Origin: Klebsiella phage phiKp_32
DNA: 64,000 bases
Sequence record: LC768500.1
Strand: one strand, 5' to 3'
Made by a program: the position numbers and the translations under genes. Each line of letters opens with the position of its first letter. Positions within the stretch are counted from its first letter, which is position 1. Under the pieces are notes generated by a model, which saw nothing but the letters and a program-made list of their open reading frames with translations, had not been told where the DNA came from and searched no databases. Below, one piece after another: positions 1-64,000 of this stretch.

Positions 1-2
1 TA

Positions 3-1136
3 TTCGGAACAAAAGTAAAGGATTCTGCCTCAGACACTCCAGGAAGATCCGGAATAAAACTGTATAATTGCGTTAACGTTAGAATCGATAATGTGAACGC
101 CTCTTATATAGGGTGGTATGGTGTAGAGGTTATGGGATGCAGTGAAAACGTAGATGTAAATCGTTTATACGGCGTGGATTGTCGACATACCGTTTCCATG
201 AACTGGATCGAATCTGGTGACCTTTATGGCGGACCTATGTGGGTTTCGGTAAGGAACTCAGCAAGTCACGCTGCAAGATTAAGTGGGTTTGACACTCATG
301 ATCTAGGAAAGGGGATCGCATTTATTAATTGTCAGAGCTTCGATTCCGGCGACGATGGATTCCAAGTAAGGGCGATGGACACCGTTCTAATCGATTGTCA
401 TGCTGAAGGATCGACACTTGATGGGTTCGGCGGAGCTACTGGCGCAAAGAACAGCAAATTAGTAAACTGTTCTTTCAACTACAACGTCAGATACGGAATT
501 AACTTAGGTTATGAAGGTGGTATTGTTATCGACTGTGACGTCGATAATAACGGTTACATGGGGATTTGTACCATCGGCGGACTTATCCAAGGAGGCTCGG
601 TCACCAATAATTATCCGGCTGCTATCGATATAGGTGCCGGATTTAATGCCGCCCAAACCGATCTCAAAATCGATGGTGTTAGAATGCCCTCTTCGACCGC
701 CCAGACAAAAATTTTGAGTTTTGCTGGTGACGCGGTAGCCGCTAACAACAAACCTGAGCTGGTCAGAATGGAAAATTGTTACGTTCCTGGTTACGGAAGA
801 GATTGGGCCCGACTGGTATCGTTCACCGTCCAACCTTTACCTCCGGTGCTTAATAATAATCTACTTACTTCCAGCTTAACCTCCCCTGGAAAAATAAGCG
901 GGCAAGTCCAATTATCTGCAGGGACGGCCACGGTAACAACCACAGAGGTTTTCTCACAACTTGGTAGCGGCGCAAATGTTTTAAAATACTCATCGCAGAT
1001 TAAGTTGAAACCTATCGCTCGTTCTGCCAATATAGGCGCTCATTATGTTTCAGCAATCAACAACGGGACGTCCTTTGTAATCAATTCAACCAATTCCTCG
1101 GATGGCTCGACCATTTATTGGGAAATAACACTTTAA
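3..1136 (+). CDS. Tailspike/tail-fibre protein, C-terminal part (5' end lies upstream of the window); parallel beta-helix repeats
   Basis: Frame 3 is open from the window edge (FGTKVKD...). Beta-helix-like repeats (NCSFNYNVRYGINLGYEGGIVIDCDVDNNGYMG). Terminator hairpin follows. Confidence 0.65.
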   Translation, partial: FGTKVKDSASDTPGRSGIKLYNCVNVRIDNVNASYIGWYGVEVMGCSENVDVNRLYGVDCRHTVSMNWIESGDLYGGPMWVSVRNSASHAARLSGFDTHDLGKGIAFINCQSFDSGDDGFQVRAMDTVLIDCHAEGSTLDGFGGATGAKNSKLVNCSFNYNVRYGINLGYEGGIVIDCDVDNNGYMGICTIGGLIQGGSVTNNYPAAIDIGAGFNAAQTDLKIDGVRMPSSTAQTKILSFAGDAVAANNKPELVRMENCYVPGYGRDWARLVSFTVQPLPPVLNNNLLTSSLTSPGKISGQVQLSAGTATVTTTEVFSQLGSGANVLKYSSQIKLKPIARSANIGAHYVSAINNGTSFVINSTNSSDGSTIYWEITL

Positions 1137-1194
1137 CCTTTGCTGGATGGTGATTGGTCGACGCCGGTCTAAAACTAATTTGTTAGGATCATTT

Positions 1195-1228
1195 AAAATC
1201 CAACCGGTCTTAAGACCGGTTGGATTTT
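1195..1228 (+). terminator. Stem-loop aaaatccaaccggtct/agaccggttggatttt after the tailspike gene
   Basis: Perfect 16-bp inverted repeat followed by a T-run. Confidence 0.6.
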
Positions 1229-1270
1229 ATGCTTACCGATATTTCAACCTTCCTGACCCGAGGAATAGCA

Positions 1271-3502
1271 ATGACTTTACCAACGCAAAAACCTATTCCG
1301 AGTTCATCCATAACTGATCAATTATTTAATGCCGAAAAGATAGATCAGGTTGTTAACTCGGATGAACTAGAATATTCCGATCGTTTCGGAAAGAAACGAT
1401 TCACCTTTTCAGGATTATACAACGTTGTGCAGAATTGGATCAGCAGTTTGGGTTCCAGTTCAGGGGCGTCAGCCGTAGGTCTTAGCCAGGGCGGGACGGT
1501 TCAGGCCGGCCTCTATAACGTTGTTAATGTCGAACAATTTGCTTATCTCAATATTTCAGATGATGATTGGGGTCCGGCTTTTAGAGGGGCCAGGGATAAA
1601 GCAATTGAGATATCGGCTCCGGCGGTTACTTTTAAAGGTCACTACAAAATAAAAGTAAGCTCCGGCCCGACCACTCACACCCTGCCTTTCGACGACGGAA
1701 CTTACGATACAAGAAGAACTGGCGAAGTTCTACTTTCTCCAGAAACCTTGAACACAATGCCTGTGGGATTGGAATGGCCTTCCGGACTCTCCCTGAAATC
1801 AGAAGGGATCGGAAACAACTCAATTACTTTTGATTGGGATAATACCACTGTTGGGTTGTCTCAGGGGATTGGGATCTGTATCAGGGTCAGAAACTGGGAC
1901 GGAACTTATCTTGCTAAGGCCGGCTCAGTTAATCGCATGAATAGCGATATAGCCAATGTGGAGTTTGATGGGTTTAGCGTAAATAACGCCTTTATCGGAA
2001 TACTGGCTGATGGTATCGTGGGATCGGTCAGTTGGGGCAGCCTCCAGTTTAAGAAATGTTTCTTACCTATGACTTGGCAGGGCGCCGACAGATGCACGAT
2101 TAAGAAACTGAGATTTACAGATTGTCCGACTGGATTCTCGGTAGGTGGATGGTGGTTGACCCGTAACGACATCTCAGGATCCAATACCGGGCTGGGGGTT
2201 CCGCCTTATGTTGCTGGAACCGACGTGTACTGCATCGGCTGGATGGACTTCGTTAAAATTGAATCTCTGGAGTATTCTAATAGTACTTCGTTTGACAATT
2301 CCCCGTTGTTTGCCGCGGTAGATACTTTCTTCGACACCTATTTCTACAAAAGCGCGAACAGCGCTAGAACTGCTAGTGGTGGTCGATGCACTAATACAGG
2401 TCCTAACCTAACTAGCGCGAGTACGTTAGCGGCAGATTCTCCGTTCTTAGGTATCGCCGGGCGTGCTCACTCACAAATGGGGCGTTACCACCGAAATCAC
2501 ATCTTGAATGAAATTATTTCTCTCAAGACCTGGGGATGTTTCAGGGCATCGGTCCTTACCACGGCTAATGGAAACTCGGAGCTCAATGTCCCGGGGTGCA
2601 TAGTGGGTACCGCGTACATCGAACAGGCCTGTAAGGTCACGGTTGGCGGTGACGCCACGGTGGGGGGAAGTAATGACTTCGTTACATCAGGTAAAGATGT
2701 TTGGAAAGGGACAAAAACTTATTCTAAGTATTATGCTGGTGAAGGATCCGTAATCGTTAAAGATGGATGGTCTGTTAATAGTTTGGGTTTGTTCCCGTCG
2801 GCGCGGACTGTTGCAAGAAACGATAACGGGTATAATAACAGACTAAGAAGGACAATTGTCGACGATGGTACAGGGAAACCGGTCATACTCGAACAGCTTT
2901 CTGAAACGGTCTATGCGACCCCTCCTCAGAAATTTATTCCCAACGCCGTCGGTTCAGTGGACGATAAGTATTACTGGGTTCAGTTTGAGAAGAACGTTTC
3001 TTCAAAGGCCGCTCTTTATTCTGGTGTTCCGACAACGGCTGCGCAAACACCTATAACAGCTCCGGCGATTAAAGTAATAATGGAACGCCTAGGTAACCGA
3101 GTTAAATTAAAAATTAATTTGGATGCGTCAAATTATGCAGCTGGCGGCAGTAATCCGGTGGTAATCGGATTTACTGGGATTTATAAGCCCATTATTGCTA
3201 CGAGTTCCGATTATGCCCTCGGCGCATACGGCCCGGTGAGACCCATAATGGTCAGCACCAAAACATTTACGGTTACTGATTCTACTTCAGTGAGCCGGAC
3301 GTTTAGGATCGAGCCGGTAGCGCATCAAGCTGGGGTGTTCACTGATGGCGCCGGGGTTAATAACTACTACTTTGTTTTGCTCACCCAGCATCATACTTCT
3401 GACACTAATAGACTGTTGTGGTCGGATTTCACCGGTTCGTTATGTCAGATAGAAATAGAATATGATACGAATGACACTATCACTTCATCCAGCGTATTTT
3501 AA
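1271..3502 (+). CDS. Tailspike / receptor-binding protein with conserved N-terminal anchor module
   Basis: Starts MTLPTQKPIPSS...NSDELEYSDRFGKKRFTFSG after RBS gagga. N-term shared with 5 other genes here; long divergent C-term. The ORF-track start at 1220 is upstream of the conserved start. Confidence 0.8.
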   Translation: MTLPTQKPIPSSSITDQLFNAEKIDQVVNSDELEYSDRFGKKRFTFSGLYNVVQNWISSLGSSSGASAVGLSQGGTVQAGLYNVVNVEQFAYLNISDDDWGPAFRGARDKAIEISAPAVTFKGHYKIKVSSGPTTHTLPFDDGTYDTRRTGEVLLSPETLNTMPVGLEWPSGLSLKSEGIGNNSITFDWDNTTVGLSQGIGICIRVRNWDGTYLAKAGSVNRMNSDIANVEFDGFSVNNAFIGILADGIVGSVSWGSLQFKKCFLPMTWQGADRCTIKKLRFTDCPTGFSVGGWWLTRNDISGSNTGLGVPPYVAGTDVYCIGWMDFVKIESLEYSNSTSFDNSPLFAAVDTFFDTYFYKSANSARTASGGRCTNTGPNLTSASTLAADSPFLGIAGRAHSQMGRYHRNHILNEIISLKTWGCFRASVLTTANGNSELNVPGCIVGTAYIEQACKVTVGGDATVGGSNDFVTSGKDVWKGTKTYSKYYAGEGSVIVKDGWSVNSLGLFPSARTVARNDNGYNNRLRRTIVDDGTGKPVILEQLSETVYATPPQKFIPNAVGSVDDKYYWVQFEKNVSSKAALYSGVPTTAAQTPITAPAIKVIMERLGNRVKLKINLDASNYAAGGSNPVVIGFTGIYKPIIATSSDYALGAYGPVRPIMVSTKTFTVTDSTSVSRTFRIEPVAHQAGVFTDGAGVNNYYFVLLTQHHTSDTNRLLWSDFTGSLCQIEIEYDTNDTITSSSVF

Positions 3503-3517
3503 CATTTAAGGTGTGAT

Positions 3518-5704
3518 ATGACACTCCCAACACAAAACGCCGTTCCTAGTTCAGCTAAGAACGACCAGCTCTTTAATGCTGAGAAGATAGACCAGGTCGT
3601 TAATAGCGACGACCTCCAATATACTGACCGTTTCGGTAAGAAGCGATTTACTTTTACCGGGCTTTACAATATCATCCAGAATTGGATGGGTGGCATTAGT
3701 GGGCTCACCGGAGCAAACAACGTAGGGACGTTATCTGGTCTGTCCGTTCAGTCCGAATTGATTGGAGTACAGTCGGTAGAAGCTTTGCGATCACTTGAAC
3801 CGACTTATACGGATCAGAGAGTAAAGGTTTTGAGATCATCCCCCACCGGGGTTATTTTGAATCACGACGTTTACTATGATTCATCCGATAAAACTTCATC
3901 GGATAACGGATACTCGGTCTTTGTTACTCCCAATGGGAATAGGTGGAAGACCGATATTACCAACGGGTATAACCCATTATTTTTAATAGGGCAGGAAGGG
4001 TACACTGACATATCGTCTGCGATTAACAAAATCGCCTATGATCTGGCGGTACGGTGGGGTAATAATAAAGGCGTAATAGACTTCTGCACCACTATAAGGA
4101 TTCCGGGTAAGTTATTTGGTCAAACACGATATAACGTGACCGGACCTATCCATATCCCGTCGTTCGTTTCCCTAAGCATGGACGTTGACACATACTTTGA
4201 TTACTATACCGTGACTAACACAGACGGGATTATTATCGATAATAGTTATTTCCCGATGCTGTTAGACTCGGCGTACGATCCGTCTACTGCAGCCAGACCA
4301 AGATCAGTCCTATTATGGGAAGCGTCCAGAGAAGTCTTTATTGGCGGGAGACTCATCTTAACCCACCCTATAGGGTCGTCAAGAACATCTAATACCGGAA
4401 TAACGATAGGGAATACCGCTAGCGGATTCATAGATGTCAGAGGGTGTAATTTAAACAATTTTGAATGTTTTGGATTTTATTTCGGGATAAAAATAAATCC
4501 AATTGATGTTTATATCAACTCATTCTCCCGATTCCATTTAGGCCGCAACTATAACGCTGTTGCGGTTTTAGGAGATACAAAGACTAACGCCGGGGAAAAA
4601 TTTAATTTCAGTAACGCCACGATCTCCGATTCAGATTCCGACTTAATTTACATTGAGAATAACGGATTTGAATTGTTCTTTTCTGACGTGTCCTTAGACT
4701 ATCCAACAGGTGATCTAGTAAAAATCACCAAACTCGGTAATGCTTACGTCTCTTTCAATCAGTGCCATATTGAAGGCGTCCAGGGCATGTTAGTGAATGT
4801 AACAGGTTCTACTCTTTTTCCAAAATACGGAAAGAGAATCGTATTTTCGAATTGCATGATTGATATTTCTTCAGGGCAAAGTACCTGGAACAGAACTTGG
4901 TTCTTCTCCTCAACCATCAATACTTTCGTAATGGTGGATAAAACAACCAGGTTCTGGCCATCGACCGCTACGCTCAATTCGAGTAAAACCGCGTATCATT
5001 CTCTTATTAATAACGGTTCTCCAGCAAATAACGCCATTACTTTAGATTACCAATTATCAGACGAAGACCTTATTGACGCATCTACCTTTGTCCTGGGTCA
5101 GTTTAAGCCGGTAGGTGTCAACAAGAGGGTTATAAGTACCAATTCTTATTCCGGTACCGTCGGGAACGCCTACACTGGAGGGAGTTCTTCCACTGATTCT
5201 TGGGGTTGGTATATAGTCAACGGATCGTGGACTTATGCTTCAGCCGATGCATCCGATGGCGATGGTTTGCAGGCGATTTCTTTAACCTCGGACGATGCGA
5301 CTAAAAGCTTTTTCGTAATGTGTTCGCTACCGTGGAACACATTACCTCAAGAGAAATTTAGAGCGCTGGGCGCCATTAAGGTGTATAGCGGGTATACCGG
5401 CTCGGTAAACGTTTCTTGTCTAGTCGAGGCTCATAGTTTGCTGACAATGAACAGTACAGCAGTGGCCGATAATGTGATAGCGACTACTTACAGTCCGGCG
5501 GTAGATGTAGCGGCATTGGCCGCTGCGAATTCCAGGGTCGGTATGTTCCAAGGTTTCTGCACGCAAGCGGCCCAGGTTAACTCATATAGTAATTCTACTC
5601 ACCCGTTACAATTTGTTAGAGTAGGGTTTAAAATAACTGGATTCACTGGAACGATTGAATTGAAGTTACCGACGGTAACCAGTCATAGACTGCTGACAGC
5701 TTAA
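3518..5704 (+). CDS. Tailspike / receptor-binding protein with conserved N-terminal anchor module
   Basis: MTLPTQNAVPSS...NSDDLQYTDRFGKKRFTFTG N-term; beta-helix-like middle region; RBS aagg. Confidence 0.8.
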   Translation: MTLPTQNAVPSSAKNDQLFNAEKIDQVVNSDDLQYTDRFGKKRFTFTGLYNIIQNWMGGISGLTGANNVGTLSGLSVQSELIGVQSVEALRSLEPTYTDQRVKVLRSSPTGVILNHDVYYDSSDKTSSDNGYSVFVTPNGNRWKTDITNGYNPLFLIGQEGYTDISSAINKIAYDLAVRWGNNKGVIDFCTTIRIPGKLFGQTRYNVTGPIHIPSFVSLSMDVDTYFDYYTVTNTDGIIIDNSYFPMLLDSAYDPSTAARPRSVLLWEASREVFIGGRLILTHPIGSSRTSNTGITIGNTASGFIDVRGCNLNNFECFGFYFGIKINPIDVYINSFSRFHLGRNYNAVAVLGDTKTNAGEKFNFSNATISDSDSDLIYIENNGFELFFSDVSLDYPTGDLVKITKLGNAYVSFNQCHIEGVQGMLVNVTGSTLFPKYGKRIVFSNCMIDISSGQSTWNRTWFFSSTINTFVMVDKTTRFWPSTATLNSSKTAYHSLINNGSPANNAITLDYQLSDEDLIDASTFVLGQFKPVGVNKRVISTNSYSGTVGNAYTGGSSSTDSWGWYIVNGSWTYASADASDGDGLQAISLTSDDATKSFFVMCSLPWNTLPQEKFRALGAIKVYSGYTGSVNVSCLVEAHSLLTMNSTAVADNVIATTYSPAVDVAALAAANSRVGMFQGFCTQAAQVNSYSNSTHPLQFVRVGFKITGFTGTIELKLPTVTSHRLLTA

Positions 5705-5855
5705 TCGGCCGCTGGTAGATCGTTTCTTATTCTGGTTAGCCGGCGTCTTCTTCCGTTTACTAGGTTATCGGGCTTTTAAAGGCCCGATAGTTATAATTGA
5801 TGGACGGGTGTAGCGACCGAATCTCTTTAGTCATTTTGGTATTTCAATCATTAAT

Positions 5856-5886
5856 CTAACACCCCGTGTTCAACACGGGGTGTTAG
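5856..5886 (+). other. Perfect hairpin ctaacaccccgtg ttcaa cacggggtgttag between tailspike genes
   Basis: 13-bp inverted repeat; no strong T-run, so it may be regulatory rather than a terminator. Confidence 0.5.
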
Positions 5887-5896
5887 GAGTCTTTCA

Positions 5897-8169
5897 ATGA
5901 CACAGCCAACTAAGAATCCTATTCCCAGTGGGAATATATTAGATCAAATTTTTAACGGGGAAAAGATCGACGAGGTGGTGAACAGCGATAATGAGCAATA
6001 CTCAGACCGTTTCGGTATTAAACGTTTCACAGTAACGGGACTTGCGAAGTTAGTTAAAGATCTTATTGCATCTATCTCCGGTGTGGGTGGCGCGGCTAAC
6101 GTAGGATTGGCTCAGGGAGGAAATATCCAACAGGCGATATCTTATATCACGCCTGAAATGTCAGGAATCGTCACCGGTGTCGGAAATGCGGATGACGACA
6201 CGTCAGCAATACAATGGGCTTTTAATCAAAACCTCCCCATCGTCTTTAACCCTAAAAAGGTTTACCACATAAATCCTGGGGTTATCACTCACGTCGGTGC
6301 TGTAGATGTCAAGGCCTCCACCGCTACCTTTGTTTCTGACGGTCCTGCTTTTGAGATCATAGATTGCGACGGTAGTCAATGGGACGGGGGTATTTTTGTT
6401 TCGCAAACTATTCCGTGGACCGTTGTGTACGATGCCGGGTTCAATGTGATAGAGTCCGGAAGATTGGGGTATGGTAGGATGCCTTATCAGGACAGCGGGG
6501 TCGATCCGAATTTTCTATATCAAAAAATAGCCTGCTCTTTAATTTTTAGATCGTCTGATCAGTCTGTGAAAGACGGACTTCTGGTTAAAAATATTAAAGG
6601 GAGTTACGCTAATATAGTCTGCGCTGGCTTTAAAAATACGGTTTTTGACAATTTAGAGATTAGAGGGGGGCTTTAGGGGCAGCTCTTCTTATCCTTAATG
6701 ATTGCGAACAACCGGTTCTTTCTGGTTTTGGGTGGAATGCGGGGGCGGATACAAGTAAAGGTAATAGTTTTAAATGGGGTAGAGGAACTAATCACATTAT
6801 TAAGAATTCGAAGTTTTTCGAATCCAGACAAATGGGTCTGGCCATTATGGGGTCGGATAATATAATATTATCCGATATTTGGACTTATGACAACGCCGAA
6901 TCCGGAATACAGACCGGTCAATATTCGGCAGCCTACCCCCAAGAATCAATAATTTCCAAACACATAACCCAAAAAGGATGTCTGTCGTGGGGCAACTATT
7001 ACGACGGGTTTGACCACGCCACCGTCACGTCTGGTGCCAACGGTCCTTATTTTGAAAAACACCTGAACATGATTGGTAACCAGGCGTTCAATAATAGAGC
7101 TACTGGGATGGTGGTCCAAGGAAACTTTTTACAAATTAATAATAATGAGTTCTCTGTTAACGGAACACACGGGGTTTCTATAAGAGATTCATCGGTTATA
7201 GATGTTTCCGACAATATCATGTACAAGAACGGAGCGATTTCCGGTGGGTATGGGTTGGTAGTTGTCGGGACCGATAGTTTGATTAAAGACAATACCATTA
7301 TTAACGACGAAACACTTGCAAACTCACATATTGTTAATATTTCCGTGGGTAATCAAGCAAGAAAAATTTTCGATGTTAAATTTATTACCTCCCTAATTTC
7401 AGTTCGTTCTTCCCCTACAATGGTTATTGGAAATGGTGTCGATATATCGTACACCAAAACAACTTCTAATGGAGCGGTTACATCCAGCGGTACAAAATCA
7501 AGTTTGGTTAAAGGGGATTTTGTCGCAGGAAAAACTAACAGTGAGTTTTACGATGATGAGTTTGGCGCTGTTCAGGCTTGGAAGCACCCTTATACCGGGT
7601 CGTATTTAAGATTAGGTCCCCTGGATACAGGCAGAACGACTAACGGGCCTTTTACAATAAGTTACAATAGGGGTAAAAACACAACTGCTCCTACTGGATA
7701 TTCTGATAACACAGGGATAGGGTCCACCGAATTAATATTTAATCCCACGTCGTTTATGCTGAATATCTATGCAGCCAATAGCCCGATAACCCCAGTCGTG
7801 GGTTACTCATTTAATACGACTAGTGTAAGACCAACGATTACCAATTTTGCTACTTTAGGAGAAAACAATTACCGGTTCAAAACTCTATATTTAAACTCCT
7901 TCGTTATTTCAGACTCAGGAATAATCCCTGAACAAACAAATATCGTTGATTTGGGTTCGGGCACAAAACGGATAAGAACAGGTTATTTTAACGCCCTCGA
8001 TCTTAGCACTTCGCCTAAAATAGGGAGTGGTGAAGCGGCGGTTATTGTTCAGCCTCCCGCGACTTCAACTTCGAATGGGACGAAGGGGCAGATTGCTTAT
8101 GATACCTCCTATATTTATTTGTGTGTTTCGGCCAATACCTGGATGAGATCACCATTATCATCTTGGTAA
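5897..8169 (+). CDS. Tailspike / receptor-binding protein interrupted by a frameshift at a G6 tract. N-terminal part 5897-6676 (frame 2); C-terminal beta-helix part open from 6664 (frame 1) to 8169.
   Basis: Conserved N-term MTQPTKNPIPSG...DRFGIKRFTVTG. Frame 2 stops at 6674-6676; frame 1 is open from 6664 and continues as beta-helix sequence. One extra G in 6665-6670 would fuse them into a 757-aa protein. Confidence 0.7.
6665..6670 (+). repeat. G6 homopolymer at the frame junction of the split tailspike
   Basis: agaGGGGGGcttTAG read directly; slippage-prone tract. Confidence 0.9.
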
Positions 8170-8177
8170 TAACATAA

Positions 8178-8220
8178 TTCGATATCTCGACGGATAATCC
8201 GTCGAGATATCGATAATTTT
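8178..8220 (+). terminator. Hairpin ttcgatatctcgacgg ataat ccgtcgagatatcgataatttt
   Basis: Long perfect inverted repeat plus T-run after the tailspike gene. Confidence 0.65.
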
Positions 8221-8287
8221 ATGCTGATCTAAATTCAGTAGACTTGCGCAAGTCTTTTATACTACATTCTTTTAAAGGAGTAACCTC

Positions 8288-10846
8288 GTGGCTACAACTC
8301 CAACTACGGGTGACATCCCCAGCAATGCTGCGGTGGACCTCAAGTTTAACTCGGAACAATTCGACCGAGTAATGAATTCTGACGATCTGACTTATACGGA
8401 TCGTTTTGGTAAAAAACGCATTACAATGAAAGGGGTTCAGGAACTCGCTAATGGCTTCCAGGATACTTTCACCAATCTGTTGGGTTCTCCCGACGGGTTT
8501 AAACTGATCGGCGGAGTAAAGTCTTTTGACACCCTGAGATCAACCCCAGTGAAAACCGAAGGTCAGCGTATTTTCCTCAAGTCTTACTATCAAGATGGAG
8601 TCGACGGCGGTGGGCTCTTCATAGGACACATCGGAACCAAGTTAGATGACTCCGGAACCGTTGCCCAGGGAGTTAACTACTACTGGGAGCGAGTTCTAGG
8701 CGGAATTACACCCACGGTAGAGATGTTCGGTTGCCCTAACAGCACGACTGTTGACGCCGGCCCTTATATCACTTTAGCGCTAGGAGTTGTTGGCGAAGTA
8801 CGTTTACAGGATAGAACGTATTACGTGGACTCGGCGGATATTCCATCGGGCAGCAGGATTGTTTCTTTGGGTGGGGCTGTGATAAGGCCGTTAACCTCCA
8901 ATGCTTCTGCTAAATTTAACCTAGGTTCTGGAAGAGAAAAAATAAGATTTGAGAATATTAAATTCTCTGATCCGGCCGGCCTCGTTACCAGTGAAGACGC
9001 CCTTTTAATAAATGCCGAAAGCATCACCGGATTGACTATTACCAATTGCACCTTTGAAGGTTTAAAGCAGCGTTGTGTTAGAGTTAGAAATGGTTCCGGG
9101 ATAAAAATTACCGATAACAAATTCAGAGGAAGTCTCCCGCATTCTCAATTAAGCGATGAAAGATCCGCTGAGATTTATCTGGTTGACACCCTAGCACACG
9201 TGATCGTCTCTAATAATCAGTTCTATGGGACCGACAGTGGGTTATGGGGGTCTAGAGAAATTGGGGTGTTTGTTCACGCGGTTACGTCAGGGGCGTATTG
9301 GAATGACGTGCATATCGTGTCCAACTACTTCGAAAACTATCGTCGGTTTGGTATAGGCGTGGGAACTCAGGATATAGGAACCCTAGACCAGTTATCAAAA
9401 AATGTATGGATTACCGAAAATACAATTATTAACTCCGGCCAAGAAGGGATCAAAATGAAAGCCGGGTCGATAGTCCATGTTGATAACAACACTGTCGACG
9501 GATTTGAAGGAATAATGGCTGAGGTGCCGGATTCCTTGAACGGCGGAATTTTCATGCAAATTAACGCCGAGTCTACTTGTAACGGCAACCGTATTTATGG
9601 GAAAAATAAGAAGTTATGGTCCGGTGCCGTAACTTCGGCCACTGGTACAACAGTTTCTCTTCCCACAAGTAACTGGACGACATATACGATATCAGCAACC
9701 CAAGGTAGCGGAGTCAGTACCATTGCCGGCAAGTATGTTTATATAAGTTCAGGAACTGGAGTGGGTCAGTGGCGCCGGATTTCTAGCTGGAACAGCACGA
9801 CCAATATGGCTACCGTCAACACCGCATGGACGACCGTTCCGGATACGACCAGCGTGATAGAAGTTTATAGCAACCCCTCCATGGGCATAAAGTATCGCGG
9901 GAATAACACGGGTGGGTCCACCTGGGCCGATAGTAGAACCGCAAGATGCTTCCAAAGCATGAACAACTATGTGGAAGGCTGCGAGGTGGGATTTGGGTTA
10001 TCCGAACCCCTTTTCAATTGCCAATTCGGCTCACTTCATGCCCAGAACTGTAGAGCGATACTAAAAACTTATTCTGGAACGCTGAAAACAACCCGCGGGA
10101 TTCAGTTCTTTGGACTGACGGGCCAGTATCTTGACTACCCGTCCACTGACAACTCATCCGCCATAACCTTTACAGACTGTAGCCAAATCGAAATACATGG
10201 CTTAAAAATTTCTGGAAGTTATTACGATGGGTTGAGGTTATCAAATGTCGACAACTTTAAAATTTTCGGCGGTGTTGTGGAAGGATGCGGGATGGGGGTC
10301 AGCGGTCGTTACGGCCTGGCTATTGCTGGTGGTGTGACTAACTTCGAATCACACGGTGTGACCTACGGCGGGGCCAATGCGGGAGCTGGACAAAGCTACG
10401 CCGCATTTTTCCAGAATACTAATAGCGGAATATCCTTCTTCGGCGGCAGTATGCTGGGTAACGTTGCGGGAGTGTTTAACCCAGGGTCGTCTGGAGCTCT
10501 GTATCCTCCAAGAGATACTGTCTTTAGCGGGGTAGCTGGGGCGGGTCAGATTAAGGGCGTGACTCTCGTAGATAATGCGTCCAAAGTAATTGTCCCCGGT
10601 ACTGATAAAGACACTGTTTTATTTAATACCGCGCTGACCGCGATTAGAACAGTAACTTTCTCCACAGCCTTTGTTGAAGATGGTTGCGTGTACACCATCT
10701 GTAGATCGGCCGCCGCCACGGGGAGTTTTGCTCTCAACGTAGTGACCGCGGTAGGAACACAAGCCCTCGCAGCAGGCTCCTACCTAAGAGTTATTTACTC
10801 GAGTACGCTAGGTTGGATTCCTGTTTCCTACGGTTTATTGAGTTAA
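8288..10846 (+). CDS. Tailspike / receptor-binding protein (852 aa) with conserved N-terminal anchor module, GTG start
   Basis: MATTPTTGDIPSNAAVDLKFNSEQFDRVMNSDDLTYTDRFGKKRITMKG; RBS aaaggag; many beta-helix-type repeats (NNQFYG, ITENTIIN). Confidence 0.8.
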   Translation: MATTPTTGDIPSNAAVDLKFNSEQFDRVMNSDDLTYTDRFGKKRITMKGVQELANGFQDTFTNLLGSPDGFKLIGGVKSFDTLRSTPVKTEGQRIFLKSYYQDGVDGGGLFIGHIGTKLDDSGTVAQGVNYYWERVLGGITPTVEMFGCPNSTTVDAGPYITLALGVVGEVRLQDRTYYVDSADIPSGSRIVSLGGAVIRPLTSNASAKFNLGSGREKIRFENIKFSDPAGLVTSEDALLINAESITGLTITNCTFEGLKQRCVRVRNGSGIKITDNKFRGSLPHSQLSDERSAEIYLVDTLAHVIVSNNQFYGTDSGLWGSREIGVFVHAVTSGAYWNDVHIVSNYFENYRRFGIGVGTQDIGTLDQLSKNVWITENTIINSGQEGIKMKAGSIVHVDNNTVDGFEGIMAEVPDSLNGGIFMQINAESTCNGNRIYGKNKKLWSGAVTSATGTTVSLPTSNWTTYTISATQGSGVSTIAGKYVYISSGTGVGQWRRISSWNSTTNMATVNTAWTTVPDTTSVIEVYSNPSMGIKYRGNNTGGSTWADSRTARCFQSMNNYVEGCEVGFGLSEPLFNCQFGSLHAQNCRAILKTYSGTLKTTRGIQFFGLTGQYLDYPSTDNSSAITFTDCSQIEIHGLKISGSYYDGLRLSNVDNFKIFGGVVEGCGMGVSGRYGLAIAGGVTNFESHGVTYGGANAGAGQSYAAFFQNTNSGISFFGGSMLGNVAGVFNPGSSGALYPPRDTVFSGVAGAGQIKGVTLVDNASKVIVPGTDKDTVLFNTALTAIRTVTFSTAFVEDGCVYTICRSAAATGSFALNVVTAVGTQALAAGSYLRVIYSSTLGWIPVSYGLLS

Positions 10847-10864
10847 TTAATCCAAGAGGGAGAT

Positions 10865-10888
10865 TTAGATCTCCCTCTACCTAAAAGG
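10865..10888 (+). terminator. Hairpin agagggagat ttag atctccctct
   Basis: Perfect 10-bp inverted repeat directly after the stop. Confidence 0.5.
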
Positions 10889-10894
10889 TGAGTT

Positions 10895-12412
10895 ATGACT
10901 ACCCCAACTAATAACAATATACCGAGTAACTCGGTTCAAGACCGATTATTCAACGCAGAAAAATTTGACGAGTTTATCAACTCTAACAACACGTCTTTTA
11001 CAGACCGTCTTGGGATCAGCAGAACGACGTTAAACGGGATTAGACAAAACGTTTCTAATTGGATGACGTCGTTTTCCACTGAAAACGGGGCGGAGAATGT
11101 CGGATATAGAACCTCTAATGTGGGAGATGTTCTTTCCCGTATGAGGACAATGAGTGACTCGGGTCTTCCGCGTCCTTATCTGGGGTATTCTTCGACTAAC
11201 GACCTTGCTATTTTTACAGAGCAGGGCGCTCTTCGCGATACCGATCTTCTTTTGAATGGTTCGATCACCATAGGTAGGAAATTCCGTAGTATTCGCAGGC
11301 ACGCGACCGCATTGAGTTTACGAGGTGGCCGAGCTTCATCAGGAGATACTGGAGTCTTCAATGCTCAGGTTACGGGTGCGCAGAACGCCAGGGGCGTAGC
11401 TGCATATGGGTTGAATGATGGCGTAACATTATTTGCCGACGCCTTAGCTCCAGCACTGGAAGACTGGGAAACAGTTGATACTGCGTCATATACCGCCACG
11501 ACTGTTACGGTCAGCCCATCGGTGTATTCTTCTTTCCTGACCAACGCCCTAGTTGGTGACGTCATTCAGACACTCCACCCCACTAAATGTTGGGGGTTGA
11601 TTACCAGTATAAACAAAACCACTGGTGTGGTGACAGTTGATGAATGGGCGACAGCTGATGGGGCCACTCTAACACCGACTTCGGGCGTGGGGTTCAACGT
11701 CAACCTGATTAATAAAGTTTGGGCTATCAACGCCAACACTATCATTAACAGCAACTCTGCCGCCGATAATGCCGTAATATGCGAATTTGGGGCGGTGATC
11801 AATAAGTCTGGAGCTTCGCTAAACGGTATCGATATTCCGCTGCTCCAACAAAGCCTCTATGATGGTGTGGCTGGCGTACTGGTTCGCCCTGCGAGCACTT
11901 CAGCTAAAACATGGTTGTACGGTGTCCGTTCAACTAATAACAGAATGAACTTCTATGCGTCCGGCGCCACGTATAATAACTACGTATCGACCGGGTCTGC
12001 GCCAGTCGGAATAAGATTTTCTGGAATGCCCACTTATTCGATGGTGTTCAGCAAATCTTCCGATATGACAGATATGTCGTATGTTAACTCGACGATGATT
12101 TACGATGGATACGGTAGACGTCTGCGCAATATGACTAAGTACAGTGTGCTTACGACGAATACAACGCTGAATGCGCTCATTCCTTGTTATCTGATAAATG
12201 CAGCCGGGATAACTCTGACAATGCCGGCTATAAGTAATATGTCTTCAGGTCATTTTTACGAATTGAAGATACTTAGGGCTGGAACATACTATATCACCGC
12301 CAACGCCCAGGAAGTCAACGTAAGTGGTTACGCTACGTACCCTTTAACTGTCACCACCCCAACTAAAGTAGAGGTTTGGTACGATGGATCGACCTGGATA
12401 ATTGTTCCTTAA
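10895..12412 (+). CDS. Tail fibre / receptor-binding protein with conserved N-terminal anchor module
   Basis: MTTPTNNNIPSNSVQDRLFNAEKFDEFINSNNTSFTDRLG; divergent C-term. Confidence 0.75.
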   Translation: MTTPTNNNIPSNSVQDRLFNAEKFDEFINSNNTSFTDRLGISRTTLNGIRQNVSNWMTSFSTENGAENVGYRTSNVGDVLSRMRTMSDSGLPRPYLGYSSTNDLAIFTEQGALRDTDLLLNGSITIGRKFRSIRRHATALSLRGGRASSGDTGVFNAQVTGAQNARGVAAYGLNDGVTLFADALAPALEDWETVDTASYTATTVTVSPSVYSSFLTNALVGDVIQTLHPTKCWGLITSINKTTGVVTVDEWATADGATLTPTSGVGFNVNLINKVWAINANTIINSNSAADNAVICEFGAVINKSGASLNGIDIPLLQQSLYDGVAGVLVRPASTSAKTWLYGVRSTNNRMNFYASGATYNNYVSTGSAPVGIRFSGMPTYSMVFSKSSDMTDMSYVNSTMIYDGYGRRLRNMTKYSVLTTNTTLNALIPCYLINAAGITLTMPAISNMSSGHFYELKILRAGTYYITANAQEVNVSGYATYPLTVTTPTKVEVWYDGSTWIIVP

Positions 12413-12457
12413 CGATTTAACCAATATATGGACCATAAACCCATCTAGGGAAATATC

Positions 12458-12739
12458 ATGTCAGCCGAAAAACAAATTCTTCAACTTCAAGCTCAAATTT
12501 GCCACCTGCGTTTAGAAGGCGCCGAAGCCAAACGATACATCGCCGAGCTCGAATCGATTATCGCTAATAACGAATTGCAGCGTGTATCTATCGAGTTGGG
12601 TCGTATCGAGAAAGCCGAAGGTATGGAGAAAGATACCGCTCGGCAAGAAGAAGACGAGGCGGTGAACAAAGACATCGAAGATATCAAACGCGCAGAACGG
12701 GCTTCAGAAGAAACTCAGGCAGAAGAAGAACAGCAGTAA
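12458..12739 (+). CDS. Acidic coiled-coil hypothetical protein
   Basis: 93-aa ORF rich in E/Q/A heptad-like sequence; RBS gggaaatatcatg. Confidence 0.5.
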   Translation: MSAEKQILQLQAQICHLRLEGAEAKRYIAELESIIANNELQRVSIELGRIEKAEGMEKDTARQEEDEAVNKDIEDIKRAERASEETQAEEEQQ

Positions 12740-12815
12740 ATCCTTATAGTCAGTAGAATTGGGGGTATTTTTTAACTAACGTACCGTAGAGTTTGCCTCC
12801 AGAGCGTACGCTAAA

Positions 12816-13049
12816 TTGGTTAATGTGAAGGTCCGATCTTTTGATTACACTGCCGATATGGGGTTCATTACTCAAGGCTGTAATTTTACAACCGTTACTA
12901 AGTGGGGTTTCCCTCAATTCGGGTCATTTGGTTTGGGTGAGAGGACTCAGCGAATGGATGCGATGGGCGCCGGCGCGGTAGCGGAATACATCAACACAGT
13001 TAATCAGGGTGTGTCGTTCAAAGCTTTAACAACTTACTCCGGGACATAA
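12816..13049 (+). CDS. Hypothetical protein
   Basis: 77-aa ORF in a 380-nt gap; weak support. Confidence 0.3.
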   Translation: MVNVKVRSFDYTADMGFITQGCNFTTVTKWGFPQFGSFGLGERTQRMDAMGAGAVAEYINTVNQGVSFKALTTYSGT

Positions 13050-13120
13050 TTCTAGTTATTTTCTACCCAGCCCTAATGCTATGAAGGTAAGGAGTTAACC
13101 CACACACAGCAGGTACTTAT

Positions 13121-13894
13121 ATGCATAATCGTAGTGTTAAGCGTGCTAACCGCGACGCTCGTCGCGAAGCAAGACGTCAAGATAAGTCCCAAAGTAGCCA
13201 ACTGAAACTGGTGGACAACAATTTCAGTGAAATAAATCTACCTCTTGCAAAAGCTGATCGGAGTAAGATTGAGCCGAAAACCCCAATGCAACAAAAATAT
13301 TGGAATGGGTTACACGCCCACGATGTCGTCATCGGTATTGGTGAAGCGGGTAGCGGTAAAACGTTCCTCCCGACTTGTTACGCTGCAGAACGTCTGCTGG
13401 CTAAAGACGTGGAAAAGATTATCGTTACACGACCAGTCCTACAGGCCGATGAAGATCTGGGTTTTCTCCCCGGGGATGTTAATGAGAAATTCGCACCTTA
13501 CTTCCGACCGGTCTACGATATCTTACTGAAACGCCTGGGTGGTGGAATGCTCAACTATTGCATGAAGCCTGGCGTGGAGAAAGTTGAAGTCGCCCCCTTT
13601 GCTTTTATGAGAGGTCGTACTTTTTCTGACTCAGTGGTGATTCTTGACGAAGCGCAAAACGTTACAGTTATGCAGATGAAAATGTTCATCACTCGTATGG
13701 GTGAGAACACTACGGTAATCATCAACGGCGACCTTACCCAGTGCGATCTTCCTAAAGGAGTTAAATCCGGTCTGGAAGATCTACTGGAGCGCATTGAACG
13801 AGATCCTGAAAATGGATTCCCGATTTATCGTTTCAATGCGGCTGATAGTGTGCGGTCAGATATTTGCTCCAAAGCCCTGAAACTTTATAAGTAA
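13121..13894 (+). CDS. phoH: PhoH-like ATPase
   Basis: Walker A GIGEAGSGKTFL and PhoH-type layout (VILDEAQN, INGDLTQCDL). Confidence 0.85.
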   Translation: MHNRSVKRANRDARREARRQDKSQSSQLKLVDNNFSEINLPLAKADRSKIEPKTPMQQKYWNGLHAHDVVIGIGEAGSGKTFLPTCYAAERLLAKDVEKIIVTRPVLQADEDLGFLPGDVNEKFAPYFRPVYDILLKRLGGGMLNYCMKPGVEKVEVAPFAFMRGRTFSDSVVILDEAQNVTVMQMKMFITRMGENTTVIINGDLTQCDLPKGVKSGLEDLLERIERDPENGFPIYRFNAADSVRSDICSKALKLYK

Positions 13895-13899
13895 ATTCT

Positions 13900-13936
13900 A
13901 ATAACTCCTACTCCCTTATCGGGAGTAGGAGTTATT
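13900..13936 (+). terminator. Hairpin family A: aataactcctactccc ttatc gggagtaggagttatt
   Basis: 16-bp perfect stem plus T-run. Near-identical copies at 24086, 37329 and 62665. Confidence 0.7.
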
Positions 13937-13984
13937 TTAAACGCACCACGGTTATTTATGAACTTTTCATAAGAGACCGTAATC

Positions 13985-14452
13985 ATGAACCTCATGTACG
14001 ATAATTACTACGGAAAAGAAATACTTGGATTGGGTTTAGAGGGTGAAGTCATCACAATGCTAAATTTGGCGATGGCTGATATTAATCACTTCGCTAAGAA
14101 AAGCATTTCTAAAGATATCAACCCCTATCCGTTCAATCTGGAAGATTTTAAGCACAACCGTTTAAACGAACACTACTTCCTCGTTTTTGATGGGAAGAAA
14201 ATAGTGTCGATTCTATCCGTCGTTTACGCTTTAGAGCATCATCTCAAAATAGCTAAAATCTTTAACGTTTATACGTTACCGGAGTATCGCCATAAAGGAC
14301 TTGCTAAACGCAACCTAATCGCCGCTATCGTGTCGGCAAGATCAAATGGGTACATTGTGCAGTTAAACGTTTACAGGTCTAATAAAGCCGCTCAGAAGCT
14401 TTACAAGAGTCTCAAATTTAAACCTGTAGAATACACCATGCAGCTCGGTTAA
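13985..14452 (+). CDS. GNAT-family N-acetyltransferase
   Basis: Motif A region VYTLPEYRHKGLAKRNLIAAIV, typical length. Confidence 0.65.
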   Translation: MNLMYDNYYGKEILGLGLEGEVITMLNLAMADINHFAKKSISKDINPYPFNLEDFKHNRLNEHYFLVFDGKKIVSILSVVYALEHHLKIAKIFNVYTLPEYRHKGLAKRNLIAAIVSARSNGYIVQLNVYRSNKAAQKLYKSLKFKPVEYTMQLG

Positions 14453-14560
14453 TTTTAACTACGTTATCGCCTTATTAGTAATGAAGAGAGAATACATTGT
14501 TTTAAACATCGGTTTGAAATAATACGTTCTCATTTTTAACACTAAGCGAAGGTAAATAAA

Positions 14561-15349
14561 ATGAAAGTAACTAAAGAACAATTGATTGAAGCTTTTAACC
14601 AAACAGTGGAAAAAGAAGAAATTGGTTTCAGTGATGGCAAAGAGAGGCTTAAACTGGTCTTAGACGACCCTAAGATGACCCCTCAGGAATTCGAGAATGT
14701 CGTGGGTTGGCTAACCGAGATCTTTTTCTCAGGAACCAATCTGCTGCATATTAATAACCAAACCTCATTAACAGGTGTTCTTTTCTTAAATAACGTTACA
14801 AGTCATTCCAAAGAACTCATTCTAACTAACTCTAACTTGCATAATACTAGTATTTCGGATAAAGGTCGGTGTGAGATTATTCATTCTAAGTTACAAGAAA
14901 GCTCGATTGCCTCTTATGAGGGAATTGGATCAAAGGTGATTGTTAAGTATAGCGACGTTATTGCCTGCCATTTAAACGGTGTTTTTATCGATCACGCTAT
15001 TGTCGTTTGTAGGGAAATTCGCGAAAGTATCACCCTGGAGAATTGCCATATTGCGCACTCAAGACTCTACTTTGGTCCATGTGAGATAAAAAATAAAAAG
15101 TTCTCGTCAGTTATCATCGACGCGGTTAATTTTACCGGTGATTATTTCTGTATTGGGTTAAATGGAGAAAACGCAGTAGGATATGTCAATGGAACTGAAA
15201 AACTAATTGTGGTGGGCGAAAAGAGATACAATCCCGGCAGTTGGGAAGAACAATTCGTTAATAAAGAACAAAATTTATTCATTAAAATGATGAATCAAAA
15301 GAAATTAGAAATGATGAATATGTTCTTCGATAGTTTGGCGTTTAAATAA
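14561..15349 (+). CDS. Hypothetical protein (262 aa)
   Basis: Long ORF with RBS aaggtaaataaaatg; no recognisable motif. Confidence 0.5.
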   Translation: MKVTKEQLIEAFNQTVEKEEIGFSDGKERLKLVLDDPKMTPQEFENVVGWLTEIFFSGTNLLHINNQTSLTGVLFLNNVTSHSKELILTNSNLHNTSISDKGRCEIIHSKLQESSIASYEGIGSKVIVKYSDVIACHLNGVFIDHAIVVCREIRESITLENCHIAHSRLYFGPCEIKNKKFSSVIIDAVNFTGDYFCIGLNGENAVGYVNGTEKLIVVGEKRYNPGSWEEQFVNKEQNLFIKMMNQKKLEMMNMFFDSLAFK

Positions 15350-15355
15350 TAAAGT

Positions 15356-15390
15356 TTTACTCTACCTCGGTTTCCCGAGGTAGAGTAAAG
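15356..15390. terminator. Bidirectional hairpin ttttactctacctcgg tttcc cgaggtagagtaaag between convergent genes
   Basis: Perfect inverted repeat flanked by A/T runs on both sides. Confidence 0.65.
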
Positions 15391-15486
15391 AGAGCCATCT
15401 GGATTATTAATGTCTAAGGAATATAACCGAGGAACCCAGCAAAAGAAACACCCAAAAATCAGCTAGTGAGTGTTCTATCGTTCTTT

Positions 15487-17295
15487 TTACGCTAATACCC
15501 AGCAAGCTCTAGATGAGTTCCAAATGAATTCATAGGTTCCCGCAGAAGTTAAAGCGACGCTAGTTAACGACCCACCTCCAGGGCCGTAAATTGTATCGGT
15601 CCCGTTAGGGGTTACCGTGTACGTCCCACCTGATAGGATTTTCTTAAATCTTATCATAAACCCTGAACTCAACCCAGTCCCAGACGGAAGGTTGAAAGAT
15701 GAGGCGGCGGAACTCAAACAGTAATAAACGTTACTCAATCCGGTCGTAGGGAAAGTATAACCGGTATTAATTTCAGTATAAGTAACGGATACTTGAGATA
15801 ATCCAGCTAATGAGACTTTACCTGCCGCGAACGTGATTAACTGGGTAGGCGCCGCAGTTCCTGAACCACCCCAGATTCCAGAAGGAGAGAAACTCAATCT
15901 TGGGTAAGCCTCACCCGTCACTTTTAACGAATACATTGCTGTAGCCGTGGACGTAGCTCCCTGTTGAATAGGCTGAACGGCATCCATGACTTTTATGTTA
16001 GCGAATTCGTAGTTTCCTCTGTCAGGGGAATTGGTAATCGCCACCGCGGCGGCGTCAGATGGGGACCCGGTAGCGACGTTATTGGTGAAGTAATCATTAA
16101 CGCCATTCCACATTGTCGAAGAACCTGACGCGAAAGCCATGCAATAAGCTACTCGTGTGCTAGACGTGCCAGTGTTGTAATTGAAATGGGAGTTGGAGGT
16201 AATAATCTTTCTCACGTTACCTGTGAACTTCAGGTTGGCGTAACCATTAGTGGCGATCTCCGCAGCTGCAGACCCCCATCCGTTGGCAAAGAACGTGTTG
16301 GCGATTTGTTCGTGGATTTCAGTACCGCCAGGAGTGTTAAATAAAATCCCTGACTTAGCGTTAGAGTTAACGTGGTTCCTCACCATGCTCGTTACGGTAG
16401 CATTAGGTCCGAATACCACGCCGTTTCCGTTAGACTCGTAAGATTCACTGAGTACCATACGGAAACTTGCACAGTTAGCGTAAATATTATCCGATCCACT
16501 ACGCCCGATAGAAGAAGATAACAATTGCCAATCCGCGCCATTGGCGATATACAAGCAGGTGTTGTAACAGTATAGTATCGAAGAGTATTGCAGATACCCC
16601 ATGTTACGGTTTTTCCCAGCGTAAACGCCGTACCCAGAGAAATTACCAATACCTGAGTTTATCAACTGTACACCGATTGAATAAACACTGGCATCGGCTA
16701 GATATATCGCCGTGAGAGGTCCGCTCGTCGGCGCGTTTAGAGCATAAACCGACCCTGGGTTAGACCAATCCCCCTCAATCCTAATATTTTCAAAAGTAGG
16801 GGAAGCCGACCGGGAACAGTAGAACATGTTACCGGTCGTCCCTGGTTTGGCGGTAATACGAGCTGAACTACGTTTACCAACACCTTCAAAATAAACGTTA
16901 CTGGAAATATTTAAATTCCCAATTATGTAGTTCTTACCCGCGCTAAGTTTTATTCTAGCTGTAGAGGAAGCGTTAATAGCGGCCTGCATGGCTGCTGTAT
17001 CATCAGTTACACCATCGCCCTTTGCCCCATAAGCTTCTGGAACAACGTAGGTCAAGTAATCCTGAACGTGTCCCCCTTGGCTAACGCCGATGTTACCAGC
17101 GCCAGTATTCCCAGTTAGGTTAGAGAAGAAGGTTTGGATAGAGGTTACGATCCCCTTCATTGTGAAACGCTTGGCTCCAAAACGATCGTCGTATGTCTCG
17201 TTATCACTATTAACGATCTCGTCGAGTTTCTCGGTGTTAAACCTCACGTCTATTGCAGTACTACTGGGTATATTATTTTGTGTTGGAGTTGTCAT
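15487..17295 (-). CDS. Tailspike / receptor-binding protein with conserved N-terminal anchor module; inverted relative to the main array
   Basis: MTTPTQNNIPSSTAIDVRFNTEKLDEIVNSDNETYDDRFGAKRFTMKG; RBS ggaggg; Gly/Ser-rich beta-helix-like body. Confidence 0.8.
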   Translation of the reverse strand: MTTPTQNNIPSSTAIDVRFNTEKLDEIVNSDNETYDDRFGAKRFTMKGIVTSIQTFFSNLTGNTGAGNIGVSQGGHVQDYLTYVVPEAYGAKGDGVTDDTAAMQAAINASSTARIKLSAGKNYIIGNLNISSNVYFEGVGKRSSARITAKPGTTGNMFYCSRSASPTFENIRIEGDWSNPGSVYALNAPTSGPLTAIYLADASVYSIGVQLINSGIGNFSGYGVYAGKNRNMGYLQYSSILYCYNTCLYIANGADWQLLSSSIGRSGSDNIYANCASFRMVLSESYESNGNGVVFGPNATVTSMVRNHVNSNAKSGILFNTPGGTEIHEQIANTFFANGWGSAAAEIATNGYANLKFTGNVRKIITSNSHFNYNTGTSSTRVAYCMAFASGSSTMWNGVNDYFTNNVATGSPSDAAAVAITNSPDRGNYEFANIKVMDAVQPIQQGATSTATAMYSLKVTGEAYPRLSFSPSGIWGGSGTAAPTQLITFAAGKVSLAGLSQVSVTYTEINTGYTFPTTGLSNVYYCLSSAASSFNLPSGTGLSSGFMIRFKKILSGGTYTVTPNGTDTIYGPGGGSLTSVALTSAGTYEFIWNSSRACWVLA

Positions 17296-17408
17296 CTCTC
17301 CCTCCGACTATAAAAATTAACGGTCACGCATATTACTATGTATGACGCCTAATGAACCTGGGTCATAAAATTCAACATGATGTTAATCCACGCTATTGAG
17401 GTTTTATT

Positions 17409-17684
17409 ATGAAATTTACTTCTGCTGTTGCAAAACTCAAACCTGGTTTCGGTATTCAGTGCACCGATTGGAATGGCGCAAATCAGTTTGTTTTCGATGC
17501 CTCTTTGACCATGTCTCTCGTTGAAGCACGCAAGCAGGGCTTCCCCGGCCCGGTTAAACTGAAACCGGTTTACGTGTTGCATAACGCCAAGGGTGAGCTG
17601 CAACCTGGTTGGGTGCCGTCTCAGGGTGATCTGCGCAACGAGAACTGGGTCGTTGTCAAAATCAAAGACGCGCTGGCGAAATGA
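17409..17684 (+). CDS. DUF2829-like small protein; codon usage of a highly expressed gene
   Basis: MKFTSAVAKLKPGFGIQCTDWNGANQFVF...GWVPSQGDLRNENWVVV matches the GWNG ... ASQxDxLAEDW pattern recalled for this family. Confidence 0.5.
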   Translation: MKFTSAVAKLKPGFGIQCTDWNGANQFVFDASLTMSLVEARKQGFPGPVKLKPVYVLHNAKGELQPGWVPSQGDLRNENWVVVKIKDALAK

Positions 17685-18007
17685 ACTACCATCTCTTCTT
17701 CGTCGTAGGATTGACAGTTTGTTTGATCGTTTTTAGTGTCTTTGACGATTACTACACGAAAAGAGCGATTGGACTTAAAGGTTACGTTCCTTTCTGGGCT
17801 GTCGCAGTAATTCCAGGAAAATCCAAACTTAGTCTTAAACTGATTAAGTTTAAGATGGCGTGTTATGTTTTGGTTTGGATTTCGTGGCTGGTCATTCTAT
17901 CATCTCCGTTACCTTTTCTTGTTGCGTTGATGATGACGATCTTGGGATTGCTCAGTTGTATCATGTTAGGATCGTTGCTTCACAACATCGCTCAATCTAA
18001 AAAATAA
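17681..18007 (+). CDS. Small membrane protein (2-3 TM helices)
   Basis: Hydrophobic stretches LFFVVGLTVCLIVF and VLVWISWLVILSS. Confidence 0.5.
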   Translation: MNYHLFFVVGLTVCLIVFSVFDDYYTKRAIGLKGYVPFWAVAVIPGKSKLSLKLIKFKMACYVLVWISWLVILSSPLPFLVALMMTILGLLSCIMLGSLLHNIAQSKK

Positions 18008-18012
18008 ATCTA

Positions 18013-18041
18013 AGTAGGAGAGGTTTCCCCGCTCCTACTTA
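18013..18041 (+). terminator. Hairpin aagtaggagagg tttcc ccgctcctactt
   Basis: Inverted repeat with TCCTAC core after the membrane-protein gene. Confidence 0.5.
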
Positions 18042-18058
18042 ATAAAGGATAATCTTTT

Positions 18059-18982
18059 ATGCCTATCATTATCGTTCCAGTTAGCGGTGGGGTAGAATCT
18101 ACCGCTTTACTCCACAAAGCCTTACAAGGTGACAACGAAGTTCATCCCGTATACGTTGCTGTCAACGGCGACCCTAGATCATCGGTATTTGATTTAACCG
18201 CAGCCGAACATATAGTGAATTGGTTTGAAGAACATAAAGGCGGTTACGTTGGGAGATTAAGACCCTTAACGTATATGATCAATCCGGTTTTCTTTCATCT
18301 CCATAACAATAACGAAATAGAAAACACCCCGGCCAATTATGGAGTGACCCAACAATTTCAATTGGTTTACAACATTAGTCTTCTTCGATCTAAATTTTGG
18401 GATTGTAATCCAGGTGTCTGGATTGGTTGGTTAAAGGAGGATGGCAATGAGTTTTCTTTTAACGAATACGATTTCTCGGCAGAGGAGTATAAGGAACTAT
18501 TAAAATTACCCGTGACACTAGGGGCGTTATCTAATATAGATAGAACGTGTAAGCCTTTTAGAACCCCCTTCTGGGAAATGACTAAATCCGATGTTTATCT
18601 AAGCCTGCCTGAAGAGCTTAAAACTTTAGTCGTTCCTAACGGTTCCGAGTATTATAACGGAGACGGTGACTTGGTCAGAACACCTTGGAAAGCTAAAAGG
18701 AAAGAATGGATCAATGCGAACATACCTATTAAAGACAGTTATGTATTTTCAGCAGCTCAGATTTCCCGCATAGGGCGATACGCCGGAAAGAAACTCTTGG
18801 GGAAAGATTTCAATCTCTCTCCTAATTACGACGCTTTAATCGAATTAGTTTATCGAGACTCTCGATGGCACCCTCTCCCCTTTACCAATAAAGACTTCTA
18901 CACCATTTGTAGTGCGAATAACTTAAAAGCCATCGTCAGGGAAGCCCAACACAACATCCCTGCTATCAAACCAATCGGTTAG
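18059..18982 (+). CDS. PP-loop (adenine nucleotide alpha-hydrolase) family protein, QueC/PAPS-reductase-like
   Basis: N-terminal IIIVPVSGGVESTAL is the SGGxDS-type PP-loop with E instead of D; rest of protein unassigned. Confidence 0.45.
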   Translation: MPIIIVPVSGGVESTALLHKALQGDNEVHPVYVAVNGDPRSSVFDLTAAEHIVNWFEEHKGGYVGRLRPLTYMINPVFFHLHNNNEIENTPANYGVTQQFQLVYNISLLRSKFWDCNPGVWIGWLKEDGNEFSFNEYDFSAEEYKELLKLPVTLGALSNIDRTCKPFRTPFWEMTKSDVYLSLPEELKTLVVPNGSEYYNGDGDLVRTPWKAKRKEWINANIPIKDSYVFSAAQISRIGRYAGKKLLGKDFNLSPNYDALIELVYRDSRWHPLPFTNKDFYTICSANNLKAIVREAQHNIPAIKPIG

Positions 18983-19035
18983 TTGGATAGTTCATCTATT
19001 TTTAGTTCTACATTATCTGGTCGGAGGAACTAAAA

Positions 19036-20172
19036 ATGTTTATTAGTAAACGGGGTAAACTCCGGCCACATAAATCCAATATTGAAATTATCGAACGGAC
19101 TTTCGGTTGTCGGAGATTTGTCTGGAATCAGTTATTAGGATTACATAAAGAGCAATATGAAAAATGGAAGGGGGATAATACTTTAGAAAAACCCAAATTA
19201 AGTTTAACACTGCTTAATAAAGAGCTCAATGAGCTCAAAATAACTCATTCTTGGTTAAATGAAGTAAGTGCCGTAGTTTTACAACAAAGCGTCAATGATC
19301 TTTATAGTGCTTTTCAAGGTTTCTTTAAGAGAGGCAAAGGTTACCCTAAATTTAAATCCAAAAGAGGAATTCAATCTTTTCGGTTTTCAGGTAGTCGGGA
19401 TATTCATGTCGACCACTCTAAAATCAGATTACCCAAATGCAATCATAAATCGGTAATTTCTAAAAACGTTATACTCAACGATCCTTCTTCCTATACCGTT
19501 ATTCGTGATCGGGTTGGCGATTATTTTATTTCCTTTGTTGACCAAATCGAAGAGATTGAACAAGAACCTGAAAGTAAGGGTAAGTTCGTCGGGGTTGATT
19601 TAGGGATCAAATCCTTGGCGGTTATTAAACACGTAAACGGTAAAGTAGAGGAAATAGAAAATCCTCAATTTTATCGTAAAGCTGAAAAACGTTTAAAGAC
19701 GTTATCCCGTCGTTTAAGTAAGAAACAGAAAGGGAGTAAGAATCGGAACAAAGCCAGAATTAAATTAGCTAAACACTGTCGAAAGATTGCTAATCAACGC
19801 AATGACTTTTTACATAAATTATCCACTCGATTAATTACCGAAAACCAAGGGATTAATATCGAAGATTTAAATGTAAAGGGGATGGTTAAGAATCATAACT
19901 TAGCGAAGTCGATTCAAGATGCGTCTTTCAGTATCTTAAAACAACAATTGATTTACAAAGCTAGCCGGTATATTAAACCTAAAGTGATTTGTCTTGTCGA
20001 TCGTTTTTATCCCAGTACTCAAATCTGCTCTCATTGTGGCGTTAAAAGTGAAGTGAAAATCAAACTTCACGTAAGAGAATGGACCTGTGGTCACTGCGGA
20101 ACGCATCACGATCGTGACATTAATGCGGCTACGAATATCCTTAACGAAGGATGTCGTTTAACTACTTCCTAG
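19036..20172 (+). mobile_element. tnpB: TnpB (IS200/IS605-family OrfB, IS1341-type, no tnpA): RuvC-like nuclease with zinc finger
   Basis: RuvC-I VGVDLGIKSLAV; RuvC-II INIEDLNVKGM; Zn finger CSHCG...CGHCG; RuvC-III HDRDINAATNIL; 378 aa intact. Confidence 0.85.
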
Positions 20173-20299
20173 GTTAAGGGTATTTAGTTACCCCTACCCT
20201 TGGTCTGAGGGGACGTTAAGCCTGCGGAGTGCTGCAGTTGGTACGAGGAAGCAGGAAGTTGATTTATCAGCAAGACACATTATCTTTTCGGAGTAATCA
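20173..20299 (+). ncRNA. Candidate TnpB omega-RNA / IS right-end region
   Basis: 127-nt non-coding stretch immediately 3' of tnpB with small palindromes (aagggta...taccctt; cctgc...gcagg). This is the position where omega-RNA is normally encoded. Confidence 0.25.
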
Positions 20300-20488
20300 A
20301 TGAAATGCAATCACGATTTTGAAAAACCCACCTATGAATTCTTAAAGAAGGAGTCGGGCTTCTTTCATTGTTTTAAACGAACGTGTAAACAATGCGGGCA
20401 TGTTCACCAACAAGAAGTGAAACGTAAATCAGATGTGCCTCTCTGGGCTAAAGAAGCAGAAGAGGTATTTCACTATCACAAATTTTAG
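20300..20488 (+). CDS. Small zinc-ribbon protein
   Basis: CNHD...HCFKRTCKQCGH cysteine/histidine cluster; RBS ggagtaatcaatg. Confidence 0.45.
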   Translation: MKCNHDFEKPTYEFLKKESGFFHCFKRTCKQCGHVHQQEVKRKSDVPLWAKEAEEVFHYHKF

Positions 20489-20500
20489 GAGTCAATATCA

Positions 20501-20896
20501 ATGGGTATGATCGATTATGTTTACGTTGAGGGAGATAATAAGGTCGGAATCCCTAAACTAATCGGCGGTGAGCACTATCAAACCACGGAAATGGATTGTC
20601 TTTCGGTTAAATACAAAATTAATGAAAATGGTGTATTTTCTGTCGTGGGAAAGGGTAATTGGGAAGGGGATTACGAACAAGATGTTTTGGGTGGGTGTTT
20701 AACCGAAACAATTGCGCTCGTAGGAGAAACGGAAGAAGGTAATAAAGAGCTTTTTCTTTATATCGAGAATAACGTTGTTAAATTCGTTTTCGAATACGGT
20801 AACATTCGGTATAGAGCCGAAGATATTAACCTTGACAGCATGTATCGAAAATTCACCGATGAATTCTTGGGCGAATTCGAATTCTTATTAGAGTGA
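20501..20896 (+). CDS. Hypothetical protein
   Basis: 131-aa ORF with RBS ttaggagtcaatatcaatg. Confidence 0.5.
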   Translation: MGMIDYVYVEGDNKVGIPKLIGGEHYQTTEMDCLSVKYKINENGVFSVVGKGNWEGDYEQDVLGGCLTETIALVGETEEGNKELFLYIENNVVKFVFEYGNIRYRAEDINLDSMYRKFTDEFLGEFEFLLE

Positions 20897-21051
20897 GGAT
20901 AAAATGGCTTTCTCTATTTCTGGAAATGGTCTAAAGACAAAGGGTTTAAGGACACCTAATTGCTCTTGGGTTAAAAATGCAAATGATCGATTCTATTCAA
21001 TCGATAATGGTTGGGAGCGGTATATGAAAGCCTCTACAGAAGAGATCATTA

Positions 21052-21471
21052 GTGGGGGTAAAACGCATTAACCTCAGTTCACCTGATTTTGGCATTAACG
21101 ATATTTTGATTAGTTTAATCGTTAGATTCAATACCGATATTCGTTTGAGCAAAATCTTCAGGAAGGTTAACAATAATGATGTTCCTTCTTTGTTTAACAA
21201 CAGCGACTTCGTAAAGCATTACACTCAGCGACCTCATATAGAAAACGGGTTATTGAAATATAACGGTTGGACAGTGGGGGTGGGTCGTCCGCTAAAAATC
21301 CAGTCTTTTGATTGGAGAGTGTATGGGTCTGAGGGATTTAACGTCATAACCATTCCCAACCCAAAACCTAAACTAAAGATCCGGTTTACAAGAAGCGATA
21401 AACCAGGCTACGTTAATTTTGTTGTTAAAGAACAACCAGGGCTTAACGAATGGGAGAAAGTTTATGAGTAA
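21052..21471 (+). CDS. Hypothetical protein
   Basis: 139-aa ORF; start uncertain. Confidence 0.3.
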   Translation: MGVKRINLSSPDFGINDILISLIVRFNTDIRLSKIFRKVNNNDVPSLFNNSDFVKHYTQRPHIENGLLKYNGWTVGVGRPLKIQSFDWRVYGSEGFNVITIPNPKPKLKIRFTRSDKPGYVNFVVKEQPGLNEWEKVYE

Positions 21472-21967
21472 TCGGGGATTATCATCGAGTCCTTATAAGA
21501 GCAGACTCGAGAAGAAAAAGAAAGATAAAAAGAGAGCACGTATTCTTGGAGGCCCTAAACTGAGAGGACGTAAAAGCGCTCAACAGAGAGTACAAATAGA
21601 TTCATTCCTGGAAAGAGTTACTGCCGATGCCGAATCATGGGCGGAGCGACAAAAGACAGAAGAGTGGTTAAAGAATCCGCTTTATCCCTATTGGCGTAAG
21701 GATCCCTTCGAGATAAGACTCTCCGGGGTTATTTCTCCTCCTGCGTTTTCCGGTAAAGACTATCGAATGCTTTCTGAAGCGCTTAAAAATGTTGTGTTGA
21801 CTAAAACTATCCCCAGTGCCTCTGTGGAAGCACTGAATGGTTCCGCTAACCGACAAGAGAGCATTTACAAATCATTCTCTTTTTATAACCATAAAGAGAT
21901 CGATCTCCGGGACTATGTTAAAGTCCACGGTCGCCCACTAACTACTAACGGATTCCACCATGGCTAA
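21464..21967 (+). CDS. Hypothetical basic protein
   Basis: Lys/Arg-rich N-term; ATG overlaps the upstream stop. Confidence 0.4.
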   Translation: MSNRGLSSSPYKSRLEKKKKDKKRARILGGPKLRGRKSAQQRVQIDSFLERVTADAESWAERQKTEEWLKNPLYPYWRKDPFEIRLSGVISPPAFSGKDYRMLSEALKNVVLTKTIPSASVEALNGSANRQESIYKSFSFYNHKEIDLRDYVKVHGRPLTTNGFHHG

Positions 21968-22424
21968 ATCTATTTGGAAACCGGGTGTTAAAATCACTCG
22001 TAAAGAAAAGAAAGCACTTCGTCGTTTAATGCCTCATCCTAATAAGGGTCGGAGACACTACCAGTGGCGGGTAGAGAATACCCGTATTAGTCGTATTATG
22101 AAAGACGTAATAAACGACGACGGAACTCTGAATATCGTCAACGTCGCTAAACGTACCACGCGGGTTTCGGATAAACTCACGATGAAGCGGGAATTTATTT
22201 ATACCCTACCGAACTCTTCGGACGAGAGAAATATTCAGGCTTTTCGTCCTCGTCTCATGGAAGGATTTTCCGAGTCAGATAAAGAACGATTCAATGAAAT
22301 CTGCCGTGAGGTACTCGAACAACAACTTATCGATGGGTTAAAGAACAGATTAACTGCTCGAGAGATAGAAGGAGAACATCTTCGTGGTCAAGCCAGTGAC
22401 GTATCGTCAGTTCCTAAAGAATAA
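21960..22424 (+). CDS. Hypothetical basic protein
   Basis: MAKSIWKPGVKITRKEKKALRRL; overlapping start/stop with neighbour. Confidence 0.45.
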   Translation: MAKSIWKPGVKITRKEKKALRRLMPHPNKGRRHYQWRVENTRISRIMKDVINDDGTLNIVNVAKRTTRVSDKLTMKREFIYTLPNSSDERNIQAFRPRLMEGFSESDKERFNEICREVLEQQLIDGLKNRLTAREIEGEHLRGQASDVSSVPKE

Positions 22425-22641
22425 CGACATCCCCAAGGATAAGAAAGAACCTCTTATTCCTACCACAGCGGTATTACTACCGAAACCCGAGGTTCCTAAA
22501 GGGCTTAATTCTAGCCTGCGCAGTACCGACGGAACGGGGATAGATACCTTCGGTAATTTAGATGGGCGGTCTGGAAAGATCGAAATACTCAACGCTAAGT
22601 ATGCTCATGGAGAATGGTTTACTTGGCCCAACAAATAGGTA

Positions 22642-22797
22642 ATGGTCATGGAAAAGTTAACGGTAATGAAAAATGTTTTTGAGTTAGCAACGGACATTAC
22701 TCCTAAGAGAAAAATACCCGATACTAAAAAGATACTAGAAGCGGGTAAAGATTCTGTCGTTGAATTCATTAACGAATATTTGGAGATGAAGAAATGA
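22642..22797 (+). CDS. Small hypothetical protein (51 aa), stop overlaps the frd start (ATGA)
   Basis: Not in ORF track; read from sequence: MVMEKLTVMKNVFELATDITPKRKIPDTKKILEAGKDSVVEFINEYLEMKK. Confidence 0.35.
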   Translation: MVMEKLTVMKNVFELATDITPKRKIPDTKKILEAGKDSVVEFINEYLEMKK

Positions 22798-23315
22798 TCA
22801 TATCACTCATTATTGCTTTAGATGAAAATAACGTTATCGGGCAGGACGATCGTATTCCCTGGAATGAACCAGAAGACATGATGTGGTTTGTTACTAAGAC
22901 TCGTCATAAGGCCATCGTAATGGGTCGTAAGACGTTCGACGGTCTTCATAACCCGTTACCTAACCGGTTGAATATCGTCCTTACCAAAGACGGTAAGGAG
23001 CGCCCTGGAGCTATTACTGCTAAGACCCCGTGGGATGTTCAGAAAGCGGCTATCGACGCGGGTTATAACGAATTGGTTATTTGTGGCGGTCCTGGTTTAT
23101 ACGACTACGCGTTAAATAACAACATCGTGGATAAGATCTACCTGACTCGTGTTTTGAAAGAACACGAAGGTAACGTTAAATACGTACACCCTCTTTTGGA
23201 AGAACTCCTAGGTAGCGATAAAGTCGGTAATTTGTATGCGGGCAAATGGGTTCTGGACCAGTTCGTCTCAGTGCCGGGTTTAGTATTTCGGACCTTAACC
23301 AAAGTAAGAAAATAA
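22794..23315 (+). CDS. frd: Dihydrofolate reductase
   Basis: MIISLIIALDENNVIGQDDRIPWNEPEDMMWF...AIVMGRKTFDGL matches the DHFR signature. Confidence 0.9.
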   Translation: MIISLIIALDENNVIGQDDRIPWNEPEDMMWFVTKTRHKAIVMGRKTFDGLHNPLPNRLNIVLTKDGKERPGAITAKTPWDVQKAAIDAGYNELVICGGPGLYDYALNNNIVDKIYLTRVLKEHEGNVKYVHPLLEELLGSDKVGNLYAGKWVLDQFVSVPGLVFRTLTKVRK

Positions 23316-23338
23316 ACACAGACCAATAGGAAATAAAA

Positions 23339-23902
23339 ATGAAACAGAAATTTCATCAAGGTGATTTGGTTTTTATAAAAGAAGACCTCGGTCCTTTTAT
23401 GGGTCATTTCCAAAGTGGATGCAGGGCCATTGTTGAGTACAGTTACAATGATCGTTACGGGGATCGAGATAAATCAAAAGAGTTTAAAAATGAGTCCGAT
23501 ATCAGTTACTCTCTTTGGTTAGAAGGGAGAGGAAGTGTAGCCTGGTATCATCAGGACCAACTCATTCTCATTGAAGAGGGGAGAAGGGATCTCTTAGAAC
23601 AGTGGGAGAAAGAGGAGGAAGAGAAAAAGATTAGGGAATCTGATCTGGATTATATCTTTTCCATCAAAGATCCTAATAAACTAGGTTATTACAGTCTGCA
23701 AGCCTTGGCTGACGTAATGGAACTGGGGTCGCTTTGGGGCCCAAGAGGAGAGGGCATTGATTTGGTTCGAAATCAGCACATCATGTGTCTTATCGCTGGC
23801 CGTTTCATGGCGTGTGAAAACCCCAAGGAAGAATTCCTAAAATCCGCGAGTGAGTTTAAAGAGAAAGTTTCCTCTGGTGAAATCAACACGCAGATAAAAT
23901 AA
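23339..23902 (+). CDS. Hypothetical protein
   Basis: 187-aa ORF, RBS ggaaataaaaatg. Confidence 0.5.
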   Translation: MKQKFHQGDLVFIKEDLGPFMGHFQSGCRAIVEYSYNDRYGDRDKSKEFKNESDISYSLWLEGRGSVAWYHQDQLILIEEGRRDLLEQWEKEEEEKKIRESDLDYIFSIKDPNKLGYYSLQALADVMELGSLWGPRGEGIDLVRNQHIMCLIAGRFMACENPKEEFLKSASEFKEKVSSGEINTQIK

Positions 23903-23953
23903 AACCTTTAGTATCCCTTTGTAAATCCAACGGTTATTTTTAGGGAAAACATC

Positions 23954-24043
23954 ATGTTAAAGAAAACACTTATTTTTATTGTCGCTGTTATTGTTCTTCT
24001 CGGTGCCGCGGCGGAACGTCAACAAAAGAAGAACGCGATCTAA
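23954..24043 (+). CDS. Small hydrophobic peptide (29 aa)
   Basis: Not in ORF track: MLKKTLIFIVAVIVLLGAAAERQQKKNAI, preceded by the stereotyped tttttagggaaaacatcATG module. Confidence 0.45.
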   Translation: MLKKTLIFIVAVIVLLGAAAERQQKKNAI

Positions 24044-24085
24044 TCGCTAATACTTTAGAACTAGCTTTAAATATTTGATCTATCG

Positions 24086-24120
24086 TAACTCCTACTCCCT
24101 TATGGGAAGTAGGAGTTATA
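24086..24120 (+). terminator. Hairpin family A copy (taactcctactccc ttat gggaagtaggagttata)
   Basis: Near-identical to the 13900 hairpin. Confidence 0.65.
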
Positions 24121-24137
24121 CCATGACTTATTTTTTT

Positions 24138-24166
24138 TTACTTGTATTTCATCATAAACCTATATA
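24138..24166 (+). promoter_or_regulatory. Sigma70-like promoter candidate TTACTT-17-TATATA
   Basis: Shares the 22-nt leader ttttttacttgtat..ttt with a second site at 24674. Confidence 0.3.
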
Positions 24167-24223
24167 ACTTAAGTACATAAACATAAAACTTTATTAATTA
24201 AACCGTCTACGAGGATTTTTAAC

Positions 24224-24625
24224 ATGACCACTAAAGATAATAATCTGCTGGATAAACTGACCCAAGCGCTCAAAATCGACGTCTGTTCGCCAGAATATCA
24301 GCATGCGATCGGATTGCTTGATACACCACGGTATCGTGACAATGAACCCGATTACCTGATGTGTGCGCTGTGCGCTGCGTTCTCTAAAGATAATGGATTT
24401 AACCCTGTTGAGATTCCTGAAATTCTAGCGGTCTCTACAGCCATTATGTTACGTGAGTTCGTAGAGACCCGTAAGGAACCCACTAAATCGCAAATGACGA
24501 ATATTGCTAACGACCTCAATATTCGTTTTAATCGCGATGATTGTTTTACCATTCTTTTCGAAAACAAACAAAAGGTAGAAGATATTATCGTCGGTATTGA
24601 TTGGATCTCGTTGCTCAAGAAATAG
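24224..24625 (+). CDS. Hypothetical protein
   Basis: 133-aa ORF downstream of the promoter-like element. Confidence 0.5.
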   Translation: MTTKDNNLLDKLTQALKIDVCSPEYQHAIGLLDTPRYRDNEPDYLMCALCAAFSKDNGFNPVEIPEILAVSTAIMLREFVETRKEPTKSQMTNIANDLNIRFNRDDCFTILFENKQKVEDIIVGIDWISLLKK

Positions 24626-24637
24626 TTTATACCCGCT

Positions 24638-24667
24638 CCTATCTGGAGCGGGTATAAATGGAATATT
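24638..24667 (+). terminator. Hairpin tatacccgctcc atct ggagcgggtata
   Basis: 12-bp perfect inverted repeat after the stop. Confidence 0.55.
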
Positions 24668-24673
24668 TATTTT

Positions 24674-24703
24674 TTACTTGTATATTTTTATGAATCTTTA
24701 ATA
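24674..24703 (+). promoter_or_regulatory. Second promoter candidate with the same ttttttacttgtat leader
   Basis: TTACTT, then 17-19 nt, then TTTAAT/TAATAT. Confidence 0.25.
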
Positions 24704-24816
24704 TCTAAGTGTAAAATGAAACAGTCATTAGTCTTATATGGTTGTTTTTTCCTAACCGAGAAAATGGATGTTCTCGGTCTTTTTTAATATGGAATATAAT
24801 TTTAGGAAATCTGATC

Positions 24817-25233
24817 ATGAAAAATATTTTTATCGCTCTCTCTCTGTTCGTTTTCTCTTTCTCTGTACTGGCTGAAGATTTTGTCTGTAAGACAGAAGCC
24901 TATGTCGCTGATCCGAAAGGAACTGATCCGGCCGTAATAACCCATGGCGTTTACAGCTTTGATTATAATCGCGCTACCGACGTTTTAACCAAAATCGATG
25001 GTAAGAAAGATGACTTCGCAGTCCCTACCTTTGCGGTAGGTAAAGACGACAAAGGCATCACCGTCCGAGTGGGGTATAAAGGCAAAATGGTATATTGGTT
25101 TGGGTTTAACGGCCGGGCTATCGATTCCGTCATTCTGGCGGAACATAAAACCATGATAACCCGAGATTCTTTTAAAGGGGACGCTATGGCGAAAACAGTT
25201 TATTTGAAAATGTACAGCGACTGTTCTTATTAA
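24817..25233 (+). CDS. Secreted protein with N-terminal signal peptide
   Basis: MKNIFIALSLFVFSFSVLA|EDF; RBS module tttaggaaatctgatcATG. The ORF-track start at 24742 is upstream. Confidence 0.55.
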   Translation: MKNIFIALSLFVFSFSVLAEDFVCKTEAYVADPKGTDPAVITHGVYSFDYNRATDVLTKIDGKKDDFAVPTFAVGKDDKGITVRVGYKGKMVYWFGFNGRAIDSVILAEHKTMITRDSFKGDAMAKTVYLKMYSDCSY

Positions 25234-25242
25234 GGGACGACG

Positions 25243-25938
25243 ATGAAAAGAAATGTGTTTGTCGAAATGCTCGACAACGGAGTGAGGATAAGAGCGCTTT
25301 CAGAAGATGCTAAAACCACACTGATCGACCACACGTTCACCACTCAATCGTTGTTGACTTCCGAACAGTTTCGACGCCTAGTGGACATCGCAGAAGAGAA
25401 TTGGGAGATCGAAAGTCAGTTTAGAAGATCTGTCCAGCTGTGTGTCCACTGGGGTGTGGTTACCAAGGAAATCGTCGACGGGTTAACTGAATACATCGGC
25501 GATCGTAAAGTTGCTGAACTGGGTTGCGGGCACGGTTATCTTCTTTCTTGTTTAAAAGAAAAAGGAGTCGATATCCGAGGATACGACCTGGGGATCGAAT
25601 CAGGAGAGGCCGAAGAATGGTTGGGTTCCAAAATCGTAACCGATAAGAAACATCATTTGTTTGCTTCTTATACTTCGGGTAATTATAACGAACTCTCGTT
25701 CGATTATTACGATATCATTCTCATGGTCTGGCCTCGTAATGCCGATCAAGCATTACTCAAAATGAAGCCTGGGCAGACGCTCATTCTTATCGGGGAATTG
25801 GACGGCTGCACCGGAGGTCCTCTTCAAGAGAGGATTTTGAATGAGCGTTTTGAAGTCATAGAAGAAAATTTCTTAGGGAAGCATTATATCCGCTGGGATG
25901 GACTGCACGACAAGATTAACATTTATCGTAAAAACTGA
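25243..25938 (+). CDS. Class I SAM-dependent methyltransferase-like protein
   Basis: Motif I VAELGCGHGYLL followed by acidic IRGYDLG; no DPPY-type DNA MTase motif seen. Confidence 0.5.
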   Translation: MKRNVFVEMLDNGVRIRALSEDAKTTLIDHTFTTQSLLTSEQFRRLVDIAEENWEIESQFRRSVQLCVHWGVVTKEIVDGLTEYIGDRKVAELGCGHGYLLSCLKEKGVDIRGYDLGIESGEAEEWLGSKIVTDKKHHLFASYTSGNYNELSFDYYDIILMVWPRNADQALLKMKPGQTLILIGELDGCTGGPLQERILNERFEVIEENFLGKHYIRWDGLHDKINIYRKN

Positions 25939-25965
25939 CATCAACTTTATTTAGGGAAACGTATC

Positions 25966-26421
25966 ATGTCATTACTGAAAAACATCGTTATTAAATCTTC
26001 TTCTATTTCCGCCATCTGTGGGATTCCGACTTATAAGGATAAACCTTGCGCTTACACCAACGTGGGGTTCAATCGCAAACTTTACGGTACTGGTGTGGAC
26101 TACGTCCTCGATAATTCGGATGGGATCCTCAAACAAACTAATCTGGATGAAGCCAGTTCTGATCAGCCGACTAAACTTAACGGTGTTTTCGTTATTAAAC
26201 ACATGACTGGGTTGGTTGACGGCAATTCCTGCGTAATCGGGGTTAAGGACGACGTCATCCTTTGCGTGGCGGACAACAAAGGACTTATCTGGACCCACCC
26301 CACTCACTCCACGATGACCATTCAGGATGAGTGCCTCAAAGAGGTGATGACCCCCGACGGATTCGAGCAGTATAAGTTGGGTCGTAAACGTCGCTTCTCT
26401 GACGATCTGGCTTTCTTTTAA
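25966..26421 (+). CDS. Hypothetical protein
   Basis: 151-aa ORF, RBS tttagggaaacgtatcatg. Confidence 0.5.
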   Translation: MSLLKNIVIKSSSISAICGIPTYKDKPCAYTNVGFNRKLYGTGVDYVLDNSDGILKQTNLDEASSDQPTKLNGVFVIKHMTGLVDGNSCVIGVKDDVILCVADNKGLIWTHPTHSTMTIQDECLKEVMTPDGFEQYKLGRKRRFSDDLAFF

Positions 26422-26493
26422 AGGGAGTCGTTCCAGAAACGAAATAACTTGATCGGGAGGAAACTCCCGATTGATAAATTAGGAAACCGCGCC

Positions 26494-26958
26494 ATGTCCA
26501 ATATTTTTGAAGCTAAGACTTATATCGAAATCGTTTCTTGTTCTGATGACGAGGTGATTCTTAAAGATACTCGCCATGACGGGATCTTGAAAATTAAATG
26601 TCTCGGTGATTTAAAAGGAACGACTATCCGTTCTGAAATTCAGAACGCCTTTATTTACGGTAATCTGTTGCTGAGAATCAAAGGAGAAAATACTTTCTTC
26701 TGCAAAGAAGGGTTTGACCTATCAGGTAACGTTCAAATCCATAACGTTGTTCTTCTCGACCCTATTTTAGAAGACACTTCTCTGATCGACGTTGAACTCC
26801 CTAATACAGAGTTAAGCGTCCGTTTTGCTTCTCTTGAAAATGTCCCTCCTTATAAAGGACCCAAGAAAATTACCTTGGCGTACGGACTGTATGCAGGAAG
26901 CGATCTTTGTGGCTCTTTAGACATTAACCGTATTAACGGATCGAATGTAAGAGCCTAA
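26494..26958 (+). CDS. Hypothetical protein
   Basis: Start at MSNIFEAK after attaggaaaccgcgccATG. Confidence 0.5.
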   Translation: MSNIFEAKTYIEIVSCSDDEVILKDTRHDGILKIKCLGDLKGTTIRSEIQNAFIYGNLLLRIKGENTFFCKEGFDLSGNVQIHNVVLLDPILEDTSLIDVELPNTELSVRFASLENVPPYKGPKKITLAYGLYAGSDLCGSLDINRINGSNVRA

Positions 26959-26986
26959 AAAAATATTTGTATTACAGGAGATCGAA

Positions 26987-27379
26987 ATGATCACAGTTGA
27001 TTTAACAATGGGTCGTGTGACTCGTCTGGGTCTAATCATCAACAGGATTCAAAATTATCCTCGTCGTAAGGACCTCAAAGATTTAGCCCCGCTATTTATC
27101 TTTGATGAAACCAATTGGTTTTACCCGCGTTGCGAAATAAAGTGGAATAACCCGGAAACCTTAATCACCTGGCTGGGGTTGGTGGCTGACGAATTTCCCG
27201 AAGTCGGTGAAGAAGTCGAATTGATCGTTCGTGCGATCGAGGGTAAAACGTCCGGTCGGGTCAGTGCTTTTGATTTACTCAATACCCCCACTCACCAACA
27301 CCTTCTCCTGGTTTGGGATATCCATGAGAAAAAGACAACGGTTAAACATCCCGGCGGAGACCACCCCTTCTTTAAATAA
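26987..27379 (+). CDS. Hypothetical protein
   Basis: 130-aa ORF, RBS aggagatcgaaatg. Confidence 0.5.
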   Translation: MITVDLTMGRVTRLGLIINRIQNYPRRKDLKDLAPLFIFDETNWFYPRCEIKWNNPETLITWLGLVADEFPEVGEEVELIVRAIEGKTSGRVSAFDLLNTPTHQHLLLVWDIHEKKTTVKHPGGDHPFFK

Positions 27380-27405
27380 TCCGTTTTTCTTTAGGAATAA
27401 ACATC

Positions 27406-28050
27406 ATGGCAACTCCACGTAAAAAGAAACCCGCAACAAAAAACCGCATGACTTTCGAACAAAAACGTCTGTCTGAAATCATTAAGAAAGTCTATCACGA
27501 GCTCTATTTTGTCGGTGCATCTTTCTATAAACCTACGGCGGTTAACGCCAATAAACTCTTCTTGGGGGCGCAGGGCAAGGAAGTGCATACCGCCAGGAGA
27601 ATTCTATTAGATCATTTGATCAGCCTTAAGACGAACTGGCCTTTATGGGTTGGGTGTTTCTTCAATACCCCTAATGGAATCTCTGTAGCTACCGCAGACT
27701 CTTTATGGGAAAATGAGACGATGTTATCCTTCGGGGGTCAGTTTCATAAAAGGATCGATAGTATCGTGGATGGAATTATCGAAGCAGAGGCTGATGCTGA
27801 TTGCACTCGGGAAACGTTGATAGGATACGGGTACTTCTTTAGTCACTGCGATGTCTACAACATGTCCGGGACGGACGAACGTTTAGTAAAACTGATGCTC
27901 CCCTATATGGATGGGTATTTGGCTAAAGAAGTTAAACCAGAAGACGTCGTCGTTAGCACAGACCTTTTGATCGAATCAATAGTCAAACGCGGTGGGGTGG
28001 CTAAAGATGGCAAAATCGAAGAATACATCGAGGTGTCGGAGGAGTGGTGA
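27406..28050 (+). CDS. Hypothetical protein with basic N-terminus
   Basis: MATPRKKKPATKNR...; RBS tttaggaataaacatcatg. Confidence 0.5.
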   Translation: MATPRKKKPATKNRMTFEQKRLSEIIKKVYHELYFVGASFYKPTAVNANKLFLGAQGKEVHTARRILLDHLISLKTNWPLWVGCFFNTPNGISVATADSLWENETMLSFGGQFHKRIDSIVDGIIEAEADADCTRETLIGYGYFFSHCDVYNMSGTDERLVKLMLPYMDGYLAKEVKPEDVVVSTDLLIESIVKRGGVAKDGKIEEYIEVSEEW

Positions 28051-28598
28051 AACGATTATACCTGTTACTCATTTTGCTCGGATTAAGTTTTAGTAGTTTG
28101 GCCAGAGTCGACATCGTCCTGGTCTGTAACAAAGTTGGAGAGACCAAAGGAACTGGGGTTGTTAAACCGACTCTTTACAACACCGATATTAATTATTTTA
28201 TAATTTCCAAAAATAAAATCTCGTTACTCAATGGGCGTTATGGCGGTGTTCTTATGGGACTCCCTTTTTTCCTTTTTCGTGATAAAGGAAAAATAGAGGG
28301 CGGTGGTTCTGCCGGGTACGATAAGATCGATCTCGGTTTTACTAATGGTGACCTCGTCATAAACCTCACTAGGTTCACGAAATTCATAGCGACCCCGGAT
28401 AACAAAGAGAACAAAGTAGATAAAACGATTGAGTTCTCAGAATGTTATATTTTGGATCGGATTATCACGCCTGATGTAAAAGAAGCCGTACCTTTCTCTG
28501 AAACCGATAATAGTGATGTTAAAGGCAGAAGAGGCCCTAGACCAGGTCCGGCTAATCCAGGCGGTCACCCCAACGGTCCTCCAGGACCACCCCGTTAA
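28044..28598 (+). CDS. Secreted protein with signal peptide and Pro/Gly-rich C-terminus (GTG start)
   Basis: VKRLYLLLILLGLSFSSLA; C-term RGPRPGPANPGGHPNGPPGPPR. Confidence 0.45.
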   Translation: MVKRLYLLLILLGLSFSSLARVDIVLVCNKVGETKGTGVVKPTLYNTDINYFIISKNKISLLNGRYGGVLMGLPFFLFRDKGKIEGGGSAGYDKIDLGFTNGDLVINLTRFTKFIATPDNKENKVDKTIEFSECYILDRIITPDVKEAVPFSETDNSDVKGRRGPRPGPANPGGHPNGPPGPPR

Positions 28599-28616
28599 TT
28601 ACTCAAAGGAAATATC

Positions 28617-29234
28617 GTGGAAAAAACTATTTTTGACAAGATCGTCGACTGGTCTACTGAACGTAATATCATCACCGCGGGCAAGCCTTCCGGCCAAGTC
28701 CTTAAAGTCATGGAAGAAATGGGGGAAATCGCGGGCGGCGTTGCTCGCAATAAACTCGATTTGATCAAAGATGCCGTAGGTGATGTTTTGGTCATCATGA
28801 CCAACGTCGCTAAGATGTACGGGGTTGAACCGTCTTCTGTTATTACCTTTGACGAAGATGAACGAGGAGGGCATTTTGTATGGGCGGCGGGCACGATTAG
28901 CTTGATCGCGGATATGTACGCCTTTTGGGGAGAAGCCTTTAGCCTCGTAGAAGAGTACGACGTCGAGCGCAATTTTACCGACCTAGACGCCGTCTATTAT
29001 CCGGTGCTCAACATCCTTTATGAAATCTCCCGCCGTTATAACTTTACGTTGCAGGAAGCCATCGAAGCGTCTTACGACGAGATTAAAGATCGTAAGGGAG
29101 TTTTCTATAACGACGTCTTTGTTAAAGAAGCTGACTTCACTCCAGCTTGGGCGGTTGAGACGTTAGCGGATAAAGGTCTGTCGATGTCGGCTCGCGGATA
29201 TCTCTCCCATTGGTTGGCGAGACAAGCCGGTTAG
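28617..29234 (+). CDS. MazG-like nucleoside triphosphate pyrophosphohydrolase
   Basis: WSTERNI...KVMEEMGEIAGGVARNKLDLIKDAVGDVLV has the MazG/NTP-PPase helix pattern (EExxE...D); GTG start. Confidence 0.6.
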   Translation: MEKTIFDKIVDWSTERNIITAGKPSGQVLKVMEEMGEIAGGVARNKLDLIKDAVGDVLVIMTNVAKMYGVEPSSVITFDEDERGGHFVWAAGTISLIADMYAFWGEAFSLVEEYDVERNFTDLDAVYYPVLNILYEISRRYNFTLQEAIEASYDEIKDRKGVFYNDVFVKEADFTPAWAVETLADKGLSMSARGYLSHWLARQAG

Positions 29235-29280
29235 TAATCTTTGTGGGTGGGGCTTCCCACCCCCTATTTAGGAGAAAATT

Positions 29281-29556
29281 ATGGCTCAGGCGCCATCCAT
29301 AGTTTATTATGCTGCACGCACCACACCGACGGGAATTCTTTTGGTTGGTCAGGATCCTGACACCAAAGAGGTTCGTAAGTTCGATGTACCTAAAGATAAG
29401 CTGAACGCCAAATTAGGCGAGAAGTTTCGTTTGAGTTTCGGGGAGTTTCTCAGGGAAGATGAGCCTGACCCGATTATCTTCAGGGTTCATGATCTGAGTA
29501 AACCCAAAAAGAAACTCAATCCAAATAAGAAACATGCTAAAAGGAAAAGAAAATGA
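29281..29556 (+). CDS. Hypothetical protein with basic C-terminal tail
   Basis: Ends KPKKKLNPNKKHAKRKRK. Confidence 0.45.
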   Translation: MAQAPSIVYYAARTTPTGILLVGQDPDTKEVRKFDVPKDKLNAKLGEKFRLSFGEFLREDEPDPIIFRVHDLSKPKKKLNPNKKHAKRKRK

Positions 29557-29693
29557 TCACGGAGATAGTAACTATCGTACTATGTTACTTCGCCGGAGGG
29601 TGGTTTTTACATTTACTCTGGTGGCGTAATCAGAGAGCCCCAAAAGAAGGCTACGTCAAAACGTTATTCAAAGCCTGGCTTAGTCCTATATGA
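29553..29693 (+). CDS. Small membrane peptide (46 aa), ATGA overlap with the upstream gene
   Basis: Not in ORF track: MITEIVTIVLCYFAGGWFLHLLWWRNQRAPKEGYVKTLFKAWLSPI. Confidence 0.4.
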   Translation: MITEIVTIVLCYFAGGWFLHLLWWRNQRAPKEGYVKTLFKAWLSPI

Positions 29694-29764
29694 CATCTGT
29701 TTATTCTTATCGGCCATGCGTTTAAACGGGTAACTGAATTCTTTTTGGAAATCTTTAAGTAGTC

Positions 29765-29989
29765 ATGTTAGAGTTTAAAATTAAATGTGTCAGAGGAAGA
29801 CGGATGTATAAACTGTTTTCCTTTTTAAGGGAAGTTCTTTACGGGAGAGGGGTGATTTCTTCTACAGCGATTGACTGGGAGTTGGGAGAAATCACTTTGA
29901 GTATCTTTGCGCCGGGAGAAGAAGAAACACTGACAGAAGAAATAAAACAGTATTGCGAACAACACAGCTCATTGACTTTTCTATCCTAG
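29765..29989 (+). CDS. Hypothetical acidic protein
   Basis: 74-aa ORF; alternative start at 29804. Confidence 0.35.
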   Translation: MLEFKIKCVRGRRMYKLFSFLREVLYGRGVISSTAIDWELGEITLSIFAPGEEETLTEEIKQYCEQHSSLTFLS

Positions 29990-30013
29990 TCTATCTTTTT
30001 AGGAATTAACATC

Positions 30014-30262
30014 ATGATGAATAGGTTGAAGTTAAGACTAAAGAAAAACCTTTCTAAGACCTATCGACAATCCATTAGGTTTGAATCAGATTACCGTTAT
30101 AGGGTTATCGACCTCGGCAATCATTTTCGTATTGAGAAAAGGATCTCTGGATATTGGATATTTGCGCACTGGATGCGTTTACCGGTTATTTTTAATACCT
30201 ACGACAGGGCTAAGAATAAGATCATTATTCTCGGCATTCATCACACGTTTAAACTCAACTAA
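30014..30262 (+). CDS. Hypothetical basic protein
   Basis: Preceded by tttttaggaattaacatcATG. Confidence 0.45.
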   Translation: MMNRLKLRLKKNLSKTYRQSIRFESDYRYRVIDLGNHFRIEKRISGYWIFAHWMRLPVIFNTYDRAKNKIIILGIHHTFKLN

Positions 30263-30292
30263 TCGATTCACTACTAATTAAGGAAACAAAAA

Positions 30293-30715
30293 ATGTACTT
30301 ATGGTTATTTCGTATTTTAATGGTGATTGCTGTCGCGCTCAATCTTTATGGGACGTCTATTGGTAGCGAACAAATCGTTTCGTTCGCCGACTGGTTATTT
30401 TTACTCTTCACATCATTCACGATAGGTTGTGTTATCGCTTTGTGTTTAGTTTACGCCACCCTATTCGCAGCGGGCCAAAAGGTCAAAGATATGGCTAAGA
30501 ATATCTTAGCTAAAAATGAAGAACGCAAGAAAAAATCATGGTACGGTCTCAGGGTATGTGTCGGTCGTATCTGGGTATTTGGTTTCATGGCGTTTATGGC
30601 TTACTCAGGTTCACCTATTTTGGCTACGCTCAGCATCGTCTTCGTATTGATGTCATATGGGCTGAGTTCTTTGATCATGACAAAGGTAAAAGACGTTGTC
30701 GCTAAGGAGATTTAA
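30293..30715 (+). CDS. Membrane protein (4 predicted TM segments)
   Basis: Hydrophobic blocks LFRILMVIAVALNLY, LLFTSFTIGCVIALCLVY, VFGFMAFMAY, ILATLSIVFVLMSYGL. Confidence 0.5.
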   Translation: MYLWLFRILMVIAVALNLYGTSIGSEQIVSFADWLFLLFTSFTIGCVIALCLVYATLFAAGQKVKDMAKNILAKNEERKKKSWYGLRVCVGRIWVFGFMAFMAYSGSPILATLSIVFVLMSYGLSSLIMTKVKDVVAKEI

Positions 30716-30963
30716 TGGAGAATATCTCTTTCGGTGATTACCGAAGATCATTGGGGCTAACCAGGACCAATCCTAAGACCGATAAAGAATTCTCCGTTCC
30801 TGATCACGCAGAACGCGTTTACGAGATTCCCACGGAGATTGATGTTATCGAGGGCGGCGTAAAGCTTGAGTACATCAATGGAAAGGGCCACGTGTATGCG
30901 ACATATCGCTGGATCGGCGACATGGGTTGGTGGCGCTGGGAAAGCAGAAATAAACCAAATTAA
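30715..30963 (+). CDS. Hypothetical protein
   Basis: 82-aa ORF; ATG overlaps the upstream stop. Confidence 0.45.
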   Translation: MENISFGDYRRSLGLTRTNPKTDKEFSVPDHAERVYEIPTEIDVIEGGVKLEYINGKGHVYATYRWIGDMGWWRWESRNKPN

Positions 30964-30977
30964 CTTTAGGGAATATC

Positions 30978-31430
30978 ATGGCTAACGAATTCAACATTAA
31001 CGGTAAAAGTATCAATGTGCCTTCAGGCGCGTCCATCAGTTTCTCCAATGGCGAACTGTTAATTAACGGCAAACCTCCTTCAGAGATTGAGCCTGGTCAG
31101 AACATCACAGTTAATATCATTGTGCAGGGCTCTGCTACGAAAATCGATATCGGATCAGGGACTGTCACTGTCAATGGATCGGCCGGGGAAATAAAAACAG
31201 CATCCGGCAACGTCAATGTCCAAGGTAATTGCGAGGGTCAGATAACCACCGCATCGGGTGATGTGGATGTTGGCCAGGAAGCAAGAAACGGAATAAAAAC
31301 TGCTTCTGGTAACGTGACCGCAAAGACTATAAAGGGAAACGTTGAAACTTCTTCCGGAGATATTCAAGCTGATCAGATCGCCGGTAATGTTAAAACGACT
31401 TTCGGTACGATAAAACCCCCTCATGGATAA
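30978..31430 (+). CDS. Beta-solenoid repeat protein (bactofilin-like T-A-S-G-N-V repeats)
   Basis: Tandem ~13-14-aa units: IKTASGNVNVQGN / ITTASGDVDVGQE / IKTASGNVTAKTIKGN / VETSSGDIQADQIAGN. Confidence 0.45.
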   Translation: MANEFNINGKSINVPSGASISFSNGELLINGKPPSEIEPGQNITVNIIVQGSATKIDIGSGTVTVNGSAGEIKTASGNVNVQGNCEGQITTASGDVDVGQEARNGIKTASGNVTAKTIKGNVETSSGDIQADQIAGNVKTTFGTIKPPHG

Positions 31431-31447
31431 ACCATTTATACTCCTAC

Positions 31448-31479
31448 GGCTTAATCGCCGTAGGAGTATATTTAAACGG
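31448..31479 (+). terminator. Hairpin atactcctacggc ttaat cgccgtaggagtat
   Basis: TCCTAC-core inverted repeat followed by a T-rich tract. Confidence 0.6.
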
Positions 31480-31523
31480 TTATTTTTAGTTATTGAACTT
31501 CTCTTCCCTTTTAAGGATTATCT

Positions 31524-32387
31524 ATGAATTTTCAATCTTTGAAGAAACTCGTCGGCCCGATTGAGTTATCTTGCATATCCTTCTGTTTGCTATTTATGAT
31601 ATTTAATCTACCGGCGGCTCAGGAGTCGTGGTTAATCTCCGCGGTATGTTATTTGGCTTTATTGTTCTCTGCCAGTTGGTTATTCGAAGCGACAGGCTGT
31701 GTTCTGTGTTATAAAACGGAAGGCGGGTATGATGACAAACACGATCTAGAACATGTAGAGAACGTATTGCGCGCCGACCTTAGTTCTAAAGAGTGGTCTG
31801 CATTAACAGCGTGGCGAGTTCTAGTCGGGGTGGTTGTTCTGTTAGGGCTGGGAATATGGTACGGGGTGGGTTATTTCACCATGTTCTTTGCATCGCAGGG
31901 ATTAGGTTTGCTTGTCAAAACCTATTACGATGATTGGAAGAAAAACAACCAACCGTTATTAGAGAACGCCCGTAAAGAATTCCTTTTAGCTATTCAAGAT
32001 GAAGGTGCTATTCTCAGCGGGGCTGTTTTTATTAAAGGTCGGGGATCCTTCATTCTTAAGAAAGGATATAACGCGGCCGAATTTGACGCCATGCTAGATT
32101 GGTTAGATTTCGATTATGACCAAGAAGCATTAGAAGACGGATTCATGATGATCCAGGGCTTCTTCGAACTTCAAGACAACTATCAAATCCAGCGTTATTG
32201 GGATGGGGAAGTTGGAGAATGTTGGGTGGTATTTAAGTACCATGATTTAAGTACCATAACCGATCCGTTAACCTTATCGGCTGCGTTATTAACCGATAAT
32301 GAATTCGTAGAAGAATTCGAAGAATATCTTAAACAGCATCCAGAAGAAATAGGATTAGAAAATGAAACCGATCGAACCGGGCTGTAA
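31524..32387 (+). CDS. Membrane-anchored hypothetical protein (N-terminal TM helices, soluble C-term)
   Basis: Hydrophobic N-terminal 130 aa, then charged C-terminal domain. Confidence 0.5.
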   Translation: MNFQSLKKLVGPIELSCISFCLLFMIFNLPAAQESWLISAVCYLALLFSASWLFEATGCVLCYKTEGGYDDKHDLEHVENVLRADLSSKEWSALTAWRVLVGVVVLLGLGIWYGVGYFTMFFASQGLGLLVKTYYDDWKKNNQPLLENARKEFLLAIQDEGAILSGAVFIKGRGSFILKKGYNAAEFDAMLDWLDFDYDQEALEDGFMMIQGFFELQDNYQIQRYWDGEVGECWVVFKYHDLSTITDPLTLSAALLTDNEFVEEFEEYLKQHPEEIGLENETDRTGL

Positions 32388-32787
32388 ATGTGTTATTGTA
32401 GCTGACAAATATACTCCTGAGAATGTCGGTAAGGTCGTTACGGTTATAAATCGTTACGGTCAGGGAAGTTTCTTCATATTTAAATACCCCGACGGAATTA
32501 CCGCGGGCGGATCGATCGACTCTCCCGCTTGGAGTGTTGTCGAGCAAATTGCTATGAGACTCATACCGCACGGGTCCTCACCTCTGGTGGTTCGTCGCAT
32601 CGTCGATCTTTGCGGATCCAATGGGAAAATAAATGGGTTGGTGGGGGAACACAGACTTATGCGTATCGATGGGGAAGACTTCGACGATAATCCTTATCAG
32701 GAGAAGAAACCCGTCTCCGACACACTAACTGAATTACAAACAAAATGGTTGGAGTCCCCTCAGGTCTGGGACCAATTCTCTTCTTAA
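32362..32787 (+). CDS. Hypothetical protein
   Basis: 141-aa ORF overlapping the upstream gene end. Confidence 0.45.
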   Translation: MKPIEPGCKCVIVADKYTPENVGKVVTVINRYGQGSFFIFKYPDGITAGGSIDSPAWSVVEQIAMRLIPHGSSPLVVRRIVDLCGSNGKINGLVGEHRLMRIDGEDFDDNPYQEKKPVSDTLTELQTKWLESPQVWDQFSS

Positions 32788-32809
32788 TCACTTATTCTTT
32801 GGAGTCGCT

Positions 32810-33067
32810 ATGAATTTCTTATGGGCCTTTCTTGGGTTTTTACTTATTTCCATTGTTGTTACAGTGGTTCTGGAAGTTAAGCGAGCGGGCGGTAAACCTA
32901 TTCCTAAGTTATCGTGGAAGAAGGGATCCTTCCCAGCAATGCCTTTCATCTCCTTTATCTTTGGGTGTTTGTTGGGTCAATACCAGAATATCTGGGTCTG
33001 TTTAATTGGACTCGCTCTAGTCGTGGTGTTACTAAAAACTGACTTCTTCTTCGAAGAAAAAGACTGA
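32810..33067 (+). CDS. Small membrane protein (2 TM)
   Basis: MNFLWAFLGFLLISIVVTVVL and VCLIGLALVVVLL. Confidence 0.5.
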   Translation: MNFLWAFLGFLLISIVVTVVLEVKRAGGKPIPKLSWKKGSFPAMPFISFIFGCLLGQYQNIWVCLIGLALVVVLLKTDFFFEEKD

Positions 33068-33135
33068 CTCTATAGGGCTAGCAAAAGCTAGCCCTATATT
33101 ACTTTTATGAATACCCAACTTTAGGAATCAAAATC

Positions 33136-33717
33136 ATGATGAATCAATTAAAGGATTGGATCGATTACTCTTCTTACTGGAATACGTATAACCGTGTCCT
33201 TCTTCGTAAGGGAGGGATGTACACCGAACAGATCGAACTGGAGCTCACCCCAATTAACGACGAGTGGGACGAAGTTAAACTCTGTAAAATCCGTAAGCAT
33301 CGTACGAGCATGGGACCGGGGGATAAAATTAGTCATCATCTCCATCCTGACATCTTTGCATTGATGGAAGAGAAGCTAGGGTATTATTTAGCCCATTTCA
33401 TCTTTCACTACGATATCTACACTAAGCTAACCAATTACGATGCGAGAAGATACTGGTACTTGCTCGATCGCTATGTCTTTAATGGTGGAGGTGGGATACC
33501 TCTGGTGCTGATAGACCCAAACTTTGATTTGCTGAGAGAGGATTGGGCTAAAGGCACTTCCTCGGCGTACACTGATGCAAAACAACGCATTATGGATAAA
33601 TTGAACATAGGTTTAGATCAGGTCAACGATCTGAAATTTCACGACATTTTAAGGCGTTTAGACGCCAACGATCATACGCCGTTTAGAACGGGTGTCATGA
33701 GTTGGGCGGGGGTTTAA
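33136..33717 (+). CDS. Hypothetical protein
   Basis: 193-aa ORF with RBS module ctttaggaatcaaaatcatgatg. Confidence 0.5.
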   Translation: MMNQLKDWIDYSSYWNTYNRVLLRKGGMYTEQIELELTPINDEWDEVKLCKIRKHRTSMGPGDKISHHLHPDIFALMEEKLGYYLAHFIFHYDIYTKLTNYDARRYWYLLDRYVFNGGGGIPLVLIDPNFDLLREDWAKGTSSAYTDAKQRIMDKLNIGLDQVNDLKFHDILRRLDANDHTPFRTGVMSWAGV

Positions 33718-33720
33718 TAA

Positions 33721-33963
33721 ATGAATCTTTATTTAGTAGAAGATCGAGCTATAGATTATAACGATTACGACGCCTATGTCAGTGCGGTGGTCGCGGCAAG
33801 CTCCGAAGAAGAAGCGAGAGAAACCCGTCACGGCCATCCGGTTTTTAACCCAAATGTAAAAATCCACTGGGTGAGTGATAAAGAACAATTAGCCGTTCGT
33901 TTAATCGGAACCTGTATAGATGAACAGACCGGCGTTATCGACGCTGATTTTAATGCAGGTTGA
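33721..33963 (+). CDS. Hypothetical acidic protein
   Basis: 80-aa ORF directly after the upstream stop. Confidence 0.45.
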   Translation: MNLYLVEDRAIDYNDYDAYVSAVVAASSEEEARETRHGHPVFNPNVKIHWVSDKEQLAVRLIGTCIDEQTGVIDADFNAG

Positions 33964-34002
33964 TGTATTCACAGAAAATAAAATGTCGAATAGGAGTTGG
34001 TT

Positions 34003-34272
34003 ATGTCTAAAGTATCAGCCAGCCCAACAAAGAGTTTGGGGTTATTGGTTGAAATCAAATCATTAATCAATGATGAACCATGTGCATCCGCCGAAGTCAT
34101 TGAGACTGACCTGGGGTGGATTGTTGAGTTTAAAACCAAAGCCGGTGTGAAGGTACTTGCTTCTACAAGAAATCCGTATCACCCCAAACTTTACAATTCC
34201 CCCAATGCAGCTTTGAATACGATCAAGTCTCTGGGCCTAGCCGAGACTAAAGTATTTTTTCTTAAGTCTTAG
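34003..34272 (+). CDS. Small protein, paralog A of a tandem pair
   Basis: ...ETDLGWIVEFKTKAGVKVLASTRNPYHPKLY...KVFFLKS; ATG at 34003 after taggagttggtt. The ORF-track start at 33997 is a TTG. Confidence 0.5.
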   Translation: MSKVSASPTKSLGLLVEIKSLINDEPCASAEVIETDLGWIVEFKTKAGVKVLASTRNPYHPKLYNSPNAALNTIKSLGLAETKVFFLKS

Positions 34273-34302
34273 GATCCAGGCTAGGTTTATTAAGGAAAGC
34301 AA

Positions 34303-34578
34303 ATGGCAGATACGTCAGAAATCATTATCACCAGAACGTTCGCTCAGTTAAAAGAACTTCGGATAATGATCAGCCGTAAATTGGTTAAGTCGGCTTCTTT
34401 GGTTGAAACTACAGAGGGATGGTCAGTAGAGTTCAAAACTGAATACGGAGATAGGATATTCTCTTCGTCAAAGAATGCGTACTATCCAAAGACCTTTAAA
34501 GGATTTACAGCGCCCATCAAAATGCTGAGAAAGATGGGATTTGACGAAGTAAAGCTGGTATTTCTAAAAGCCAAATGA
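34303..34578 (+). CDS. Small protein, paralog B of a tandem pair
   Basis: ...ETTEGWSVEFKTEYGDRIFSSSKNAYYPKTF...KLVFLKAK, alignable with 34003-34272. Confidence 0.5.
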   Translation: MADTSEIIITRTFAQLKELRIMISRKLVKSASLVETTEGWSVEFKTEYGDRIFSSSKNAYYPKTFKGFTAPIKMLRKMGFDEVKLVFLKAK

Positions 34579-34599
34579 TATTAATTTAGGAGAAATGAA

Positions 34600-34926
34600 A
34601 TGAAAGTAACAATCCAAGTGCTGGAAGACAGAGAAGTCGATATTATCGAGGCCTTAGAAAAAAGTTTGTTCGTCCCCCATTTCTATTTCGTGCATCGGGG
34701 GCGGGATAAAGGAGAATTCTTAGGGGAGGATGACGATTCTATTTTGATCATCTCACAGGAGTTGGTTGATTGTTGTCCTGAACTGGTCGTATTGGAATGC
34801 GGGGATTTGGAAAAACTATGTTTCTCCCAACGACGCACCAAAACCGAAAAAGAGGTTATTATCGAATACCTCAAAGCCAATCGAGAAAAGATTATCAAAG
34901 TCACTGACTTGCCGGGGTACTATTAA
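34600..34926 (+). CDS. Acidic hypothetical protein
   Basis: 108-aa ORF, RBS tttaggagaaatgaaATG. Confidence 0.45.
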   Translation: MKVTIQVLEDREVDIIEALEKSLFVPHFYFVHRGRDKGEFLGEDDDSILIISQELVDCCPELVVLECGDLEKLCFSQRRTKTEKEVIIEYLKANREKIIKVTDLPGYY

Positions 34927-35300
34927 TGTTAAAAAATCGTCCTGGGGTAATCGTTACTCATACCGACGCATCTTCTGCTCACGGTTGGATCGATCTGCTG
35001 ATTCGTGATCTCGACGATAAGAACGTTGAGACGCGATTCTGTATCTGCACCCCAACAAACCACAAGTTGGTTCATTTACTGGGCGAACCAGATGACTGCG
35101 TGCTGGAAATCTCCCAATGGAAACGAGACTCCCCGTATAACGTGGGTTATTTAGGAGCGCCGGAAATAAAGGGGTGTGAGCTTTCCGACGAAGAACTTCG
35201 TTCGTATGTGAAAGAGCACTCGGATAAAATTATTGATATCAATCTCGCGCTGGTTTTAACAAATGGGGGTGATTATGACGGCTCGTTATTTTGCCGGTGA
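34926..35300 (+). CDS. Hypothetical protein
   Basis: 124-aa ORF, start overlaps the upstream stop. Confidence 0.45.
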   Translation: MLKNRPGVIVTHTDASSAHGWIDLLIRDLDDKNVETRFCICTPTNHKLVHLLGEPDDCVLEISQWKRDSPYNVGYLGAPEIKGCELSDEELRSYVKEHSDKIIDINLALVLTNGGDYDGSLFCR

Positions 35301-35808
35301 TCTGCACTTAGGTGATCCTTCGATCATCAAATACCGTAAGCAGTTTAAAACGGTAAAGGAGCACGATGAATTTATCGCCGATACGATTTTGGTTAAACCT
35401 CGTGATCACGACGTGCTAACCATCGTGGGTGACGGATTCATTAAACCCGAATCGCTGTTCATCCTGAAGAAATTCCCGTATAAGAAACATCTTATCCCAG
35501 GGAATCACTGTATGGAGAAAGGCGTTAAAGTTACTGATCTCGCTGCTTTCTTCGACGTTGTTACCGGATCGTTTAAATGGAAGAGTGGGTTCTTCGTATC
35601 CCATGAACCTCAGCATCCTAATCATCTCCGAGGCCGCATCAATATTCACGCTCATTTGCATGATAAAGTAATCGAAGACGAACGTTATATCGGAGTGTCA
35701 TTAGAACAAACCGGTTATCGTTTAATCCATCACGATGAGATCTTATCTGGTTCTTATCGTACTTATCGCAAACCAACTCTTGAAGACCATTTACATTTAG
35801 GAGAATAG
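35263..35808 (+). CDS. Calcineurin-like metallophosphoesterase
   Basis: GDLHLGD, VGDGF and GNHC motifs in the order of phosphoesterase motifs I-III. Confidence 0.5.
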   Translation: MGVIMTARYFAGDLHLGDPSIIKYRKQFKTVKEHDEFIADTILVKPRDHDVLTIVGDGFIKPESLFILKKFPYKKHLIPGNHCMEKGVKVTDLAAFFDVVTGSFKWKSGFFVSHEPQHPNHLRGRINIHAHLHDKVIEDERYIGVSLEQTGYRLIHHDEILSGSYRTYRKPTLEDHLHLGE

Positions 35809-35810
35809 CC

Positions 35811-36101
35811 ATGGCTCGTAAACCTTCTACCGTAGGCGAGATTATTAAGAAAGAGTATCTCGAACCGATGAACATGAGTATGATGGAACTCTGCCGTCGG
35901 ACTCATTCAAGTAAGGGCGCTATTTTCCATCTGCTTAGCGGGAGCAATCGTCTGAGTATTGAGATGGCGTTTAAACTCGCTAAACTCTTCAACACAACTG
36001 AAGAGTTTTGGCTGAACCTTCAGCGGCAAGTAGATCTTTACGAAGCCAAACGGAATAAAGAACTTAAAGCGACCTTAAAGAAAATTACCCCCGTTGAGTA
36101 G
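35811..36101 (+). CDS. HigA/VapI-like antitoxin-family HTH protein (XRE type), no HigB partner
   Basis: MARKPSTVGEIIKKEYLEPMNMS...LAKLFNTTEEFWLNLQRQVDLYEA matches the HigA pattern P..GE.L..E.LEP.......LA..fg...EFWLNLQ..DL. Confidence 0.75.
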   Translation: MARKPSTVGEIIKKEYLEPMNMSMMELCRRTHSSKGAIFHLLSGSNRLSIEMAFKLAKLFNTTEEFWLNLQRQVDLYEAKRNKELKATLKKITPVE

Positions 36102-36128
36102 ACCGGGTAATAATTTATTTTTAGGAGA

Positions 36129-36671
36129 ATGATGATGATCAATTGTTTAGAACCCAACGAGTTCGCTCAGTTTAAAGCACAGTGGGATAAATATTTCGAG
36201 GAGGGTCTTCCCGGACTCGATGAAAGAATGAAGGGTCCGATGCTGATCCTGAACGCAATACCCGGGGTAGCGACCCGCTTTTGTTGTTCCGGTCATACCT
36301 TTGAAGAAAGGTTATCGTCCCACCCGACCAAAGCGTATTCTCGCGTACAGAAAAGGAACTTCATTTTTGTCGTTGAAGAAGGTCATGCTGATATTTTCTT
36401 TGCGTTTGAGATACTCTTCAAATTATTGAACAAAGACGAGTTTAGTTTTTGCCGGCCTTCTTTAGAAACCACTCTGCTCAAGAAAAACTTCGGTGAGTCG
36501 GAAACCTATCCGGTTTGGGTATTCGAAATGAATTGGGTTTACGAACTCACCGAGGAAGAAAAAATAAAGGGAAGGGATAAGACCCAGAACGAACTCTGGG
36601 AGAAACTCCTCAGAGGACTGTTCCTGATCACCGATCCTGAGACCCGTCATAAGCATCAGGAGTTACTCTAG
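36129..36671 (+). CDS. Hypothetical protein
   Basis: 180-aa ORF, RBS tttttaggagaatgatgatg. Confidence 0.5.
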   Translation: MMMINCLEPNEFAQFKAQWDKYFEEGLPGLDERMKGPMLILNAIPGVATRFCCSGHTFEERLSSHPTKAYSRVQKRNFIFVVEEGHADIFFAFEILFKLLNKDEFSFCRPSLETTLLKKNFGESETYPVWVFEMNWVYELTEEEKIKGRDKTQNELWEKLLRGLFLITDPETRHKHQELL

Positions 36672-36806
36672 TCTCTTCGATATTTAGCAAAGCAACAGTT
36701 CTCTTGTTAAGATAAATAAATGATGTAATGGTATGGCCTGTCGGCCTAGGTGGGGGTAGCCTTGTGGATTACTCTCATTCCTCTCGTAAATGTTGGAGAA
36801 ATAAAA

Positions 36807-37322
36807 ATGGCTAAAGAAAACGTTGTTCGTATTCCACTGTATAATTTAGGTAATCTTTCCTGCGTAGGGTATCGAGAAGGGTGTGGGTATAACGTTAAGG
36901 TTTATTGGGGTGATTATCTGCTGGCCTCTAAACCTAATCTCACTCAAGCGCTCGACTTCGCTTATATCGGAGTTCGACTCTTCTCCCCGACCCACAGTGA
37001 ATGGTTAACCAACGATCTGCGCTTAACTATTTGTGAATCGTTGATAAAAGCCCGTTTATTAATTGACGGTAATCATAGCGTAGAGCGTTCTTCTGTTCTT
37101 TCGGAGGGTTTCCTTAAGCATTGGAAAACAGACGAATCCGGAGTAGACTATTATCTGGAAGTACGTCTTGCTAGAGATCCAGGTAAAATAGAAGACGACA
37201 TCGTTCAAGTCACCTTAAAGTACGACAACGACGGGTGTAGTCTCACTCATAGCTTCAAGAAATACGCTTCCGTTTTCAACTATAAAAAGCATTTAGGTCT
37301 TTTCAAACAAGTTACCTATTGA
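36807..37322 (+). CDS. Hypothetical protein
   Basis: Start at MAKENVVRIP after ggagaaataaaaATG. Confidence 0.5.
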   Translation: MAKENVVRIPLYNLGNLSCVGYREGCGYNVKVYWGDYLLASKPNLTQALDFAYIGVRLFSPTHSEWLTNDLRLTICESLIKARLLIDGNHSVERSSVLSEGFLKHWKTDESGVDYYLEVRLARDPGKIEDDIVQVTLKYDNDGCSLTHSFKKYASVFNYKKHLGLFKQVTY

Positions 37323-37328
37323 GCCAAT

Positions 37329-37364
37329 CTAACTCCTACTCCCTTATCGGGAGTAGGAGTTATT
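37329..37364 (+). terminator. Hairpin family A copy (ctaactcctactccc ttatc gggagtaggagttattg)
   Basis: Identical core to the 13900 copy. Confidence 0.7.
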
Positions 37365-37437
37365 GCACATGTAAATAAAAACAGACCTGTATTATCTTTA
37401 TGTAGAACAATCCATAACCTTTTTAGGAGCAAATAAC

Positions 37438-37740
37438 ATGAACGTCTATTTAGTTAAACCGATGGAATTTACTGGCGATGAAGATATCAACGGCATGGTG
37501 GTAGTGGCAGAAAACAGTGTTGCCGCGCTCCTCACCCATCCTCATGTGGACGAGGACGGGAATTCATTTGAATGGGTACGGGATACGGATTCAGAAAACG
37601 GGGCGTGGGTTGATGAAGAAGGTCGAACAGATATCTTCCATGGTTGTGGGTGGCCAGCACCACATCGGTTACACTGTGTTCTGTTGGGCGTAGCCGCTGA
37701 CGGGATGGAAGAAGGCATCGTGTTGGTCGATCGCGATTAA
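37438..37740 (+). CDS. Acidic hypothetical protein
   Basis: 100-aa ORF, RBS ctttttaggagcaaataacatg. Confidence 0.5.
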   Translation: MNVYLVKPMEFTGDEDINGMVVVAENSVAALLTHPHVDEDGNSFEWVRDTDSENGAWVDEEGRTDIFHGCGWPAPHRLHCVLLGVAADGMEEGIVLVDRD

Positions 37741-37750
37741 GGGGTAGAAT

Positions 37751-38272
37751 ATGAAAGTTGTTAGATTTGGTAATGTAACCGTCAATAAAGATAATAAACT
37801 GGAGATCGCCCGATTTAATTTCTCCAGTGCGTATGACGGCGAACCAGTCACCCCGGCAGGGATGATTAAAGCTATCGTAAACTGTCTTAATGATTACGTT
37901 GGTAAGACGGATGGGATGTTCAGCCCCGTTAAGGATCTAAGTGGCTCGCCACTTCTAATGGGGTCAAACATTCCAAAAGATCAGTCGGTGTTAATGATTC
38001 CCGACGGCACCCTGGCTTTAGCCGAACTGGATCCTCCTGTCTTTAGCACCAACGAATACACGTTCTTAGAAGTAGAAGAACGCGTTTATCAGCTCATAGC
38101 GATGCAAATAGGTATAACACTCACTACCGAAATGGGCGTCATTCCTGGGTCGGTTGAACTGATTGATGTGGATGACTCTCGTCCACATCCCGACAATGTC
38201 GTAGGTTACTGCCTGACATTAGAAAATCCACCGCGGTATTTCTTGAAAGTTAAGAATAAAGGAGTTCGGTAA
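37751..38272 (+). CDS. Hypothetical protein
   Basis: 173-aa ORF. Confidence 0.5.
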   Translation: MKVVRFGNVTVNKDNKLEIARFNFSSAYDGEPVTPAGMIKAIVNCLNDYVGKTDGMFSPVKDLSGSPLLMGSNIPKDQSVLMIPDGTLALAELDPPVFSTNEYTFLEVEERVYQLIAMQIGITLTTEMGVIPGSVELIDVDDSRPHPDNVVGYCLTLENPPRYFLKVKNKGVR

Positions 38273-39057
38273 TGTTAGAGACCCAGCTTAAAGATCGCCT
38301 GACCATCCTGAACACTTTCGAATGGTTTACCTACTTCTGGAATAAATTCCAGGAAGGCATGTATGATGTAAGGCGAACCATGCATAGCGCGTCGGTTGCG
38401 ATTAATAACGGCGATTGTGCGGTAGCCGCTTTAGCGGTAAGTTCCGTTTTGAATCGTCGACTGGATGTTAACGTTGGAATGGCTCGCAATACTCTTCACG
38501 CCTGGGTCACTATCGGCAACGATATCTTTGATACCGAATTTCCAACGGGACACGATATAGCGAGTTTTAAATCTCGTTGGGGCGATCGTATCAGTGAGGT
38601 GGTTTTAACGCCTGAGACTCTCGTAGAAGAGTTTATGCCGTGCGATTTGGTAGGCGCCTATCTTGTAAAAGAATTTTGCGGGACAATGGGCGAGGTGCAT
38701 CCTAAAGAAATCGATTTTCTTCTGACCAACCCTACCGAATATGAATCTCAGGAAGGGATTAGTAAAATCGGAAAGGCTCTCGCATTTGCAGTAGAAGAAA
38801 CCCTGAAAGCCCGCAGGACAGTAACGACTATCAAACACGAGTCTTACTTCACTGCCAAAGAAGCCACGATGGATCATGAGCTCAAAGATCATGTCAGGGA
38901 TATCTATTCCGGTATTCTGATCTGCGTACTGGTGGATAAGAACGATCACAAAGTGATCGGAGAGTCTTATCACAAAGGACCAGAAACAGAACGCACGCTA
39001 CTGGCGAGATCCAGAGCTAAGTTTATTGCTCTGGATAAACTTAGAGACGTGGTGTGA
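38272..39057 (+). CDS. Protein with transglutaminase-like / papain-fold cysteine peptidase core
   Basis: NGDCAVAALA ... HAWVTIGNDIFD resembles the Cys-His-Asp core (G.C..FA / HAWxE) of transglutaminase-like proteases. Confidence 0.4.
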   Translation: MLETQLKDRLTILNTFEWFTYFWNKFQEGMYDVRRTMHSASVAINNGDCAVAALAVSSVLNRRLDVNVGMARNTLHAWVTIGNDIFDTEFPTGHDIASFKSRWGDRISEVVLTPETLVEEFMPCDLVGAYLVKEFCGTMGEVHPKEIDFLLTNPTEYESQEGISKIGKALAFAVEETLKARRTVTTIKHESYFTAKEATMDHELKDHVRDIYSGILICVLVDKNDHKVIGESYHKGPETERTLLARSRAKFIALDKLRDVV

Positions 39058-39082
39058 TCATTCAATTTTAGGAAACAAAATC

Positions 39083-40783
39083 ATGAACGAAGAAAGTAAA
39101 ATCGCGATCGTTTCTCATGGGGAGGTTGTTGAGTTTGATCCTAACAGTGCTGACCATCGAAAGATTCTTGAGTCGGCAAATAGGAAACTTATAACGAACG
39201 AACTCTACCAGCGAGATTTAAAACGCTTTAAAGAGCTGGTTTTGTTTTATCAAAGTGCGGTTAGCAAAGAAACCGTCGATGATAAAATTGAGGAGTTCTT
39301 AAGGGCTACCGGGATAAGGTTGGACTATTCTGATCTGGCCATTTTTAACTACGGGTACCCGGACATAGATGGATACTTCGAAGCCCTCTATAACCGCGCA
39401 ATGGGTATTGAGTCAGCTGATGAGAATCCGATTGTTGGACTGAAGGAGAAGAGCTTGGACCCTCAACATTCATCAACCAACGCTGGCGGTGGGTTATTAT
39501 ACGACATTCTGCTCCGTAAATTTAACCGTTTTATGCAGAACGTAACAGCTGACCTTTTATTATTAGTGGACGTAAAATCGTTAACAAGGCAATGCCGGAT
39601 TGAGACAAACATCCTCAGAAAAATAGAGGGGTTTAATAAAGAAACAAATCTGGAACTGGATCGCGTCGGCATAGGTCGCTCAATCGATGAAAATTCTCAA
39701 ACCGAGTATTTTAATGTTCTTTTCGTAGACCTAATTAAACGATCAGAAGAATTCAGAATACAGACGATCCCTCTTTCGGAGAAAATTCGGTTTTATCAAT
39801 CAGACTGTGGTGAAATCAGGATTGGTGGAAGTGATAAACCTTCAACCATAATCTTATCGTTACTGGTTACCGATAAGGAAGGACGAGTGTGTTCGCGGAA
39901 TACCGGGGAGTTATTGCCTGGTGACAAACCACTGTCATGTTTTATCTGTAACGACTCGGCGGATAAAAAGGAATCAAGAAATGAGCAACCTACTGGAAGA
40001 TTAAGAACGCCCTCGCGTTATTGGTACGATCGTTTCGGCCACCCTCATCTTTTAGAGTCTGGTAAGCCAATGCACGTAAACTTTATTAAATGCGAACCGG
40101 GGTACGGTAAATATTTGGATCTGTCAGTCAATAAGGGTCCGATACCCTCCCCCGATCCTCGCGATGAAAGCGTAAGGGGTAAAGATACCGTTATTCAAAA
40201 CGGCATTTCAATTACCACTGGGAAAGTCAACATGCATGCGCTTGAGGCGGCATGTCGGACAATGGCTGAAAATATGAAAGCCATGCACCGCAAGCCCGTC
40301 TCTGATGAATTTCGCGATAAACTTTACGAGGCGCTGGCCGCCTTTTATCATCGACATCACTCTCTAGGAAATGCTTCAAGAGAGTTCCTGTACGGGGATG
40401 TTATTTGCATCGAACGGTTTAAGCGCGAGTTTGGAATTGTTTTCTCCGATAAGGACGTGGACGCGTTTCTTAACGGAGTTATGCCTATTCCTGAGTTACT
40501 CAGCAAATACGTTAGAGAACTCCGTCCCGGTGAAAAGAAAATCACAACTTACTCACAATACGCTTTAGCTCTAAACACAATAACCTCGTTATTGTGTTTG
40601 TTTCCTTCAAACGTAAGGACGAGAGAAGATATTGAACGTGCTAAAGCATTACACGTTCAATTCAATATTCGTTTTGACATTGATATGTCCGAAGAGGATT
40701 TCTTAGCGATTATCTATCGTCATGGCGCCCCCCGCCATTTTCTCAAAAAACACGCTACCACTGAAGCCACTAAAGGTGAATAA
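39083..40783 (+). CDS. Large hypothetical protein (566 aa)
   Basis: ATG after ttttaggaaacaaaatcATG; no recognisable motif. Confidence 0.55.
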   Translation: MNEESKIAIVSHGEVVEFDPNSADHRKILESANRKLITNELYQRDLKRFKELVLFYQSAVSKETVDDKIEEFLRATGIRLDYSDLAIFNYGYPDIDGYFEALYNRAMGIESADENPIVGLKEKSLDPQHSSTNAGGGLLYDILLRKFNRFMQNVTADLLLLVDVKSLTRQCRIETNILRKIEGFNKETNLELDRVGIGRSIDENSQTEYFNVLFVDLIKRSEEFRIQTIPLSEKIRFYQSDCGEIRIGGSDKPSTIILSLLVTDKEGRVCSRNTGELLPGDKPLSCFICNDSADKKESRNEQPTGRLRTPSRYWYDRFGHPHLLESGKPMHVNFIKCEPGYGKYLDLSVNKGPIPSPDPRDESVRGKDTVIQNGISITTGKVNMHALEAACRTMAENMKAMHRKPVSDEFRDKLYEALAAFYHRHHSLGNASREFLYGDVICIERFKREFGIVFSDKDVDAFLNGVMPIPELLSKYVRELRPGEKKITTYSQYALALNTITSLLCLFPSNVRTREDIERAKALHVQFNIRFDIDMSEEDFLAIIYRHGAPRHFLKKHATTEATKGE

Positions 40784-40960
40784 ATGCAACCACTGATCAG
40801 TCTTAAAGAGTTAGCCAAACTTCTGGGTATTTCCGTTAAAACCCTGAAAATTCGTATTAGCAAAGGTACTGTTCCCCAGCCTTTCGTTAGCGAGGGGAAA
40901 AATATGCGTTGGATGCGTTCTGACGTTGAACATCTCTTCTCTAAAGAAGAAGTCGTTTAA
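40784..40960 (+). CDS. AlpA-like small HTH DNA-binding protein (58 aa)
   Basis: Not in ORF track: MQPLISLKELAKLLGISVKTLKIRISKGTVPQPFVSEGKNMRWMRSDVEHLFSKEEVV; resembles AlpA-family pattern (L...ev..l.gis.stiyr....G.FP.p.k.g.r...W...ei..w). Confidence 0.55.
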   Translation: MQPLISLKELAKLLGISVKTLKIRISKGTVPQPFVSEGKNMRWMRSDVEHLFSKEEVV

Positions 40961-41033
40961 GTTGTAAATATTTACAGCCCTGTACTATTGTAATGGTCAA
41001 CCGACCGTAAACTTTAATTAAAGGAAAGAAATT

Positions 41034-41315
41034 ATGTCTAAAATCAAACTGACCGAAGAACAACTGGCCGCCCTGAATGGTTCGAAATCCTTCGTCGTTT
41101 CCGGCCTGGCTGCCGGCAAAGTCTCCCTCGCAACCGACGTGTCGGTCATCACCCTCGATCTCGATCCGGGTCAGCTGACCATCGGCCAAACCCTGAAGAT
41201 CAAATACGGCGCCCTCGTCACGGACAAAGCCCAGGAACAAAAGGCCGAAAAAGCCAAAGGTAAAAACAACCCGTCTCCGGAAATGGCGGCCAAACTTGCC
41301 GGCAGCGCCTGCTAA
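41034..41315 (+). CDS. Small hypothetical protein with high-expression-type codon usage
   Basis: ctg/ccg/ggc/atc-rich codons unlike neighbours; followed by a strong terminator. Confidence 0.5.
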   Translation: MSKIKLTEEQLAALNGSKSFVVSGLAAGKVSLATDVSVITLDLDPGQLTIGQTLKIKYGALVTDKAQEQKAEKAKGKNNPSPEMAAKLAGSAC

Positions 41316-41325
41316 GTTAAGGTAA

Positions 41326-41352
41326 AGTAGGAGGGGGTTTCCTCCTCCTACT
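41326..41352 (+). terminator. Hairpin gtaggaggggg tttcc tcctcctac + T-run
   Basis: GC-rich inverted repeat followed by tttatttttt. Confidence 0.7.
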
Positions 41353-41383
41353 CCCTCGTGTTTATTTTTTGGGAATTTAGTCG

Positions 41384-41947
41384 ATGACCATAAAGACTCT
41401 TTCCGGGAGATTATTTCTTAACCGAGACACATCTAATCTCAACAGTGTAAGCTGGTCGGTCAAGACCACCATAATTGACTACGAAACTAAAAAGAAAGAA
41501 AAGATTCACAACGAAATCTTTGATGCCAATATCAACATACGAAAGGGGAATACGTTATTAGTCATTCATACTAATAACGAGGGGATAGATAAAAATTTCG
41601 AATCCTTTTTAGCCAAACTCAGGCTGATGGATACCCACATCAGAGATTTCATTGAGAAGTGCGCGGTTAAACGCAGTAAAAAAGATACTGTAAAAACAGA
41701 GCGTTATTGGTTAAACGACATCGAAGGAATCGATAAAGTGTTTACAGGGTCGCTGGTAAAAACCTATGACCATTATAGTAATACGTTAGAGATCAGTTCG
41801 TGTGAACGCTCAGCGCGATGGTACGTTAATCGTTTTGGTAGTCAAGGCAAAGGTGAGATAGGCGAGCTCGTTATCTTACAGCGCGCTATAGACCGCCTAA
41901 TTAGAGATATCGGTATTGTTTTAAAAGAGGTTAAAAATGGGGCGTAA
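41384..41947 (+). CDS. Hypothetical protein
   Basis: 187-aa ORF. Confidence 0.5.
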   Translation: MTIKTLSGRLFLNRDTSNLNSVSWSVKTTIIDYETKKKEKIHNEIFDANINIRKGNTLLVIHTNNEGIDKNFESFLAKLRLMDTHIRDFIEKCAVKRSKKDTVKTERYWLNDIEGIDKVFTGSLVKTYDHYSNTLEISSCERSARWYVNRFGSQGKGEIGELVILQRAIDRLIRDIGIVLKEVKNGA

Positions 41948-42356
41948 GAGTCACGGGGAAGATTATACCGACGCAGAGCTTGATTTTATCGCAAGCGTAG
42001 CACACAGCGTGCAGTGCGGGATAGACTATGCCTTCGGTCTGCCGGAATTACATCAATGGGGGTTGATGGGGGATGGTTATAAAACCCAAATGAAAGCATC
42101 CGTCAGAGCCGTTCTGGTTCATGACAAATCACCAAAATCTCTCCATGGTAGTTGGCTTAGTCGGCTAACCCAAGAAGGTTGGGTTCATGGAGAAGTAAAG
42201 GATGCGGAAAAGAAAACCCATCCGTTATTAGTTCCATTCGACGAACTTCCTATCGAATGGAAACTTCGTCTTCGTCAATTCAGAGCCGCAGTCATTCCTT
42301 TTAGAAAAACCAAAAATACAGTGAGATCTAATCTCATTACCTTTTCAACAAAATAA
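41937..42356 (+). CDS. Hypothetical protein
   Basis: 139-aa ORF overlapping the upstream gene end. Confidence 0.45.
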   Translation: MGRKSHGEDYTDAELDFIASVAHSVQCGIDYAFGLPELHQWGLMGDGYKTQMKASVRAVLVHDKSPKSLHGSWLSRLTQEGWVHGEVKDAEKKTHPLLVPFDELPIEWKLRLRQFRAAVIPFRKTKNTVRSNLITFSTK

Positions 42357-42380
42357 CCTCACTAATTTAGGGCTACGATT

Positions 42381-43124
42381 ATGAGCGAGAACATTCCTTA
42401 CGTTTACCTTCCTTCCGACATCAAACACGATTCCGGCGTTGTTTTGAATCGCGATAAGATCAACCGTTCGAAAACGATCATTAAAACGTTGGGGGTCAAA
42501 ATAAAAGACCACAACAACACCGTAAAGATGTTTGACAAAGCGATGTCCGGCGAGCTTTATCAAACCAAGGAGGGGAGAAAATACCGTTCGGTAACCTTCA
42601 AGTTACACGCCAAGCGAAAGAAGGAACTTCTGGAAGCGCTTAAAGCGGAAGAAAAGGTATTGCGTGCGATGAAAGAATTCGGCGTGATTCTTCAACAGAA
42701 TATTTACGATGCTCAGTCGATGAGTTTCTCTCCTTTCTCTTTAAAAGATTTTCTCGACTCTAAAGCACTCGGCAGTATTCCGGGTAAATCTGAATTACGG
42801 GATCTTCGTCAGTCGTTAACCAAATTAATTGAAGCGGATCCTGATGCGGTTATCTGGATTGCAAAAAGAAATCTGGACGGGGTTCCGGTCGCTTTTATCG
42901 CCGGCCGAGATCAAGGCGATAATGTGTTCGACATGCTTGTTTTCTATTCGCACACTGAGGATAAAGACCGGCATAATGAGGTAATGAAATACCTCATTAA
43001 ACGTCTAAAATCGATAGGCGTCGCTCCTATCAGTCTGATCTCTATTTCTCCTGAATTTAGTGCGGTGGGTCACGCAATGGAGAAAATGGGTGGGCGCATG
43101 GCTTCGGCACAATTTGACTTTTAA
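42381..43124 (+). CDS. Hypothetical protein (C-terminal part possibly acyltransferase-like)
   Basis: 247-aa ORF; RBS atttagggctacgattATG; weak GNAT-like resemblance only. Confidence 0.45.
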   Translation: MSENIPYVYLPSDIKHDSGVVLNRDKINRSKTIIKTLGVKIKDHNNTVKMFDKAMSGELYQTKEGRKYRSVTFKLHAKRKKELLEALKAEEKVLRAMKEFGVILQQNIYDAQSMSFSPFSLKDFLDSKALGSIPGKSELRDLRQSLTKLIEADPDAVIWIAKRNLDGVPVAFIAGRDQGDNVFDMLVFYSHTEDKDRHNEVMKYLIKRLKSIGVAPISLISISPEFSAVGHAMEKMGGRMASAQFDF

Positions 43125-43136
43125 GGGTGATTAAAC

Positions 43137-43811
43137 ATGGGTGTAAATTCTAGAACGATGTCGCTTTCTTACTACAAGACCAAAACGACAGATGAAAAAG
43201 ACGAGTTTCCTATTGACTCCGATATCAATACTGTCATCTTTGATTTCGAAACCGCTTCGCTTGGCATTAATCCAGCGATCCTCAGTATGGGCGCGTTTGC
43301 TTTCGATCGGTTTAGTTTAGAAACCACACAACGTCGAATGAAGAATCCTCAGGATAAGGATACGTTTTATCGTAATCTTAATCTAAAGGAATCGTTCTTC
43401 TTGGGTTTCGACATCTCCAAAGAAACCGGAGAATGGCATTACAAAAAGAACGGAACTAACCTCGGTAAGATGTTAGAAAATGAGGTTTCTCCCTACGCGG
43501 CCTTACGGGAATTCAAACGCTTCATCATGTCTTATCGCCGTAAGACCGAGGACATGGTTATTCTGATTCGTCGCACTCACGCAGATTACATTTGGTTAGA
43601 GAATCTGTGTAAGCGATTGGATACAGAGATGTTCCTCAGGCACAACGACGTGATTGACATCCCAAGCATCGTGTTTGCTAAAACAGGTGACGTCAAAGGG
43701 CATTACACCCTAGAGGAAAGTTTGTTTGAGGACCTTGTAAGTCATCATGCGCTGACCGATTGTTATTTAGACGCGCTTCGCATTTGTTCGCTGTACCAAG
43801 AAACGAAGTAA
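43137..43811 (+). CDS. DEDDh 3'-5' exonuclease (DnaQ/DexA-like)
   Basis: Exo I VIFDFETASLG, Exo III HHALTDCYLDALRI. Confidence 0.55.
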   Translation: MGVNSRTMSLSYYKTKTTDEKDEFPIDSDINTVIFDFETASLGINPAILSMGAFAFDRFSLETTQRRMKNPQDKDTFYRNLNLKESFFLGFDISKETGEWHYKKNGTNLGKMLENEVSPYAALREFKRFIMSYRRKTEDMVILIRRTHADYIWLENLCKRLDTEMFLRHNDVIDIPSIVFAKTGDVKGHYTLEESLFEDLVSHHALTDCYLDALRICSLYQETK

Positions 43812-43816
43812 AAACG

Positions 43817-43838
43817 TAGAGGGGTTAACGCCCCTCTC
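43817..43838 (+). terminator. Hairpin agagggg ttaacg cccctct + T-run
   Basis: Inverted repeat followed by cttattttgtcttttt. Confidence 0.65.
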
Positions 43839-43928
43839 TTATTTTGTCTTTTTAGGAATTAACATCATGAGCGATAGGTACGAATGGAGTGACGTCTATA
43901 ACAAACTTCAGAAACTGGGGAAAGTATA

Positions 43929-44366
43929 ATGAGCTTACGCGCTTTGTATTGTGGTGGTGTTATTAAAAACGGGATAGTTGCTTGGGGTAATCACATTCCG
44001 GTTACGCATCGAGAAACTTTCCTTAAATTCAAATTTCAACTGAAAGGATGTAAATCGGCTGGGTTCTTAGGGGACGAAGAAGGGTATTTGAAGATCTACG
44101 GTAAGAGCATCAGTCTCAACATAGAGGCTAACGATTTTACCAATAAGCGGATCAGAGCCGGACAAGATAATTACCGGTTCTTCCGTTGCATGGTAACCGT
44201 TGGCAACTACGAGTTCCCGTTATTATTTTGCGGGACTTACGAACCTGAGTTCTTTGAGTTGCGTAAGGAGATCACCAGAGACGAGCTTGGTTACGCGTTA
44301 AGTCAGCTCGAACAATTGGGCTGCAATTATGTCAGCAACGGGCGTCGTACCGTTGACTGGCTCTAA
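43929..44366 (+). CDS. Hypothetical protein
   Basis: 145-aa ORF. A 20-codon mini-ORF (43868-43930) lies between the RBS module and this start. Confidence 0.45.
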   Translation: MSLRALYCGGVIKNGIVAWGNHIPVTHRETFLKFKFQLKGCKSAGFLGDEEGYLKIYGKSISLNIEANDFTNKRIRAGQDNYRFFRCMVTVGNYEFPLLFCGTYEPEFFELRKEITRDELGYALSQLEQLGCNYVSNGRRTVDWL

Positions 44367-44390
44367 TAACCATTTGTTTTAGGATATTCC

Positions 44391-45458
44391 ATGAATAATA
44401 AAAATCAGTTAGATCAAGCCATTGAGTACGTCGCCAATCATACTGCCGGAAGTGCGAACGGATTTCCGGAAAATTATTTTTGTGCTTTGTTAAATAAATC
44501 GGTGTCGGATATCAACCGCAGTACTCTCACCGTTAAAACAAAGACCGAATACGGGTATAAGGAGAATTATTTCGAAATCGTTTCTGTTATCGCCCACCAT
44601 CTTCCGTCAGAAATTTGTCTGCATCCTTTAGGGTTCGATTATGGTGTATTAGCATGTAAAGACTCTTTGGCGGTGGGGTACTTTAATTTTGATTACGGCA
44701 CCGGGTCATCTAAAATTTATTTGTTAGGTGATTCTAATTTTATCTCAAGTATTTCGGAAGTCATCAATCGTGTTTGTGATACCACTAAAGCTAGTGTGGT
44801 GACTGTGTTTGAAAACAGTTATAATGATGATATTATTCCGGCTATTAAACCTCTTTACTTGTCGGAAGGTCCGGACTACGATATTTTCTATCCCTACTTC
44901 GCTAAGACTATAAAAGAAACCTATGACGAGTTCATGGGCTCCAGTGCTAACGTTATGTTACTAATAGGACCTCCTGGTACCGGGAAATCGAATTACCTGG
45001 AGAAAACTATCAGACATACTAATTTTGAAAATAGAGTAGTCAAAATTGATGAGGCGGGAATTCTCCAGAACAAAAATCTGATTAAACGATTGCGCGATCT
45101 TCCAAGGGGATCTAAGGTTTTTGTCGAGGACGCCGATCTCTTTATTTCTAAACGTACCGACGGTAATCAGCAAATGTCAGGACTACTTAATGCGGTGAAC
45201 GGGATAGGTCGGTCAGATCTAAAAATATGGATCAGCACCAATCTGCCTGATGTTCGCAGTGTGGACAGAGCGCTCATTAGACCAGGACGACTGTTTGATA
45301 TCAGGGAGTTCAGATTGCTTACCATACCAGAAATCACAGAAATCAGAAAAAGTATGGGTCTTCCAGAGATTGACTTCGGATCAGAGGAGGCATTAACCTT
45401 AGCAGAAGCTATTAACGGAAAGATTCAATCTAGAGTTAACGACTCTTGGCTCAATTAA
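44391..45458 (+). CDS. Classic AAA+ ATPase with unknown N-terminal domain
   Basis: Walker A LLIGPPGTGKSN, Walker B VFVEDADLF, second region of homology ALIRPGRLFD. Confidence 0.75.
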   Translation: MNNKNQLDQAIEYVANHTAGSANGFPENYFCALLNKSVSDINRSTLTVKTKTEYGYKENYFEIVSVIAHHLPSEICLHPLGFDYGVLACKDSLAVGYFNFDYGTGSSKIYLLGDSNFISSISEVINRVCDTTKASVVTVFENSYNDDIIPAIKPLYLSEGPDYDIFYPYFAKTIKETYDEFMGSSANVMLLIGPPGTGKSNYLEKTIRHTNFENRVVKIDEAGILQNKNLIKRLRDLPRGSKVFVEDADLFISKRTDGNQQMSGLLNAVNGIGRSDLKIWISTNLPDVRSVDRALIRPGRLFDIREFRLLTIPEITEIRKSMGLPEIDFGSEEALTLAEAINGKIQSRVNDSWLN

Positions 45459-45485
45459 CCCCAATTGATTTTAGGAACAGCATCC

Positions 45486-46040
45486 ATGATTTTACAATCA
45501 GTCACCGTCGGTGGGAAGAGAACCTCGATAGAAATAGAAGAAGGTCTAGTCAACGTTTGGTTATTAGCTAAACACGACGTCTTCTTACAAAACCTGGAGC
45601 CTAAGGTTTGCCATGCGTTGATTAAAGAACATATCGAACGCAATATTACCCGTCGACCCGACATTCCTTTAACAGCCCAAGTACGCGAGCTGATGTACCG
45701 TGATATTACCATTAAGCTCAACGGTAAACCAAACTCGGTCATTCCCGTAATTAAAGTAAGACCGAGTAAAACCAGAAACCAGCTGAACCGAATCGTCAAA
45801 GAGTACTTCACGGTAAACAGCATGGAGTTCGATAAGAAACTCACTGTTGGGGAAATGCGTAAATTGGAGAAATACCTCCTTTCATTTTACAAAGAACCCG
45901 TGCAGATTCACAAGAAAGAATTCCCTAATGGGGTTTATAAACTCATCGGCGTGGAATACGAAAATGAGCGGTTTGAAATAACCTTCTCTGACGATTTCTT
46001 CTTCGCTTTATATAAGGGTCCAGAATACCATGTTCAATAA
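45486..46040 (+). CDS. Hypothetical protein
   Basis: ATG after ttttaggaacagcatccATG; the ORF-track start at 45465 is TTG. Confidence 0.5.
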   Translation: MILQSVTVGGKRTSIEIEEGLVNVWLLAKHDVFLQNLEPKVCHALIKEHIERNITRRPDIPLTAQVRELMYRDITIKLNGKPNSVIPVIKVRPSKTRNQLNRIVKEYFTVNSMEFDKKLTVGEMRKLEKYLLSFYKEPVQIHKKEFPNGVYKLIGVEYENERFEITFSDDFFFALYKGPEYHVQ

Positions 46041-46449
46041 TGTCATTTTATTTGTCTATGACGACAGTGAGCTCGCTACCCAGTACACCGTGGCTAATAA
46101 AGCTGGAACAAGAAGATTAACAACCCCGGGTCACAGTGTTCTCTTATCTGACGTCAAAGACAGGGTGGGGAAAAGCAGTTTCCATAACAGCATTGTGGTA
46201 TTTGTACGAGGAGGGGCTTTCTTTGTTTTCATGTGCGGGTCCGTTCTATACGGATTGGTGGGTGATCTCGATCACCTTCTGGATCACTTGTTGAAGATCA
46301 GGGACGAACTCAATACTCGGGCAGACATACGCAATCGGACAATACTGCATATCTCCGAGGCAGGATTCGGGCGGTACGACATCATTCCGACCATCGATCC
46401 CGTCGCGCACAAGGCATTGGCTGATTACCAAAATAATAAATTATTCTAA
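46030..46449 (+). CDS. Hypothetical protein
   Basis: 139-aa ORF overlapping the upstream stop. Confidence 0.45.
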   Translation: MFNNVILFVYDDSELATQYTVANKAGTRRLTTPGHSVLLSDVKDRVGKSSFHNSIVVFVRGGAFFVFMCGSVLYGLVGDLDHLLDHLLKIRDELNTRADIRNRTILHISEAGFGRYDIIPTIDPVAHKALADYQNNKLF

Positions 46450-46453
46450 CCGT

Positions 46454-46493
46454 TACTGGAGTGGGGGATCCCCCACTCCAGTAAGTTTTTTTT
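46454..46493 (+). terminator. Hairpin ttactggagtggggga tcccccactccagtaa + T8
   Basis: 15-bp perfect inverted repeat followed by tttttttt. Confidence 0.75.
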
Positions 46494-46559
46494 ATATTAT
46501 TTTAAAACTATATTACCTAAACGTATAGACAACTTCTTTTATTTAACTGGAGTAGTAAA

Positions 46560-46808
46560 ATGATTTATTTCGATTTAGATTTTTTACTCGGGTCAAAAAT
46601 CACGAAAGAAGAATTTAAGGAGCTATTTCCGGATGCAGATCCGGACCATCTATCCTGTTCCTCTACCGAGGAGGAAATTGATTTCGAAAATGCTTTTTGT
46701 GCGGAAGATCCTTATGATTCGGAAATCCTTCACCGATCCGTACCCATAATCGAAGGATCAAAATCAGATTTAATTTCGTCATACAAATTAGCGGAGGATG
46801 AGATATGA
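46560..46808 (+). CDS. Small acidic protein
   Basis: 82 aa, D/E-rich; ATGA overlap with the downstream gene. Confidence 0.45.
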   Translation: MIYFDLDFLLGSKITKEEFKELFPDADPDHLSCSSTEEEIDFENAFCAEDPYDSEILHRSVPIIEGSKSDLISSYKLAEDEI

Positions 46809-47797
46809 TTATTGCTTTAAAAACGTTTGTTGGCAGTAAACTGTTTGGATTAGAAACAGAGAATTCGGATACGGATATAAAGGGAATTTATATTCCTTCT
46901 GCTAAGGATATTCTTCTGCATCGTTATTACCCTGTGATCGATAAATCTTCTAATAAGGGGACTTATCGAGCCAACAAGCCGGAAGATACAGATGAAGTCT
47001 ATTTCTCTTTGGACAAATTTATCGATCTTCTCATAAAAGCCGATACAACGGCTTTCGATATGCTGCACGCACCAGAAAGCAAAATCCTCATCTCCACTGA
47101 CATTCATCACGAGCTTTGGAGAAACCGGTCCAAATTTTACACCAGCCGATTGGATGGTCTGTTCGGCCAGGTTATTACCGAAGCGAATACTTACGGTGTT
47201 CGGAGTATGCGAGCTGCCGTTTTAAAAGAGGTCGTTGAAATCGTTTCTTCGTGGGATGATTTTAAATTGTCGGGCTGCAGATTGGGTGGACTAATTTCTC
47301 AGCTCCCAGTAGATAACGTGTACACGCGTATAACGCGGGATGAGACACAGAGGGCCGGCTGTCAGGATTTCTATGAAATTCTAGATCGTAAATTTCAGTA
47401 CACCATCTCGGCTTTGAAATTCAAAACCGCTATTCTGGAATTATGGTCTTCCTACGGAGAAAGGGTTAAGAAGGTGGAGTTATCTGGGGGTAATGATTGG
47501 AAGGCGTTAAGCCATGCTTTCAGAATCGGATATCAGCTGTTAGATATCTATCGAGAGGGCGATTACACCTTCCCTTTAAAGCAAAGCTCTACGATTATGA
47601 AAATTAAACTCGGGGAGGTTTCAGAAGAAGAATCAAGAGAAATGCTGAATCAACTCATTTCCGATGTTAAAACTGCAGCAGGTAAATCCGGACTTCCTAC
47701 TGAAATCGATCCAGAGCCATGGTACGATTGGGTTGCGGACGTTTACGCCGGAGTGGTAAAGAAAGCTTATTTACCTAAAGGATTCAGACTATCCTGA
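46805..47797 (+). CDS. Pol-beta-superfamily nucleotidyltransferase with helical C-terminal domain
   Basis: hG[GS]-x10-DhDh signature: FVGSKLFGLETENSDTDIKGIY; third acidic region DEVYFSLDKF. Confidence 0.55.
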   Translation: MIIALKTFVGSKLFGLETENSDTDIKGIYIPSAKDILLHRYYPVIDKSSNKGTYRANKPEDTDEVYFSLDKFIDLLIKADTTAFDMLHAPESKILISTDIHHELWRNRSKFYTSRLDGLFGQVITEANTYGVRSMRAAVLKEVVEIVSSWDDFKLSGCRLGGLISQLPVDNVYTRITRDETQRAGCQDFYEILDRKFQYTISALKFKTAILELWSSYGERVKKVELSGGNDWKALSHAFRIGYQLLDIYREGDYTFPLKQSSTIMKIKLGEVSEEESREMLNQLISDVKTAAGKSGLPTEIDPEPWYDWVADVYAGVVKKAYLPKGFRLS

Positions 47798-47872
47798 CAT
47801 CAGCGATGTTTTTAGGAAACTGTTTTTCTGTAGGTGATTTATTCCCTCTTCCTCTTAATCAGGATCTTTAAA

Positions 47873-48139
47873 ATGAAATATTTCTTAGGGTTGTTAGTTT
47901 TGTGTTGCGGTTTGTCTTATGCAAAAAACACTACGGTAAACGGGAGTTGTGTTGCGATGGATCATTACGAAAAGACGGTCTATCAGTGCAGCGATGGAAC
48001 GGTAACCGTCATGGACCACGACAACGCGACCATTTGTCGTCCCAATGATTCTGCTGTAACTGGTGGCGCACAACGCTGCTACCGGGTGGATTTAAAAACT
48101 GGGGAAGCGCATGAAATAGAAAAAGGGGTTAAGAAATGA
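47873..48139 (+). CDS. Small secreted cysteine-containing protein with signal peptide
   Basis: MKYFLGLLVLCCGLSYA|KNT; ATG after aggatctttaaaATG. Confidence 0.5.
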   Translation: MKYFLGLLVLCCGLSYAKNTTVNGSCVAMDHYEKTVYQCSDGTVTVMDHDNATICRPNDSAVTGGAQRCYRVDLKTGEAHEIEKGVKK

Positions 48140-48348
48140 CCGATTTCTTTTTCGCTCCGGTTTCTAAGGGATGGTTTATCGTTCAGGTCATGTGCACGGT
48201 TTACGTTTTGCTAAAATGCGTAACGTCCTATATCGAATACTGCAAGAACCCGAATAAAACTGATCTGATCATTTATTGGATTCAGGCGGGACTCGGGATA
48301 ATTGTGACAACAAAAACGATTTGTTTCTTGGCGGCTGGGAGTTTCTAA
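48136..48348 (+). CDS. Small membrane protein
   Basis: Two hydrophobic segments; start overlaps the upstream stop. Confidence 0.45.
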   Translation: MTDFFFAPVSKGWFIVQVMCTVYVLLKCVTSYIEYCKNPNKTDLIIYWIQAGLGIIVTTKTICFLAAGSF

Positions 48349-48424
48349 ATGAAAAGCGTTCCCAATCGACCAGGGATAAACTCAGACGCTTGAAAATCCA
48401 CAGTGCCCTGGAGGTTCCTTTGGT

Positions 48425-48763
48425 ATGGAACATGAATTAAAAATAGCTTTAGCAAGTTACGGAAGATTAACTATATTAAACCCACTCAGGGGGATCATAG
48501 GCCATTTTGTCCCAAGATTAATAGTAGAGTGGTCAGTAGAAGAAAGAACGCTCAGATTCCGTCCTAGCGGCACTGAGGGGAATAAGTATTATAAAGGGTT
48601 TATTAAGTTAAGTCCTACCGCATGTGTCCATTTAATAGCGCCTATTCTTAGAAAAGCAGAATACGGTAAAAAGATGGATAATCCAGATATCGTTGAAGTT
48701 CTTGGACATACTGTTACCATCAAAGTCAAAGAACAAGACGGCTGGTATTGCGCACAATTTTAA
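48425..48763 (+). CDS. Hypothetical protein
   Basis: 112-aa ORF. Confidence 0.45.
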   Translation: MEHELKIALASYGRLTILNPLRGIIGHFVPRLIVEWSVEERTLRFRPSGTEGNKYYKGFIKLSPTACVHLIAPILRKAEYGKKMDNPDIVEVLGHTVTIKVKEQDGWYCAQF

Positions 48764-48791
48764 CTCGAGTATCAATTTAGGAAAAAATATC

Positions 48792-49241
48792 ATGCAATTA
48801 GATAACATTTGGTTTTTCGGTATAGACGCAGAAGATCTAGAAAATTTTAAAGCGATCTTTACCGTAGAAGGGTTAAAGGAACCCTTTGATTTTAATTTCA
48901 TTCCCTTCACCATTTCGCCTCAGTCGATGGTCGCTCACACTAAAGAACTGACGATCACGCTTTACCCCGTTAAAGAGAAAATTTTATTAAACGGTAAAGT
49001 AGAACAAACGATCTTTAAAGGTTCCGACGGAAGGTTGTATTTTAACCTGGGTTCGATTATCCAGGTGATGAATAGCCAAATAGCCGCCTTTGTAGCCAAA
49101 TCCTTTTCTGGGTTTAATAAACTAGGCTGGTTTATTAAAGAGATCGACGGAAGTTTTATCCTATTCAACGTCCAGAGCTTCAGTGACGAGGGGTTGATTA
49201 AACTGTATCGATCCTCTAGCGTAACCGATAGCTCTAATTAA
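48792..49241 (+). CDS. Hypothetical protein
   Basis: ATG after tttaggaaaaaatatcATG. Confidence 0.5.
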   Translation: MQLDNIWFFGIDAEDLENFKAIFTVEGLKEPFDFNFIPFTISPQSMVAHTKELTITLYPVKEKILLNGKVEQTIFKGSDGRLYFNLGSIIQVMNSQIAAFVAKSFSGFNKLGWFIKEIDGSFILFNVQSFSDEGLIKLYRSSSVTDSSN

Positions 49242-49250
49242 GGAAACCCT

Positions 49251-49442
49251 ATGGTAATCTCAAACGCTGTTATCGTGTTGGTGGTTTGGCTCACCGTTAT
49301 CCCTCTCCTAATCTGGGAGACGCGTAACGACGGTTACAAGCCGTTGAAGCGCTATATCTTCATCGTCATATGGCCTATCTCTGCGGTAGGGATATTTTTA
49401 CATATCGTCTGGCAACTCCTGAAATATAAAGGATGGAAATAA
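49251..49442 (+). CDS. Small membrane protein
   Basis: MVISNAVIVLVVWLTVIPLLIW ... IWPISAVGIFLHIVW. Confidence 0.45.
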   Translation: MVISNAVIVLVVWLTVIPLLIWETRNDGYKPLKRYIFIVIWPISAVGIFLHIVWQLLKYKGWK

Positions 49443-49789
49443 TGGGAATATTCTACACCGGATTAATCCTTATTGCCGGCCTTTTATTCGGGGTGGGATA
49501 CTTGCTCTTTAAAAAGAGAAAAGACCCGCAGCTGGTATACTGGGACGACTGGATAAAACTTCATTGGAAGAAGTTTTTAATTGTCTTAATGATCTCGCTG
49601 GGTGCTTATACTCTAATTTGTATCAAGCCCCTTTACCACACAACCAAATGTTATTTCTACGGTAAAACGTATAAGACATACACCGAATACAGTTGGATTA
49701 TTGGTGAGTGTTTGTATAAAGGTAAGACTGGGGCAATGTTGCCTTTGCAGATCACTCGGGATAATCCAGACGGAGACGTCGAGGAGTAG
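49433..49789 (+). CDS. Small membrane protein
   Basis: MEIMGIFYTGLILIAGLLFGVGYLLF; second TM LIVLMISLGAYTLICI. Confidence 0.45.
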   Translation: MEIMGIFYTGLILIAGLLFGVGYLLFKKRKDPQLVYWDDWIKLHWKKFLIVLMISLGAYTLICIKPLYHTTKCYFYGKTYKTYTEYSWIIGECLYKGKTGAMLPLQITRDNPDGDVEE

Positions 49790-49792
49790 AAC

Positions 49793-50230
49793 ATGATTTG
49801 GGTAAAACAAGCCTGTTCGTTATGGTACGAAAAAAGAACATTGAAAGACTGGGGTGAGATCCTCACTTTTATTAGTATGTTCTGTCTGATTGTAACACTA
49901 TGTGCAAGTTTTGCAACTAGTTCTGTTCTTTGGCTAACATTGTGCGCGATCAATATAGTGCTGATGATTTCTTTAGGGCCTTTGTTCGACTGGTTACACA
50001 AAAACAAATCCACGATCGTAATGAGGGTAGAGCGCGAAAGGATGTTAAAAGATCCTTTCGATAGCATGATCCACGCTTATCTGGAAACAGACGGCTCTGA
50101 TATTGAAGAACTGTTGGACGTACTGCGAATGGACTCGTTTACGTTACACAATCAAATTAAAAACACGGAGCTTAAAAGTAGGGTGTCTGACGCTATCGCC
50201 AAGATGCAGCGAAAACAAAGCTCAAATTAA
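49793..50230 (+). CDS. Membrane protein
   Basis: Hydrophobic FISMFCLIVTLCASFATSSVLWLTLCAINIVLMISLGPLF. Confidence 0.45.
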   Translation: MIWVKQACSLWYEKRTLKDWGEILTFISMFCLIVTLCASFATSSVLWLTLCAINIVLMISLGPLFDWLHKNKSTIVMRVERERMLKDPFDSMIHAYLETDGSDIEELLDVLRMDSFTLHNQIKNTELKSRVSDAIAKMQRKQSSN

Positions 50231-50242
50231 TTAGGAAAACAA

Positions 50243-51106
50243 ATGAAAACAGCAGAACAACAGTATTTGGATTTAGGGTCTCGCATTGTCGAAGAAGGTG
50301 TGTGGGTAGAAAACAAACGAACCGGCGTTCGTTGCCTAACTGTGGCCAATGAAACTCTTCATTACGACGTGGAAAATGGTTCAACTCCTGTTCTCTCCAC
50401 TCGCCCCGTCCCTTATAAAGGAGGGTTAGGGGAATTCATCGCTTACCTGCAAGGGAAAGGGAACGCTGCTGAATTCCGCGAACTGGGCTCCAACACCTGG
50501 AACTCCAATGCCAACGAGAACGAAACCTGGTTGAAAAATCCTAACCGTAAAGGCGAGGATGACATGGGTCGAGTCTATGGCGTTCAAGGTCGAGATTGGA
50601 CTAACCAATTCGGTGCTAAGTTAGACCAGCTGAAGAAAATCATCGACAATCTTAATCGAGGTATTGATGATCGCGGAGAGATTCTGACTTTCTGGAATCC
50701 CGGGGAATTTGAATATGGGTGTTTGCGTCCTTGTATGCACACGCACCAGTTTACCTTACTCGGTAATAAACTCCACCTCACCTCGGTGCAAAGAAGCTTC
50801 GATTGGGCGTTAGGCGGACCGGCAAATATGCTTCAATGTTATTTCTTCTTACAGCTGATGGCTCAGGTCACGGGACATATCGCCGGTCAGGTCACTCATC
50901 ACGTGGTCAACGCGCATATCTACGAGAACCAGCTGGAGTTGGCTAAAGAGCAACTCAAAAGAACTCCTCACCGAACAGATACTCAGTTCTGGGTTAATCC
51001 AAATATCCGCACCCTGGAAGATATCGATAAGATGACTAAGCACGACGTCAAACTTATCGGTTACTTCAGCGACTACGACCCGATCAAATATCCGTTTACG
51101 GTGTAA
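50243..51106 (+). CDS. td: Thymidylate synthase (ThyA-type), uninterrupted
   Basis: GVQGRDWTN, catalytic LRPCMHTHQF, DWALGGPANMLQCYF, NAHIYENQ. Confidence 0.9.
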   Translation: MKTAEQQYLDLGSRIVEEGVWVENKRTGVRCLTVANETLHYDVENGSTPVLSTRPVPYKGGLGEFIAYLQGKGNAAEFRELGSNTWNSNANENETWLKNPNRKGEDDMGRVYGVQGRDWTNQFGAKLDQLKKIIDNLNRGIDDRGEILTFWNPGEFEYGCLRPCMHTHQFTLLGNKLHLTSVQRSFDWALGGPANMLQCYFFLQLMAQVTGHIAGQVTHHVVNAHIYENQLELAKEQLKRTPHRTDTQFWVNPNIRTLEDIDKMTKHDVKLIGYFSDYDPIKYPFTV

Positions 51107-51126
51107 CTCGCAATAAAACAAAAACT

Positions 51127-51157
51127 TTATCCTACCTGGGAATCCCAGGTAGGATAA
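51127..51157 (+). terminator. Hairpin ttatcctacctggg aat cccaggtaggataa + T-run
   Basis: 14-bp inverted repeat with TCCTAC core followed by tttatctttttt. Confidence 0.7.
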
Positions 51158-51247
51158 ATAAAGTTTATCTTTTTTGGATGACGTTGCCCTCGGCTTTACG
51201 TTTGGTAAAATGAGAGGATCCGCAGAGTCGGACGAAAGGAAATCACT

Positions 51248-52243
51248 ATGAATAGTGTGGAAACGATTTTTAACCATTTAGAATTAAAAACATACCGATC
51301 GTTGTCTTATAACGATAGTGTTAAAATGCTTTACGAAAGATTAAAAGAAAAGGTAAAGGAAGACCCTACATTTGAACTATGGGTTCCCCTTAAATTAAGA
51401 AGTCACAGGTGGTCCCAACAAGAATACGCCAAGTCCGAGTTCATCCAAACCGATTTTGTTCTAGTGAGCAACTTAGGTGGGATCTATCGAAAAGAAGGCC
51501 CCCATAAAGGAATTCGACCCCTTAATCATCAGTTACGGGGGTATAGTTCAAGATCTTTTAAAATTGAAAATATAGTGGTCCATAGTGTCTTACACAGGAT
51601 AGTCGCATCGTGCTTCGTCCCGGTTCCGGATGAATTGTTACATGTGGACTCTGACGATCTACAAGTTAATCATAAAAATGGAATTAAATCACAGAGTGAT
51701 TTTTTAAATTTGGAATGGTGTACGCATTCACAAAACATCAAACACGCCGCCGATACCGGACTTAGACATTATAGGCGAGGTTTTGAAAATAAAAACTGCA
51801 AACCTGTTCTGGGAACTGTGGTCATAGAAGGAAAATATAAAGGCTTTAAATTTATAGTCGCCGGATCTTCTGAAATGAAAGAGATGTTGGGTTCTCAAGA
51901 TTCAACAACTCACATTTATGCGGTGCTTAAAGGCACCAGGAAAGAATGTAAAGGGTGTAGTTGGAGATATGCGACATTAGAAGATATCCAAGAATTATCC
52001 GGAGTCGTCCCCCCAAGTGAACTAATCGAATTAATAAAGGAGTACAATCCGATTAAAAAGGGGATCTTTATAGGTTCAAAGGAGGGACACCCCGACTTAA
52101 TATTTAAAACTTATAAAGAAGCGGAAGAACAGGGGTTTTCACCAAAGACTATAAATAAGTGTATCGGCGGTAAACTTAAAACCTATCGTGGGTACGCCTT
52201 CCGCATTAGATCTCTCGACGATTCAAAAACACTCACTTCATGA
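51248..52243 (+). CDS. HNH homing endonuclease (free-standing, immediately downstream of td)
   Basis: LHVDSDDLQVNHKNGIKSQSDFLNLEWCTHSQN (HNH motif with N-H-K-N-G). Confidence 0.75.
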   Translation: MNSVETIFNHLELKTYRSLSYNDSVKMLYERLKEKVKEDPTFELWVPLKLRSHRWSQQEYAKSEFIQTDFVLVSNLGGIYRKEGPHKGIRPLNHQLRGYSSRSFKIENIVVHSVLHRIVASCFVPVPDELLHVDSDDLQVNHKNGIKSQSDFLNLEWCTHSQNIKHAADTGLRHYRRGFENKNCKPVLGTVVIEGKYKGFKFIVAGSSEMKEMLGSQDSTTHIYAVLKGTRKECKGCSWRYATLEDIQELSGVVPPSELIELIKEYNPIKKGIFIGSKEGHPDLIFKTYKEAEEQGFSPKTINKCIGGKLKTYRGYAFRIRSLDDSKTLTS

Positions 52244-52610
52244 TCACATTCCCGACCGCTCTTTTTCTTGTAAAATGAGGTTCGCCAAATAGGCGAACCG
52301 CCCAATAAATTACAAGCCAGTAGCGCCAGCTGAGTTTTAAACGATAACGCATATTGTCTCGGAAGAGATTGTCACACTCTTTCCTTTCGTATAACCCCGA
52401 ACCATACATGTAATCGTGCACAGCTGCAGCCGGGAAATATTTATAGTAAGCTGGGTATAAACCCTGTAGCCAACGAGGAACACTCGCCCCGTCCGTTACC
52501 AAGCCTTTAGGGACAGTGACTTCTGGGGTCGGGTAATCTTCTCTGAACCGAAATTTATCTTCAGCTATAACGTAGTCAAGCGGGATGTCGGTAAAACTAA
52601 ATTCTTCCAT
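52233..52610 (-). CDS. DUF1353-family protein
   Basis: VPKGLVTDGASVPRWLQGLYP...AAAVHDYMYGSG matches the conserved TDGASVP / HDYxY core; only minus-strand gene in the 17-64 kb run. Confidence 0.65.
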   Translation of the reverse strand: MEEFSFTDIPLDYVIAEDKFRFREDYPTPEVTVPKGLVTDGASVPRWLQGLYPAYYKYFPAAAVHDYMYGSGLYERKECDNLFRDNMRYRLKLSWRYWLVIYWAVRLFGEPHFTRKRAVGNVIMK

Positions 52611-52732
52611 TTCGCTATTCTCTGAATTAGTTAGTAATAAACGATCATAGCATTTTAGACTTTCGACACATAGAAGTTTTCAGTTCTATATTACCTTTAT
52701 GTAAACACAACCTATCATTAAGGAAAGGCATC

Positions 52733-53278
52733 GTGAAACTCGTTAATCAAAAAGTTTATATTGTTAAGCCAGGCGATACGCTGTCAGAGATAGCAAACCA
52801 TTTTTGCGGAACTCCTGCTATCGGATACGACATAGCCGAGGACAACGGCATTATCAACGCTGGACTTATCTACTCCGGACAAAGGATTTGGATAAGAGAG
52901 GAATTCCTAAAGGAGGAATTTCGTCATGGGGTTAAAGATGAAATTTCCATAACGCCCATTCGCAGCGGTGGATTAATAAAAATAACCGAAGACCTCGTTG
53001 TTAAAAGTTTTGCTGGGATTAACATCACAGAAGCTGATTTCTGCGGTCCAAAAACTCGCGAGCTTGGGATCTTCGAGGGTTTCTTTTACGTGGTGTCCTC
53101 AAAAGAGGAGCTGAACCGCGTCCCGGGAATCATTGCGGTTAACAACAAAGGATCTTATTTCTTTCTGGCATTGGATGACGCCGGCCGCGTAGCGTCGTTT
53201 TATCCAGCTGAACGATTTGACATGGGGTTTATGGTTAGTGTAAAGGGCGCTTTACAATTATTGAAGACATTACCCTAA
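52733..53278 (+). CDS. LysM-domain protein with unknown C-terminal domain (GTG start)
   Basis: YIVKPGDTLSEIANHF...IAEDNGIINAGLIYSGQRIWI matches the LysM consensus. Confidence 0.55.
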   Translation: MKLVNQKVYIVKPGDTLSEIANHFCGTPAIGYDIAEDNGIINAGLIYSGQRIWIREEFLKEEFRHGVKDEISITPIRSGGLIKITEDLVVKSFAGINITEADFCGPKTRELGIFEGFFYVVSSKEELNRVPGIIAVNNKGSYFFLALDDAGRVASFYPAERFDMGFMVSVKGALQLLKTLP

Positions 53279-53324
53279 TTAACCATAAGAAATAACATCA
53301 AGATAAAATCCAACTGAGGACTGC

Positions 53325-53735
53325 ATGAAAAAGATTGTTTTATATTTATTCCCTCGATCTTCGCTCATCCCACCCATGAGCGTTCCGCATGTTCGTAAGG
53401 CCGACCTCCTAAAAGAGTTGGAAGATGTTGACGGATGGATCTCGGATATACAAGAGATCGCGGAGCTCGGTATCGAGGTTCGACAGCACGAATTCCTGAT
53501 TACCGATGACGGATTTAACGTTATCGCCAAAGAGTGGGAAGTTCACTTTAACGATCCCGACATTTATAGCATGCTCGAAGTATACGGGCTTCCAAAGAAT
53601 GTACGGGATAAAATTATCATCGGACTGAAAGAAATTAAGGAATTATTTACGTCGAGGGTTTGTTCGTTCCTCTCGGTGATTCCTGAAGAAACGATGGTTT
53701 TAATCGAAGCTCAACCCGTCGAAGAAGACGAATAA
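53325..53735 (+). CDS. Acidic small protein, paralog 1
   Basis: VDGWISDIQEIAELGIEVRQHEFLI; ends PVEEDE. Confidence 0.5.
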   Translation: MKKIVLYLFPRSSLIPPMSVPHVRKADLLKELEDVDGWISDIQEIAELGIEVRQHEFLITDDGFNVIAKEWEVHFNDPDIYSMLEVYGLPKNVRDKIIIGLKEIKELFTSRVCSFLSVIPEETMVLIEAQPVEEDE

Positions 53736-53752
53736 CTTTAGGATTTAACATC

Positions 53753-54130
53753 ATGTATGAGGTTACTGTTTACCATTGCTCCAGACAAGAACTGGAAAAG
53801 AAAGATCAGGATTTCTTCGAAGACCTGACCAAGAACGAAGGTTGGGTAGAAGACATTGAAGATATTGAAATGGCGCTGGGTTCCAGGGAGGATTGCATTG
53901 AAGGTCAAGAATTCAGATTACCCGTCTCTGCTTTAGATATCCTGGAAATGAAATGGGAGGGGCGTTTTGACTCTGGCATTTGCATGTGTTCCGCCATTTA
54001 CTATTTCTCGCCTGAATGCATTGAATCCGTATGTCGCGATCTTTCCGATCATGGTACTCGGGAGGCCGCTCTCTTAGCAGAGTACCTGCAGGGCATCCCC
54101 GATACCGAAATTGTCGTTATCGAAATCTAA
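53753..54130 (+). CDS. Acidic small protein, paralog 2
   Basis: NEGWVEDIEDIEMALGSREDCIEGQEFRL alignable with 53325; very D/E-rich. Confidence 0.5.
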   Translation: MYEVTVYHCSRQELEKKDQDFFEDLTKNEGWVEDIEDIEMALGSREDCIEGQEFRLPVSALDILEMKWEGRFDSGICMCSAIYYFSPECIESVCRDLSDHGTREAALLAEYLQGIPDTEIVVIEI

Positions 54131-54194
54131 TTGCTGTGTAGTTGTGGTAGTTCTTTTGGGGGCCTTCGGGCCCTCCTTTTTTAAGGAAAGTGAA

Positions 54195-54635
54195 ATGCGG
54201 GAAGACAGAAATATTTATCGTAACACAGCTTATATCAACGATCGATATGAGAGGATAGACGACGCAATAGAAGTAACACTATTTTCTTTTTCGACGTTTG
54301 AAATAGAGCAGGAAATCGTGTTTGAGTGGGTCAAGAAGAATCCTGCTATCAAGCTCGAACTTTATCGAGGTCTGAGTGATAAAGATTCACCAGTAAATAT
54401 CTGCGGGTCCGTTACTAATATAAGGATCAACCCCCTAGATTTCAAAGTCACCGGTACGCTTCGACCCGAAGGAAGAATGCGCAAAATACTGGCGGATACC
54501 ATCGATCGGTATCAGCCCGTTACCATTAACATGCGAGGGATATTTGATTTTAGACATTCCGTTTATCGTTGTACTGAAATCAAAGGCCTGGTGTTAATGT
54601 CTGACTTTAGCGCCTATCGTAAAAGGAGTATTTAA
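54195..54635 (+). CDS. Hypothetical protein
   Basis: ATG after ttaaggaaagtgaaATG; preceded by a terminator-like hairpin at 54157-54181. Confidence 0.45.
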   Translation: MREDRNIYRNTAYINDRYERIDDAIEVTLFSFSTFEIEQEIVFEWVKKNPAIKLELYRGLSDKDSPVNICGSVTNIRINPLDFKVTGTLRPEGRMRKILADTIDRYQPVTINMRGIFDFRHSVYRCTEIKGLVLMSDFSAYRKRSI

Positions 54636-54723
54636 CTTCCATAATTTTTTAAATCGATATTATTTAAGTGTCTCAAACAAAAACTTTTTAGGTTGTTTTA
54701 ACATCACTTAGGAGTACGCCCGT

Positions 54724-55098
54724 ATGCGTTATCAACATTTTTCTATCGCCTCTTCCAAAGAAGCATTTTCCATTCGTCTTTCTTACATCCTGCAACATCT
54801 GAACAAAACAGAAACTCAGCGCTCCATCGCGGAGTATTGTGGGGTGAGTACGAGCACCATCTCCGCCATCTGCAACGAGCACGTCCAGTACGTATCCCTC
54901 AATACGCTGATGAAAATCGCGGATAAACTGAAACTTAACTACGAGGTTGTCTTTAAAGGCAATCGCGGTAAAGTGAGTAACTTTGTTACCGTTGAATCCG
55001 CCGTGGATTACATGAAGCTCGGCAAGTTGAACCCCGTTCGTAAAAATGTGATGAAGGGTAACTCCCCCGCATTTAAAGGACGGGTGGCGACGCATTAA
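54724..55098 (+). CDS. XRE/Cro-like HTH transcriptional regulator
   Basis: ETQRSIAEYCGVSTSTISAICN...VSLNTLMKIADKLKL (helix-turn-helix with the characteristic GVS.STIS). Confidence 0.55.
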   Translation: MRYQHFSIASSKEAFSIRLSYILQHLNKTETQRSIAEYCGVSTSTISAICNEHVQYVSLNTLMKIADKLKLNYEVVFKGNRGKVSNFVTVESAVDYMKLGKLNPVRKNVMKGNSPAFKGRVATH

Positions 55099-55159
55099 TC
55101 ATGGTGGGAGTCCGCAAGGGCTCCCACGCTATTTATTAATTTATTTTTTAGGATAAAAC

Positions 55160-55717
55160 ATGACCATTATCGTAGGGGTTGTAAAAGAAAAATCGTTAAG
55201 TGCGGACCGTTATATACTGGATTACAAGCAGATCAACAAAACAGTATCTTCGGTTTCACGCTACACCGAGAGTAAACTAAAAATATCTCCGGACAATCAT
55301 TTTTGTTATGTCTTCTGTGGCGAACAAAAAGAAGAGATTGTTCCATTGGTTCTTAACTATTTACTCAGATTCGAAAAAGGTCTGGTAAAGGAAGACGAAT
55401 TTATTCATTGCGGACTTAAATCCTGCGACTCCCTCATTGTGATGTCCGCGAGACATTTTTACTCAATTCAGTTAAATGAAAAACAGGGTGTTTTAGAAGT
55501 TCAAATTCGTTTAGATGGCGCAGTCACCTATCCTTTTTTAAACAACCATATGGTCGCCGGTCTCGATCTCCCAGGGGAAGTAATTCGTCAAGCACTGATG
55601 GAAGCCAATTTCATTCTCCACACCGATGAAAATGAAGTTGACGTGGTCCATCAAAAAGACCTCACTCTTATTAAGAAAGCCACCAAAAAGGAAATTAAAA
55701 ATGCTCTTTTATCTTAA
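55160..55717 (+). CDS. Hypothetical protein
   Basis: 185-aa ORF after ttttttaggataaaacATG. Confidence 0.5.
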   Translation: MTIIVGVVKEKSLSADRYILDYKQINKTVSSVSRYTESKLKISPDNHFCYVFCGEQKEEIVPLVLNYLLRFEKGLVKEDEFIHCGLKSCDSLIVMSARHFYSIQLNEKQGVLEVQIRLDGAVTYPFLNNHMVAGLDLPGEVIRQALMEANFILHTDENEVDVVHQKDLTLIKKATKKEIKNALLS

Positions 55718-56159
55718 CAAGCGGGTTATCGTTGACAGCGTAGCAAACGTCTTTATGTTAGCGGACGATACTCCTCACGTCGAGTTCTTATTGGATGGTG
55801 ACAAACGATGGGCTTTCATTCCCTATCATGAAAATAACGACAATACGTTATCCGCAGCCATCTCGGTGAATGAACACGGTGTTTGTTATAATGCGTATTT
55901 CAACTATAAAACGTTAAGTCTCGATCGTCGTATTCCGTTACCCTCTAATTTGTTAAAAGCCTTTCAAACAGGGGGAGACTCCGACTACTGTAACAACATG
56001 CACGTCGCTAAGGCCGCTTTCTATTACCATAACTGCACCTTTGACGAATTCCAAGCGCTGCTAAACAAATCAGGTCGGGGGTACAAAATGTTTGATTTAT
56101 TAACAGTCTCTAAAAGACTTAAGGCGATGCAACCGGAACAATTTAACTGGGTTATTTAA
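55701..56159 (+). CDS. Hypothetical protein
   Basis: Start MLFYLNKR overlaps the upstream end. Confidence 0.45.
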   Translation: MLFYLNKRVIVDSVANVFMLADDTPHVEFLLDGDKRWAFIPYHENNDNTLSAAISVNEHGVCYNAYFNYKTLSLDRRIPLPSNLLKAFQTGGDSDYCNNMHVAKAAFYYHNCTFDEFQALLNKSGRGYKMFDLLTVSKRLKAMQPEQFNWVI

Positions 56160-56249
56160 AACCAAGATTCCTATTATACGTTAAAGAATTTTGGATCTAT
56201 ATCACCGTCTTGATGCACTAACCATAATCTTTTTAGGAGTATTAACATC

Positions 56250-57827
56250 GTGAACGTTCGTGGCGTAAAAGTAAAAGCAGAAACCCGTCAAATTATTGAT
56301 AACACCGTAGAGCTCGTTGCAACCGCGGTAACCTCGACCATGGGCCCTAACGGCAAGCTGGTTGTTATTGACGAAACGGGTAATCCTAAAATGACCAAGG
56401 ATGGGGTGACGGTAGCGCGCTCTATCCGTTTGGATGATCGCGCAATGGACATCATCGCCAAGATGATCACCGAAGCCTCAATCAAAACGGATGCCGAATG
56501 TGGCGATGGGACCACCACCACCGTATTCTTAACAAGAGCGTTTTATAACGCCTTTAAAGATAAACTGGATTTCATGACCAAACGCCGGGTGGAAGAGTTA
56601 ACGAAAGAAACGATCGAAATGCTCAAAGGAATGACGAAGGTTATTTCTCTTGATAGCCCAGTCCTTCACAATCTGGCGTTAACAACCAGTAATAACGATC
56701 TGGATATCGTGAATAAGCTCTACGATATCTTTAAGACCATACCCGATCCCATGATTGATTATCGTCGGGGCGTAACAGGTATTGACGAGATCGAATACAG
56801 TAAGGGCAAGGAATTCACAGGCGGGTACGCGCACCCTACTTTCACTAAAGATGGAAGTGGAAGCCCGATTACGATCGAATCGGGTTATGCGTGCATCTTT
56901 GAAGGGAAGTTCAGTATTCCAGATGACGAGTCGGAATTCCTGAGGCTCTTCGATGAGATCACTAAAAGGGGATATCGTCAGACTATCGTTATCGCACGTG
57001 AATTCGACGAACACACCCTGATGGTGATGAACAAAATGAATCACGTTATGCTGAAGCAGAAACTGGTGGAGGAACCCGTTTTCATTCCTGTGCGGGTTCA
57101 GGCTATCGGAACAGCGGGAGTGGGGATCATTGGAGATATTGCAACCGTACTGGGGTTAAGTCCTGATGTGGACTATTTAGGTTGGAAGTCTCGTGACTAT
57201 GAGGTACACTGTATTGAAAACATTACGGTAAAGGGCGCGGCATTCTTCGTGGGTAGTGTATCTGATGAAGTCTCGGAACGCACAGTAAAGCGCATCGGGC
57301 AAATTAAAGATCAAATCGATAACTTGCCAGCTGCTCAGAAACACACGCCTTTGGCGAAGATCCTGAGACACCGTATCTCTACTCTGATGGGTAACCGAGT
57401 GACTGTAACCGTTGGAGGAGAAACCGCTTCCGACATCAAAGAACGACTGGATCGATTTGAAGACGTCGGTCGGGCTATCGCATCAGCGTTAACTAACGGC
57501 GTCCTTCCGGGCATTGGTTATTCATTGGCTTATGTTGGTAGTGAGCTGGTGAAGAAATATCCTGACGATTCTATAGTGAAACTGTACGCCGATGTATTGG
57601 GCGAGCAGCTTCACATGTTGATGGGTCGGGAATTCAATGATCCTGAATTAGTCTATGTCAATCTGGCTACTGGGGAAACCGGTAAGCATCCTCAAGACAT
57701 CAACGTCTGGGATGCGCAGTTAGCCACAGTCACTGCGTTAAGGGCCGGTGTCAGCACTGCTATCTCTTTGGCGAGCACCGATACGTTAATTATCGGTAGT
57801 CGTGCGGGTGGTGCAGATATTCCCTGA
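56250..57827 (+). CDS. groEL: GroEL-like chaperonin (Cpn60 family), GTG start
   Basis: MGPNGKLVVIDETGNPKMTKDGVTVARSI...AECGDGTTTTVFLTRAF parallels GroEL GPKGRNVVL...TKDGVSVAREI...AGDGTTTATVLA; 525 aa. Confidence 0.85.
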   Translation: MNVRGVKVKAETRQIIDNTVELVATAVTSTMGPNGKLVVIDETGNPKMTKDGVTVARSIRLDDRAMDIIAKMITEASIKTDAECGDGTTTTVFLTRAFYNAFKDKLDFMTKRRVEELTKETIEMLKGMTKVISLDSPVLHNLALTTSNNDLDIVNKLYDIFKTIPDPMIDYRRGVTGIDEIEYSKGKEFTGGYAHPTFTKDGSGSPITIESGYACIFEGKFSIPDDESEFLRLFDEITKRGYRQTIVIAREFDEHTLMVMNKMNHVMLKQKLVEEPVFIPVRVQAIGTAGVGIIGDIATVLGLSPDVDYLGWKSRDYEVHCIENITVKGAAFFVGSVSDEVSERTVKRIGQIKDQIDNLPAAQKHTPLAKILRHRISTLMGNRVTVTVGGETASDIKERLDRFEDVGRAIASALTNGVLPGIGYSLAYVGSELVKKYPDDSIVKLYADVLGEQLHMLMGREFNDPELVYVNLATGETGKHPQDINVWDAQLATVTALRAGVSTAISLASTDTLIIGSRAGGADIP

Positions 57828-57869
57828 TACATTTTAGGGGAAGGAAACTTCCCCATTGGGAGAATTTTT

Positions 57870-58127
57870 ATGGACGTTAGCACTTCGTCAATTAAAAATT
57901 CTAATAATAGACAACATAATAATTACAGCGATTCATCCTCCGCTCCGATTCAATTGGATCGTTCGGGGGAAATTATCGACACCAGAACTAAGCTAACGGT
58001 TACTGGTGAAATTCCTCTTCGAAAGTTACCTACTTTCTCAAACCCACCGCAAAGAACAATAAGAGACGATAAAAAACCTTCATCACTCTGGGGGATGGTT
58101 AGAGCTCTGTTCTTTGTATTCATGTGA
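57870..58127 (+). CDS. Hypothetical protein
   Basis: 85-aa ORF. Confidence 0.4.
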   Translation: MDVSTSSIKNSNNRQHNNYSDSSSAPIQLDRSGEIIDTRTKLTVTGEIPLRKLPTFSNPPQRTIRDDKKPSSLWGMVRALFFVFM

Positions 58128-58129
58128 TA

Positions 58130-58160
58130 CTATTCCTCTACCCACGTGGGTAGAGGAATA
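58130..58160 (+). terminator. Hairpin tattcctctaccc acg tgggtagaggaata + T-runs
   Basis: 14-bp perfect inverted repeat followed by cttttttatttttt. Confidence 0.75.
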
Positions 58161-58259
58161 ATAACGCTTTTTTATTTTTTAAGGTTATCTCACTCATGGC
58201 TAAAATTTATTTCACTTACTCTTCTATTGTATAGTAGAAACGCTTATGGGGAAATAGAA

Positions 58260-59228
58260 ATGCCGAAAATTAGTGGCTACAAAGAACATCCGGTAATAAA
58301 AAACCTTTTCATCCATCCTACGGAAGATAATCACGTCCTGTATGTTAGGAAGAAAAAAGTATCTCGGATAAAGACCCATGTCGGTAAACGCGGATATGTG
58401 ATTTTTACTATGTGGTTAAATGGGAAATCCAAGGGTTTTCGCTTCCACAAATTGAAAGCTGAAACGTATCTCAAGAAACCCAGTTCAGACCACACCCTAG
58501 TTGTCAATCATAAGGACCATGTTAAGATCAATAACGATCTCGATAACCTAGAATGGGGGACTCAGAAAGAGGATGTCGATCATTCATTAAATATCCGTCA
58601 AAAACTTTTTCCCCTCTATCGGATAATGGATTTGACTACGGGGAGATGGTGTACGGCCGGCAGTCGTAAAGGGGTGATAGAAATGCTAGCTTGCACCCAC
58701 CGACAACTCTCTAACCATATTAAAGACCCTCGCTATCCATTGCTCTTCAAGTGGGAGGTAACAAGGAGTTCCACTTGGAATCTTTCAAAAGATGACGTGG
58801 GTAGATATAACCCACGAGAGCTTCTTCCTTATGTGGTAGAAAAGAATGGTGTCGTTTTTTACCTGGCGACATTAGCTGAAGTTGGTGAATTGACAAAGAT
58901 TACTAAATACACGATTACAGTTGGTTTAAAAAATCAGCCGGTTCTGCATGCCAAGGGATTCAGTGTTCGGTTCATTAATTCCTATGAAGAATGGATGAAA
59001 ACTGTTATTGAGAAATCTTATATTGATACCATGTTGAATAGAAGTAAAGGAAATAAAAAACAGATTGAGGTAATAAACACTCTTACGAAGGAAAAAACCA
59101 TGCTGAACGGAATTATAGAGTTAATGGAGTTGACTAATTATTCACGATCTACCATCGACCGGGCAATGAAAAGTATGCGTGAAGACGGATGGGTGACTTT
59201 CAAAAATCTAAAGATAAGGTTTATATAA
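58260..59228 (+). CDS. HNH homing endonuclease
   Basis: LVVNHKDHVKINNDLDNLEWGTQKEDVDHS; start MPKISGY after ggggaaatagaaATG. The ORF-track start at 58146 lies inside the terminator hairpin. Confidence 0.7.
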   Translation: MPKISGYKEHPVIKNLFIHPTEDNHVLYVRKKKVSRIKTHVGKRGYVIFTMWLNGKSKGFRFHKLKAETYLKKPSSDHTLVVNHKDHVKINNDLDNLEWGTQKEDVDHSLNIRQKLFPLYRIMDLTTGRWCTAGSRKGVIEMLACTHRQLSNHIKDPRYPLLFKWEVTRSSTWNLSKDDVGRYNPRELLPYVVEKNGVVFYLATLAEVGELTKITKYTITVGLKNQPVLHAKGFSVRFINSYEEWMKTVIEKSYIDTMLNRSKGNKKQIEVINTLTKEKTMLNGIIELMELTNYSRSTIDRAMKSMREDGWVTFKNLKIRFI

Positions 59229-59815
59229 TGGCTAAGGTATTTTTCACTTTCTCTTCGATGAATTCTGGGAAGACCACTGGATTGTTGCAATCGGCTTACA
59301 ATTACGTTGAAAGAGGAATGTCCGTCTTACTTCTTAAACCGAAACTCGATAATAGAGAAGGGGACGATCCGATAATTAAATCAAGAATAGGATTAGAAAG
59401 CGAGTGTGTTTTTATTCCTGATGACGGGGATGAATTAGTCGACCTCATTCATAATAATAAAGGTGTTTCGGCGATATTCATCGACGAGGTTCAGTTCGTT
59501 CCAGTGCGAGTGCTTAGCGCGATCATGGTAATGTGTGACACCATGGATATTCCTCTTCTCTGCTACGGTCTCCGTAACGCTTATGATGGTAAGGGATTCC
59601 CGGGATCTGATTTCTTATTACGTCACGCTGATAAACTGGTTGAATGCAAATCGATTTGTTGGTGTGGTAAAAAGGCGACCCACAACATGATGGTTGTCGA
59701 TGGGAAAGTGGTAAGGGAAACCACGTCAGGGGGAAATATGGTTGTCGGCGGTAATGAACTGTATCACGCCGTTTGCAGGTATCATTTCTTCGAAGGCAAA
59801 TACAAAGAAGATTAA
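59228..59815 (+). CDS. tk: Thymidine kinase
   Basis: MAKVFFTFSSMNSGKTTGLLQSAYNYVERG (P-loop), C-terminal zinc ribbon CWCG...C; 1-nt overlap with the HNH stop. Confidence 0.85.
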   Translation: MAKVFFTFSSMNSGKTTGLLQSAYNYVERGMSVLLLKPKLDNREGDDPIIKSRIGLESECVFIPDDGDELVDLIHNNKGVSAIFIDEVQFVPVRVLSAIMVMCDTMDIPLLCYGLRNAYDGKGFPGSDFLLRHADKLVECKSICWCGKKATHNMMVVDGKVVRETTSGGNMVVGGNELYHAVCRYHFFEGKYKED

Positions 59816-59893
59816 CTTATATTTATTTTGAGATCTACATTATCATGGTGTAAGCATAGTACGTTTTTATTTTCCTTTTTAGGAGTTAACATC

Positions 59894-60388
59894 ATGATGA
59901 GCCAACTTGTAAATATTCTGAGTGAACACAGATCGGCGTTTATTTGGCCTTCCAACATCCTTCAGTTAGAAGATGAATACTTCTATCTCTCGGTCAAGAT
60001 TACGGAGAGTGGTGTGGTCAAATGTATCTTCCGGAACAAGCTCACCAAAGACGTCCGTAAGTTCGACTTCTCTGATAGCATTTTTGATAAAGAGGGGTTA
60101 TGGGATTACTTCAATGCGATCGGCAAAGAAGTCTACGCCATTGGGATTGACTACGGTAAAGGGTTCCAGCTGAAGATGTTGTTTGAGCCGATTAAGGCGA
60201 TGATCACCGATAAGGCACATAAGCCTTATAATGGACATCTTCCAAGAGACGTAAGAGCACCACTATTTTCCCCGGTTAACGCCCACAGCATTTATCTCGA
60301 CGAAAACGGCGAAGTCACACTCGATGGCTTCGAATGGGCTTCTCGTGGATTGCAATTAAAAATCATCGAAGAGCTCTTAATTAACTAA
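59894..60388 (+). CDS. Hypothetical protein
   Basis: ATG after tttttaggagttaacatcATGATG; the ORF-track start at 59828 is upstream of the RBS module. Confidence 0.5.
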   Translation: MMSQLVNILSEHRSAFIWPSNILQLEDEYFYLSVKITESGVVKCIFRNKLTKDVRKFDFSDSIFDKEGLWDYFNAIGKEVYAIGIDYGKGFQLKMLFEPIKAMITDKAHKPYNGHLPRDVRAPLFSPVNAHSIYLDENGEVTLDGFEWASRGLQLKIIEELLIN

Positions 60389-60431
60389 TTAATGTTATGC
60401 TAATTAGCTCATCACTGTAAAGAGGATTAAG

Positions 60432-60908
60432 ATGAAAAACCTGCTCGATTTAGTGCTCAAATTTTTCATTGGGCTTAACCCAGGCCTGGCCGTACTGATG
60501 GAAGGTGGTTCGATCGTCAATGTGGTTGAAAAACCAGAAATCGATCGTTACGCCGGTGATATCATGCGTCCGGACGGCACAACCAAGCTTCTGTCGGTAA
60601 CCTGGAAACCGGGTACATTTAAAGGCGTGTTCGGCCTCGATCCAGCCTTTGCTCCCGTCACGCAGGATGAAGCAGGCACCACTGAAGGTATCTTCCTGAA
60701 GACCGACGGCACGCCTTACTTTGCGTTGACGGCTGAAAATGCTACCGAAGCCAAAATCGAAGAAATCCTCGGATATGCTTTCGAAGAAGGTACGGTCGCA
60801 GTAGACACCGAAACCAAAAAGGTCAGCTTCGCAACGTCTACCATCGTTGCTGAAATCGATCTGGTCGTTATCGAAGCGGCTCCGGTGGCCGACGGCCAAC
60901 TGCCGTAA
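60432..60908 (+). CDS. Acidic hypothetical protein with high-expression-type codon usage
   Basis: ctg/ccg/cgt/ggt-biased codons; D/E-rich; followed by a TCCTAC-core terminator. Confidence 0.5.
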   Translation: MKNLLDLVLKFFIGLNPGLAVLMEGGSIVNVVEKPEIDRYAGDIMRPDGTTKLLSVTWKPGTFKGVFGLDPAFAPVTQDEAGTTEGIFLKTDGTPYFALTAENATEAKIEEILGYAFEEGTVAVDTETKKVSFATSTIVAEIDLVVIEAAPVADGQLP

Positions 60909-60916
60909 TAAGTAAC

Positions 60917-60950
60917 CTACTCCTACGTCCTTAACGGGGCGTAGGAGTAG
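60917..60950 (+). terminator. Hairpin ctactcctacg tccttaacggggc cgtaggagtag
   Basis: 11-bp stem with TCCTAC core. Confidence 0.55.
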
Positions 60951-61013
60951 TTCGTTAATTATAACTGACTTTTTTAATATATAACCACCAACGTTCATTT
61001 AGGACATAACACC

Positions 61014-61220
61014 ATGTTGTATGACGCAATTGAAGTTTGTTTTATCGTAATCTCCATTCTTTCCTTTATCTGGGTAATGAAGAAGAAAGGAACTGGGGCG
61101 ATGTTAATTATTGCGTTTTCTATTGTTGTCGTGGCAGGATGTCGTTATCAAGATAACGCCGATACCGAACAAGCTTTAGAGCATCCAAAATATACCAAAT
61201 CTAACTGCGGCTGTTTATAA
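61014..61220 (+). CDS. Small membrane protein
   Basis: VCFIVISILSFIWVM ... MLIIAFSIVVVAGC. Confidence 0.45.
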   Translation: MLYDAIEVCFIVISILSFIWVMKKKGTGAMLIIAFSIVVVAGCRYQDNADTEQALEHPKYTKSNCGCL

Positions 61221-61232
61221 GAGGAACTGATT

Positions 61233-61526
61233 ATGTTTTATGATTTAGTCAAGGTTTGCAAGGAACTCGTATTTTCTCATACCTTCAACGAAAGCAATCC
61301 TGACAAGGGTTACTTCGATACCTGGAAGTGGCGTAAGTTACTCATTAACGTGGTAAGCGTAACGTATCACACCCCTAAGCTTGCCGCGCTCAGTCCGCTC
61401 TTAAAGGCTATTTCCAGTAAGCAAGACGGGCTGACAATTTCCCCACAAACCGACAGCCAAGGACGGGTCACGCGAATTACGGTGACACACAATAATAAAT
61501 CAGTGGGTTTCAGATTCAAACGTTAA
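61233..61526 (+). CDS. Hypothetical protein
   Basis: 97-aa ORF. Confidence 0.45.
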   Translation: MFYDLVKVCKELVFSHTFNESNPDKGYFDTWKWRKLLINVVSVTYHTPKLAALSPLLKAISSKQDGLTISPQTDSQGRVTRITVTHNNKSVGFRFKR

Positions 61527-61539
61527 AGGAATAATCGTC

Positions 61540-62112
61540 ATGGGATACATCGAGCTTAAACACGGAACTGATAAAGACTACGTTCCCTACCGCACCAATG
61601 ACATCTACGAATTAGATGAAGATATCACCGTCTTAACCGACGATACTCGGGTTATCGACGAAAATAAAGAAACCTACTTTTTTGTGCCAGGGGTGGACGC
61701 AGAAAACATCAAGGTTAAGGTCGGTGACGTGAACCAGTTTTTACTTTTCTGGCCCGTGAAGGAAGGGGTTGAAATCAGACTTGTTTCGTTTGGGACTGGT
61801 AGAAAAACCACAAAAGTGGTTGGGTTCCTCATGACCGAGTTTCATCACCATTCCATTTACGCCAGCGTGTTCTCGTCCCTGCTGCATCGAGAATCGAAAA
61901 TGAATTTCCGCAGTAATAAACTGGCTACAGGGATCATGTGTAAATTACTTCACCGGTGCCTCAAAAGCTTTAAGCTCAAGCATCCTTCGCTCGGACGTAT
62001 CTATCTCGATATCGTATCTGATAACGGTGTTATTAAGTACGTTAACCAACACGGTAATTTTAGTGGATTGTATTATCGATTCAATCCAGGATTTAAACCA
62101 GAATTACGCTAG
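61540..62112 (+). CDS. Hypothetical protein
   Basis: 190-aa ORF. Confidence 0.45.
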   Translation: MGYIELKHGTDKDYVPYRTNDIYELDEDITVLTDDTRVIDENKETYFFVPGVDAENIKVKVGDVNQFLLFWPVKEGVEIRLVSFGTGRKTTKVVGFLMTEFHHHSIYASVFSSLLHRESKMNFRSNKLATGIMCKLLHRCLKSFKLKHPSLGRIYLDIVSDNGVIKYVNQHGNFSGLYYRFNPGFKPELR

Positions 62113-62120
62113 GAAAAAAT

Positions 62121-62663
62121 ATGTCAGATATTATCGCTTACAATAAAGCGCGGCTGGTTAATGGGTTTGAACTCGTTTGCCATCATCGCACTATTCACCT
62201 GTTCGAAGATGTTTTCGAGAAGGGCAGGTACAATAAAGAGTTCGTTGCTAAATTTGACGAACTGGAAGTATTTTTGGATGTTCGTTACGCGATCATCTTA
62301 GGGAGAAAAGATAAAGATCTCACACTGCATCTAATTCGCAGTAATGCAGCTCGTGAGATCGTCAGCTGGGATTATCATTACAAGTCCAATGATAACCGAT
62401 CTGACAATTGGAAGATGGAGGCCATCGGGCAGTTTATCATCAGTGACATGGAGCAGGGGTATTTCTCCCTCTCCCCTGGTTATCGAAGTGATATCAACGA
62501 CCTACTGACTTATATCGGTGGTCAAGAGAAAGAGGTCAATATTCGCAATACAGAAATCAGCGTCAGTGAGGGTAAATTTAACTTCGTAGGCCGTAACGGA
62601 CAGATCGGCCCGGGTTTGTTATCAGAGACCAAACCCGTTAACCTCATTAAGTTGTGGGCATAA
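62121..62663 (+). CDS. Hypothetical protein
   Basis: 180-aa ORF. Confidence 0.45.
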   Translation: MSDIIAYNKARLVNGFELVCHHRTIHLFEDVFEKGRYNKEFVAKFDELEVFLDVRYAIILGRKDKDLTLHLIRSNAAREIVSWDYHYKSNDNRSDNWKMEAIGQFIISDMEQGYFSLSPGYRSDINDLLTYIGGQEKEVNIRNTEISVSEGKFNFVGRNGQIGPGLLSETKPVNLIKLWA

Positions 62664-62664
62664 T

Positions 62665-62701
62665 AATAACTCCTACTCCCGATAAGGGAGTAGGAGTTAT
62701 T
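62665..62701 (+). terminator. Hairpin family A copy with inverted loop (aataactcctactccc gataa gggagtaggagttatt)
   Basis: Same 16-bp stem as 13900, but the loop is the reverse complement (gataa vs ttatc), so the element is inserted in the opposite orientation. Confidence 0.7.
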
Positions 62702-62732
62702 AACTTTTTTGTTTTTAGAATAGGAGGGTGTA

Positions 62733-63986
62733 GTGCACGATGATTTTTATGACCGCCATGACCACGTTTTCGTTTTCGTGCAAAAATTTGATTTAGCTCA
62801 TCCTGAACTAATAGACCGAACCGTAGAGGAGAAATTCGAAATTTATACTAAGGACTATCCCGATTATGATTGTTGGGCTCAACTGGTTTATTATTTCAAG
62901 GACGGCGGGGTGTTTTCACCAGAAGGGGTGAGACTTTCAATGAGGGGGATGGTGGTTTCTCCGTTGAAAAGACTCAACCGACCCATCCACGAAAGAATAA
63001 ACGAAATGGTGTTCAGGGAAGGGGCGAAAAAACAGTCAGGTTATCCTAGGATAATGATCGGCGATTTAGGACTTTCAATGCACAGACTGATCGCATCTAC
63101 TTTCATAAAAAGACCCGATCATTTAAAGCTTATCCCATTTATGCTTTTACACGTCAATCATAAAAATGGGATTAAGAACGATTACAGACCTAATAACTTA
63201 GAATGGACTACTCCTAAGGAAAACGCGATCCATAGCGCCATGACGGGACTCACGCCACAGGGACTAGCCCACACAAAAACAATATCGGTACTCGGGTTCT
63301 TCTCTTTACCAGGAAAGTGGTTCGGGAAAACCATTTCATTTAGTGGAAATAAAGAGATTAATTCCGCAGAACTGTTTTCTCAAACAATGATACACGAAAA
63401 GGTTAGGGAAGGTGGGTTGTACAAGGGTTTTAAGTGGATTAGCGTATCTGAAGAAGAGTATAACAACCATCCACACGGTTTAGAAGATCCAGAATTTAAG
63501 AGATTTATCGACGAAGGGGGAAACACTTACCTTGATGAAAGAACTAATTTTCTTATAGGGACAGTGATTCACGAATGCGCTTATAAAGGGCTGCAATTTA
63601 TTATTTTCGGTGAAACAATGATCGAGCGTAACGGATTCCCGGCTAATCGTTTAATGGAGTTTTATAAATCCAAAGAATCGGATTCTTATTTATCAAAGGG
63701 ATGTCTTTTTGTGAGGGGGGATCTGTCCGACCTTGAAAAATTTCCGCGTGGAATACCCGATGAGCTGGTAACCATTTTATCTAGGGAGAGGGGAGATAAG
63801 TTCTATCCCGTGATCGCCAATAAAGATGGAGAGGATAAGTTATTTGCATCTAAAGAAGAGTTATCCGCGAACGGGTTTATTTATAAAGAGGTTAAGAAAA
63901 ATATACGGGGAGAGACGGGAAGTCATAGGGGTCACGCATTCAGATGGGCGGAACGATTATCGGGGTCGTTCCAACCGTCAGACTAG
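62733..63986 (+). CDS. HNH homing endonuclease (GTG start)
   Basis: LHVNHKNGIKNDYRPNNLEWTTPKENAIHSAMTG. Confidence 0.7.
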   Translation: MHDDFYDRHDHVFVFVQKFDLAHPELIDRTVEEKFEIYTKDYPDYDCWAQLVYYFKDGGVFSPEGVRLSMRGMVVSPLKRLNRPIHERINEMVFREGAKKQSGYPRIMIGDLGLSMHRLIASTFIKRPDHLKLIPFMLLHVNHKNGIKNDYRPNNLEWTTPKENAIHSAMTGLTPQGLAHTKTISVLGFFSLPGKWFGKTISFSGNKEINSAELFSQTMIHEKVREGGLYKGFKWISVSEEEYNNHPHGLEDPEFKRFIDEGGNTYLDERTNFLIGTVIHECAYKGLQFIIFGETMIERNGFPANRLMEFYKSKESDSYLSKGCLFVRGDLSDLEKFPRGIPDELVTILSRERGDKFYPVIANKDGEDKLFASKEELSANGFIYKEVKKNIRGETGSHRGHAFRWAERLSGSFQPSD

Positions 63987-64000
63987 GACGTATCATGTGG

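Follow-up and report, generated by a model that had tools for sequence, protein, structure and literature searches.

The tailspike anchor closest to the one described here is that of Shigella phage Sf11 (Cedarrivervirus) and related siphophages of ~37-51 kb (Klebsiella, Salmonella, Escherichia, Roufvirus). These phages have a non-contractile tail and an almost always single spike gene; a homologous anchor stands at the very N-terminus of their beta-helix tailspike, which docks at the distal tail protein on a C-terminal helix of ~30 aa. The structure of this anchor type was published in 2025: residues 4-59 of tailspike gp13 form N-terminal helices, and three of these make up a bundle together with a single adaptor helix from the distal tail protein, gp17; in the virion the three anchor chains of the trimer wrap one acidic tail-protein helix, with salt bridges from E129, E136, E147, and E152 to R16 and K19 (PMC12724387).

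Several specificities on one contractile-tailed phage are known from the four-tailspike complex of CBA120/ViI (Ackermannviridae), a hierarchy with spikes attached to spikes. PhiK64-1, RaK2, and PhiKp24 are jumbo Klebsiella phages with many capsule depolymerases on hyperbranched fibres. Capsule depolymerases determine host range in Klebsiella; to our knowledge, tail-fibre attachment in the Chimalliviridae (nucleus-forming jumbo phages) is largely unknown.

The DNA analysed here (the window, 64 kb) comes from a Miami-like jumbo phage (Miamivirus, placed in the Chimalliviridae by taxonomy look-up), and its positions 1-17295 are very probably the variable receptor-binding locus of this Klebsiella jumbo myophage, with at least seven tailspike genes (Table 1). 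Backbone identity is 92-94% to Klebsiella phages Miami, KPN8, and YC1, Raoultella phage VB_ZK_P1, and BUCTxx100; window positions 30000-50000 are collinear with phage Miami at 93.8% identity across 84%, and the KPN8 annotation includes a tubulin-like protein and split RNA polymerase subunits. The nearest genus by DNA search is RisingSun, and its syntenic phoH locus holds no spike array. Unlike Sf11, the Miami-like phage is of the nucleus-forming type, with a 250-kb genome, a contractile tail, and seven to nine paralogous anchored spikes in six classes. Its spikes share one anchor type, in contrast to the hierarchy of CBA120. From the hyperbranched phages it differs in belonging to the Chimalliviridae and in carrying all its spikes on a single anchor module; window segments 1-17400 and 30000-50000 gave no megablast match to PhiK64-1, RaK2, or PhiKp24, and depolymerase bodies alone are in common with the PhiK64-1/RaK2-type apparatus. 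The 5'-cut gene has a homologue in PhiK64-1 S2-4, a K1 depolymerase, and the Miami record notes similarity of gp093 and gp092 to RaK2_525 and RaK2_526, respectively, and of gp099 to a K64-1 tail fibre. No description of the shared anchor or of the spike architecture of the Miami group was found in the records of its relatives or the literature searched, and the same literature yielded no virion proteomics or structure for Miami-like phages.

Table 1. Features of the spike locus (window coordinates; N-module, shared N-terminal module)
Feature	Position	Strand	Remarks
Class-A tailspike, 5'-cut, last 377 aa	1..1136	+	K1-capsule-lyase-like beta-helix; N-terminus upstream of window
Terminator-like hairpin	1194..1226 (about)	+	3' of cut gene; 16-bp stem, then TTTTAT
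743-aa tailspike, class CD, subtype 'SSSIT'	1271..3502	+	N-module ~1271-1450; KN1-depolymerase-like body
728-aa tailspike, class CD, subtype 'SSAKN'	3518..5704	+	N-module ~3518-3697; beta-helix depolymerase fold
Class-E tailspike, split	5897..8169 (5897-6676 + 6832-8169)	+	N-module ~5897-6076; joined, 757 aa, beta-helix
G6 homopolymer	6665..6670	+	Frame of 5897 gene breaks here; stop TAG 6674-6676
Terminator-like hairpin	8179..8213	+	16-bp stem; 3' of 5897/6832 gene
852-aa tailspike, class F, GTG start	8288..10846	+	N-module ~8288-8470; Depo32/DpK2-like neck, then beta-helix
Long hairpin	about 10855-10878	+	3' of 8288 gene
505-aa spike or fibre, class G	10895..12412	+	N-module ~10895-11074; body fold not assigned
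93-aa acidic coiled-coil ORF	12458..12739	+	Travels with 10895 gene
phoH	13121-13894	+	Spacer between array and class-H spike
Acetyltransferase (GNAT) gene	13985-14452	+	Same spacer
262-aa gene, no function assigned	14561-15349	+	Same spacer
Bidirectional terminator-like hairpin	15356..15389	.	15-bp stem, between convergent genes; ends minus-strand spike gene
602-aa tailspike, class H	15487..17295	-	N-module ~17116-17295; pectate-lyase-like beta-helix

An earlier note on this DNA had described at least seven spike genes with one N-terminal module and fully divergent bodies. Six ORFs carry the module within the window (starts at 1271, 3518, 5897, 8288, and 10895, and 15487-17295 on the minus strand). 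Alignment of their first ~60-80 aa gives 20 invariant columns (M1 T2 P4 T5 P10 S11 D16 F19 N20 E22 D25 N29 S30 D37 R38 G40 R43 T45 G48, plus G65) and 34-57% identity to the first sequence across 100 aa. A profile of the ~60-aa module matches these six ORFs with E 1e-29 to 1e-37 and nothing else in the window. The seventh module lies outside; the cut gene is counted as a carrier because KPN8_73, 99.7% identical over its 377 aa, begins with the module. Divergence of the bodies was borne out: past residue 95 there is no significant mutual similarity, the sole match being 43 aa with E 0.004.

Against the PDB, the module profile matches 9OCC chain G (Sf11 tailspike gp13, residues 3-61) with E 4.7e-22, the only related solved chain; the one other match is a PARP domain (E 0.0085). 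Single module sequences match gp13 with E 1e-8 to 9e-11, identity to Sf11-type anchors is ~45-55% across 50-60 aa, and in the six window genes the module occupies the extreme N-terminus of tailspike-sized proteins, as in Sf11. By these sequence criteria the module shares its ancestry with the anchor of Sf11 gp13 and is not a novel anchor. The suggestion that it differs from the CBA120 type was correct, since a Pfam scan of the seven proteins (E <= 0.01) found no Tail_spike_N (PF18668) or gp10-like CBA120-type N-terminal domain. Pfam has no family for the module, and PHROGs returned unnamed families only (3257, 13362, and 17635).

The module occurs in 231 phage records of ~37-51 kb (siphophages), almost always as a single copy, and all 38 module loci in IMG/VR lie on contigs of <=67 kb; multiple copies (four to nine) were found only in Miami-like phages, with nine in KPN8 and seven in VB_ZK_P1. 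Among the matches listed from an exhaustive HMM search (150 of 1753 cluster representatives; a word-indexed protein search gave short fragments only), the module starts with the protein or only a few residues into it in 150 of 150, and most full-length proteins have 550-800 aa. This tailspike-sized context, together with the tail-bound state in which the homologous gp13 segment is resolved in the Sf11 virion, speaks against the idea that the proteins are free depolymerases released at lysis, with a module that serves in trimerisation or in export and not in attachment to the virion. Other Klebsiella phages are known to release depolymerase in free form, and the AlphaFold2 (AF2) monomer model of the 3518 protein (pLDDT 74.4 overall) gives the anchor part a low confidence of only 34-54; on balance, soluble enzymes are a very improbable explanation.

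Six bodies out of seven have a beta-helix or resemble depolymerases, and these six are predicted to be enzymes (Pfam, PDB, and AlphaFold/Foldseek comparisons), which supports the receptor-binding/depolymerase arsenal first proposed. The cut gene contains Pfam Beta_helix and K1-lyase_C domains (E 7e-22) and matches K1-capsule lyases (9k4a, E 1e-87; 7w1c, E 9e-62). The 1271 body matches a KN1-specific capsule depolymerase (9m4c/9m4d, E 1e-21). The model of the 3518 protein matches the Klebsiella K2-2 TSP (8iq5; Foldseek E 2e-16, TM 0.70), and its body also resembles those of CBA120 TSP2 and TSP4. Pfam Beta_helix is found in the joined 5897 protein and in the 8288 protein, and the 15487-17295 protein has a Pect-lyase_RHGA_epim domain and matches phi92 gp150 (E 1.6e-9) and 9occ (E 1e-8). 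The 10895 body has no Pfam or PDB match and only two homologues among 5.8e9 proteins; its AF2 model, from a three-sequence alignment, has a pLDDT of 41.

Five of the six genes initially taken as complete are intact; that of class E is frame-broken at a G6 run, past which the coding sequence shifts to the -1 frame and runs on through the 6832-8169 ORF. Addition of one G yields the joined 757-aa protein, which aligns unbroken over the break to intact tailspikes of eight phages. It is possible, though less likely than not, that the array is partly decayed, with some genes relics or unexpressed, the 5897 gene a pseudogene, and the arsenal smaller than the gene count: the identical G6 run recurs when run DRR406566 is assembled independently (Logan; 0 mismatches across 12,303 bp), and ATG 6832 has no Shine-Dalgarno sequence. 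However, the remaining genes are all intact, each with a ribosome-binding site (RBS), and both halves of the 5897 gene are otherwise stop-free and ~58-60% identical to working tailspikes, so the break may be of recent origin, may be an error at the level of the reads, or may be bypassed by slippage. Programmed -1 frameshifting was considered, but A-GGG-GGG-C does not conform to the canonical X-XXY-YYZ heptamer; slippage, mutation, and read error are each plausible here.

Each gene had also been credited with its own RBS and its own terminator. A Shine-Dalgarno-like GAGG/AAGG/AGGAG does precede every module-gene start, whereas strong hairpins follow no more than five of the seven genes. Two long hairpins follow the 3518 gene, no strong hairpin was found 3' of the end of the 10895 gene, and the 1271 gene ends only 15 nt before the 3518 gene starts. 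In a sigma-70 promoter scan, sites were no more frequent than in shuffled sequence; Miami-like phages transcribe with their own RNA polymerases.

We compared 46 modules from seven genomes (the window phage, Miami, KPN8, YC1, VB_ZK_P1, BUCTxx100, and contig SKEH01000004.1), which form six clusters (classes A, CD, E, F, G, and H). All six relatives have the equivalent locus with these anchor classes, and the order is fixed in 7/7 genomes: A, CD, E, F, G, then phoH, GNAT, and the third gene, then H on the minus strand. The inverted cassette displaced beyond these three genes, pointed out earlier, keeps this layout in 6/6 relatives. Some spikes are shared whole: the cut gene product and the 1271 protein (97.5% identical to KPN8_74) are near-identical to products of KPN8, and the 10895 protein is 100% identical to YC1_172. 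Neither KPN8 nor YC1 nor Miami has the bodies of the 3518, 5897, 8288, and 15487-17295 genes. One anchor class can carry unrelated bodies in different Miami-like phages; the N-terminal 136-182 aa of the 8288 protein, for example, are conserved in Miami_94, KPN8_77, and YC1_173, in which the bodies differ. Conversely, the 3518 body is 100% identical to a spike body on contig SKEH01000004 with a different anchor, and its 62 homologues, mostly in Klebsiella genomes, lie behind other anchor types: bodies of this type follow P22-type and CBA120-TSP1-type N-termini in Klebsiella prophages, and ~70%-identical ones follow Head_binding (PF09008) or Tail_spike_N (PF18668) N-termini. These sequence comparisons support the cassette swapping suggested in the earlier note and show bodies exchanged between phages while the anchor classes stay in order.

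A docking partner was sought by homology to Sf11. HMM searches for an Sf11-type distal tail protein and for its adaptor helix gave nothing significant in the window, the arrays of the relatives, or the whole KPN8 genome, where the best adaptor-helix score was 2.8 bits; unlike in Sf11, no distal-tail-protein homologue was thus recognisable in KPN8. Tail protein KPN8_39, the orthologue of which is encoded outside the window, ends in six tandem acidic repeats of 18-19 aa resembling the Sf11 docking helix (compared motif ...LDEVVNRELPQ). The pattern D..[IVLM]N..[ILMWQ]P[EDQS] matches these six repeats and nothing else in the KPN8 genome, and hhalign against the adaptor helix gives P 2.6e-4, above 200/200 shuffles, with non-significant HMM support. 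We tentatively propose, as a minority possibility, that the KPN8_39 orthologue is a docking strip, its C-terminal domain replaced by six Sf11-type adaptor repeats, one per anchor class.

The KPN8_39 tail is 98-100% conserved among phages with four to nine anchored spikes, which rules out that repeat number tracks spike number. The same conservation fits a limited set of docking sites for which spikes of one class, such as the 1271 and 3518 products (both CD), compete, giving mosaic particles or a bet-hedging population of different specificities instead of single virions with all seven spikes; class duplication within genomes (of CD in the window and of A, CD, and G in KPN8) and the lack of CD and E in Miami point the same way. 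Yet class CD consists of two subtypes, 'SSSIT' and 'SSAKN/SSTKN', which are conserved, are found again in several phages, and could address different sites, and competition seems to us unlikely.

The best explanation, to which we assign a probability of roughly 0.8, is an array of at least seven spikes with an Sf11-type anchor, swappable depolymerase bodies, and one docking mode. Each spike would consist of the ~60-aa N-terminal anchor, a short neck, and a different polysaccharide-depolymerase body, and presumably forms a trimer, by analogy with trimeric Sf11 gp13. Each would dock, as in Sf11, on a helix supplied by a tail or baseplate protein whose gene lies beyond the window, forming a four-helix bundle, and all spikes, with their putative capsule specificities, would be carried on one virion. 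Recombination just past the anchor or neck may swap bodies between phages and prophages, retargeting the virion to other capsule types.

These results show that an anchor of siphophages has been taken up by a contractile-tailed lineage unrelated to them and has multiplied there, and seven to nine spikes on one small, structurally solved anchor provide a model of assembly that is concrete and can be tested, its six classes being conserved addresses. Should the KPN8_39 proposal hold, each fibre of this protein would be an addressable plug-board for at least six different depolymerases, with bodies exchangeable by recombination. The junctions at about residues 60-180 are defined swap points for depolymerase bodies in therapeutic phage engineering, and the spikes appear to be exchangeable plug-in units by which the range of bacteria open to attack is set.

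The segment 1-17295 of the phiKp_32 stretch is, judged from its sequence, a real multi-specificity tailspike locus. The earlier note had read it as an array of receptor-binding genes with a shared N-terminal module, an interpretation that holds in essence but needs correcting on three points of fact (the 5897 break, the cut-gene N-terminus, and the terminators). ORF calls confirmed the gene positions; genes are named here by their starts. Six N-termini align over the proposed common module (about 60 aa, hereafter the anchor), with 20 invariant positions (19 within the first 48 residues, and G65), and the module profile matched these six ORFs (E 1e-29 to 1e-37) and nothing else in the window. 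The bodies are divergent, as described; past residue 95, body-versus-body comparison found no relationship among them. Five of the six genes called complete are so, the exception being 5897, whose frame is broken at a G6 run. The gene cut at the 5′ edge was credited with the module; its N-terminus lies outside the window, but the 377-residue part that is present shares 99.7% identity with KPN8_73, a gene of Klebsiella phage KPN8 that starts with the module. A ribosome-binding site precedes every gene, but the terminator assigned to each is a strong hairpin at only five of seven gene ends; a gap of 15 nt separates the 1271 gene from the 3518 gene.

Features of the window and matches of the tailspike bodies
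Feature	Position	Strand	Observation
Cut gene	..1136	+	K1-capsule lyase homologue (9k4a, E 1e-87; 7w1c, E 9e-62); Pfam K1-lyase_C
1271 gene	1271..	+	homologue of KN1-specific depolymerase (9m4c/9m4d, E 1e-21)
3518 gene	3518..	+	AF2 model, pLDDT 74; top PDB fold match Klebsiella K2-2 TSP (E 2e-16, TM 0.70)
5897 gene, joined	5897..	+	Pfam Beta_helix
8288 gene	8288..	+	Pfam Beta_helix; neck Depo32/DpK2-like
10895 gene	10895..	+	no body match in Pfam or PDB
17295 gene	15487-17295	-	pectate-lyase-like; N-terminal part resembles phi92 gp150
93-aa ORF	12458-12739		acidic, coiled-coil
Intergenic stretch	12740-13120		381 nt; strong predicted fold, -96.7 kcal/mol
34-nt hairpin	13902-13935, 24086-24119, 37330-37363, 62666-62699		TAACTCCTACTCCCTTATCGGGAGTAGGAGTTAT

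The body of the cut gene would be expected to act on K1 capsule. Best PDB fold matches of the 3518 model also include Kp7 gp52 and CBA120 TSP2/4. The 10895 protein has two homologues among 5.8e9 proteins, and its predicted model is unreliable; of the seven spikes it is the likeliest to lack enzyme activity. It is followed by an ORF with no Pfam or PHROG match, the product of which could be a partner or chaperone of the 10895 spike; phage YC1 has a 93-aa ORF likewise placed after its identical 10895 homologue. The unusually long intergenic stretch that follows lies upstream of phoH and, according to the Logan annotation, contains a 74-aa gene. The perfect hairpin (three copies exact, one differing at 2 positions; 0 expected by chance) occurs also in Vibrio jumbo phage phiKT1019; since its first copy stands right after phoH, it is probably a reused terminator.

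The 5897 frame ends at a stop (6674-6676) directly after the G6 run (6665-6670) and the gene resumes in the -1 frame, into an ORF at 6832-8169. The joined product has 757 aa, with the Beta_helix match at residues 297-468, downstream of the break, and a 433-aa query across the break gave a one-piece alignment, over 98-100% of its length, to intact tailspikes of eight phages. Window 1200-13502, G6 run included, recurs at 100% identity in a Logan assembly of run DRR406566, so the break is not one assembler's artefact.

Conserved parts of the window are 92-94% identical to Klebsiella phages Miami, KPN8, and YC1, Raoultella phage VB_ZK_P1, and BUCTxx100 (genomes of about 252-257 kb each). Miamivirus is assigned to Chimalliviridae, and the KPN8 annotation includes a tubulin-like protein and split RNA polymerase subunits. 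In DNA searches, any one relative matched just 9-37% of segment 1-17400, which marks a hypervariable locus within a conserved backbone. The record of BUCTxx100 (OR529409.1) gives Stenotrophomonas maltophilia as host, although this phage shares about 93% identity with Klebsiella Miami-like phages, and shares their spike locus too; its host label may deserve checking. A further relative of complete jumbo phage size is SKEH01000004.1, a contig of 252,837 bp in the bacterial assembly GCA_008916925.1; it has at least eight spike genes and also a Miami_92/93-like pair whose second protein (559 aa) is without an anchor.

The anchor is a member of a family with a structure solved in 2025. Against the PDB, the module profile found one related chain, 9OCC chain G (tailspike gp13 of Shigella siphophage Sf11; residues 3-61, E 4.7e-22); the sole further match was a PARP domain (E 0.0085). 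Residues 4-59 of gp13 are modelled as N-terminal helices, and the three that a trimer contributes form a bundle with one helix of gp17, the distal tail protein; salt bridges link gp17 E129/E136/E147/E152 to gp13 R16/K19 (PMC12724387). The anchor was rightly held to differ from that of CBA120, the N-terminal domain of which was absent from all seven spike proteins in a Pfam scan; the mechanism, that of Sf11, was however already known. The module occurs in 1753 cluster representatives, at or a few residues from the N-terminus in all of the 150 matches listed.

From the window, KPN8, YC1, Miami, VB_ZK_P1, BUCTxx100, and SKEH01000004.1, 46 anchors were extracted, which fall into six clusters at a distance of 0.30-0.35. 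Their order is invariant: classes A, CD, E, F, and G, then phoH, an acetyltransferase gene, and an unknown gene, and finally class H on the minus strand. The cut gene would belong to class A, and in KPN8 a second class-A spike stands ahead of its counterpart. Class-specific residues at about positions 12-18 align with gp13 R16 and K19, the adaptor contacts in Sf11; these positions would presumably set docking specificity. The GenBank start of KPN8_74 (9271-11502 of the KPN8 stretch) is 59 codons too far downstream, so the annotated protein lacks an anchor that the DNA encodes.

The siphophage distal tail protein has the adaptor helix as its C-terminal end (...WLDEVVNRELPQ), with 2 residues beyond it in YX3973 and pYD38-A and 5 in PSTNGR2lys. 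Adaptor-helix HMMs found nothing significant in the window or the entire KPN8 genome; a weak match at rank 6 was the C-terminus of KPN8_39, a 1071-aa tail protein of the structural block KPN8_35-39. In that block, which occupies 37669-50000 of one examined KPN8 stretch and 1-1287 of another, KPN8_37, KPN8_38, and KPN8_39 are consecutive large tail proteins and paralogues, because all three belong to PHROG 3573. KPN8_39 terminates, at residues about 960-1071, in six tandem acidic repeats of 18-19 aa (consensus ..DLD.I.NQ..PE..). Several results speak for a genuine resemblance of these repeats to the adaptor helix. A regular expression partly tuned after both sets had been seen, D..[IVLM]N..[ILMWQ]P[EDQS], matched exactly these six repeats in the KPN8 six-frame translation (268,417 residues), exactly the Sf11, YX3973, and pYD38-A adaptor helices in four siphophage loci (62,616 residues), and nothing in the window and the relatives' arrays. 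With an HMM of the KPN8_39 repeats alone, the best single-domain match in the siphophage loci was the pYD38-A adaptor helix and the third best that of YX3973; hhalign of the two profiles gave P 2.6e-4 and a score of 16.8 (200 column-shuffled controls: mean 7.5, maximum 14.8). All six Miami-like phages share this repeat tail with 98-100% conservation; gp101, the homologue in RisingSun, can be aligned to residues 15-955, after which its C-terminal domain is a different one. The coincidence of six repeats with six anchor classes is suggestive, but the Sf11 helix may correspond to two repeats. That the spikes dock on this tail, a candidate chosen from a weak match and encoded outside the window, is a tentative and rather unlikely proposal; the literature searched seems to contain no account of such a candidate docking strip.

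Within a class, the anchor and 20-120 aa of neck are conserved and the bodies differ; the 8288 gene and Miami_94 are 94% identical over 136 aa, with nothing further on. The reverse is also seen: the 3518 body recurs at 100% identity in an SKEH01000004 spike with a different anchor, and at about 70% identity in spikes of Klebsiella prophages bearing P22-type (PF09008) or TSP1-type (PF18668) N-termini. One anchor class with different bodies, and one body with different anchors, are direct evidence at the sequence level that bodies have been exchanged at the anchor-body junction. RisingSun, representing the genus nearest to this group, lacks a spike array at its syntenic phoH locus; a weak anchor-profile match in this phage (22436-22768 of the examined stretch, minus strand; E 9e-5, 19 bits), opposite gp153, is probably spurious. 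The module is present in 231 phage records, nearly all one-copy siphophages of about 37-51 kb, and all 38 IMG/VR module loci are on contigs of at most 67 kb; KPN8 has nine copies and VB_ZK_P1 seven. Multiplication of the anchor is peculiar to the Miami group within the collections searched, and its expansion into six ordered classes in a jumbo phage of the Chimalliviridae seems, from the literature searched, not to have been described before.

Follow-up and report, generated by a model that had tools for sequence, protein, structure and literature searches.

Why does a gene of Klebsiella phage phiKp_32 that could encode a single 757-aa tailspike appear as two ORFs, and why do these meet at a run of six G residues? 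We examined this locus within a 64,000-nt stretch of sequence record LC768500.1, referred to below as the window. phiKp_32, a myovirus isolated from sewage, is 95.9% identical to phage Miami at the nucleotide level (Kondo et al., Microbiol Spectr 2023, PMC10581060). This Miami-like jumbo phage has a genome of 251,460 bp, and its backbone is 92–93% identical to those of KPN8, YC1, and Miami, likewise jumbo phages. The two products of the locus, 259 aa and 445 aa long, exactly match BEH89753.1 and BEH89754.1, both of which are annotated as "hypothetical proteins". The locus contains the following features.

5885–5889, plus strand: Shine-Dalgarno sequence AGGAG, 7 nt ahead of ATG 5897, from direct sequence reading.
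5897–8169, plus strand: tailspike/depolymerase gene, 757 aa if intact, split by a 1-nt deletion into BEH89753.1 (259 aa) and BEH89754.1 (445 aa); supported by the 757-aa product obtained with one added G, by intact 757-aa versions at 99% amino acid identity on six independent contigs, by Pfam PF13229, and by an AlphaFold2 model.
5897–6136, plus strand: N-terminal adaptor module, about aa 1–80, common to other receptor-binding proteins (RBPs) of phiKp_32, from BLASTP among the RBPs of the window; with KPN8, YC1, and Miami proteins the match is limited to aa 1–~100.
6664–8169, plus strand: frame-1 continuation for aa 260–757 of the intact protein, which comprise the remaining beta-helix and the C-terminal domains; its first in-frame start is ATG 6832.
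6665–6670, plus strand: G6 run in which 1 nt has been lost, G7 or GGAGGGG in relatives, from the sequence and comparison with relatives.
6674–6676, plus strand: premature TAG, a product of the frameshift, from the sequence.
8179–8213, plus strand: terminator-like hairpin, a 16-bp perfect-stem palindrome just past the tailspike stop, without a strong T tract, from the sequence.

Alleles at the junction

A check of the sequence bore out the layout described by an earlier sequence-only reading of this DNA. GGGGGG occupies 6665–6670 (positions 6660–6680 read TTAGAGGGGGGCTTTAGGGGC), and the frame-2 ORF 5897–6676, whose 259-aa product has the C-terminus NLEIRGGL, is closed by the TAG 4 nt past the run. 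Frame 1 contains a stop at 6661–6663 and is then open from 6664 up to a stop at 8167–8169. The two frames can be joined by a single-base indel only within 6664–6673, and inserting one extra G gave, as that reading had predicted, an uninterrupted 757-aa product reading ...EIRGGALGAALLILND..., with ...EIRGGALGAALL... spanning the junction. As it stands, the tailspike coding sequence is interrupted, with a stop after 259 codons versus 757 codons in relatives. The 498 codons past the break lie in the -1 frame, where the first 156 nt are devoid of start codons, and the first canonical start of the 3′ ORF, ATG 6832, is not preceded by a Shine-Dalgarno sequence.

Searching with the repaired protein recovered an intact homologue, P0001 (757 aa, 99% identity, 100% coverage), whose 90% cluster comprises four distinct intact 757-aa sequences together with the two phiKp_32 fragments. 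The intact gene is present as a single 757-aa ORF on six contigs (L002–L007) from six different sequencing samples, at 95–98% nucleotide identity. The junction reads AGA GGG GGG GCT, a G7 run, in L002 and L003, and AGA GGA GGG GCT, the interrupted run GGAGGGG, in the four others (L004–L007); the G7 allele thus differs from the commoner one by a synonymous GGA/GGG difference, and the run is interrupted in three of the four intact haplotypes. The window reads AGAGGGGGGCT, exactly one nucleotide short of G7. Because it is one G shorter within the run than the six intact relatives, the coincidence of break and homopolymer, to which the sequence-only reading had pointed, is real and not due to chance. 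That reading had also called the run the only slippage-prone homopolymer in the region, which was too strong: G6 is the only G/C run of at least 6 nt in the tailspike gene (5897–8169), but an A6 lies nearby at 6522–6527.

The junction motif I-R-G-G-A-L is conserved family-wide. In distant homologues (~54% identity) its codons are CGT GGT GGT GCT, CGA GGT GGT GCA, or AGG GGC GGC GCG, without a G run. We scanned viral and metagenome contigs for the junction pattern AATTTAGAGATTAGA N4-10 CTTTAGGGGC and obtained 0 matches, so the allele sample remains at seven sequences. A megablast search of 5700–8300 against the phage collection matched the flanks and returned no close DNA relative of the gene itself.

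On contig L004 the gene sits, as in the window, within a tailspike cluster that has a PhoH gene downstream, and on L006 it is preceded by three other large ORFs. The same 757-aa cassette beside differing neighbours points to cassette shuffling. A second hairpin (5860–5882; 9-bp stem, CACCCCGTG/CACGGGGTG) lies directly upstream of the tailspike Shine-Dalgarno sequence; together with the hairpin at 8179–8213 it brackets the tailspike gene, and these two strong hairpins may be intergenic terminators or cassette recombination boundaries. Farther downstream, 19036–20172 (plus strand) holds a 378-aa gene for an IS200/IS605-family TnpB RNA-guided endonuclease (BEH89765.1; phrog_506, E=6.6e-111). The stretch bearing it (about 19040–20276) does not align to phage KPN8, which suggests a mobile-element insertion in phiKp_32.

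Architecture of the interrupted tailspike

The adaptor of the split gene shares 40–57% identity with five other ORFs of the window (1220–3502, 3518–5704, 8288–10846, 10895–12412, and, on the minus strand, 15487–17295), and in BLASTP this similarity is confined to the first ~70–110 aa. All six RBP genes (1220–12412, and 15487–17295 on the minus strand) begin with this ~70–80-aa adaptor, whose consensus is MTxPTxNxIPS...DxxFNxEKxDxxxNSD...DRFGxKR, and continue into unrelated C-terminal modules. In having several long tailspike/fibre genes in a cluster, a short common adaptor, and unrelated beta-helix modules, phiKp_32 resembles Klebsiella jumbo phages with branched RBPs (Miami, KPN8, YC1, K64-1/RaK2, and phiKp24). 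It differs from these multi-tailspike phages in that this depolymerase is frameshifted. Furthermore, its depolymerase module was absent from the Miami-like phages of the phage collection and was found only in metagenome contigs.

Several lines of evidence place the break inside the depolymerase module. In tblastn, aa 67/81 to 665 of the repaired protein formed one unbroken match, at ~54% identity, with tailspikes from unrelated Klebsiella phages and from one Acinetobacter phage, and this single continuous alignment implies that the remaining ~180 aa of the first ORF already belong to the depolymerase/beta-helix module. The sequence-only reading had divided the locus into an "anchor-module ORF" and a "beta-helix ORF"; this division has to be redrawn, as the adaptor extends only to aa ~70–80 and the frameshift at aa 259 cuts the beta-helix itself. 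The frame-1 part matched the Pfam family Beta_helix (PF13229; E=2.1e-8; score 34.4 bits, cut-off 25.9). The AlphaFold2 model of the intact homologue P0001 had a mean pLDDT of 69.6, with values of 84–97 over most of aa 81–480 and of 86–89 around aa 251–270, where beta strands 254–256 and 264–267 flank the junction. A Foldseek search with this model returned the P22, Det7, and 9NA tailspikes as best matches (E 1e-10 to 3e-9), and the fold likewise resembles the CBA120 tailspikes and the K64-1 depolymerase S2-4. Overall, by domain profile, modelled fold, and shared adaptor, the split gene is predicted to be that of a right-handed parallel beta-helix tailspike depolymerase.

We also considered a tailspike that is split and yet functional as two polypeptides. 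This is unlikely, with a break between rungs of one continuous beta-helix and a 3′ ORF that has neither a nearby start nor a Shine-Dalgarno sequence. The split has almost certainly inactivated the gene.

The Acinetobacter phage among the homologues is vB_AbaP_Indie (PQ049254.1), with recorded host Acinetobacter baumannii and classified as Drulisvirus, whose tailspike is ~55% identical to the module of the split gene. This phage and the Klebsiella oxytoca phage BaqKoxi have the same junction motif, and the host label or the origin of the module may need checking.

Sequencing error, recoding, and phase variation

The two halves of the gene have not decayed. Compared with the intact relatives, the repaired window gene carries 55–115 differences in 2,274 nt, and synonymous ones predominate both before and after the break. 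For the 3′ part, the ratio of synonymous to non-synonymous codons was 23:6 versus L002 and 22:3 versus L004, and only two changes downstream of the frameshift are private to the window, both of them synonymous. The intact state of the 3′ part implies that the frameshift is very recent, that the gene is still in use, or that the frameshift is an artefact.

If the frameshift were an artefact, the phage would truly carry G7 and an intact tailspike, and G6 would be a homopolymer miscall. Indel errors typically arise at homopolymers, an intact copy of the window's own haplotype is not on record (an exact look-up in the collection for its repaired G7 version and for a G4 version found neither), and the window has another frameshift within a G run. 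Against this, consensus errors at 6–7-nt runs are rare on Illumina. The phiKp_32 genome was assembled with Shovill from Illumina MiSeq reads (PMC10581060). An independent Logan re-assembly of the run DRR406566 reproduced both G6 and the 259 + 445 aa split: its 12.7-kb contig, found via the neighbouring 728-aa gene, was 100% identical to window positions 1200–11704 over the 10,505 bp compared. In addition, the four other G6/C6 runs of the window (2662, 40728, 52009, and 63715) lie within intact long ORFs, and all A/T runs compared likewise leave their ORFs intact. Given the identical Logan assembly and the MiSeq platform, we consider a sequencing or assembly error unlikely.

The second frameshift bears on this question from both sides. 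Comparing ORFs with KPN8, YC1, Miami, BUCTxx100, and VB_ZK_P1 revealed only one further gene-breaking frameshift in the window, at a G5 run (21054–21058) where the window has AGTGGGGGT versus AATGGGGT or AATGGAGT in 12 relatives. It splits a conserved 188-aa hypothetical gene (20904–21471) into 55 aa (BEH89768.1) and 139 aa (BEH89769.1); the family includes KPN8_88 and Miami gp105 and forms a 38-member cluster, mostly of 188 aa. Both halves are also present in Logan, according to the cluster table, which again speaks against an error. Still, two G-run frameshifts per about 37 kb of comparable sequence exceed what a clean Illumina genome would be expected to show, and the second event could reflect a systematic artefact or unusually frequent G-run slippage in phiKp_32. 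A third difference in G-run length between phiKp_32 and related phages occurs outside any long ORF, at an intergenic Shine-Dalgarno-like run (41333–41337), where AGGAGGGGG is one G shorter than the AGGAGGGGGG of KPN8.

Another possibility is recoding, which the sequence-only reading had listed as a -1 translational frameshift. In this scenario, -1 ribosomal frameshifting (or transcriptional slippage) on the G run would yield the full-length tailspike from the G6 DNA, and indeed peptidyl-tRNA-Gly on GGG 6668–6670 could re-pair perfectly at 6667–6669 to produce exactly ...RGGALGA.... Programmed -1 frameshifts are well known in phage tail genes, for example in the lambda G/GT tail assembly chaperone, and the split tailspike shares with that type two overlapping tail-region ORFs joined by a -1 shift. 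The resemblance ends there. The two-ORF layout and slippery heptamer of the lambda type are conserved across relatives, whereas a single ORF encodes the protein in each of the six close relatives of the phiKp_32 gene and in every distant homologue. No X XXY YYZ heptamer occurs in the zero frame (AGA GGG GGG CUU UAG), so that only single-tRNA slippage on GGG is conceivable. Nor is there a stimulatory structure: 106 nt around and downstream of the site had a minimum free energy of -24.4 kcal/mol versus a shuffle mean of -26.3 (z = +0.66), and 149 of 200 shuffles folded at least as well. Restoring the second split gene requires a +1 shift, opposite to that of the tailspike, and one common mechanism therefore does not apply. 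Taken together, these results argue against translational frameshifting so clearly that we regard it as extremely improbable.

A variant of the recoding idea was also rejected. An RF2-like +1 frameshift at CUU UAG, following the Shine-Dalgarno-like AGGGGGG, would enter frame 3, which by eye meets a TAA after about eight codons, and the tailspike continues in the -1 frame.

The third possibility, phase variation, was one of the three options that the sequence-only reading offered without choosing between them. On this view, the G6/G7 tract would turn one tailspike specificity ON and OFF, stochastically and reversibly, and hence be a host-range contingency locus. Natural alleles do vary in tract length with the matching frame, G7 being ON (L002/L003) and G6 OFF (the window); the undecayed 3′ part means that a single +1 slip would restore function, and the second split gene is likewise out of frame at a G run. 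There is also a phage precedent, as hypermutable polyG tracts in Campylobacter phages lead to phase-variable expression of receptor-binding proteins (Sorensen et al. 2021, Cell Rep, as cited in PMC10579305 and PMC10877375). Such variation of RBPs has already been described for phages, and a switch in phiKp_32 would not be the first. As in the Campylobacter (Fletchervirus) tracts, a G homopolymer lies inside an RBP gene of phiKp_32 and its length sets the frame.

In contrast to those tracts, that of phiKp_32 is short, at 6–7 nt; contingency tracts described so far mostly span at least 8 nt. Conservation also weighs against an evolved tract: the run is not maintained, being interrupted as GGAGGGG in four of the six close relatives and replaced by GGT GGT or GGC GGC in the ~54%-identity homologues. 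G/C runs are not enriched in tailspike genes, with two of the five G6/C6 runs falling in RBP genes, which by estimate make up roughly a quarter of the window. Finally, the OFF state is represented by one allele among seven sequences, and this allele comes from a plaque-purified laboratory stock. A maintained switch thus seems improbable to us, a little more so than an error in the sequence. We would give a still slimmer chance to the broader proposal that Miami-like Klebsiella jumbo phages may use the G6/G7 run, possibly together with the run at 21054–21058, as a stochastic ON/OFF switch. If such a switch existed, each lysate would always mix sub-populations displaying different subsets of six or more tailspikes, and polyG phase variation would extend from Campylobacter phages to capsule-targeting Klebsiella phages.

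Probable slippage at the G run and its consequences

The explanation that we consider likely is a real and recent Streisinger-type slipped-strand deletion in an accidental G7 run, which would have inactivated one of at least six capsule-degrading tailspikes of phiKp_32. With no further decay to be seen, the event would be very recent. The sequence-only reading had coupled recent pseudogenisation with homopolymer sequencing error as a single option. Of the two, pseudogenisation fits best, in line with the intact G7 relatives and the undecayed 3′ part, and sequencing error is the part that we would drop in view of the MiSeq data and the identical Logan G6.

Judging from the alleles of the relatives, a synonymous GGA to GGG change in the phiKp_32 lineage would have turned the conserved Arg-Gly-Gly-Ala codons into a G7 run. 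One G would then have been lost from G7 by slipped-strand mispairing during DNA replication, giving G6. The shifted frame ends 4 nt farther on, at aa 259, inside the beta-helix. In the sequenced stock, one depolymerase specificity would thereby be off, and at most a 259-aa fragment bearing the adaptor would be made.

phiKp_32 was purified by three rounds of single-plaque isolation, and among the strains tested it forms plaques only on its isolation host, Kp32 (PMC10581060). Fixation probably occurred through the three single-plaque bottlenecks on Kp32, a host that would not require this tailspike, or phages in the sewage may already have carried the deletion. A neutral slippage mutant has little chance of going to fixation in a handful of plaque bottlenecks if it was neither frequent beforehand nor favoured by selection.

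Streisinger-type slipped-strand frameshifts are familiar at short homopolymers, such as the A-run hot spots in the rII and lysozyme genes of phage T4. The phiKp_32 case shares their features, namely a one-base deletion in a run of identical bases, a truncated ORF, and the prospect of reversion by the opposite slip, and nothing essential differs. We therefore assign the split tailspike to this category as an ordinary event. Reversion from G6 to G7 is possible in principle, but the tract resembles a hot spot that arose by accident, not a switch that is maintained.

In practice, these findings matter chiefly for the annotation of phiKp_32 and for predicting its host range. BEH89753.1 and BEH89754.1 should be annotated as the halves of one disrupted tailspike depolymerase, and predictions of the depolymerase repertoire and host range of the phage should count this specificity as OFF. 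The loss of this tailspike fits, without explaining, the single-strain host range (PMC10581060). One restored G would probably repair the gene, which is relevant to engineering or selecting phiKp_32 for therapy. Moreover, if the reads contained mixtures of G6 and G7, the site would lend itself to a simple test of whether homopolymers drive host-range variation in Klebsiella phages.

Follow-up and report, generated by a model that had tools for sequence, protein, structure and literature searches.

What does a solitary tnpB gene do between two genes of a phage, and upon which DNA would it act? The question arises in Klebsiella phage phiKp_32 (LC768500.1), of which a stretch of 64,000 nucleotides, here called the window, was analysed. 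TnpB genes are frequent in phages (PMC12607003), and the tnpB gene of phiKp_32 is already annotated in GenBank, its product being 100% identical to the entry 'IS200/IS605 family element RNA-guided endonuclease TnpB [Klebsiella phage phiKp_32]', which lies on a contig of 251,460 bp. The locus in the window is an ordinary, annotated TnpB; what is unusual is the structure of the element ends across the clade to which it belongs. The coding features are as follows.

19036-20172, plus strand: tnpB open reading frame, encoding a full-length TnpB of 378 aa
19597-19599, 19861-19863 and 20116-20118, plus strand: codons of the RuvC residues D188, E276 and D361, respectively, by alignment to ISDra2 TnpB
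20026-20040 and 20086-20100, plus strand: zinc-finger motifs CSHCG and CGHCG (CSHC at aa 331-334, CGHC at aa 351-354)

Pfam recognizes OrfB_IS605 (PF01385, 1.8e-29), the Cas12f1-like_TNB zinc ribbon (PF07282, 7.5e-19) and HTH_OrfB_IS605 (PF12323, 3.1e-08) in the product, and the NCBIfam model guided_TnpB (322 bits, cut-off 100) places it in the RNA-guided TnpB subfamily. NF038281 (IS200_TnpB) is still the best-scoring named model at 348.8 bits, although below its curated cut-off of 425, and IS607_TnpB gives 199.7 bits, below its cut-off of 350. Alignment with the solved ISDra2 TnpB (8bf8/8exa; E = 1.8e-60) covers the whole protein, the RuvC triad D188 (GVDLG), E276 (IEDLN) and D361 (HDRD) falling on ISDra2 D191, E278 and D361. 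The three RuvC motifs and CxxC pairs are thus present exactly as a first-pass annotation, made from the letters of the window, had described them, and its view that the catalytic residues are not inactivated is borne out by this alignment. With dN/dS values of 0.09 to 0.22 between the window copy and nine relatives, alignment and substitution rates together show the predicted phiKp_32 TnpB to be full-length, intact in its catalytic residues and under purifying selection. In ISDra2 TnpB, the residues that read the TAM are reportedly (cryo-EM papers) K76, F77, Y52 and S56; the aligned positions in phiKp_32 TnpB hold A, V, L and K, which suggests a TAM that is probably different from that of ISDra2.

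The DNA around the gene is 91 to 96% identical to that of the ~253-kb jumbo phages Miami (Miamivirus), KPN8 and YC1, and in all three the site is empty, with the flanking genes only ~51 nt apart. The empty-site sequence reads ...TTCTACATTATCT followed directly by TTTCGGAGTAATCAATG..., with the insertion point between the two, and alignment against the three empty sites gives an insert of 1,267 bp in phiKp_32, the boundary of which can slide across a 9-nt repeat, ACATTATCT. Since the locus is empty in these relatives, tnpB is an insertion here and not a conserved phage gene. The insert and its surroundings comprise the following.

19019-20285, plus strand: insertion relative to the empty site, 1,267 bp (19010-20276 is equally valid, by the 9-nt slide)
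19010-19029, plus strand: left copy of a direct repeat, ACATTATCTGGTCGGAGGAA, the first 9 nt of which are identical to the target
18998-19037, plus strand: perfect 11-nt inverted repeat, arms 18998-19008 and 19027-19037
18059-18982, plus strand: upstream neighbour gene, outside the element, for a PP-loop/QueC-like Rossmann-fold protein; left side of the target spacer
20300-20488, plus strand: downstream neighbour gene, outside the element, for a 62-aa Cys/His-rich protein

The insert holds tnpB alone, with neither tnpA nor any second open reading frame within its 1,267 bp, and the absence of tnpA had been stated in the first-pass annotation. The flanks of the gene measure 53 nt on the left (18983-19035) and 127 nt on the right (20173-20299); the short palindromes that had been noticed in them are real, as both flanks contain inverted repeats. 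A 20-nt imperfect direct repeat frames the insert (19010-19029 and 20277-20296; 17 of 20 positions identical, spacing 1267), and two such 20-nt matches occurred in 0 of 100 shuffles. The ribosome-binding site of tnpB, GGAGG (19023-19027), lies within the left repeat copy, and both are enclosed by the 11-nt inverted repeat, whose arms are ATTTTTAGTTC in the phage backbone and GAACTAAAAAT in the element's 5' UTR plus the AT of the ATG. This inverted repeat may form a hairpin that masks translation.

As to the neighbours, the slot between two genes is where it had been placed, and the upstream product does carry an SGGVES PP-loop-like motif; its family match is weak (PHROG QueC-like, 1.1e-07), with no Pfam or NCBIfam match, so that the motif stands and the PP-loop family assignment stands only weakly. 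The downstream gene, described earlier as a small zinc-ribbon gene, encodes the 62-aa Cys/His-rich protein listed above. A Tad2-like gene is found near the tnpB locus, at 17409-17684. Scanning around the element for sigma-70 promoters and intrinsic terminators gave nothing beyond shuffled expectation, and no further copies or solo right ends were found in the 64-kb window by blastn, tblastn or covariance model. The exact phiKp_32 insertion was found in one genome only (P0001, a cluster of 1).

The candidate omega-RNA region that the first-pass annotation had proposed at the 3' end of tnpB turns out to be conserved and covarying, with a RAGATH-18-like core.

20130-20277, plus strand: candidate omega-RNA scaffold, of which 20173-20277 is the conserved non-coding part
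20176-20182 and 20195-20201, plus strand: scaffold helix, inverted repeat AAGGGTA/TACCCTT
20221-20225 and 20251-20255, plus strand: kink-turn C-stem of the scaffold model
20229-20233 and 20240-20244, plus strand: NC-stem of the scaffold model

The 5' end of the scaffold is not certain; it probably falls within the tnpB open reading frame's 3' end. We aligned eleven elements (63 to 85% protein identity, plus Pseudomonas phage EL at 51%), and their post-stop sequence is conserved through ...GAAGCAGGAAGTTGAAATATACAAGAC(A) and then diverges completely. The ~105 nt 3' of the tnpB stop codon form a conserved, covarying, structured RNA with a RAGATH-18-like kink-turn helix, the conserved terminus being ...CAAGAC (20276), followed by an A at 20277 that is kept in 10 of 11 sequences. 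RAGATH-18 (RF03064) is the sole Rfam match in the region (20221-20257, 29.8 bits, E = 0.0058 in a 2.5-kb search); it falls short of the gathering score of 44.9, as the inner stem lacks ~37 nt, the outer helix and the kink-turn fitting the model. As RNAalifold consensus structures on MAFFT alignments were poor or unstable, we specified three helices by hand, built a covariance model on the eleven right ends and realigned them with Infernal. This model gave 18 matches in 449 kb of related loci, all 18 on the same strand as, and directly 3' of, a tnpB gene. In the resulting model-fitted alignment, pairing holds in 95.3% of cells and compensatory changes occur in 17 of 18 pairs, a level reached in 0 of 500 shuffles, with slid controls at 37 to 50%. 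Folded as a single sequence, the region does not stand out (z = -1.1).

In IS607 TnpBs, the guide-RNA core has been validated by experiment as RAGATH-18 (Ren et al. 2024, PMC11061315), which there occupies intergenic DNA after tnpB and is followed by the 3' flank and then the guide. In ISDra2, the reRNA of ~150 nt is encoded by the gene's 3' end together with the right end, and its last ~16 nt derive from the flank (PMC8612924). A homologous helix is present in ISDra2-like elements, whose scaffold terminates in ...GAGGTTCAA before variable flank begins. The point of flank divergence, read with this published reRNA architecture, puts the scaffold end of phiKp_32 at 20276/20277 and the guide at 20277-20296, and we infer that TnpB would process its own transcript to an omega-RNA whose guide is the 3' 16 to 20 nt.

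20277-20296, plus strand: candidate guide, which is the right copy of the direct repeat, ACATTATCTTTTCGGAGTAA

This assignment, which we consider likely from the conservation boundary, agrees with the earlier expectation of a target defined by the flank and corrects its position, since the right end lies at 20276/20277 and not at 20299. A search of related phages, as had been suggested, returns an exact match, the candidate guide and the uninterrupted allele of Miami, KPN8 and YC1 having the same sequence. The guide also overlaps the ribosome-binding site of the downstream gene (20300-20488), the ribosome-binding site and start region of which constitute the target/guide region. Within the window, only two sites match the guide at three or fewer mismatches, namely, the guide itself and the left repeat copy, which mismatches it at positions 10, 11 and 18; IMG/VR holds 0 exact matches. 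The right-end junction is preceded by the scaffold sequence CAAGAC and not by the target's upstream context GTTCT, while the left junction retains GTTCT but matches the guide at only 17 of 20 positions. Such an arrangement of junctions is what self-sparing would look like, and the ISFba1 TnpB is reported to be sensitive to single mismatches (PMC11061315).

Furthermore, the window element is not alone. We recovered seven sister elements (VB_ZK_P1, BUCTxx100, Miami gp287, P0014, and the metagenomic P0004, P0005 and P0008), with 63 to 85% protein identity; P0014 is a second copy in phiKp_32 itself and adjoins Acb1. The eight elements occupy eight different sites in backbones that are 91 to 98% identical, an empty allele exists in other phages for all eight, and each insertion is seen in a single genome lineage only. 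Precomputed Pfam annotations show neither Y1_Tnp nor Resolvase among the neighbours of the seven sister loci. The right end of the element is exact in every case. On the left, the distance from junction to ATG varies from 6 nt to ~330 nt, and a shared hairpin is absent: in P0008, tnpB uses the ribosome-binding site of the downstream gene, and in P0005 the element lies within a coding sequence and brings a ~70%-identical replacement of that gene's 3' end. Left and right junctions overlap by 9, 7, 9, 7, 2, 8 and 6-8 nt, starting 0 to 2 nt after ...GAC; Miami gp287 has no overlap, and ~18 bp present in YC1 are missing at its site. Internal repeats add two further loci, L140 (7 nt) and L142 (9 nt), for which no empty allele was found. 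By a simple probability estimate, overlaps of at least 7 nt are expected in well under 1 of 1,000 random joins. The right-end tail pattern was also sought in IMG/VR and the metagenome collection; of 30 loci, 29 matched by chance within coding DNA, L151 being the only true right end.

Two readings of these junctions were rejected. To regard the empty alleles as deletions between short repeats is unparsimonious, as it needs an ancestral element at each site, lost identically in all other lineages. Insertion by an IS607-type serine recombinase does not fit overlaps of 7 to 9 nt instead of 2 nt, and no recombinase is present.

With respect to the TAM, no 4- to 5-mer is shared across ten sites, empty or duplicated, aligned at every junction offset; the 5 nt upstream of the target in the ten events are GTTCT, GAACT, AACCT, TCGAT, TTATG, TTATG, ACTAC, CCCTA, TATAC and CAAAT. 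No TAM could be derived from them. As a control, five ISDra2-like tnpB-only copies in one genome were put through the same procedure, and all (5/5) show a constant left end, with a hairpin directly after TTGAT, and no target duplication. The phage clade shows neither a constant left end nor a shared TAM, and hence no signature of TnpA peel-and-paste transposition; judged by its junctions, this clade does not appear to reach new sites by means of a transposase. A common phage promoter, CTAYATTAT, was considered as the origin of the junction homology, and the 64 kb hold 2 exact copies of it, a number at the level of chance, with related TAYATYAT sites at 46493 and 59836.

The explanation that we regard as probable is that the locus is a tnpA-less cassette of TnpB and omega-RNA, of the IS200/IS605 superfamily, set in a 51-nt intergenic spacer of phiKp_32, a Miamivirus-like jumbo phage, and acting through its guide on co-infecting relatives. 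Because the guide is the exact empty allele of three relatives, the expected activity is the cutting or conversion of such relatives. Where phiKp_32 and an insert-free relative infect the same cell, the ribonucleoprotein would cut the relative's empty site; the break would then be repaired from the phiKp_32 copy, which amounts to homing without a transposase, or the competitor would simply be damaged. The genome of phiKp_32 itself would be spared, as its right junction lacks the upstream context of the target and its left junction matches the guide at only 17 of 20 positions. The homing or exclusion role that the first-pass annotation had raised fits these sequences. This is in line with a description of TnpB as a homing endonuclease on vacant sites (PMC10690162) and with a 2026 review that treats 'non-restorative homing' into co-infecting phages, theoretical for phages, and TnpA-independent spread of IS605 on plasmids (PMC13565253). 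Several results speak against this explanation: no TAM was recovered, each insertion occurs in a single lineage so that no allele is seen to sweep through relatives, and a co-conversion tract was sought at the window insert and none was found, the flanks being 95 to 100% identical to the relatives up to the junction. For the RNA, the unexceptional single-sequence fold and the fitting of the alignment to the model count on the same side.

How such cassettes reach new sites is a separate matter, and for the whole clade we put forward only tentatively, as a rather unlikely possibility, that elements devoid of transposon ends and transposase spread by TnpB's own cut. TnpB cleaves 15 to 21 nt from the TAM. 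A TAM-distal cut would leave the TAM and the first target nucleotides on the left break end, the unit of tnpB, scaffold and target would be copied in from the donor (as DNA or even as an unprocessed tnpB/omega-RNA transcript), and the left side would be joined by microhomology. This would explain the exact junction of right end and target, the variable left ends with donor flank (including the diverged 3' end of the host gene in P0005), the partial duplications, whose start is always guide position 1, and the left-copy mismatches that protect the filled allele.

The same facts bear on the alternatives. A selfish passenger, inserted once, immobile and without a role in competition, would make the match between guide and target a trivial result of the landing site, and it would sit well with an insert that lacks tnpA, with the failure to recover a TAM, with the occurrence of the exact insertion in one genome (P0001, cluster of 1) and with the missing co-conversion signature. 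Yet purifying selection across ten diverged copies (dN/dS 0.09 to 0.22), a strongly conserved RNA scaffold and at least eight independent insertion sites in near-identical backbones favour ongoing activity over decay, and we consider this reading doubtful. Domestication of TnpB for a function other than its own propagation, e.g., to regulate the downstream gene by RNA guidance or to attack host DNA, would draw on the overlap of the guide region with the ribosome-binding site and start region of gene 20300-20488 and on accessory/anti-defence surroundings (the Tad2-like gene at 17409-17684 here, Acb1 beside the second phiKp_32 copy). However, the catalytic triad is intact, unlike in nuclease-dead TnpB-derived regulators, the guide has 0 exact matches in IMG/VR, and tnpB is missing from the nearest relatives and has a different position in each phage, as a mobile element would and a fixed phage function would not; domestication is accordingly the most improbable of the readings that we weighed.

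Little more probable is an ordinary non-autonomous IS200/IS605 element, moved in trans by the Y1 TnpA of a host IS, with insertion on the 3' side of a TTAT-like TAM. Some ISDra2 relatives have TAMs of the TTAT type, and TTAT or ATTAT does occur at or near the left junction in the window, VB_ZK_P1, Miami gp287, P0004 and P0014. That would put the right end at ...GACACATTAT(CT) and the start of the guide at ~20284-20286 (CTTTTCGGAG...). Against this, the 7 to 9 nt after ...AAGAC differ between elements with near-identical scaffolds, which indicates that their source is the flank, not the element. Furthermore, the left end varies from 6 to ~330 nt without a shared hairpin, the ISDra2-like control has its constant left end after TTGAT in 5/5 copies and no duplication, and a right-end junction so placed would itself hold TAM plus target and lead to self-cleavage. 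Returning to the tnpA-less cassette that acts on co-infecting relatives, the earlier label 'hitch-hiking IS1341-like element' is accurate in that the element is tnpB-only; with no constant left end, no recoverable TAM and a duplicated target, and thus no canonical IS200/IS605 ends, it is only an approximate description.

What makes the pattern notable is that at least eight intergenic or genic sites in jumbo phages of 91 to 98% identity carry an element with a precise, RNA-defined right end that lacks a transposon left end, a transposase and a recoverable TAM. Should such cassettes move or home independently of TnpA, virulent phages would offer a natural case of an RNA-guided homing endonuclease gene, and 'non-restorative homing' would be testable with the isolates phiKp_32, Miami, KPN8 and YC1. 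The compact nucleases (~378 aa) and their scaffolds of ~130 to 150 nt are also potential candidates for genome editing.

In comparison with known systems, the OrfB_IS605 and TNB domains and the D-E-D triad place the protein in the TnpB superfamily, and a predicted structured omega-RNA with a flank-derived guide appears at the gene's 3' end and the right end. The likeness to ISDra2 TnpB (8bf8, 8exa, 8h1j) extends to the full-length alignment with the same RuvC triad and zinc finger, to a guide RNA from the gene's 3' end and right end with a flank-derived guide (PMC8612924), and to a homologous scaffold helix of the GCCTGTGGAG...GAAGCAGGAA type, after which the 3' tail measures ~20 nt in phiKp_32 versus 29 nt in ISDra2. 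ISDra2-type copies have a constant left end, a hairpin right after the TAM TTGAT and no duplication, and the phage clade shows duplication, no constant left end and no shared TAM that could be recovered. The locus also departs from an autonomous IS200/IS605 element in having no Y1 HUH TnpA, no constant left end and a duplicated target, the overlaps being 2 to 9 nt in the clade (20 nt, imperfect, in the window element). With IS607, represented by the ISFba1 TnpB (8iaz), it shares a guide-RNA core just after tnpB, the same kink-turn helix and a protein of the ~380 to 390 aa class. In contrast, phiKp_32 TnpB is nearer to IS200/IS605 (348.8 versus 199.7 bits; PDB E values of 1.8e-60 versus 2.2e-33), its insert has no serine-recombinase TnpA, and the IS607 TAM AGGAG/GAGGG was not found at the phage-clade junctions. 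The element thus falls outside the IS607 family, and it scores below the RAGATH-18 gathering score and the curated IS200_TnpB cut-off. As in IS1341-type elements, a single tnpB open reading frame without tnpA makes up ~1.3 kb, whereas the canonical tnpB-only copies that we examined keep transposon ends and TAM, neither of which was recovered in the phage clade. The intact RuvC triad also separates it from TldR-type nuclease-dead regulators.

Outside the transposon world, plasmid-borne IS605 offers a case of TnpA-independent spread in which the vacant allele on a co-resident replicon is proposed to be cut and then converted (PMC11870625, as summarised in PMC13565253); that system is a canonical IS on a plasmid, and a phage counterpart is here predicted from sequence. 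The free-standing homing endonucleases of T-even phages (SegA-G, Mob) are likewise single nuclease genes between conserved phage genes, co-oriented with their neighbours and present or absent among close relatives, and such enzymes are expected to cut the gene-less allele during co-infection (review PMC13565253). Unlike these, phiKp_32 TnpB would recognize its target through an RNA guide copied from adjacent DNA instead of through protein-DNA contacts, and the prerequisite for homing that can be read from the DNA is present, with the guide being the empty allele of three relatives.

The TnpB insertion is surrounded by a section of the Miami-, KPN8- and YC1-like jumbo phage genomes that is variable and mosaic in make-up, with a gene just downstream of the insertion that Miami has and KPN8 lacks, and with an additional 345-nt ORF (114 aa) 5' of the PP-loop gene in YC1. 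We place the cassette in an accessory or anti-defence neighbourhood, because a Tad2-like ORF (Pfam Tad2-like, Thoeris anti-defence 2; E = 8.8e-14) is found two genes upstream of it.

Window 17409-17684, plus strand: Tad2-like ORF, 91 aa
Window 20501-20896, plus strand: downstream gene, 131 aa

The second phiKp_32 copy (P0014), which lies outside the window and encodes a 63% identical TnpB, is located approximately 400 nt upstream of a gene of the Acb1 (anti-CBASS) family. The stretch 5' of the P0014 ATG contains about 150 nt that are missing in the empty allele (L136). At the locus of a distant phage TnpB (43% identity), Rfam places a cluster of five tRNA genes (L010 3013-3663) approximately 400 nt 3' of tnpB.

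L134 2001-3137: second phiKp_32 tnpB (P0014)
L134 3526-3993: Acb1-family gene

Comparison of the P0005 sister element (L137 1291-3385) with L145 (KPN8_116) revealed that it is inserted within a coding sequence. Its left side supplies a substitute 3' end, approximately 70% identical, that completes the interrupted upstream gene (L137 versus L145), and the native 3' end of that gene, about 140 nt, is left as an orphan copy directly after the right end. At locus L151, the complete right end of a frameshifted tnpB abuts the final 27 nt of another right end, which is of the P0015 type, and beyond these lies the same flank as in locus L142. Here, an older element has been entered or replaced by another element at the same site. 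In L142 itself, a remnant (...AAGACAC) is located 9 nt 5' of the left repeat.

L151 4915-6207 (SKEH01000004.1, 252,837-bp contig): frameshifted tnpB, 124 + 265 aa

With respect to the tnpB start, a perfect inverted repeat encloses the RBS between its arms, one of which is phage backbone, and the other element 5' UTR plus the first two bases (AT) of the tnpB start codon. A similar 9-nt pair (TATTTAATT/AATTAAATA) is found 5' of the tnpB of sister element P0004 in L136. The repeat may mask translation on read-through transcripts.

Window 18998-19008 and 19027-19037: perfect inverted repeat, 11 nt

TAYATTAT motifs following T-rich DNA are repeated in intergenic regions, both in the window (59836-59860, 46493-46500) and in YC1 (L009), with TACATTATCATGGTGTA at window position 59836 closely resembling ATATCATCATGGTGTA at the YC1 site that corresponds to the Miami gp287 insertion. 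The motif may represent a phage promoter class that is carried or targeted by TnpB elements; it is found 5' of tnpB in most sister elements, as well as in phage EL.

Follow-up and report, generated by a model that had tools for sequence, protein, structure and literature searches.

Why a virulent phage should carry an antitoxin gene is the question raised by a 96-aa ORF of Klebsiella phage phiKp_32 (sequence record LC768500.1), analyzed here in a 64,000-nucleotide stretch of its DNA (the window). A first-pass annotation, made from the letters alone, had described this ORF as an orphan HigA/VapI-type antitoxin homolog following a metallophosphoesterase gene, and both ORFs were present on the + strand as described. 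The reading favored below, to which a probability of about 0.4 is given, is that the phage HigA works alone as an antitoxin and counters mRNA-cutting host toxins of the HigB type.

A 4-kb query taken from the window matched Klebsiella phage Miami (95.6% nucleotide identity across about half) and VB_ZK_P1 (91.8% across 86%), the latter being the closest complete relative, with a whole genome of 257 kb. The genus Miamivirus has been transferred to Chimalliviridae by the ICTV (PMC12451628), and from these matches we infer that phiKp_32 belongs to the same genus and family. Zero Pfam matches to chimallin were identified among the VB_ZK_P1 candidates.

A HigA-family protein

35811 to 36101, + strand: orphan HigA-family HTH protein, 96 aa (TIGR02607, HTH_3, phrog_1381, YbaQ, AF2/Foldseek)
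Helices of this protein, by residue: α1, 8 to 20; α2, 24 to 31; α3, 35 to 43 (recognition helix); α4, 50 to 59; α5, 64 to 92

The HigA/VapI antidote pattern noticed earlier (KPSTVGEIIKKEYLEP...KLAKLFNTTEEFWLNLQRQVDLYEA) is present in the translation, and the NCBIfam model TIGR02607 (antidote_HigA) matched the ORF with 79.7 bits (E value, 1e−22), well above its cutoff of 47.7. Matches to Pfam HTH_3 (PF01381; 33.7 bits; cutoff, 23) and phrog_1381 (E value, 3.5e−23) were also identified. The best-matching solved structure was Escherichia coli YbaQ (PDB 2eby; 79 bits, residues 2 to 93 of the ORF), with which Foldseek gave a TM score of 0.83 and 42 to 43% identity. The AF2 model (pLDDT, 90.6) has a five-helix HTH fold that superposes on solved HigA structures, and its first 41 PDB matches in Foldseek were all HigA-family proteins (TM, 0.72 to 0.86). 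These results confirm a genuine HigA-family HTH protein, with homology far past chance. Given the TIGR02607 equivalog score and the 41 of 41 HigA-family PDB matches, it resembles true antitoxins more closely than generic XRE regulators. A HigA annotation is already attached to the gene. A word-index protein search retrieved only seven relatives.

A purely DNA-binding role would fit this fold equally well, because the HTH scored above the Pfam threshold. The main alternative, only slightly less probable than the favored reading, is that the phage HigA is a regulator in which only the XRE-type HTH function has been kept and which represses or modulates specific promoters, either on the host chromosome (takeover) or on phage DNA; in the latter case it could repress, in the manner of Aca, the variable small genes found upstream of it in relatives. 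Family members, YbaQ, PaHigA, GraA, and PvHigA among them, bind operators (PDB entries), and YbaQ was part of a ChIP-exo motif analysis (PMC6237786).

HigB (PF05015) was encoded directly upstream, in the toxin-first higB-higA layout, at 51 of the 80 bacterial loci with the highest similarity; the closest bacterial relatives have genuine HigB partners. In a search of 1.84 billion representatives, no bacterial HigA exceeded 46% identity to the phage protein, and those on Klebsiella plasmids reached about 42% at most. One plasmid HigA, WP_032413514.1 on 4.5-kb ColRNAI plasmids, has a toxin beside it. No recent host donor was found, as no bacterial or plasmid HigA lay above 46% identity, and the same ceiling speaks against the phage protein being a simple mimic of a host antitoxin.

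Search for a toxin partner

In a HigBA module, a HigB/RelE-fold toxin is encoded directly upstream in the same operon; here, a metallophosphoesterase sits in that place. The lack of a HigB/RelE toxin ahead of higA had been noted before, and the search was widened to the whole window and the VB_ZK_P1 genome. A HigB profile made from 51 bona fide HigB sequences found no match in the six-frame translation of the window (best E value, 1.3), in the complete 257-kb VB_ZK_P1 genome (best E value, 0.33), or in six-frame translations of related phage loci; thus, the cognate toxin elsewhere in the genome that the annotation had considered was not found in either the window or VB_ZK_P1. Scans for toxin Pfam families in 99 and then 46 window ORFs were negative, with no RelE/ParE/HigB match below an E value of about 0.05 among the 46 small ORFs, and in phages AH04, PCH45, and RAY the small ORFs that precede HigA were not HigB-like. 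Using tblastn with Enterobacter HigB, no jumbo phage was matched among 50,697 phage records. Across GenBank phages, a HigA relative was identified in 106 records and a HigB match in just 6, none of them jumbo. For a hidden HigB partner, the Pfam scans, the custom HigB HMM, and tblastn were all negative. The phage HigA is an orphan homolog in a virulent jumbo phage.

HTH-type (Xre-family) antitoxins pair with several unrelated toxin folds, and the phage HigA might instead be the antitoxin or immunity partner of an unrecognized non-HigB phage toxin. One candidate would be a 76-aa ORF that holds the place of HigB directly upstream of HigA (11 to 12 nt) in VB_ZK_P1, YC1, and contig L097, and which is 78 to 97% conserved among these three relatives. 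This ORF matched no toxin family. The window does not contain the gene (tblastn), nor do the Miami and BUCTxx100 loci that encode HigA, yet HigA is still under purifying selection between phiKp_32 and Miami (dN/dS, 0.19). Taken with the negative RelE/ParE/HigB scan of the small window ORFs, such a partnership appears improbable.

The neighboring metallophosphoesterase gene

35263 to 35808 (181 aa) or, likelier, 35275 to 35808 (177 aa), + strand: metallophosphoesterase with a calcineurin-like fold (phrog_547, motifs, fold)
35800 to 35805, + strand: Shine-Dalgarno-like GGAGAA, read from the sequence and conserved in Miami
36129 to 36671, + strand: 180-aa protein matching phrog_7413 and containing RFCCSGH

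The earlier call of a calcineurin-like phosphoesterase, based on GDLHLGD, GDGF, and GNHC in the 181-aa ORF, agrees with phrog_547 (E value, 2.8e−40) and with fold matches to 1xm7 (TM, 0.70), a Pseudomonas putida nuclease MPE, and Mre11. The motifs of the family (DxH, GD, GNH(D/E), H, and GHxH) occur together with the MPE sandwich; all metal-binding residues are present (D13xH15, G56D57, G80N81H82, H114, and H129xH131) and invariant in the alignment, the clade having GNHC where GNHD is usual. Pfam gave no match to the window protein at an E value of <0.1, PF00149 not being reached; PF00149 is recorded for the homolog P0011. The start at 35263 given previously is less likely than the ATG at 35275 (MTARYF...), which is used as in Miami and KPN8. 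The dN/dS of the gene was 0.03 to 0.09, and the word-index search retrieved only five relatives.

The two genes had been described as translationally coupled across a 4-nt gap. The gap as read is 2 nt (TAG cc ATG), with GGAGAA ending 5 nt ahead of the HigA ATG, within the 3′ end of the phosphoesterase gene, and Miami and BUCTxx100 have the same junction. As the phosphoesterase also holds the toxin position of a higBA operon, the two could be taken for a functional pair, either a TA-like module or an enzyme with a dedicated regulator. However, close spacing is no special sign of coupling, since gaps of ≤5 nt separate 22 of the 89 same-strand neighbor pairs in the window. Two genes lie between the phosphoesterase and HigA in YC1 and L097; in VB_ZK_P1, a TnpB insertion cost the phosphoesterase residues 57 to 125 and left the adjacent HigA intact; and in KPN8 the phosphoesterase is followed by an unrelated 86-aa ORF, with no HigA. 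Phosphoesterase homologs on other phage contigs (39 to 60% identity) had no downstream gene with a recorded HTH domain, and the family was found in 1022 phage records, including T5-like, N4-like, and Staphylococcus lineages that are missing from the list of phages with HigA relatives. Because of these mosaic neighborhoods and the wide, HigA-free spread of the phosphoesterase family, a functional pair was rejected; the layouts in YC1, L097, VB_ZK_P1, and KPN8 rule against it so strongly that we regard it as extremely improbable, and a functional tie between the two genes is not supported. By comparison of these loci, the adjacency seems to be a derived state left by deletion, and the link between HigA and the phosphoesterase is incidental, HigA being independent of the enzyme. 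Downstream, the 180-aa phrog_7413 gene comes next after HigA in phiKp_32, VB_ZK_P1, YC1, and L097 but not in Miami.

Transcription unit and candidate control elements

33136 to 37322, + strand: 10 tightly spaced genes, with a strong hairpin terminator on either side (ORF map, hairpins)
33071 to 33098, + strand: terminator-like hairpin, a perfect inverted repeat of 12 bp with a T-rich tract after it (sequence, Miami comparison)
33095 to 33111, + strand: promoter-like motif TATATTACTTTTATGAA, found by motif match and conserved in Miami
37330 to 37362, + strand: 14-bp perfect hairpin terminator closing the unit (hairpin search)

The phosphoesterase and HigA are the seventh and eighth genes of the unit, with two genes further downstream, and no function was recognized for the remaining genes. 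The anti-defense families searched gave no match within the unit. A Tad2-like ORF of the window lies outside it. Further copies of the closing hairpin sequence occur across the window.

The promoter-like motif precedes the first gene by about 25 nt, contains a TATG element, and includes the published phiKZ early consensus, TATATTAC. In its 17-nt form the motif did not prove to be a consensus across the genome, and among upstream 8-mers ATTTTATG was the most enriched; the label "early" that TATATTAC would suggest was therefore dropped. The hairpin at 33071 to 33098 overlaps the start of this motif, reads as the end of the upstream transcription unit, and is the only palindrome at the start of the unit. 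In Miami its stem carries compensatory changes (GG..CC to AC..GT), and for this reason it was taken for an RNA hairpin or terminator rather than a conserved protein operator, which disfavors it as an operator for HigA.

These features bear on the possibility of a DNA-binding regulator. In the relatives, variable small ORFs of 121, 76, or 86 aa are followed by a conserved HTH gene, resembling acr-aca loci, and like Aca repressors the phage HigA is a small HTH protein in an accessory region, conserved downstream of variable small phage genes. Aca genes stand last in a short operon that is driven by a strong promoter of its own bearing inverted-repeat operators. In contrast, the phage HigA gene is the eighth of 10, with a 2-nt upstream gap, two genes after it, and no promoter region of its own; it has neither a dedicated promoter nor a conserved operator, the sole palindrome at the unit start behaving as a terminator stem, and the upstream genes match no known anti-defense family outside the known Acr databases. 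A regulator of phage DNA would also need import into the phage nucleus, judging from Chimalliviridae biology.

Selection and variability

35907 to 35951, + strand: HigA codons 33 to 47, the recognition helix and following loop, a substitution hot spot among close orthologs

HigA dN/dS was 0.09 to 0.27 across four phages, including pairs without the 76-aa upstream gene, and every carrier has a full-length ORF free of frameshifts and stops. This pattern indicates a functional gene under purifying selection. A decaying passenger without current function could account for the absence of HigA from KPN8, the high divergence of the L097 copy, and the mosaic surroundings, but given the dN/dS values, the full-length ORFs, and the confident AF2 model this is very unlikely. 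In L097, the flanking proteins are about 91 to 93% identical to those of the window and HigA just 55%, which places the gene, on sequence comparison, in a hypervariable cassette between conserved flanks. This location and the lack of HigA in KPN8 point to an accessory, conflict-type gene rather than a core regulator.

Substitutions are concentrated in one part of the protein. Among codons 33 to 47, 10 of 15 positions were variable, versus 18 of 81 elsewhere (Fisher P value of about 0.001), and pN/pS in this segment was 0.23 to 1.0 over five informative ortholog pairs versus 0.10 to 0.21 in the rest, values that come from small counts. Helices α1, α4, and α5 are nearly invariant, and the recognition helix is the variable part. 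For a DNA-binding regulator, the several recognition-helix alleles among near-identical proteins, such as KGAIFH and NAAISR, could represent shifting operator specificity, and the variation could thus reflect DNA-specificity switching instead of relaxed constraint. However, regulators with conserved targets normally keep their recognition helix, which here is the least conserved part, and KPN8 manages without HigA. Overall, the variable recognition helix, the conserved remainder, and the hypervariable cassette appear to lean weakly toward a protein-binding role.

HigA relatives in other phages

Orphan HigA homologs were identified in the Chimalliviridae genera Miamivirus, Maaswegvirus, Meadowvirus, and Agricanvirus, in nucleus-forming PCH45, and in ICP1. 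The phrog_1381 proteins of FBKp24 (gp197), AH04 (gp81), RAY (gp94), PCH45, phiR1-37 (g308/g309), and ICP1/JSF14 shared 31 to 48% identity with the phage HigA and had no HigB nearby, and several of these are Chimalliviridae phages. Their neighboring genes differ in each phage and are unlike those of phiKp_32. The HigA domain of FBKp24 is fused to a 140-aa N-terminal extension, phiR1-37 carries two tandem copies, and the RAY protein is without the end of helix 5. In the literature searched, no characterization of these homologs and no studies of phage orphan HigA function were found.

Among IMG/VR contigs with a HigA relative, HigB was identified within 2.5 kb in none of the nine contigs of ≥100 kb versus 62 of the 71 smaller ones, which apparently are mostly prophage-like. 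The toxin-less state in large phages and the full pair in smaller viral contigs would be expected if the antitoxin alone helps a lytic phage. A DNA-binding regulator leaves unexplained why large lytic phages recruit HigA-type proteins, always without HigB.

Comparison with known systems

YbaQ shares the five-helix HigA fold and size with the phage protein and is toxin-less in K-12. It is a chromosomal bacterial gene, found downstream of higB-1 in phylogroups B2/F, whereas the phage HigA has neither a toxin nor its own promoter. In those E. coli strains in which higB-1 lies upstream, YbaQ is reported as essential and as controlling higB-1 expression (bioRxiv 10.1101/2020.05.25.114553). The canonical HigBA systems (Proteus vulgaris Rts1 HigBA, Pseudomonas aeruginosa HigA/PA4674, and P. 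putida GraTA) match the phage HigA in antitoxin family and fold; they differ in that the phage gene is without HigB, lies within a 10-gene unit, and has no sign of an autoregulated operator. In P. vulgaris HigBA-operator structures, HigA holds HigB and DNA simultaneously on separate surfaces (PMC12266136).

Orphan antitoxin homologs serving as phage counter-defense have been described for T4 AdfN, a DarG1-like NADAR protein (PMC11825919), and for a chimallivirus DarG2-like protein (PMC13309987). These two, the ICP1 DarG mimic, and T4 Dmd follow the same logic, that of a toxin-less antitoxin or antitoxin mimic set against host TA defense. DarG-like proteins are enzymes that reverse the modification made by the toxin and need no cognate-level binding, whereas a HigA decoy would have to bind the toxin stoichiometrically. 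T4 Dmd shares no homology with the antitoxins whose place it takes.

Proposed role and implications

In the favored reading of a stand-alone antitoxin, the phage HigA, a toxin-less homolog under selection in a virulent phage, would have been captured from a bacterial higBA module without the toxin and then retained, as accessory content, by a nucleus-forming jumbo phage (Chimalliviridae). The protein would be made in the cytoplasm during infection and form the usual HigA dimer. Host HigB/RelE-type toxins, which are ribosome-dependent mRNA endonucleases, would be freed when infection stops the supply of labile host antitoxin, and the conserved HigA surface outside the recognition helix would bind them. 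Phage mRNAs, translated in this phage family in the cytoplasm outside the phage nucleus, would thereby be protected. HigB toxins of HigBAC have been reported to abort phage infection (PMC11980606).

Toxin binding, target identity, and expression timing in this scheme are what we infer, and some DNA binding may persist beside the antitoxin role because the HTH is intact. A type II antitoxin as a rule acts specifically on its cognate toxin. With this specificity and an identity to bacterial HigA of at most 46%, no host target can be named. Nucleus-forming phages are known to be still exposed to RNA-targeting immunity (Malone et al. 2020). A broader proposal, which is speculative and on the whole doubtful, is that in nucleus-forming jumbo phages, where DNA is shielded and mRNA is not, toxin-less HigA proteins are rapidly diversifying decoys against host HigB/RelE mRNA interferases.

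The relatives offer natural comparisons: KPN8 has no HigA, the HigA allele of L097 is 55% identical, and the phosphoesterase of VB_ZK_P1 is broken. If the phage HigA is instead a regulator, it would be an ordinary XRE-type accessory gene. If it acts as a decoy, no homology-derived antitoxin of type II (stoichiometric, HTH-type) would have been shown earlier to serve as counter-defense in a virulent phage. The hypervariable cassette flanked by the phosphoesterase and the 180-aa gene would then be an anti-defense island, and counter-defense by orphan antitoxins would take in classical type II binders besides the enzymatic (DarG-like) proteins. Such a role would also bear on the choice of therapeutic Klebsiella jumbo phages and would identify what guards the exposed cytoplasmic mRNA of nucleus-forming phages against RNase toxins.

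A HigA-family protein lacking a toxin gene

The two open reading frames (ORFs) proposed in the first-pass annotation are both real:

35275-35808 (+), metallophosphoesterase (start previously placed at 35263; 35275 is more probable)
35811-36101 (+), HigA, a 96-amino-acid (aa) HigA-family helix-turn-helix (HTH) protein

Assignment of the second ORF to the HigA family was borne out by the TIGR02607 equivalog model (79.7 bits against a cut-off of 47.7), by Pfam HTH_3, which it passes, and by a match to phrog_1381. The gene is already annotated as such in GenBank and PHROGs; its product is 100% identical to the NCBI protein [quoted passage not shown] encoded on a 251,460-bp contig. The AF2 model has five helices (pLDDT, 90.6), the first 41 PDB fold matches were all HigA-family proteins, and the best solved relative was Escherichia coli YbaQ (79 bits). 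With a 4-kb query, the locus region shared 95.6% DNA identity with Klebsiella phage Miami (about half of the query covered) and 91.8% with Raoultella phage VB_ZK_P1 (86% covered). The genus Miamivirus has been transferred by ICTV to the nucleus-forming family Chimalliviridae (PMC12451628); a Pfam search of VB_ZK_P1 candidates did not identify chimallin.

Other domain arrangements were also seen. Klebsiella phage FBKp24 gp197 (L003:2075-2797; 240 aa) carries a C-terminal HigA domain after a 140-aa extension of unknown kind, and Yersinia phage phiR1-37 has two tandem HigA-like genes (g308-g309; L006:2084-2800). The top-scoring nonphage matches in a search of 1.84 billion representatives were ∼380- to 410-aa proteins with four tandem HigA-like HTH domains (P0014 to P0019 and others), one of which carries the JGI name "addiction module HigA family antidote."

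Bacterial relatives were compared using the 80 most similar loci, one genome per species, all with ≤46% identity to the phage protein. A PF05015 HigB toxin gene lay directly upstream of higA in 51 of these, and a HigB profile built from those toxins found no match in a six-frame translation of the window (best E value, 1.3), the related phage loci, or the whole 257,087-bp VB_ZK_P1 genome (best E value, 0.33). A Pfam scan of the 46 small window ORFs (150 aa or less) gave no RelE, ParE, or HigB family with an E value below about 0.05; the other Pfam scan of window ORFs listed the 25 strongest families. Among GenBank phages, 106 records held a HigA relative and 6 a HigB match, none of the 6 being jumbo; the plasmid-prophage D6 carries a complete HigA-HigB pair. 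IMG/VR contigs with a HigA relative split sharply by size: HigB was within 2.5 kb in 0 of 9 contigs of ≥100 kb and directly upstream in 62 of the 71 smaller ones, most of which are apparently prophage-like. Given these negative searches and this split, the description of HigA as an orphan is correct, and large lytic phages in general share the toxin-less state. An unrecognized phage toxin acting as its partner is an improbable alternative. Such orphan antitoxin homologues, of which phiKp_32 HigA is one in a lytic phage, are already known, and no dedicated study of phage orphan HigA was found in the literature searched.

Transcription unit

HigA is gene 8 of 10 in a packed unit, of which no other gene has a known function:

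33071-33098, strong hairpin bounding the unit
33136-37322 (+), the unit
37330-37362, strong hairpin bounding the unit

A motif at 33095 includes the published phiKZ early consensus TATATTAC and is kept in Miami; it is not a genome-wide consensus, and the expression class of the unit was therefore left unassigned. The overlapping palindrome at 33071-33098 was considered as an operator, but its compensatory stem changes in Miami fit a terminator instead. One hairpin, TAACTCCTACTCCC-N5-GGGAGTAGGAGTTA (minor variants occur), follows several units (about 13902-13934, about 24100-24132, 37330-37362, and 62668-62700); these copies are not independent hairpins but repeats of one terminator sequence. 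In VB_ZK_P1, the upstream 8-mers with the strongest enrichment include CCTACTCC and AGGAGTTA.

Elsewhere in the window, one of the 46 small ORFs, outside both 30978-39057 and the HigA unit, contains a Thoeris anti-defense Tad2-like domain (PF11195; E value, 8.8e−14). A putative second small XRE-type HTH ORF, its likeness judged by eye (...TQRSIAEYCGVSTSTISAICNE...), lies at about 54720-55100 (+), within a region given to a minus-strand ORF; the ORF picker called no plus-strand gene in 54636-55159.

Phosphoesterase and HigA

The upstream ORF matches phrog_547, retains invariant metal-binding residues, and adopts a metallophosphoesterase fold closest to Aquifex AQ665, a Pseudomonas putida nuclease, and Mre11. 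The gap to HigA is 2 nt, not 4, and the tie suggested by this spacing is incidental; 22 of 89 same-strand neighbor pairs lie ≤5 nt apart, making close spacing ordinary in phiKp_32, and gene order differs between phages.

Gene order at the phosphoesterase-HigA locus
phiKp_32, Miami, BUCTxx100: phosphoesterase and HigA, adjacent
YC1, metagenomic contig L097: phosphoesterase, 121-aa gene, 76-aa gene, HigA
VB_ZK_P1: 124-aa and 76-aa genes precede intact HigA; phosphoesterase broken, with a TnpB gene in place of residues 57-125
KPN8: phosphoesterase, then an unrelated 86-aa ORF; without HigA

Members of the phosphoesterase family are present in 1,022 phage records; T5-like, N4-like, and Staphylococcus phages are among these but are absent from the list of phages with a HigA relative. 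Homologues with 39 to 60% identity in other phage contigs had no downstream gene with a recorded HTH domain. Since neighborhoods vary and the phosphoesterase occurs widely without HigA, the direct junction in the window looks like the outcome of deleting two intervening genes, and a functional pairing of the two proteins is extremely unlikely.

The window also carries a TnpB/IS605-OrfB (Cas12f-like) gene at 19036-20172 (+) (PF01385 and PF07282). VB_ZK_P1 has three copies (174309-175448, about 82185-83316, and 203854-204993) sharing 72 to 83% nucleotide identity, one being that in the HigA-adjoining phosphoesterase gene. These copies and the replacement point to a mobile element that is active, or recently was, in a Chimalliviridae genome.

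Variable cassette and recognition helix

HigA resides in a hypervariable cassette. L097 HigA is only 55% identical to that of the window, while the flanking 108-aa protein, phosphoesterase, and 180-aa protein share 91 to 93% identity. dN/dS values of 0.09 to 0.27, a range that includes the phiKp_32-Miami pair (both without the 76-aa gene), indicate purifying selection, and that HigA is a decaying passenger is very unlikely.

The conserved 76-aa ORF (weak phrog_36159 match; L097:4758-4988, L091:3259-3489, and L094:2949-3179), absent from the window, is found in VB_ZK_P1, YC1, and a metagenomic relative, where it lies 11 to 12 nt upstream of HigA, the slot of HigB in higBA; HMM comparison found no HigB likeness. 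A variable 121- to 124-aa ORF (phrog_27588) precedes it. The RFCCSGH-containing 180-aa protein (36129-36671 (+); phrog_7413) is encoded directly downstream of HigA in four of six HigA-carrying relatives examined. Its conservation in VB_ZK_P1 and L097 is 91 to 98%, including where HigA identity falls to 55%.

Among eight orthologues with ≥84% identity, 10 of 15 positions varied within residues 33 to 47 (the recognition helix and following loop; 35907-35951) compared with 18 of 81 elsewhere (P about 0.001). At least five recognition-helix alleles were found (KGAIFHLLSGSN, NAAISRLLSGNT, KGAIFHLINGKN, NAAISRLLSGSN, and KGGVSHLLSGNI), and outside the helix these orthologues are nearly invariant. 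In five informative ortholog pairs, with small counts, pN/pS was 0.23 to 1.0 in codons 33 to 47 and 0.10 to 0.21 in the remainder; this variability may reflect either relaxed or diversifying selection. The main rival to a decoy role, a DNA-binding regulator that is host-directed or Aca-like, is only slightly less probable; HigA retains an intact HTH, and DNA binding is common to all members of its family. In Proteus vulgaris HigBA-operator structures HigA holds HigB and DNA simultaneously (PMC12266136), and the toxin-binding and DNA-reading surfaces are thus distinct.

A candidate anti-HigB decoy

The reading ranked first, tentatively (probability about 0.4), is that phage HigA would act in trans as a decoy against host HigB toxins. 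It draws on published findings, on the systematic loss of HigB in large phages, and on the cassette behavior and conservation pattern of HigA. YbaQ, the closest characterized relative, is reported to be essential in E. coli strains with higB-1 upstream, where its knockdown causes strong higB-1 overexpression (bioRxiv 10.1101/2020.05.25.114553); in other strains, such as E. coli K-12, it persists without a toxin. HigB toxins of the HigBAC system are reported to abort phage infection (PMC11980606), and orphan DarTG antitoxin homologues are proven counter-defenses (PMC11825919), including a chimallivirus example (PMC13309987). The decoy reading is weakened by the distance to bacterial and plasmid HigA proteins, at most 46% identical (about 42% at most for Klebsiella plasmids), and by the usual specificity of type II antitoxins for their own toxin. 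The HigA locus brings a testable counter-defense hypothesis, together with useful natural variants.
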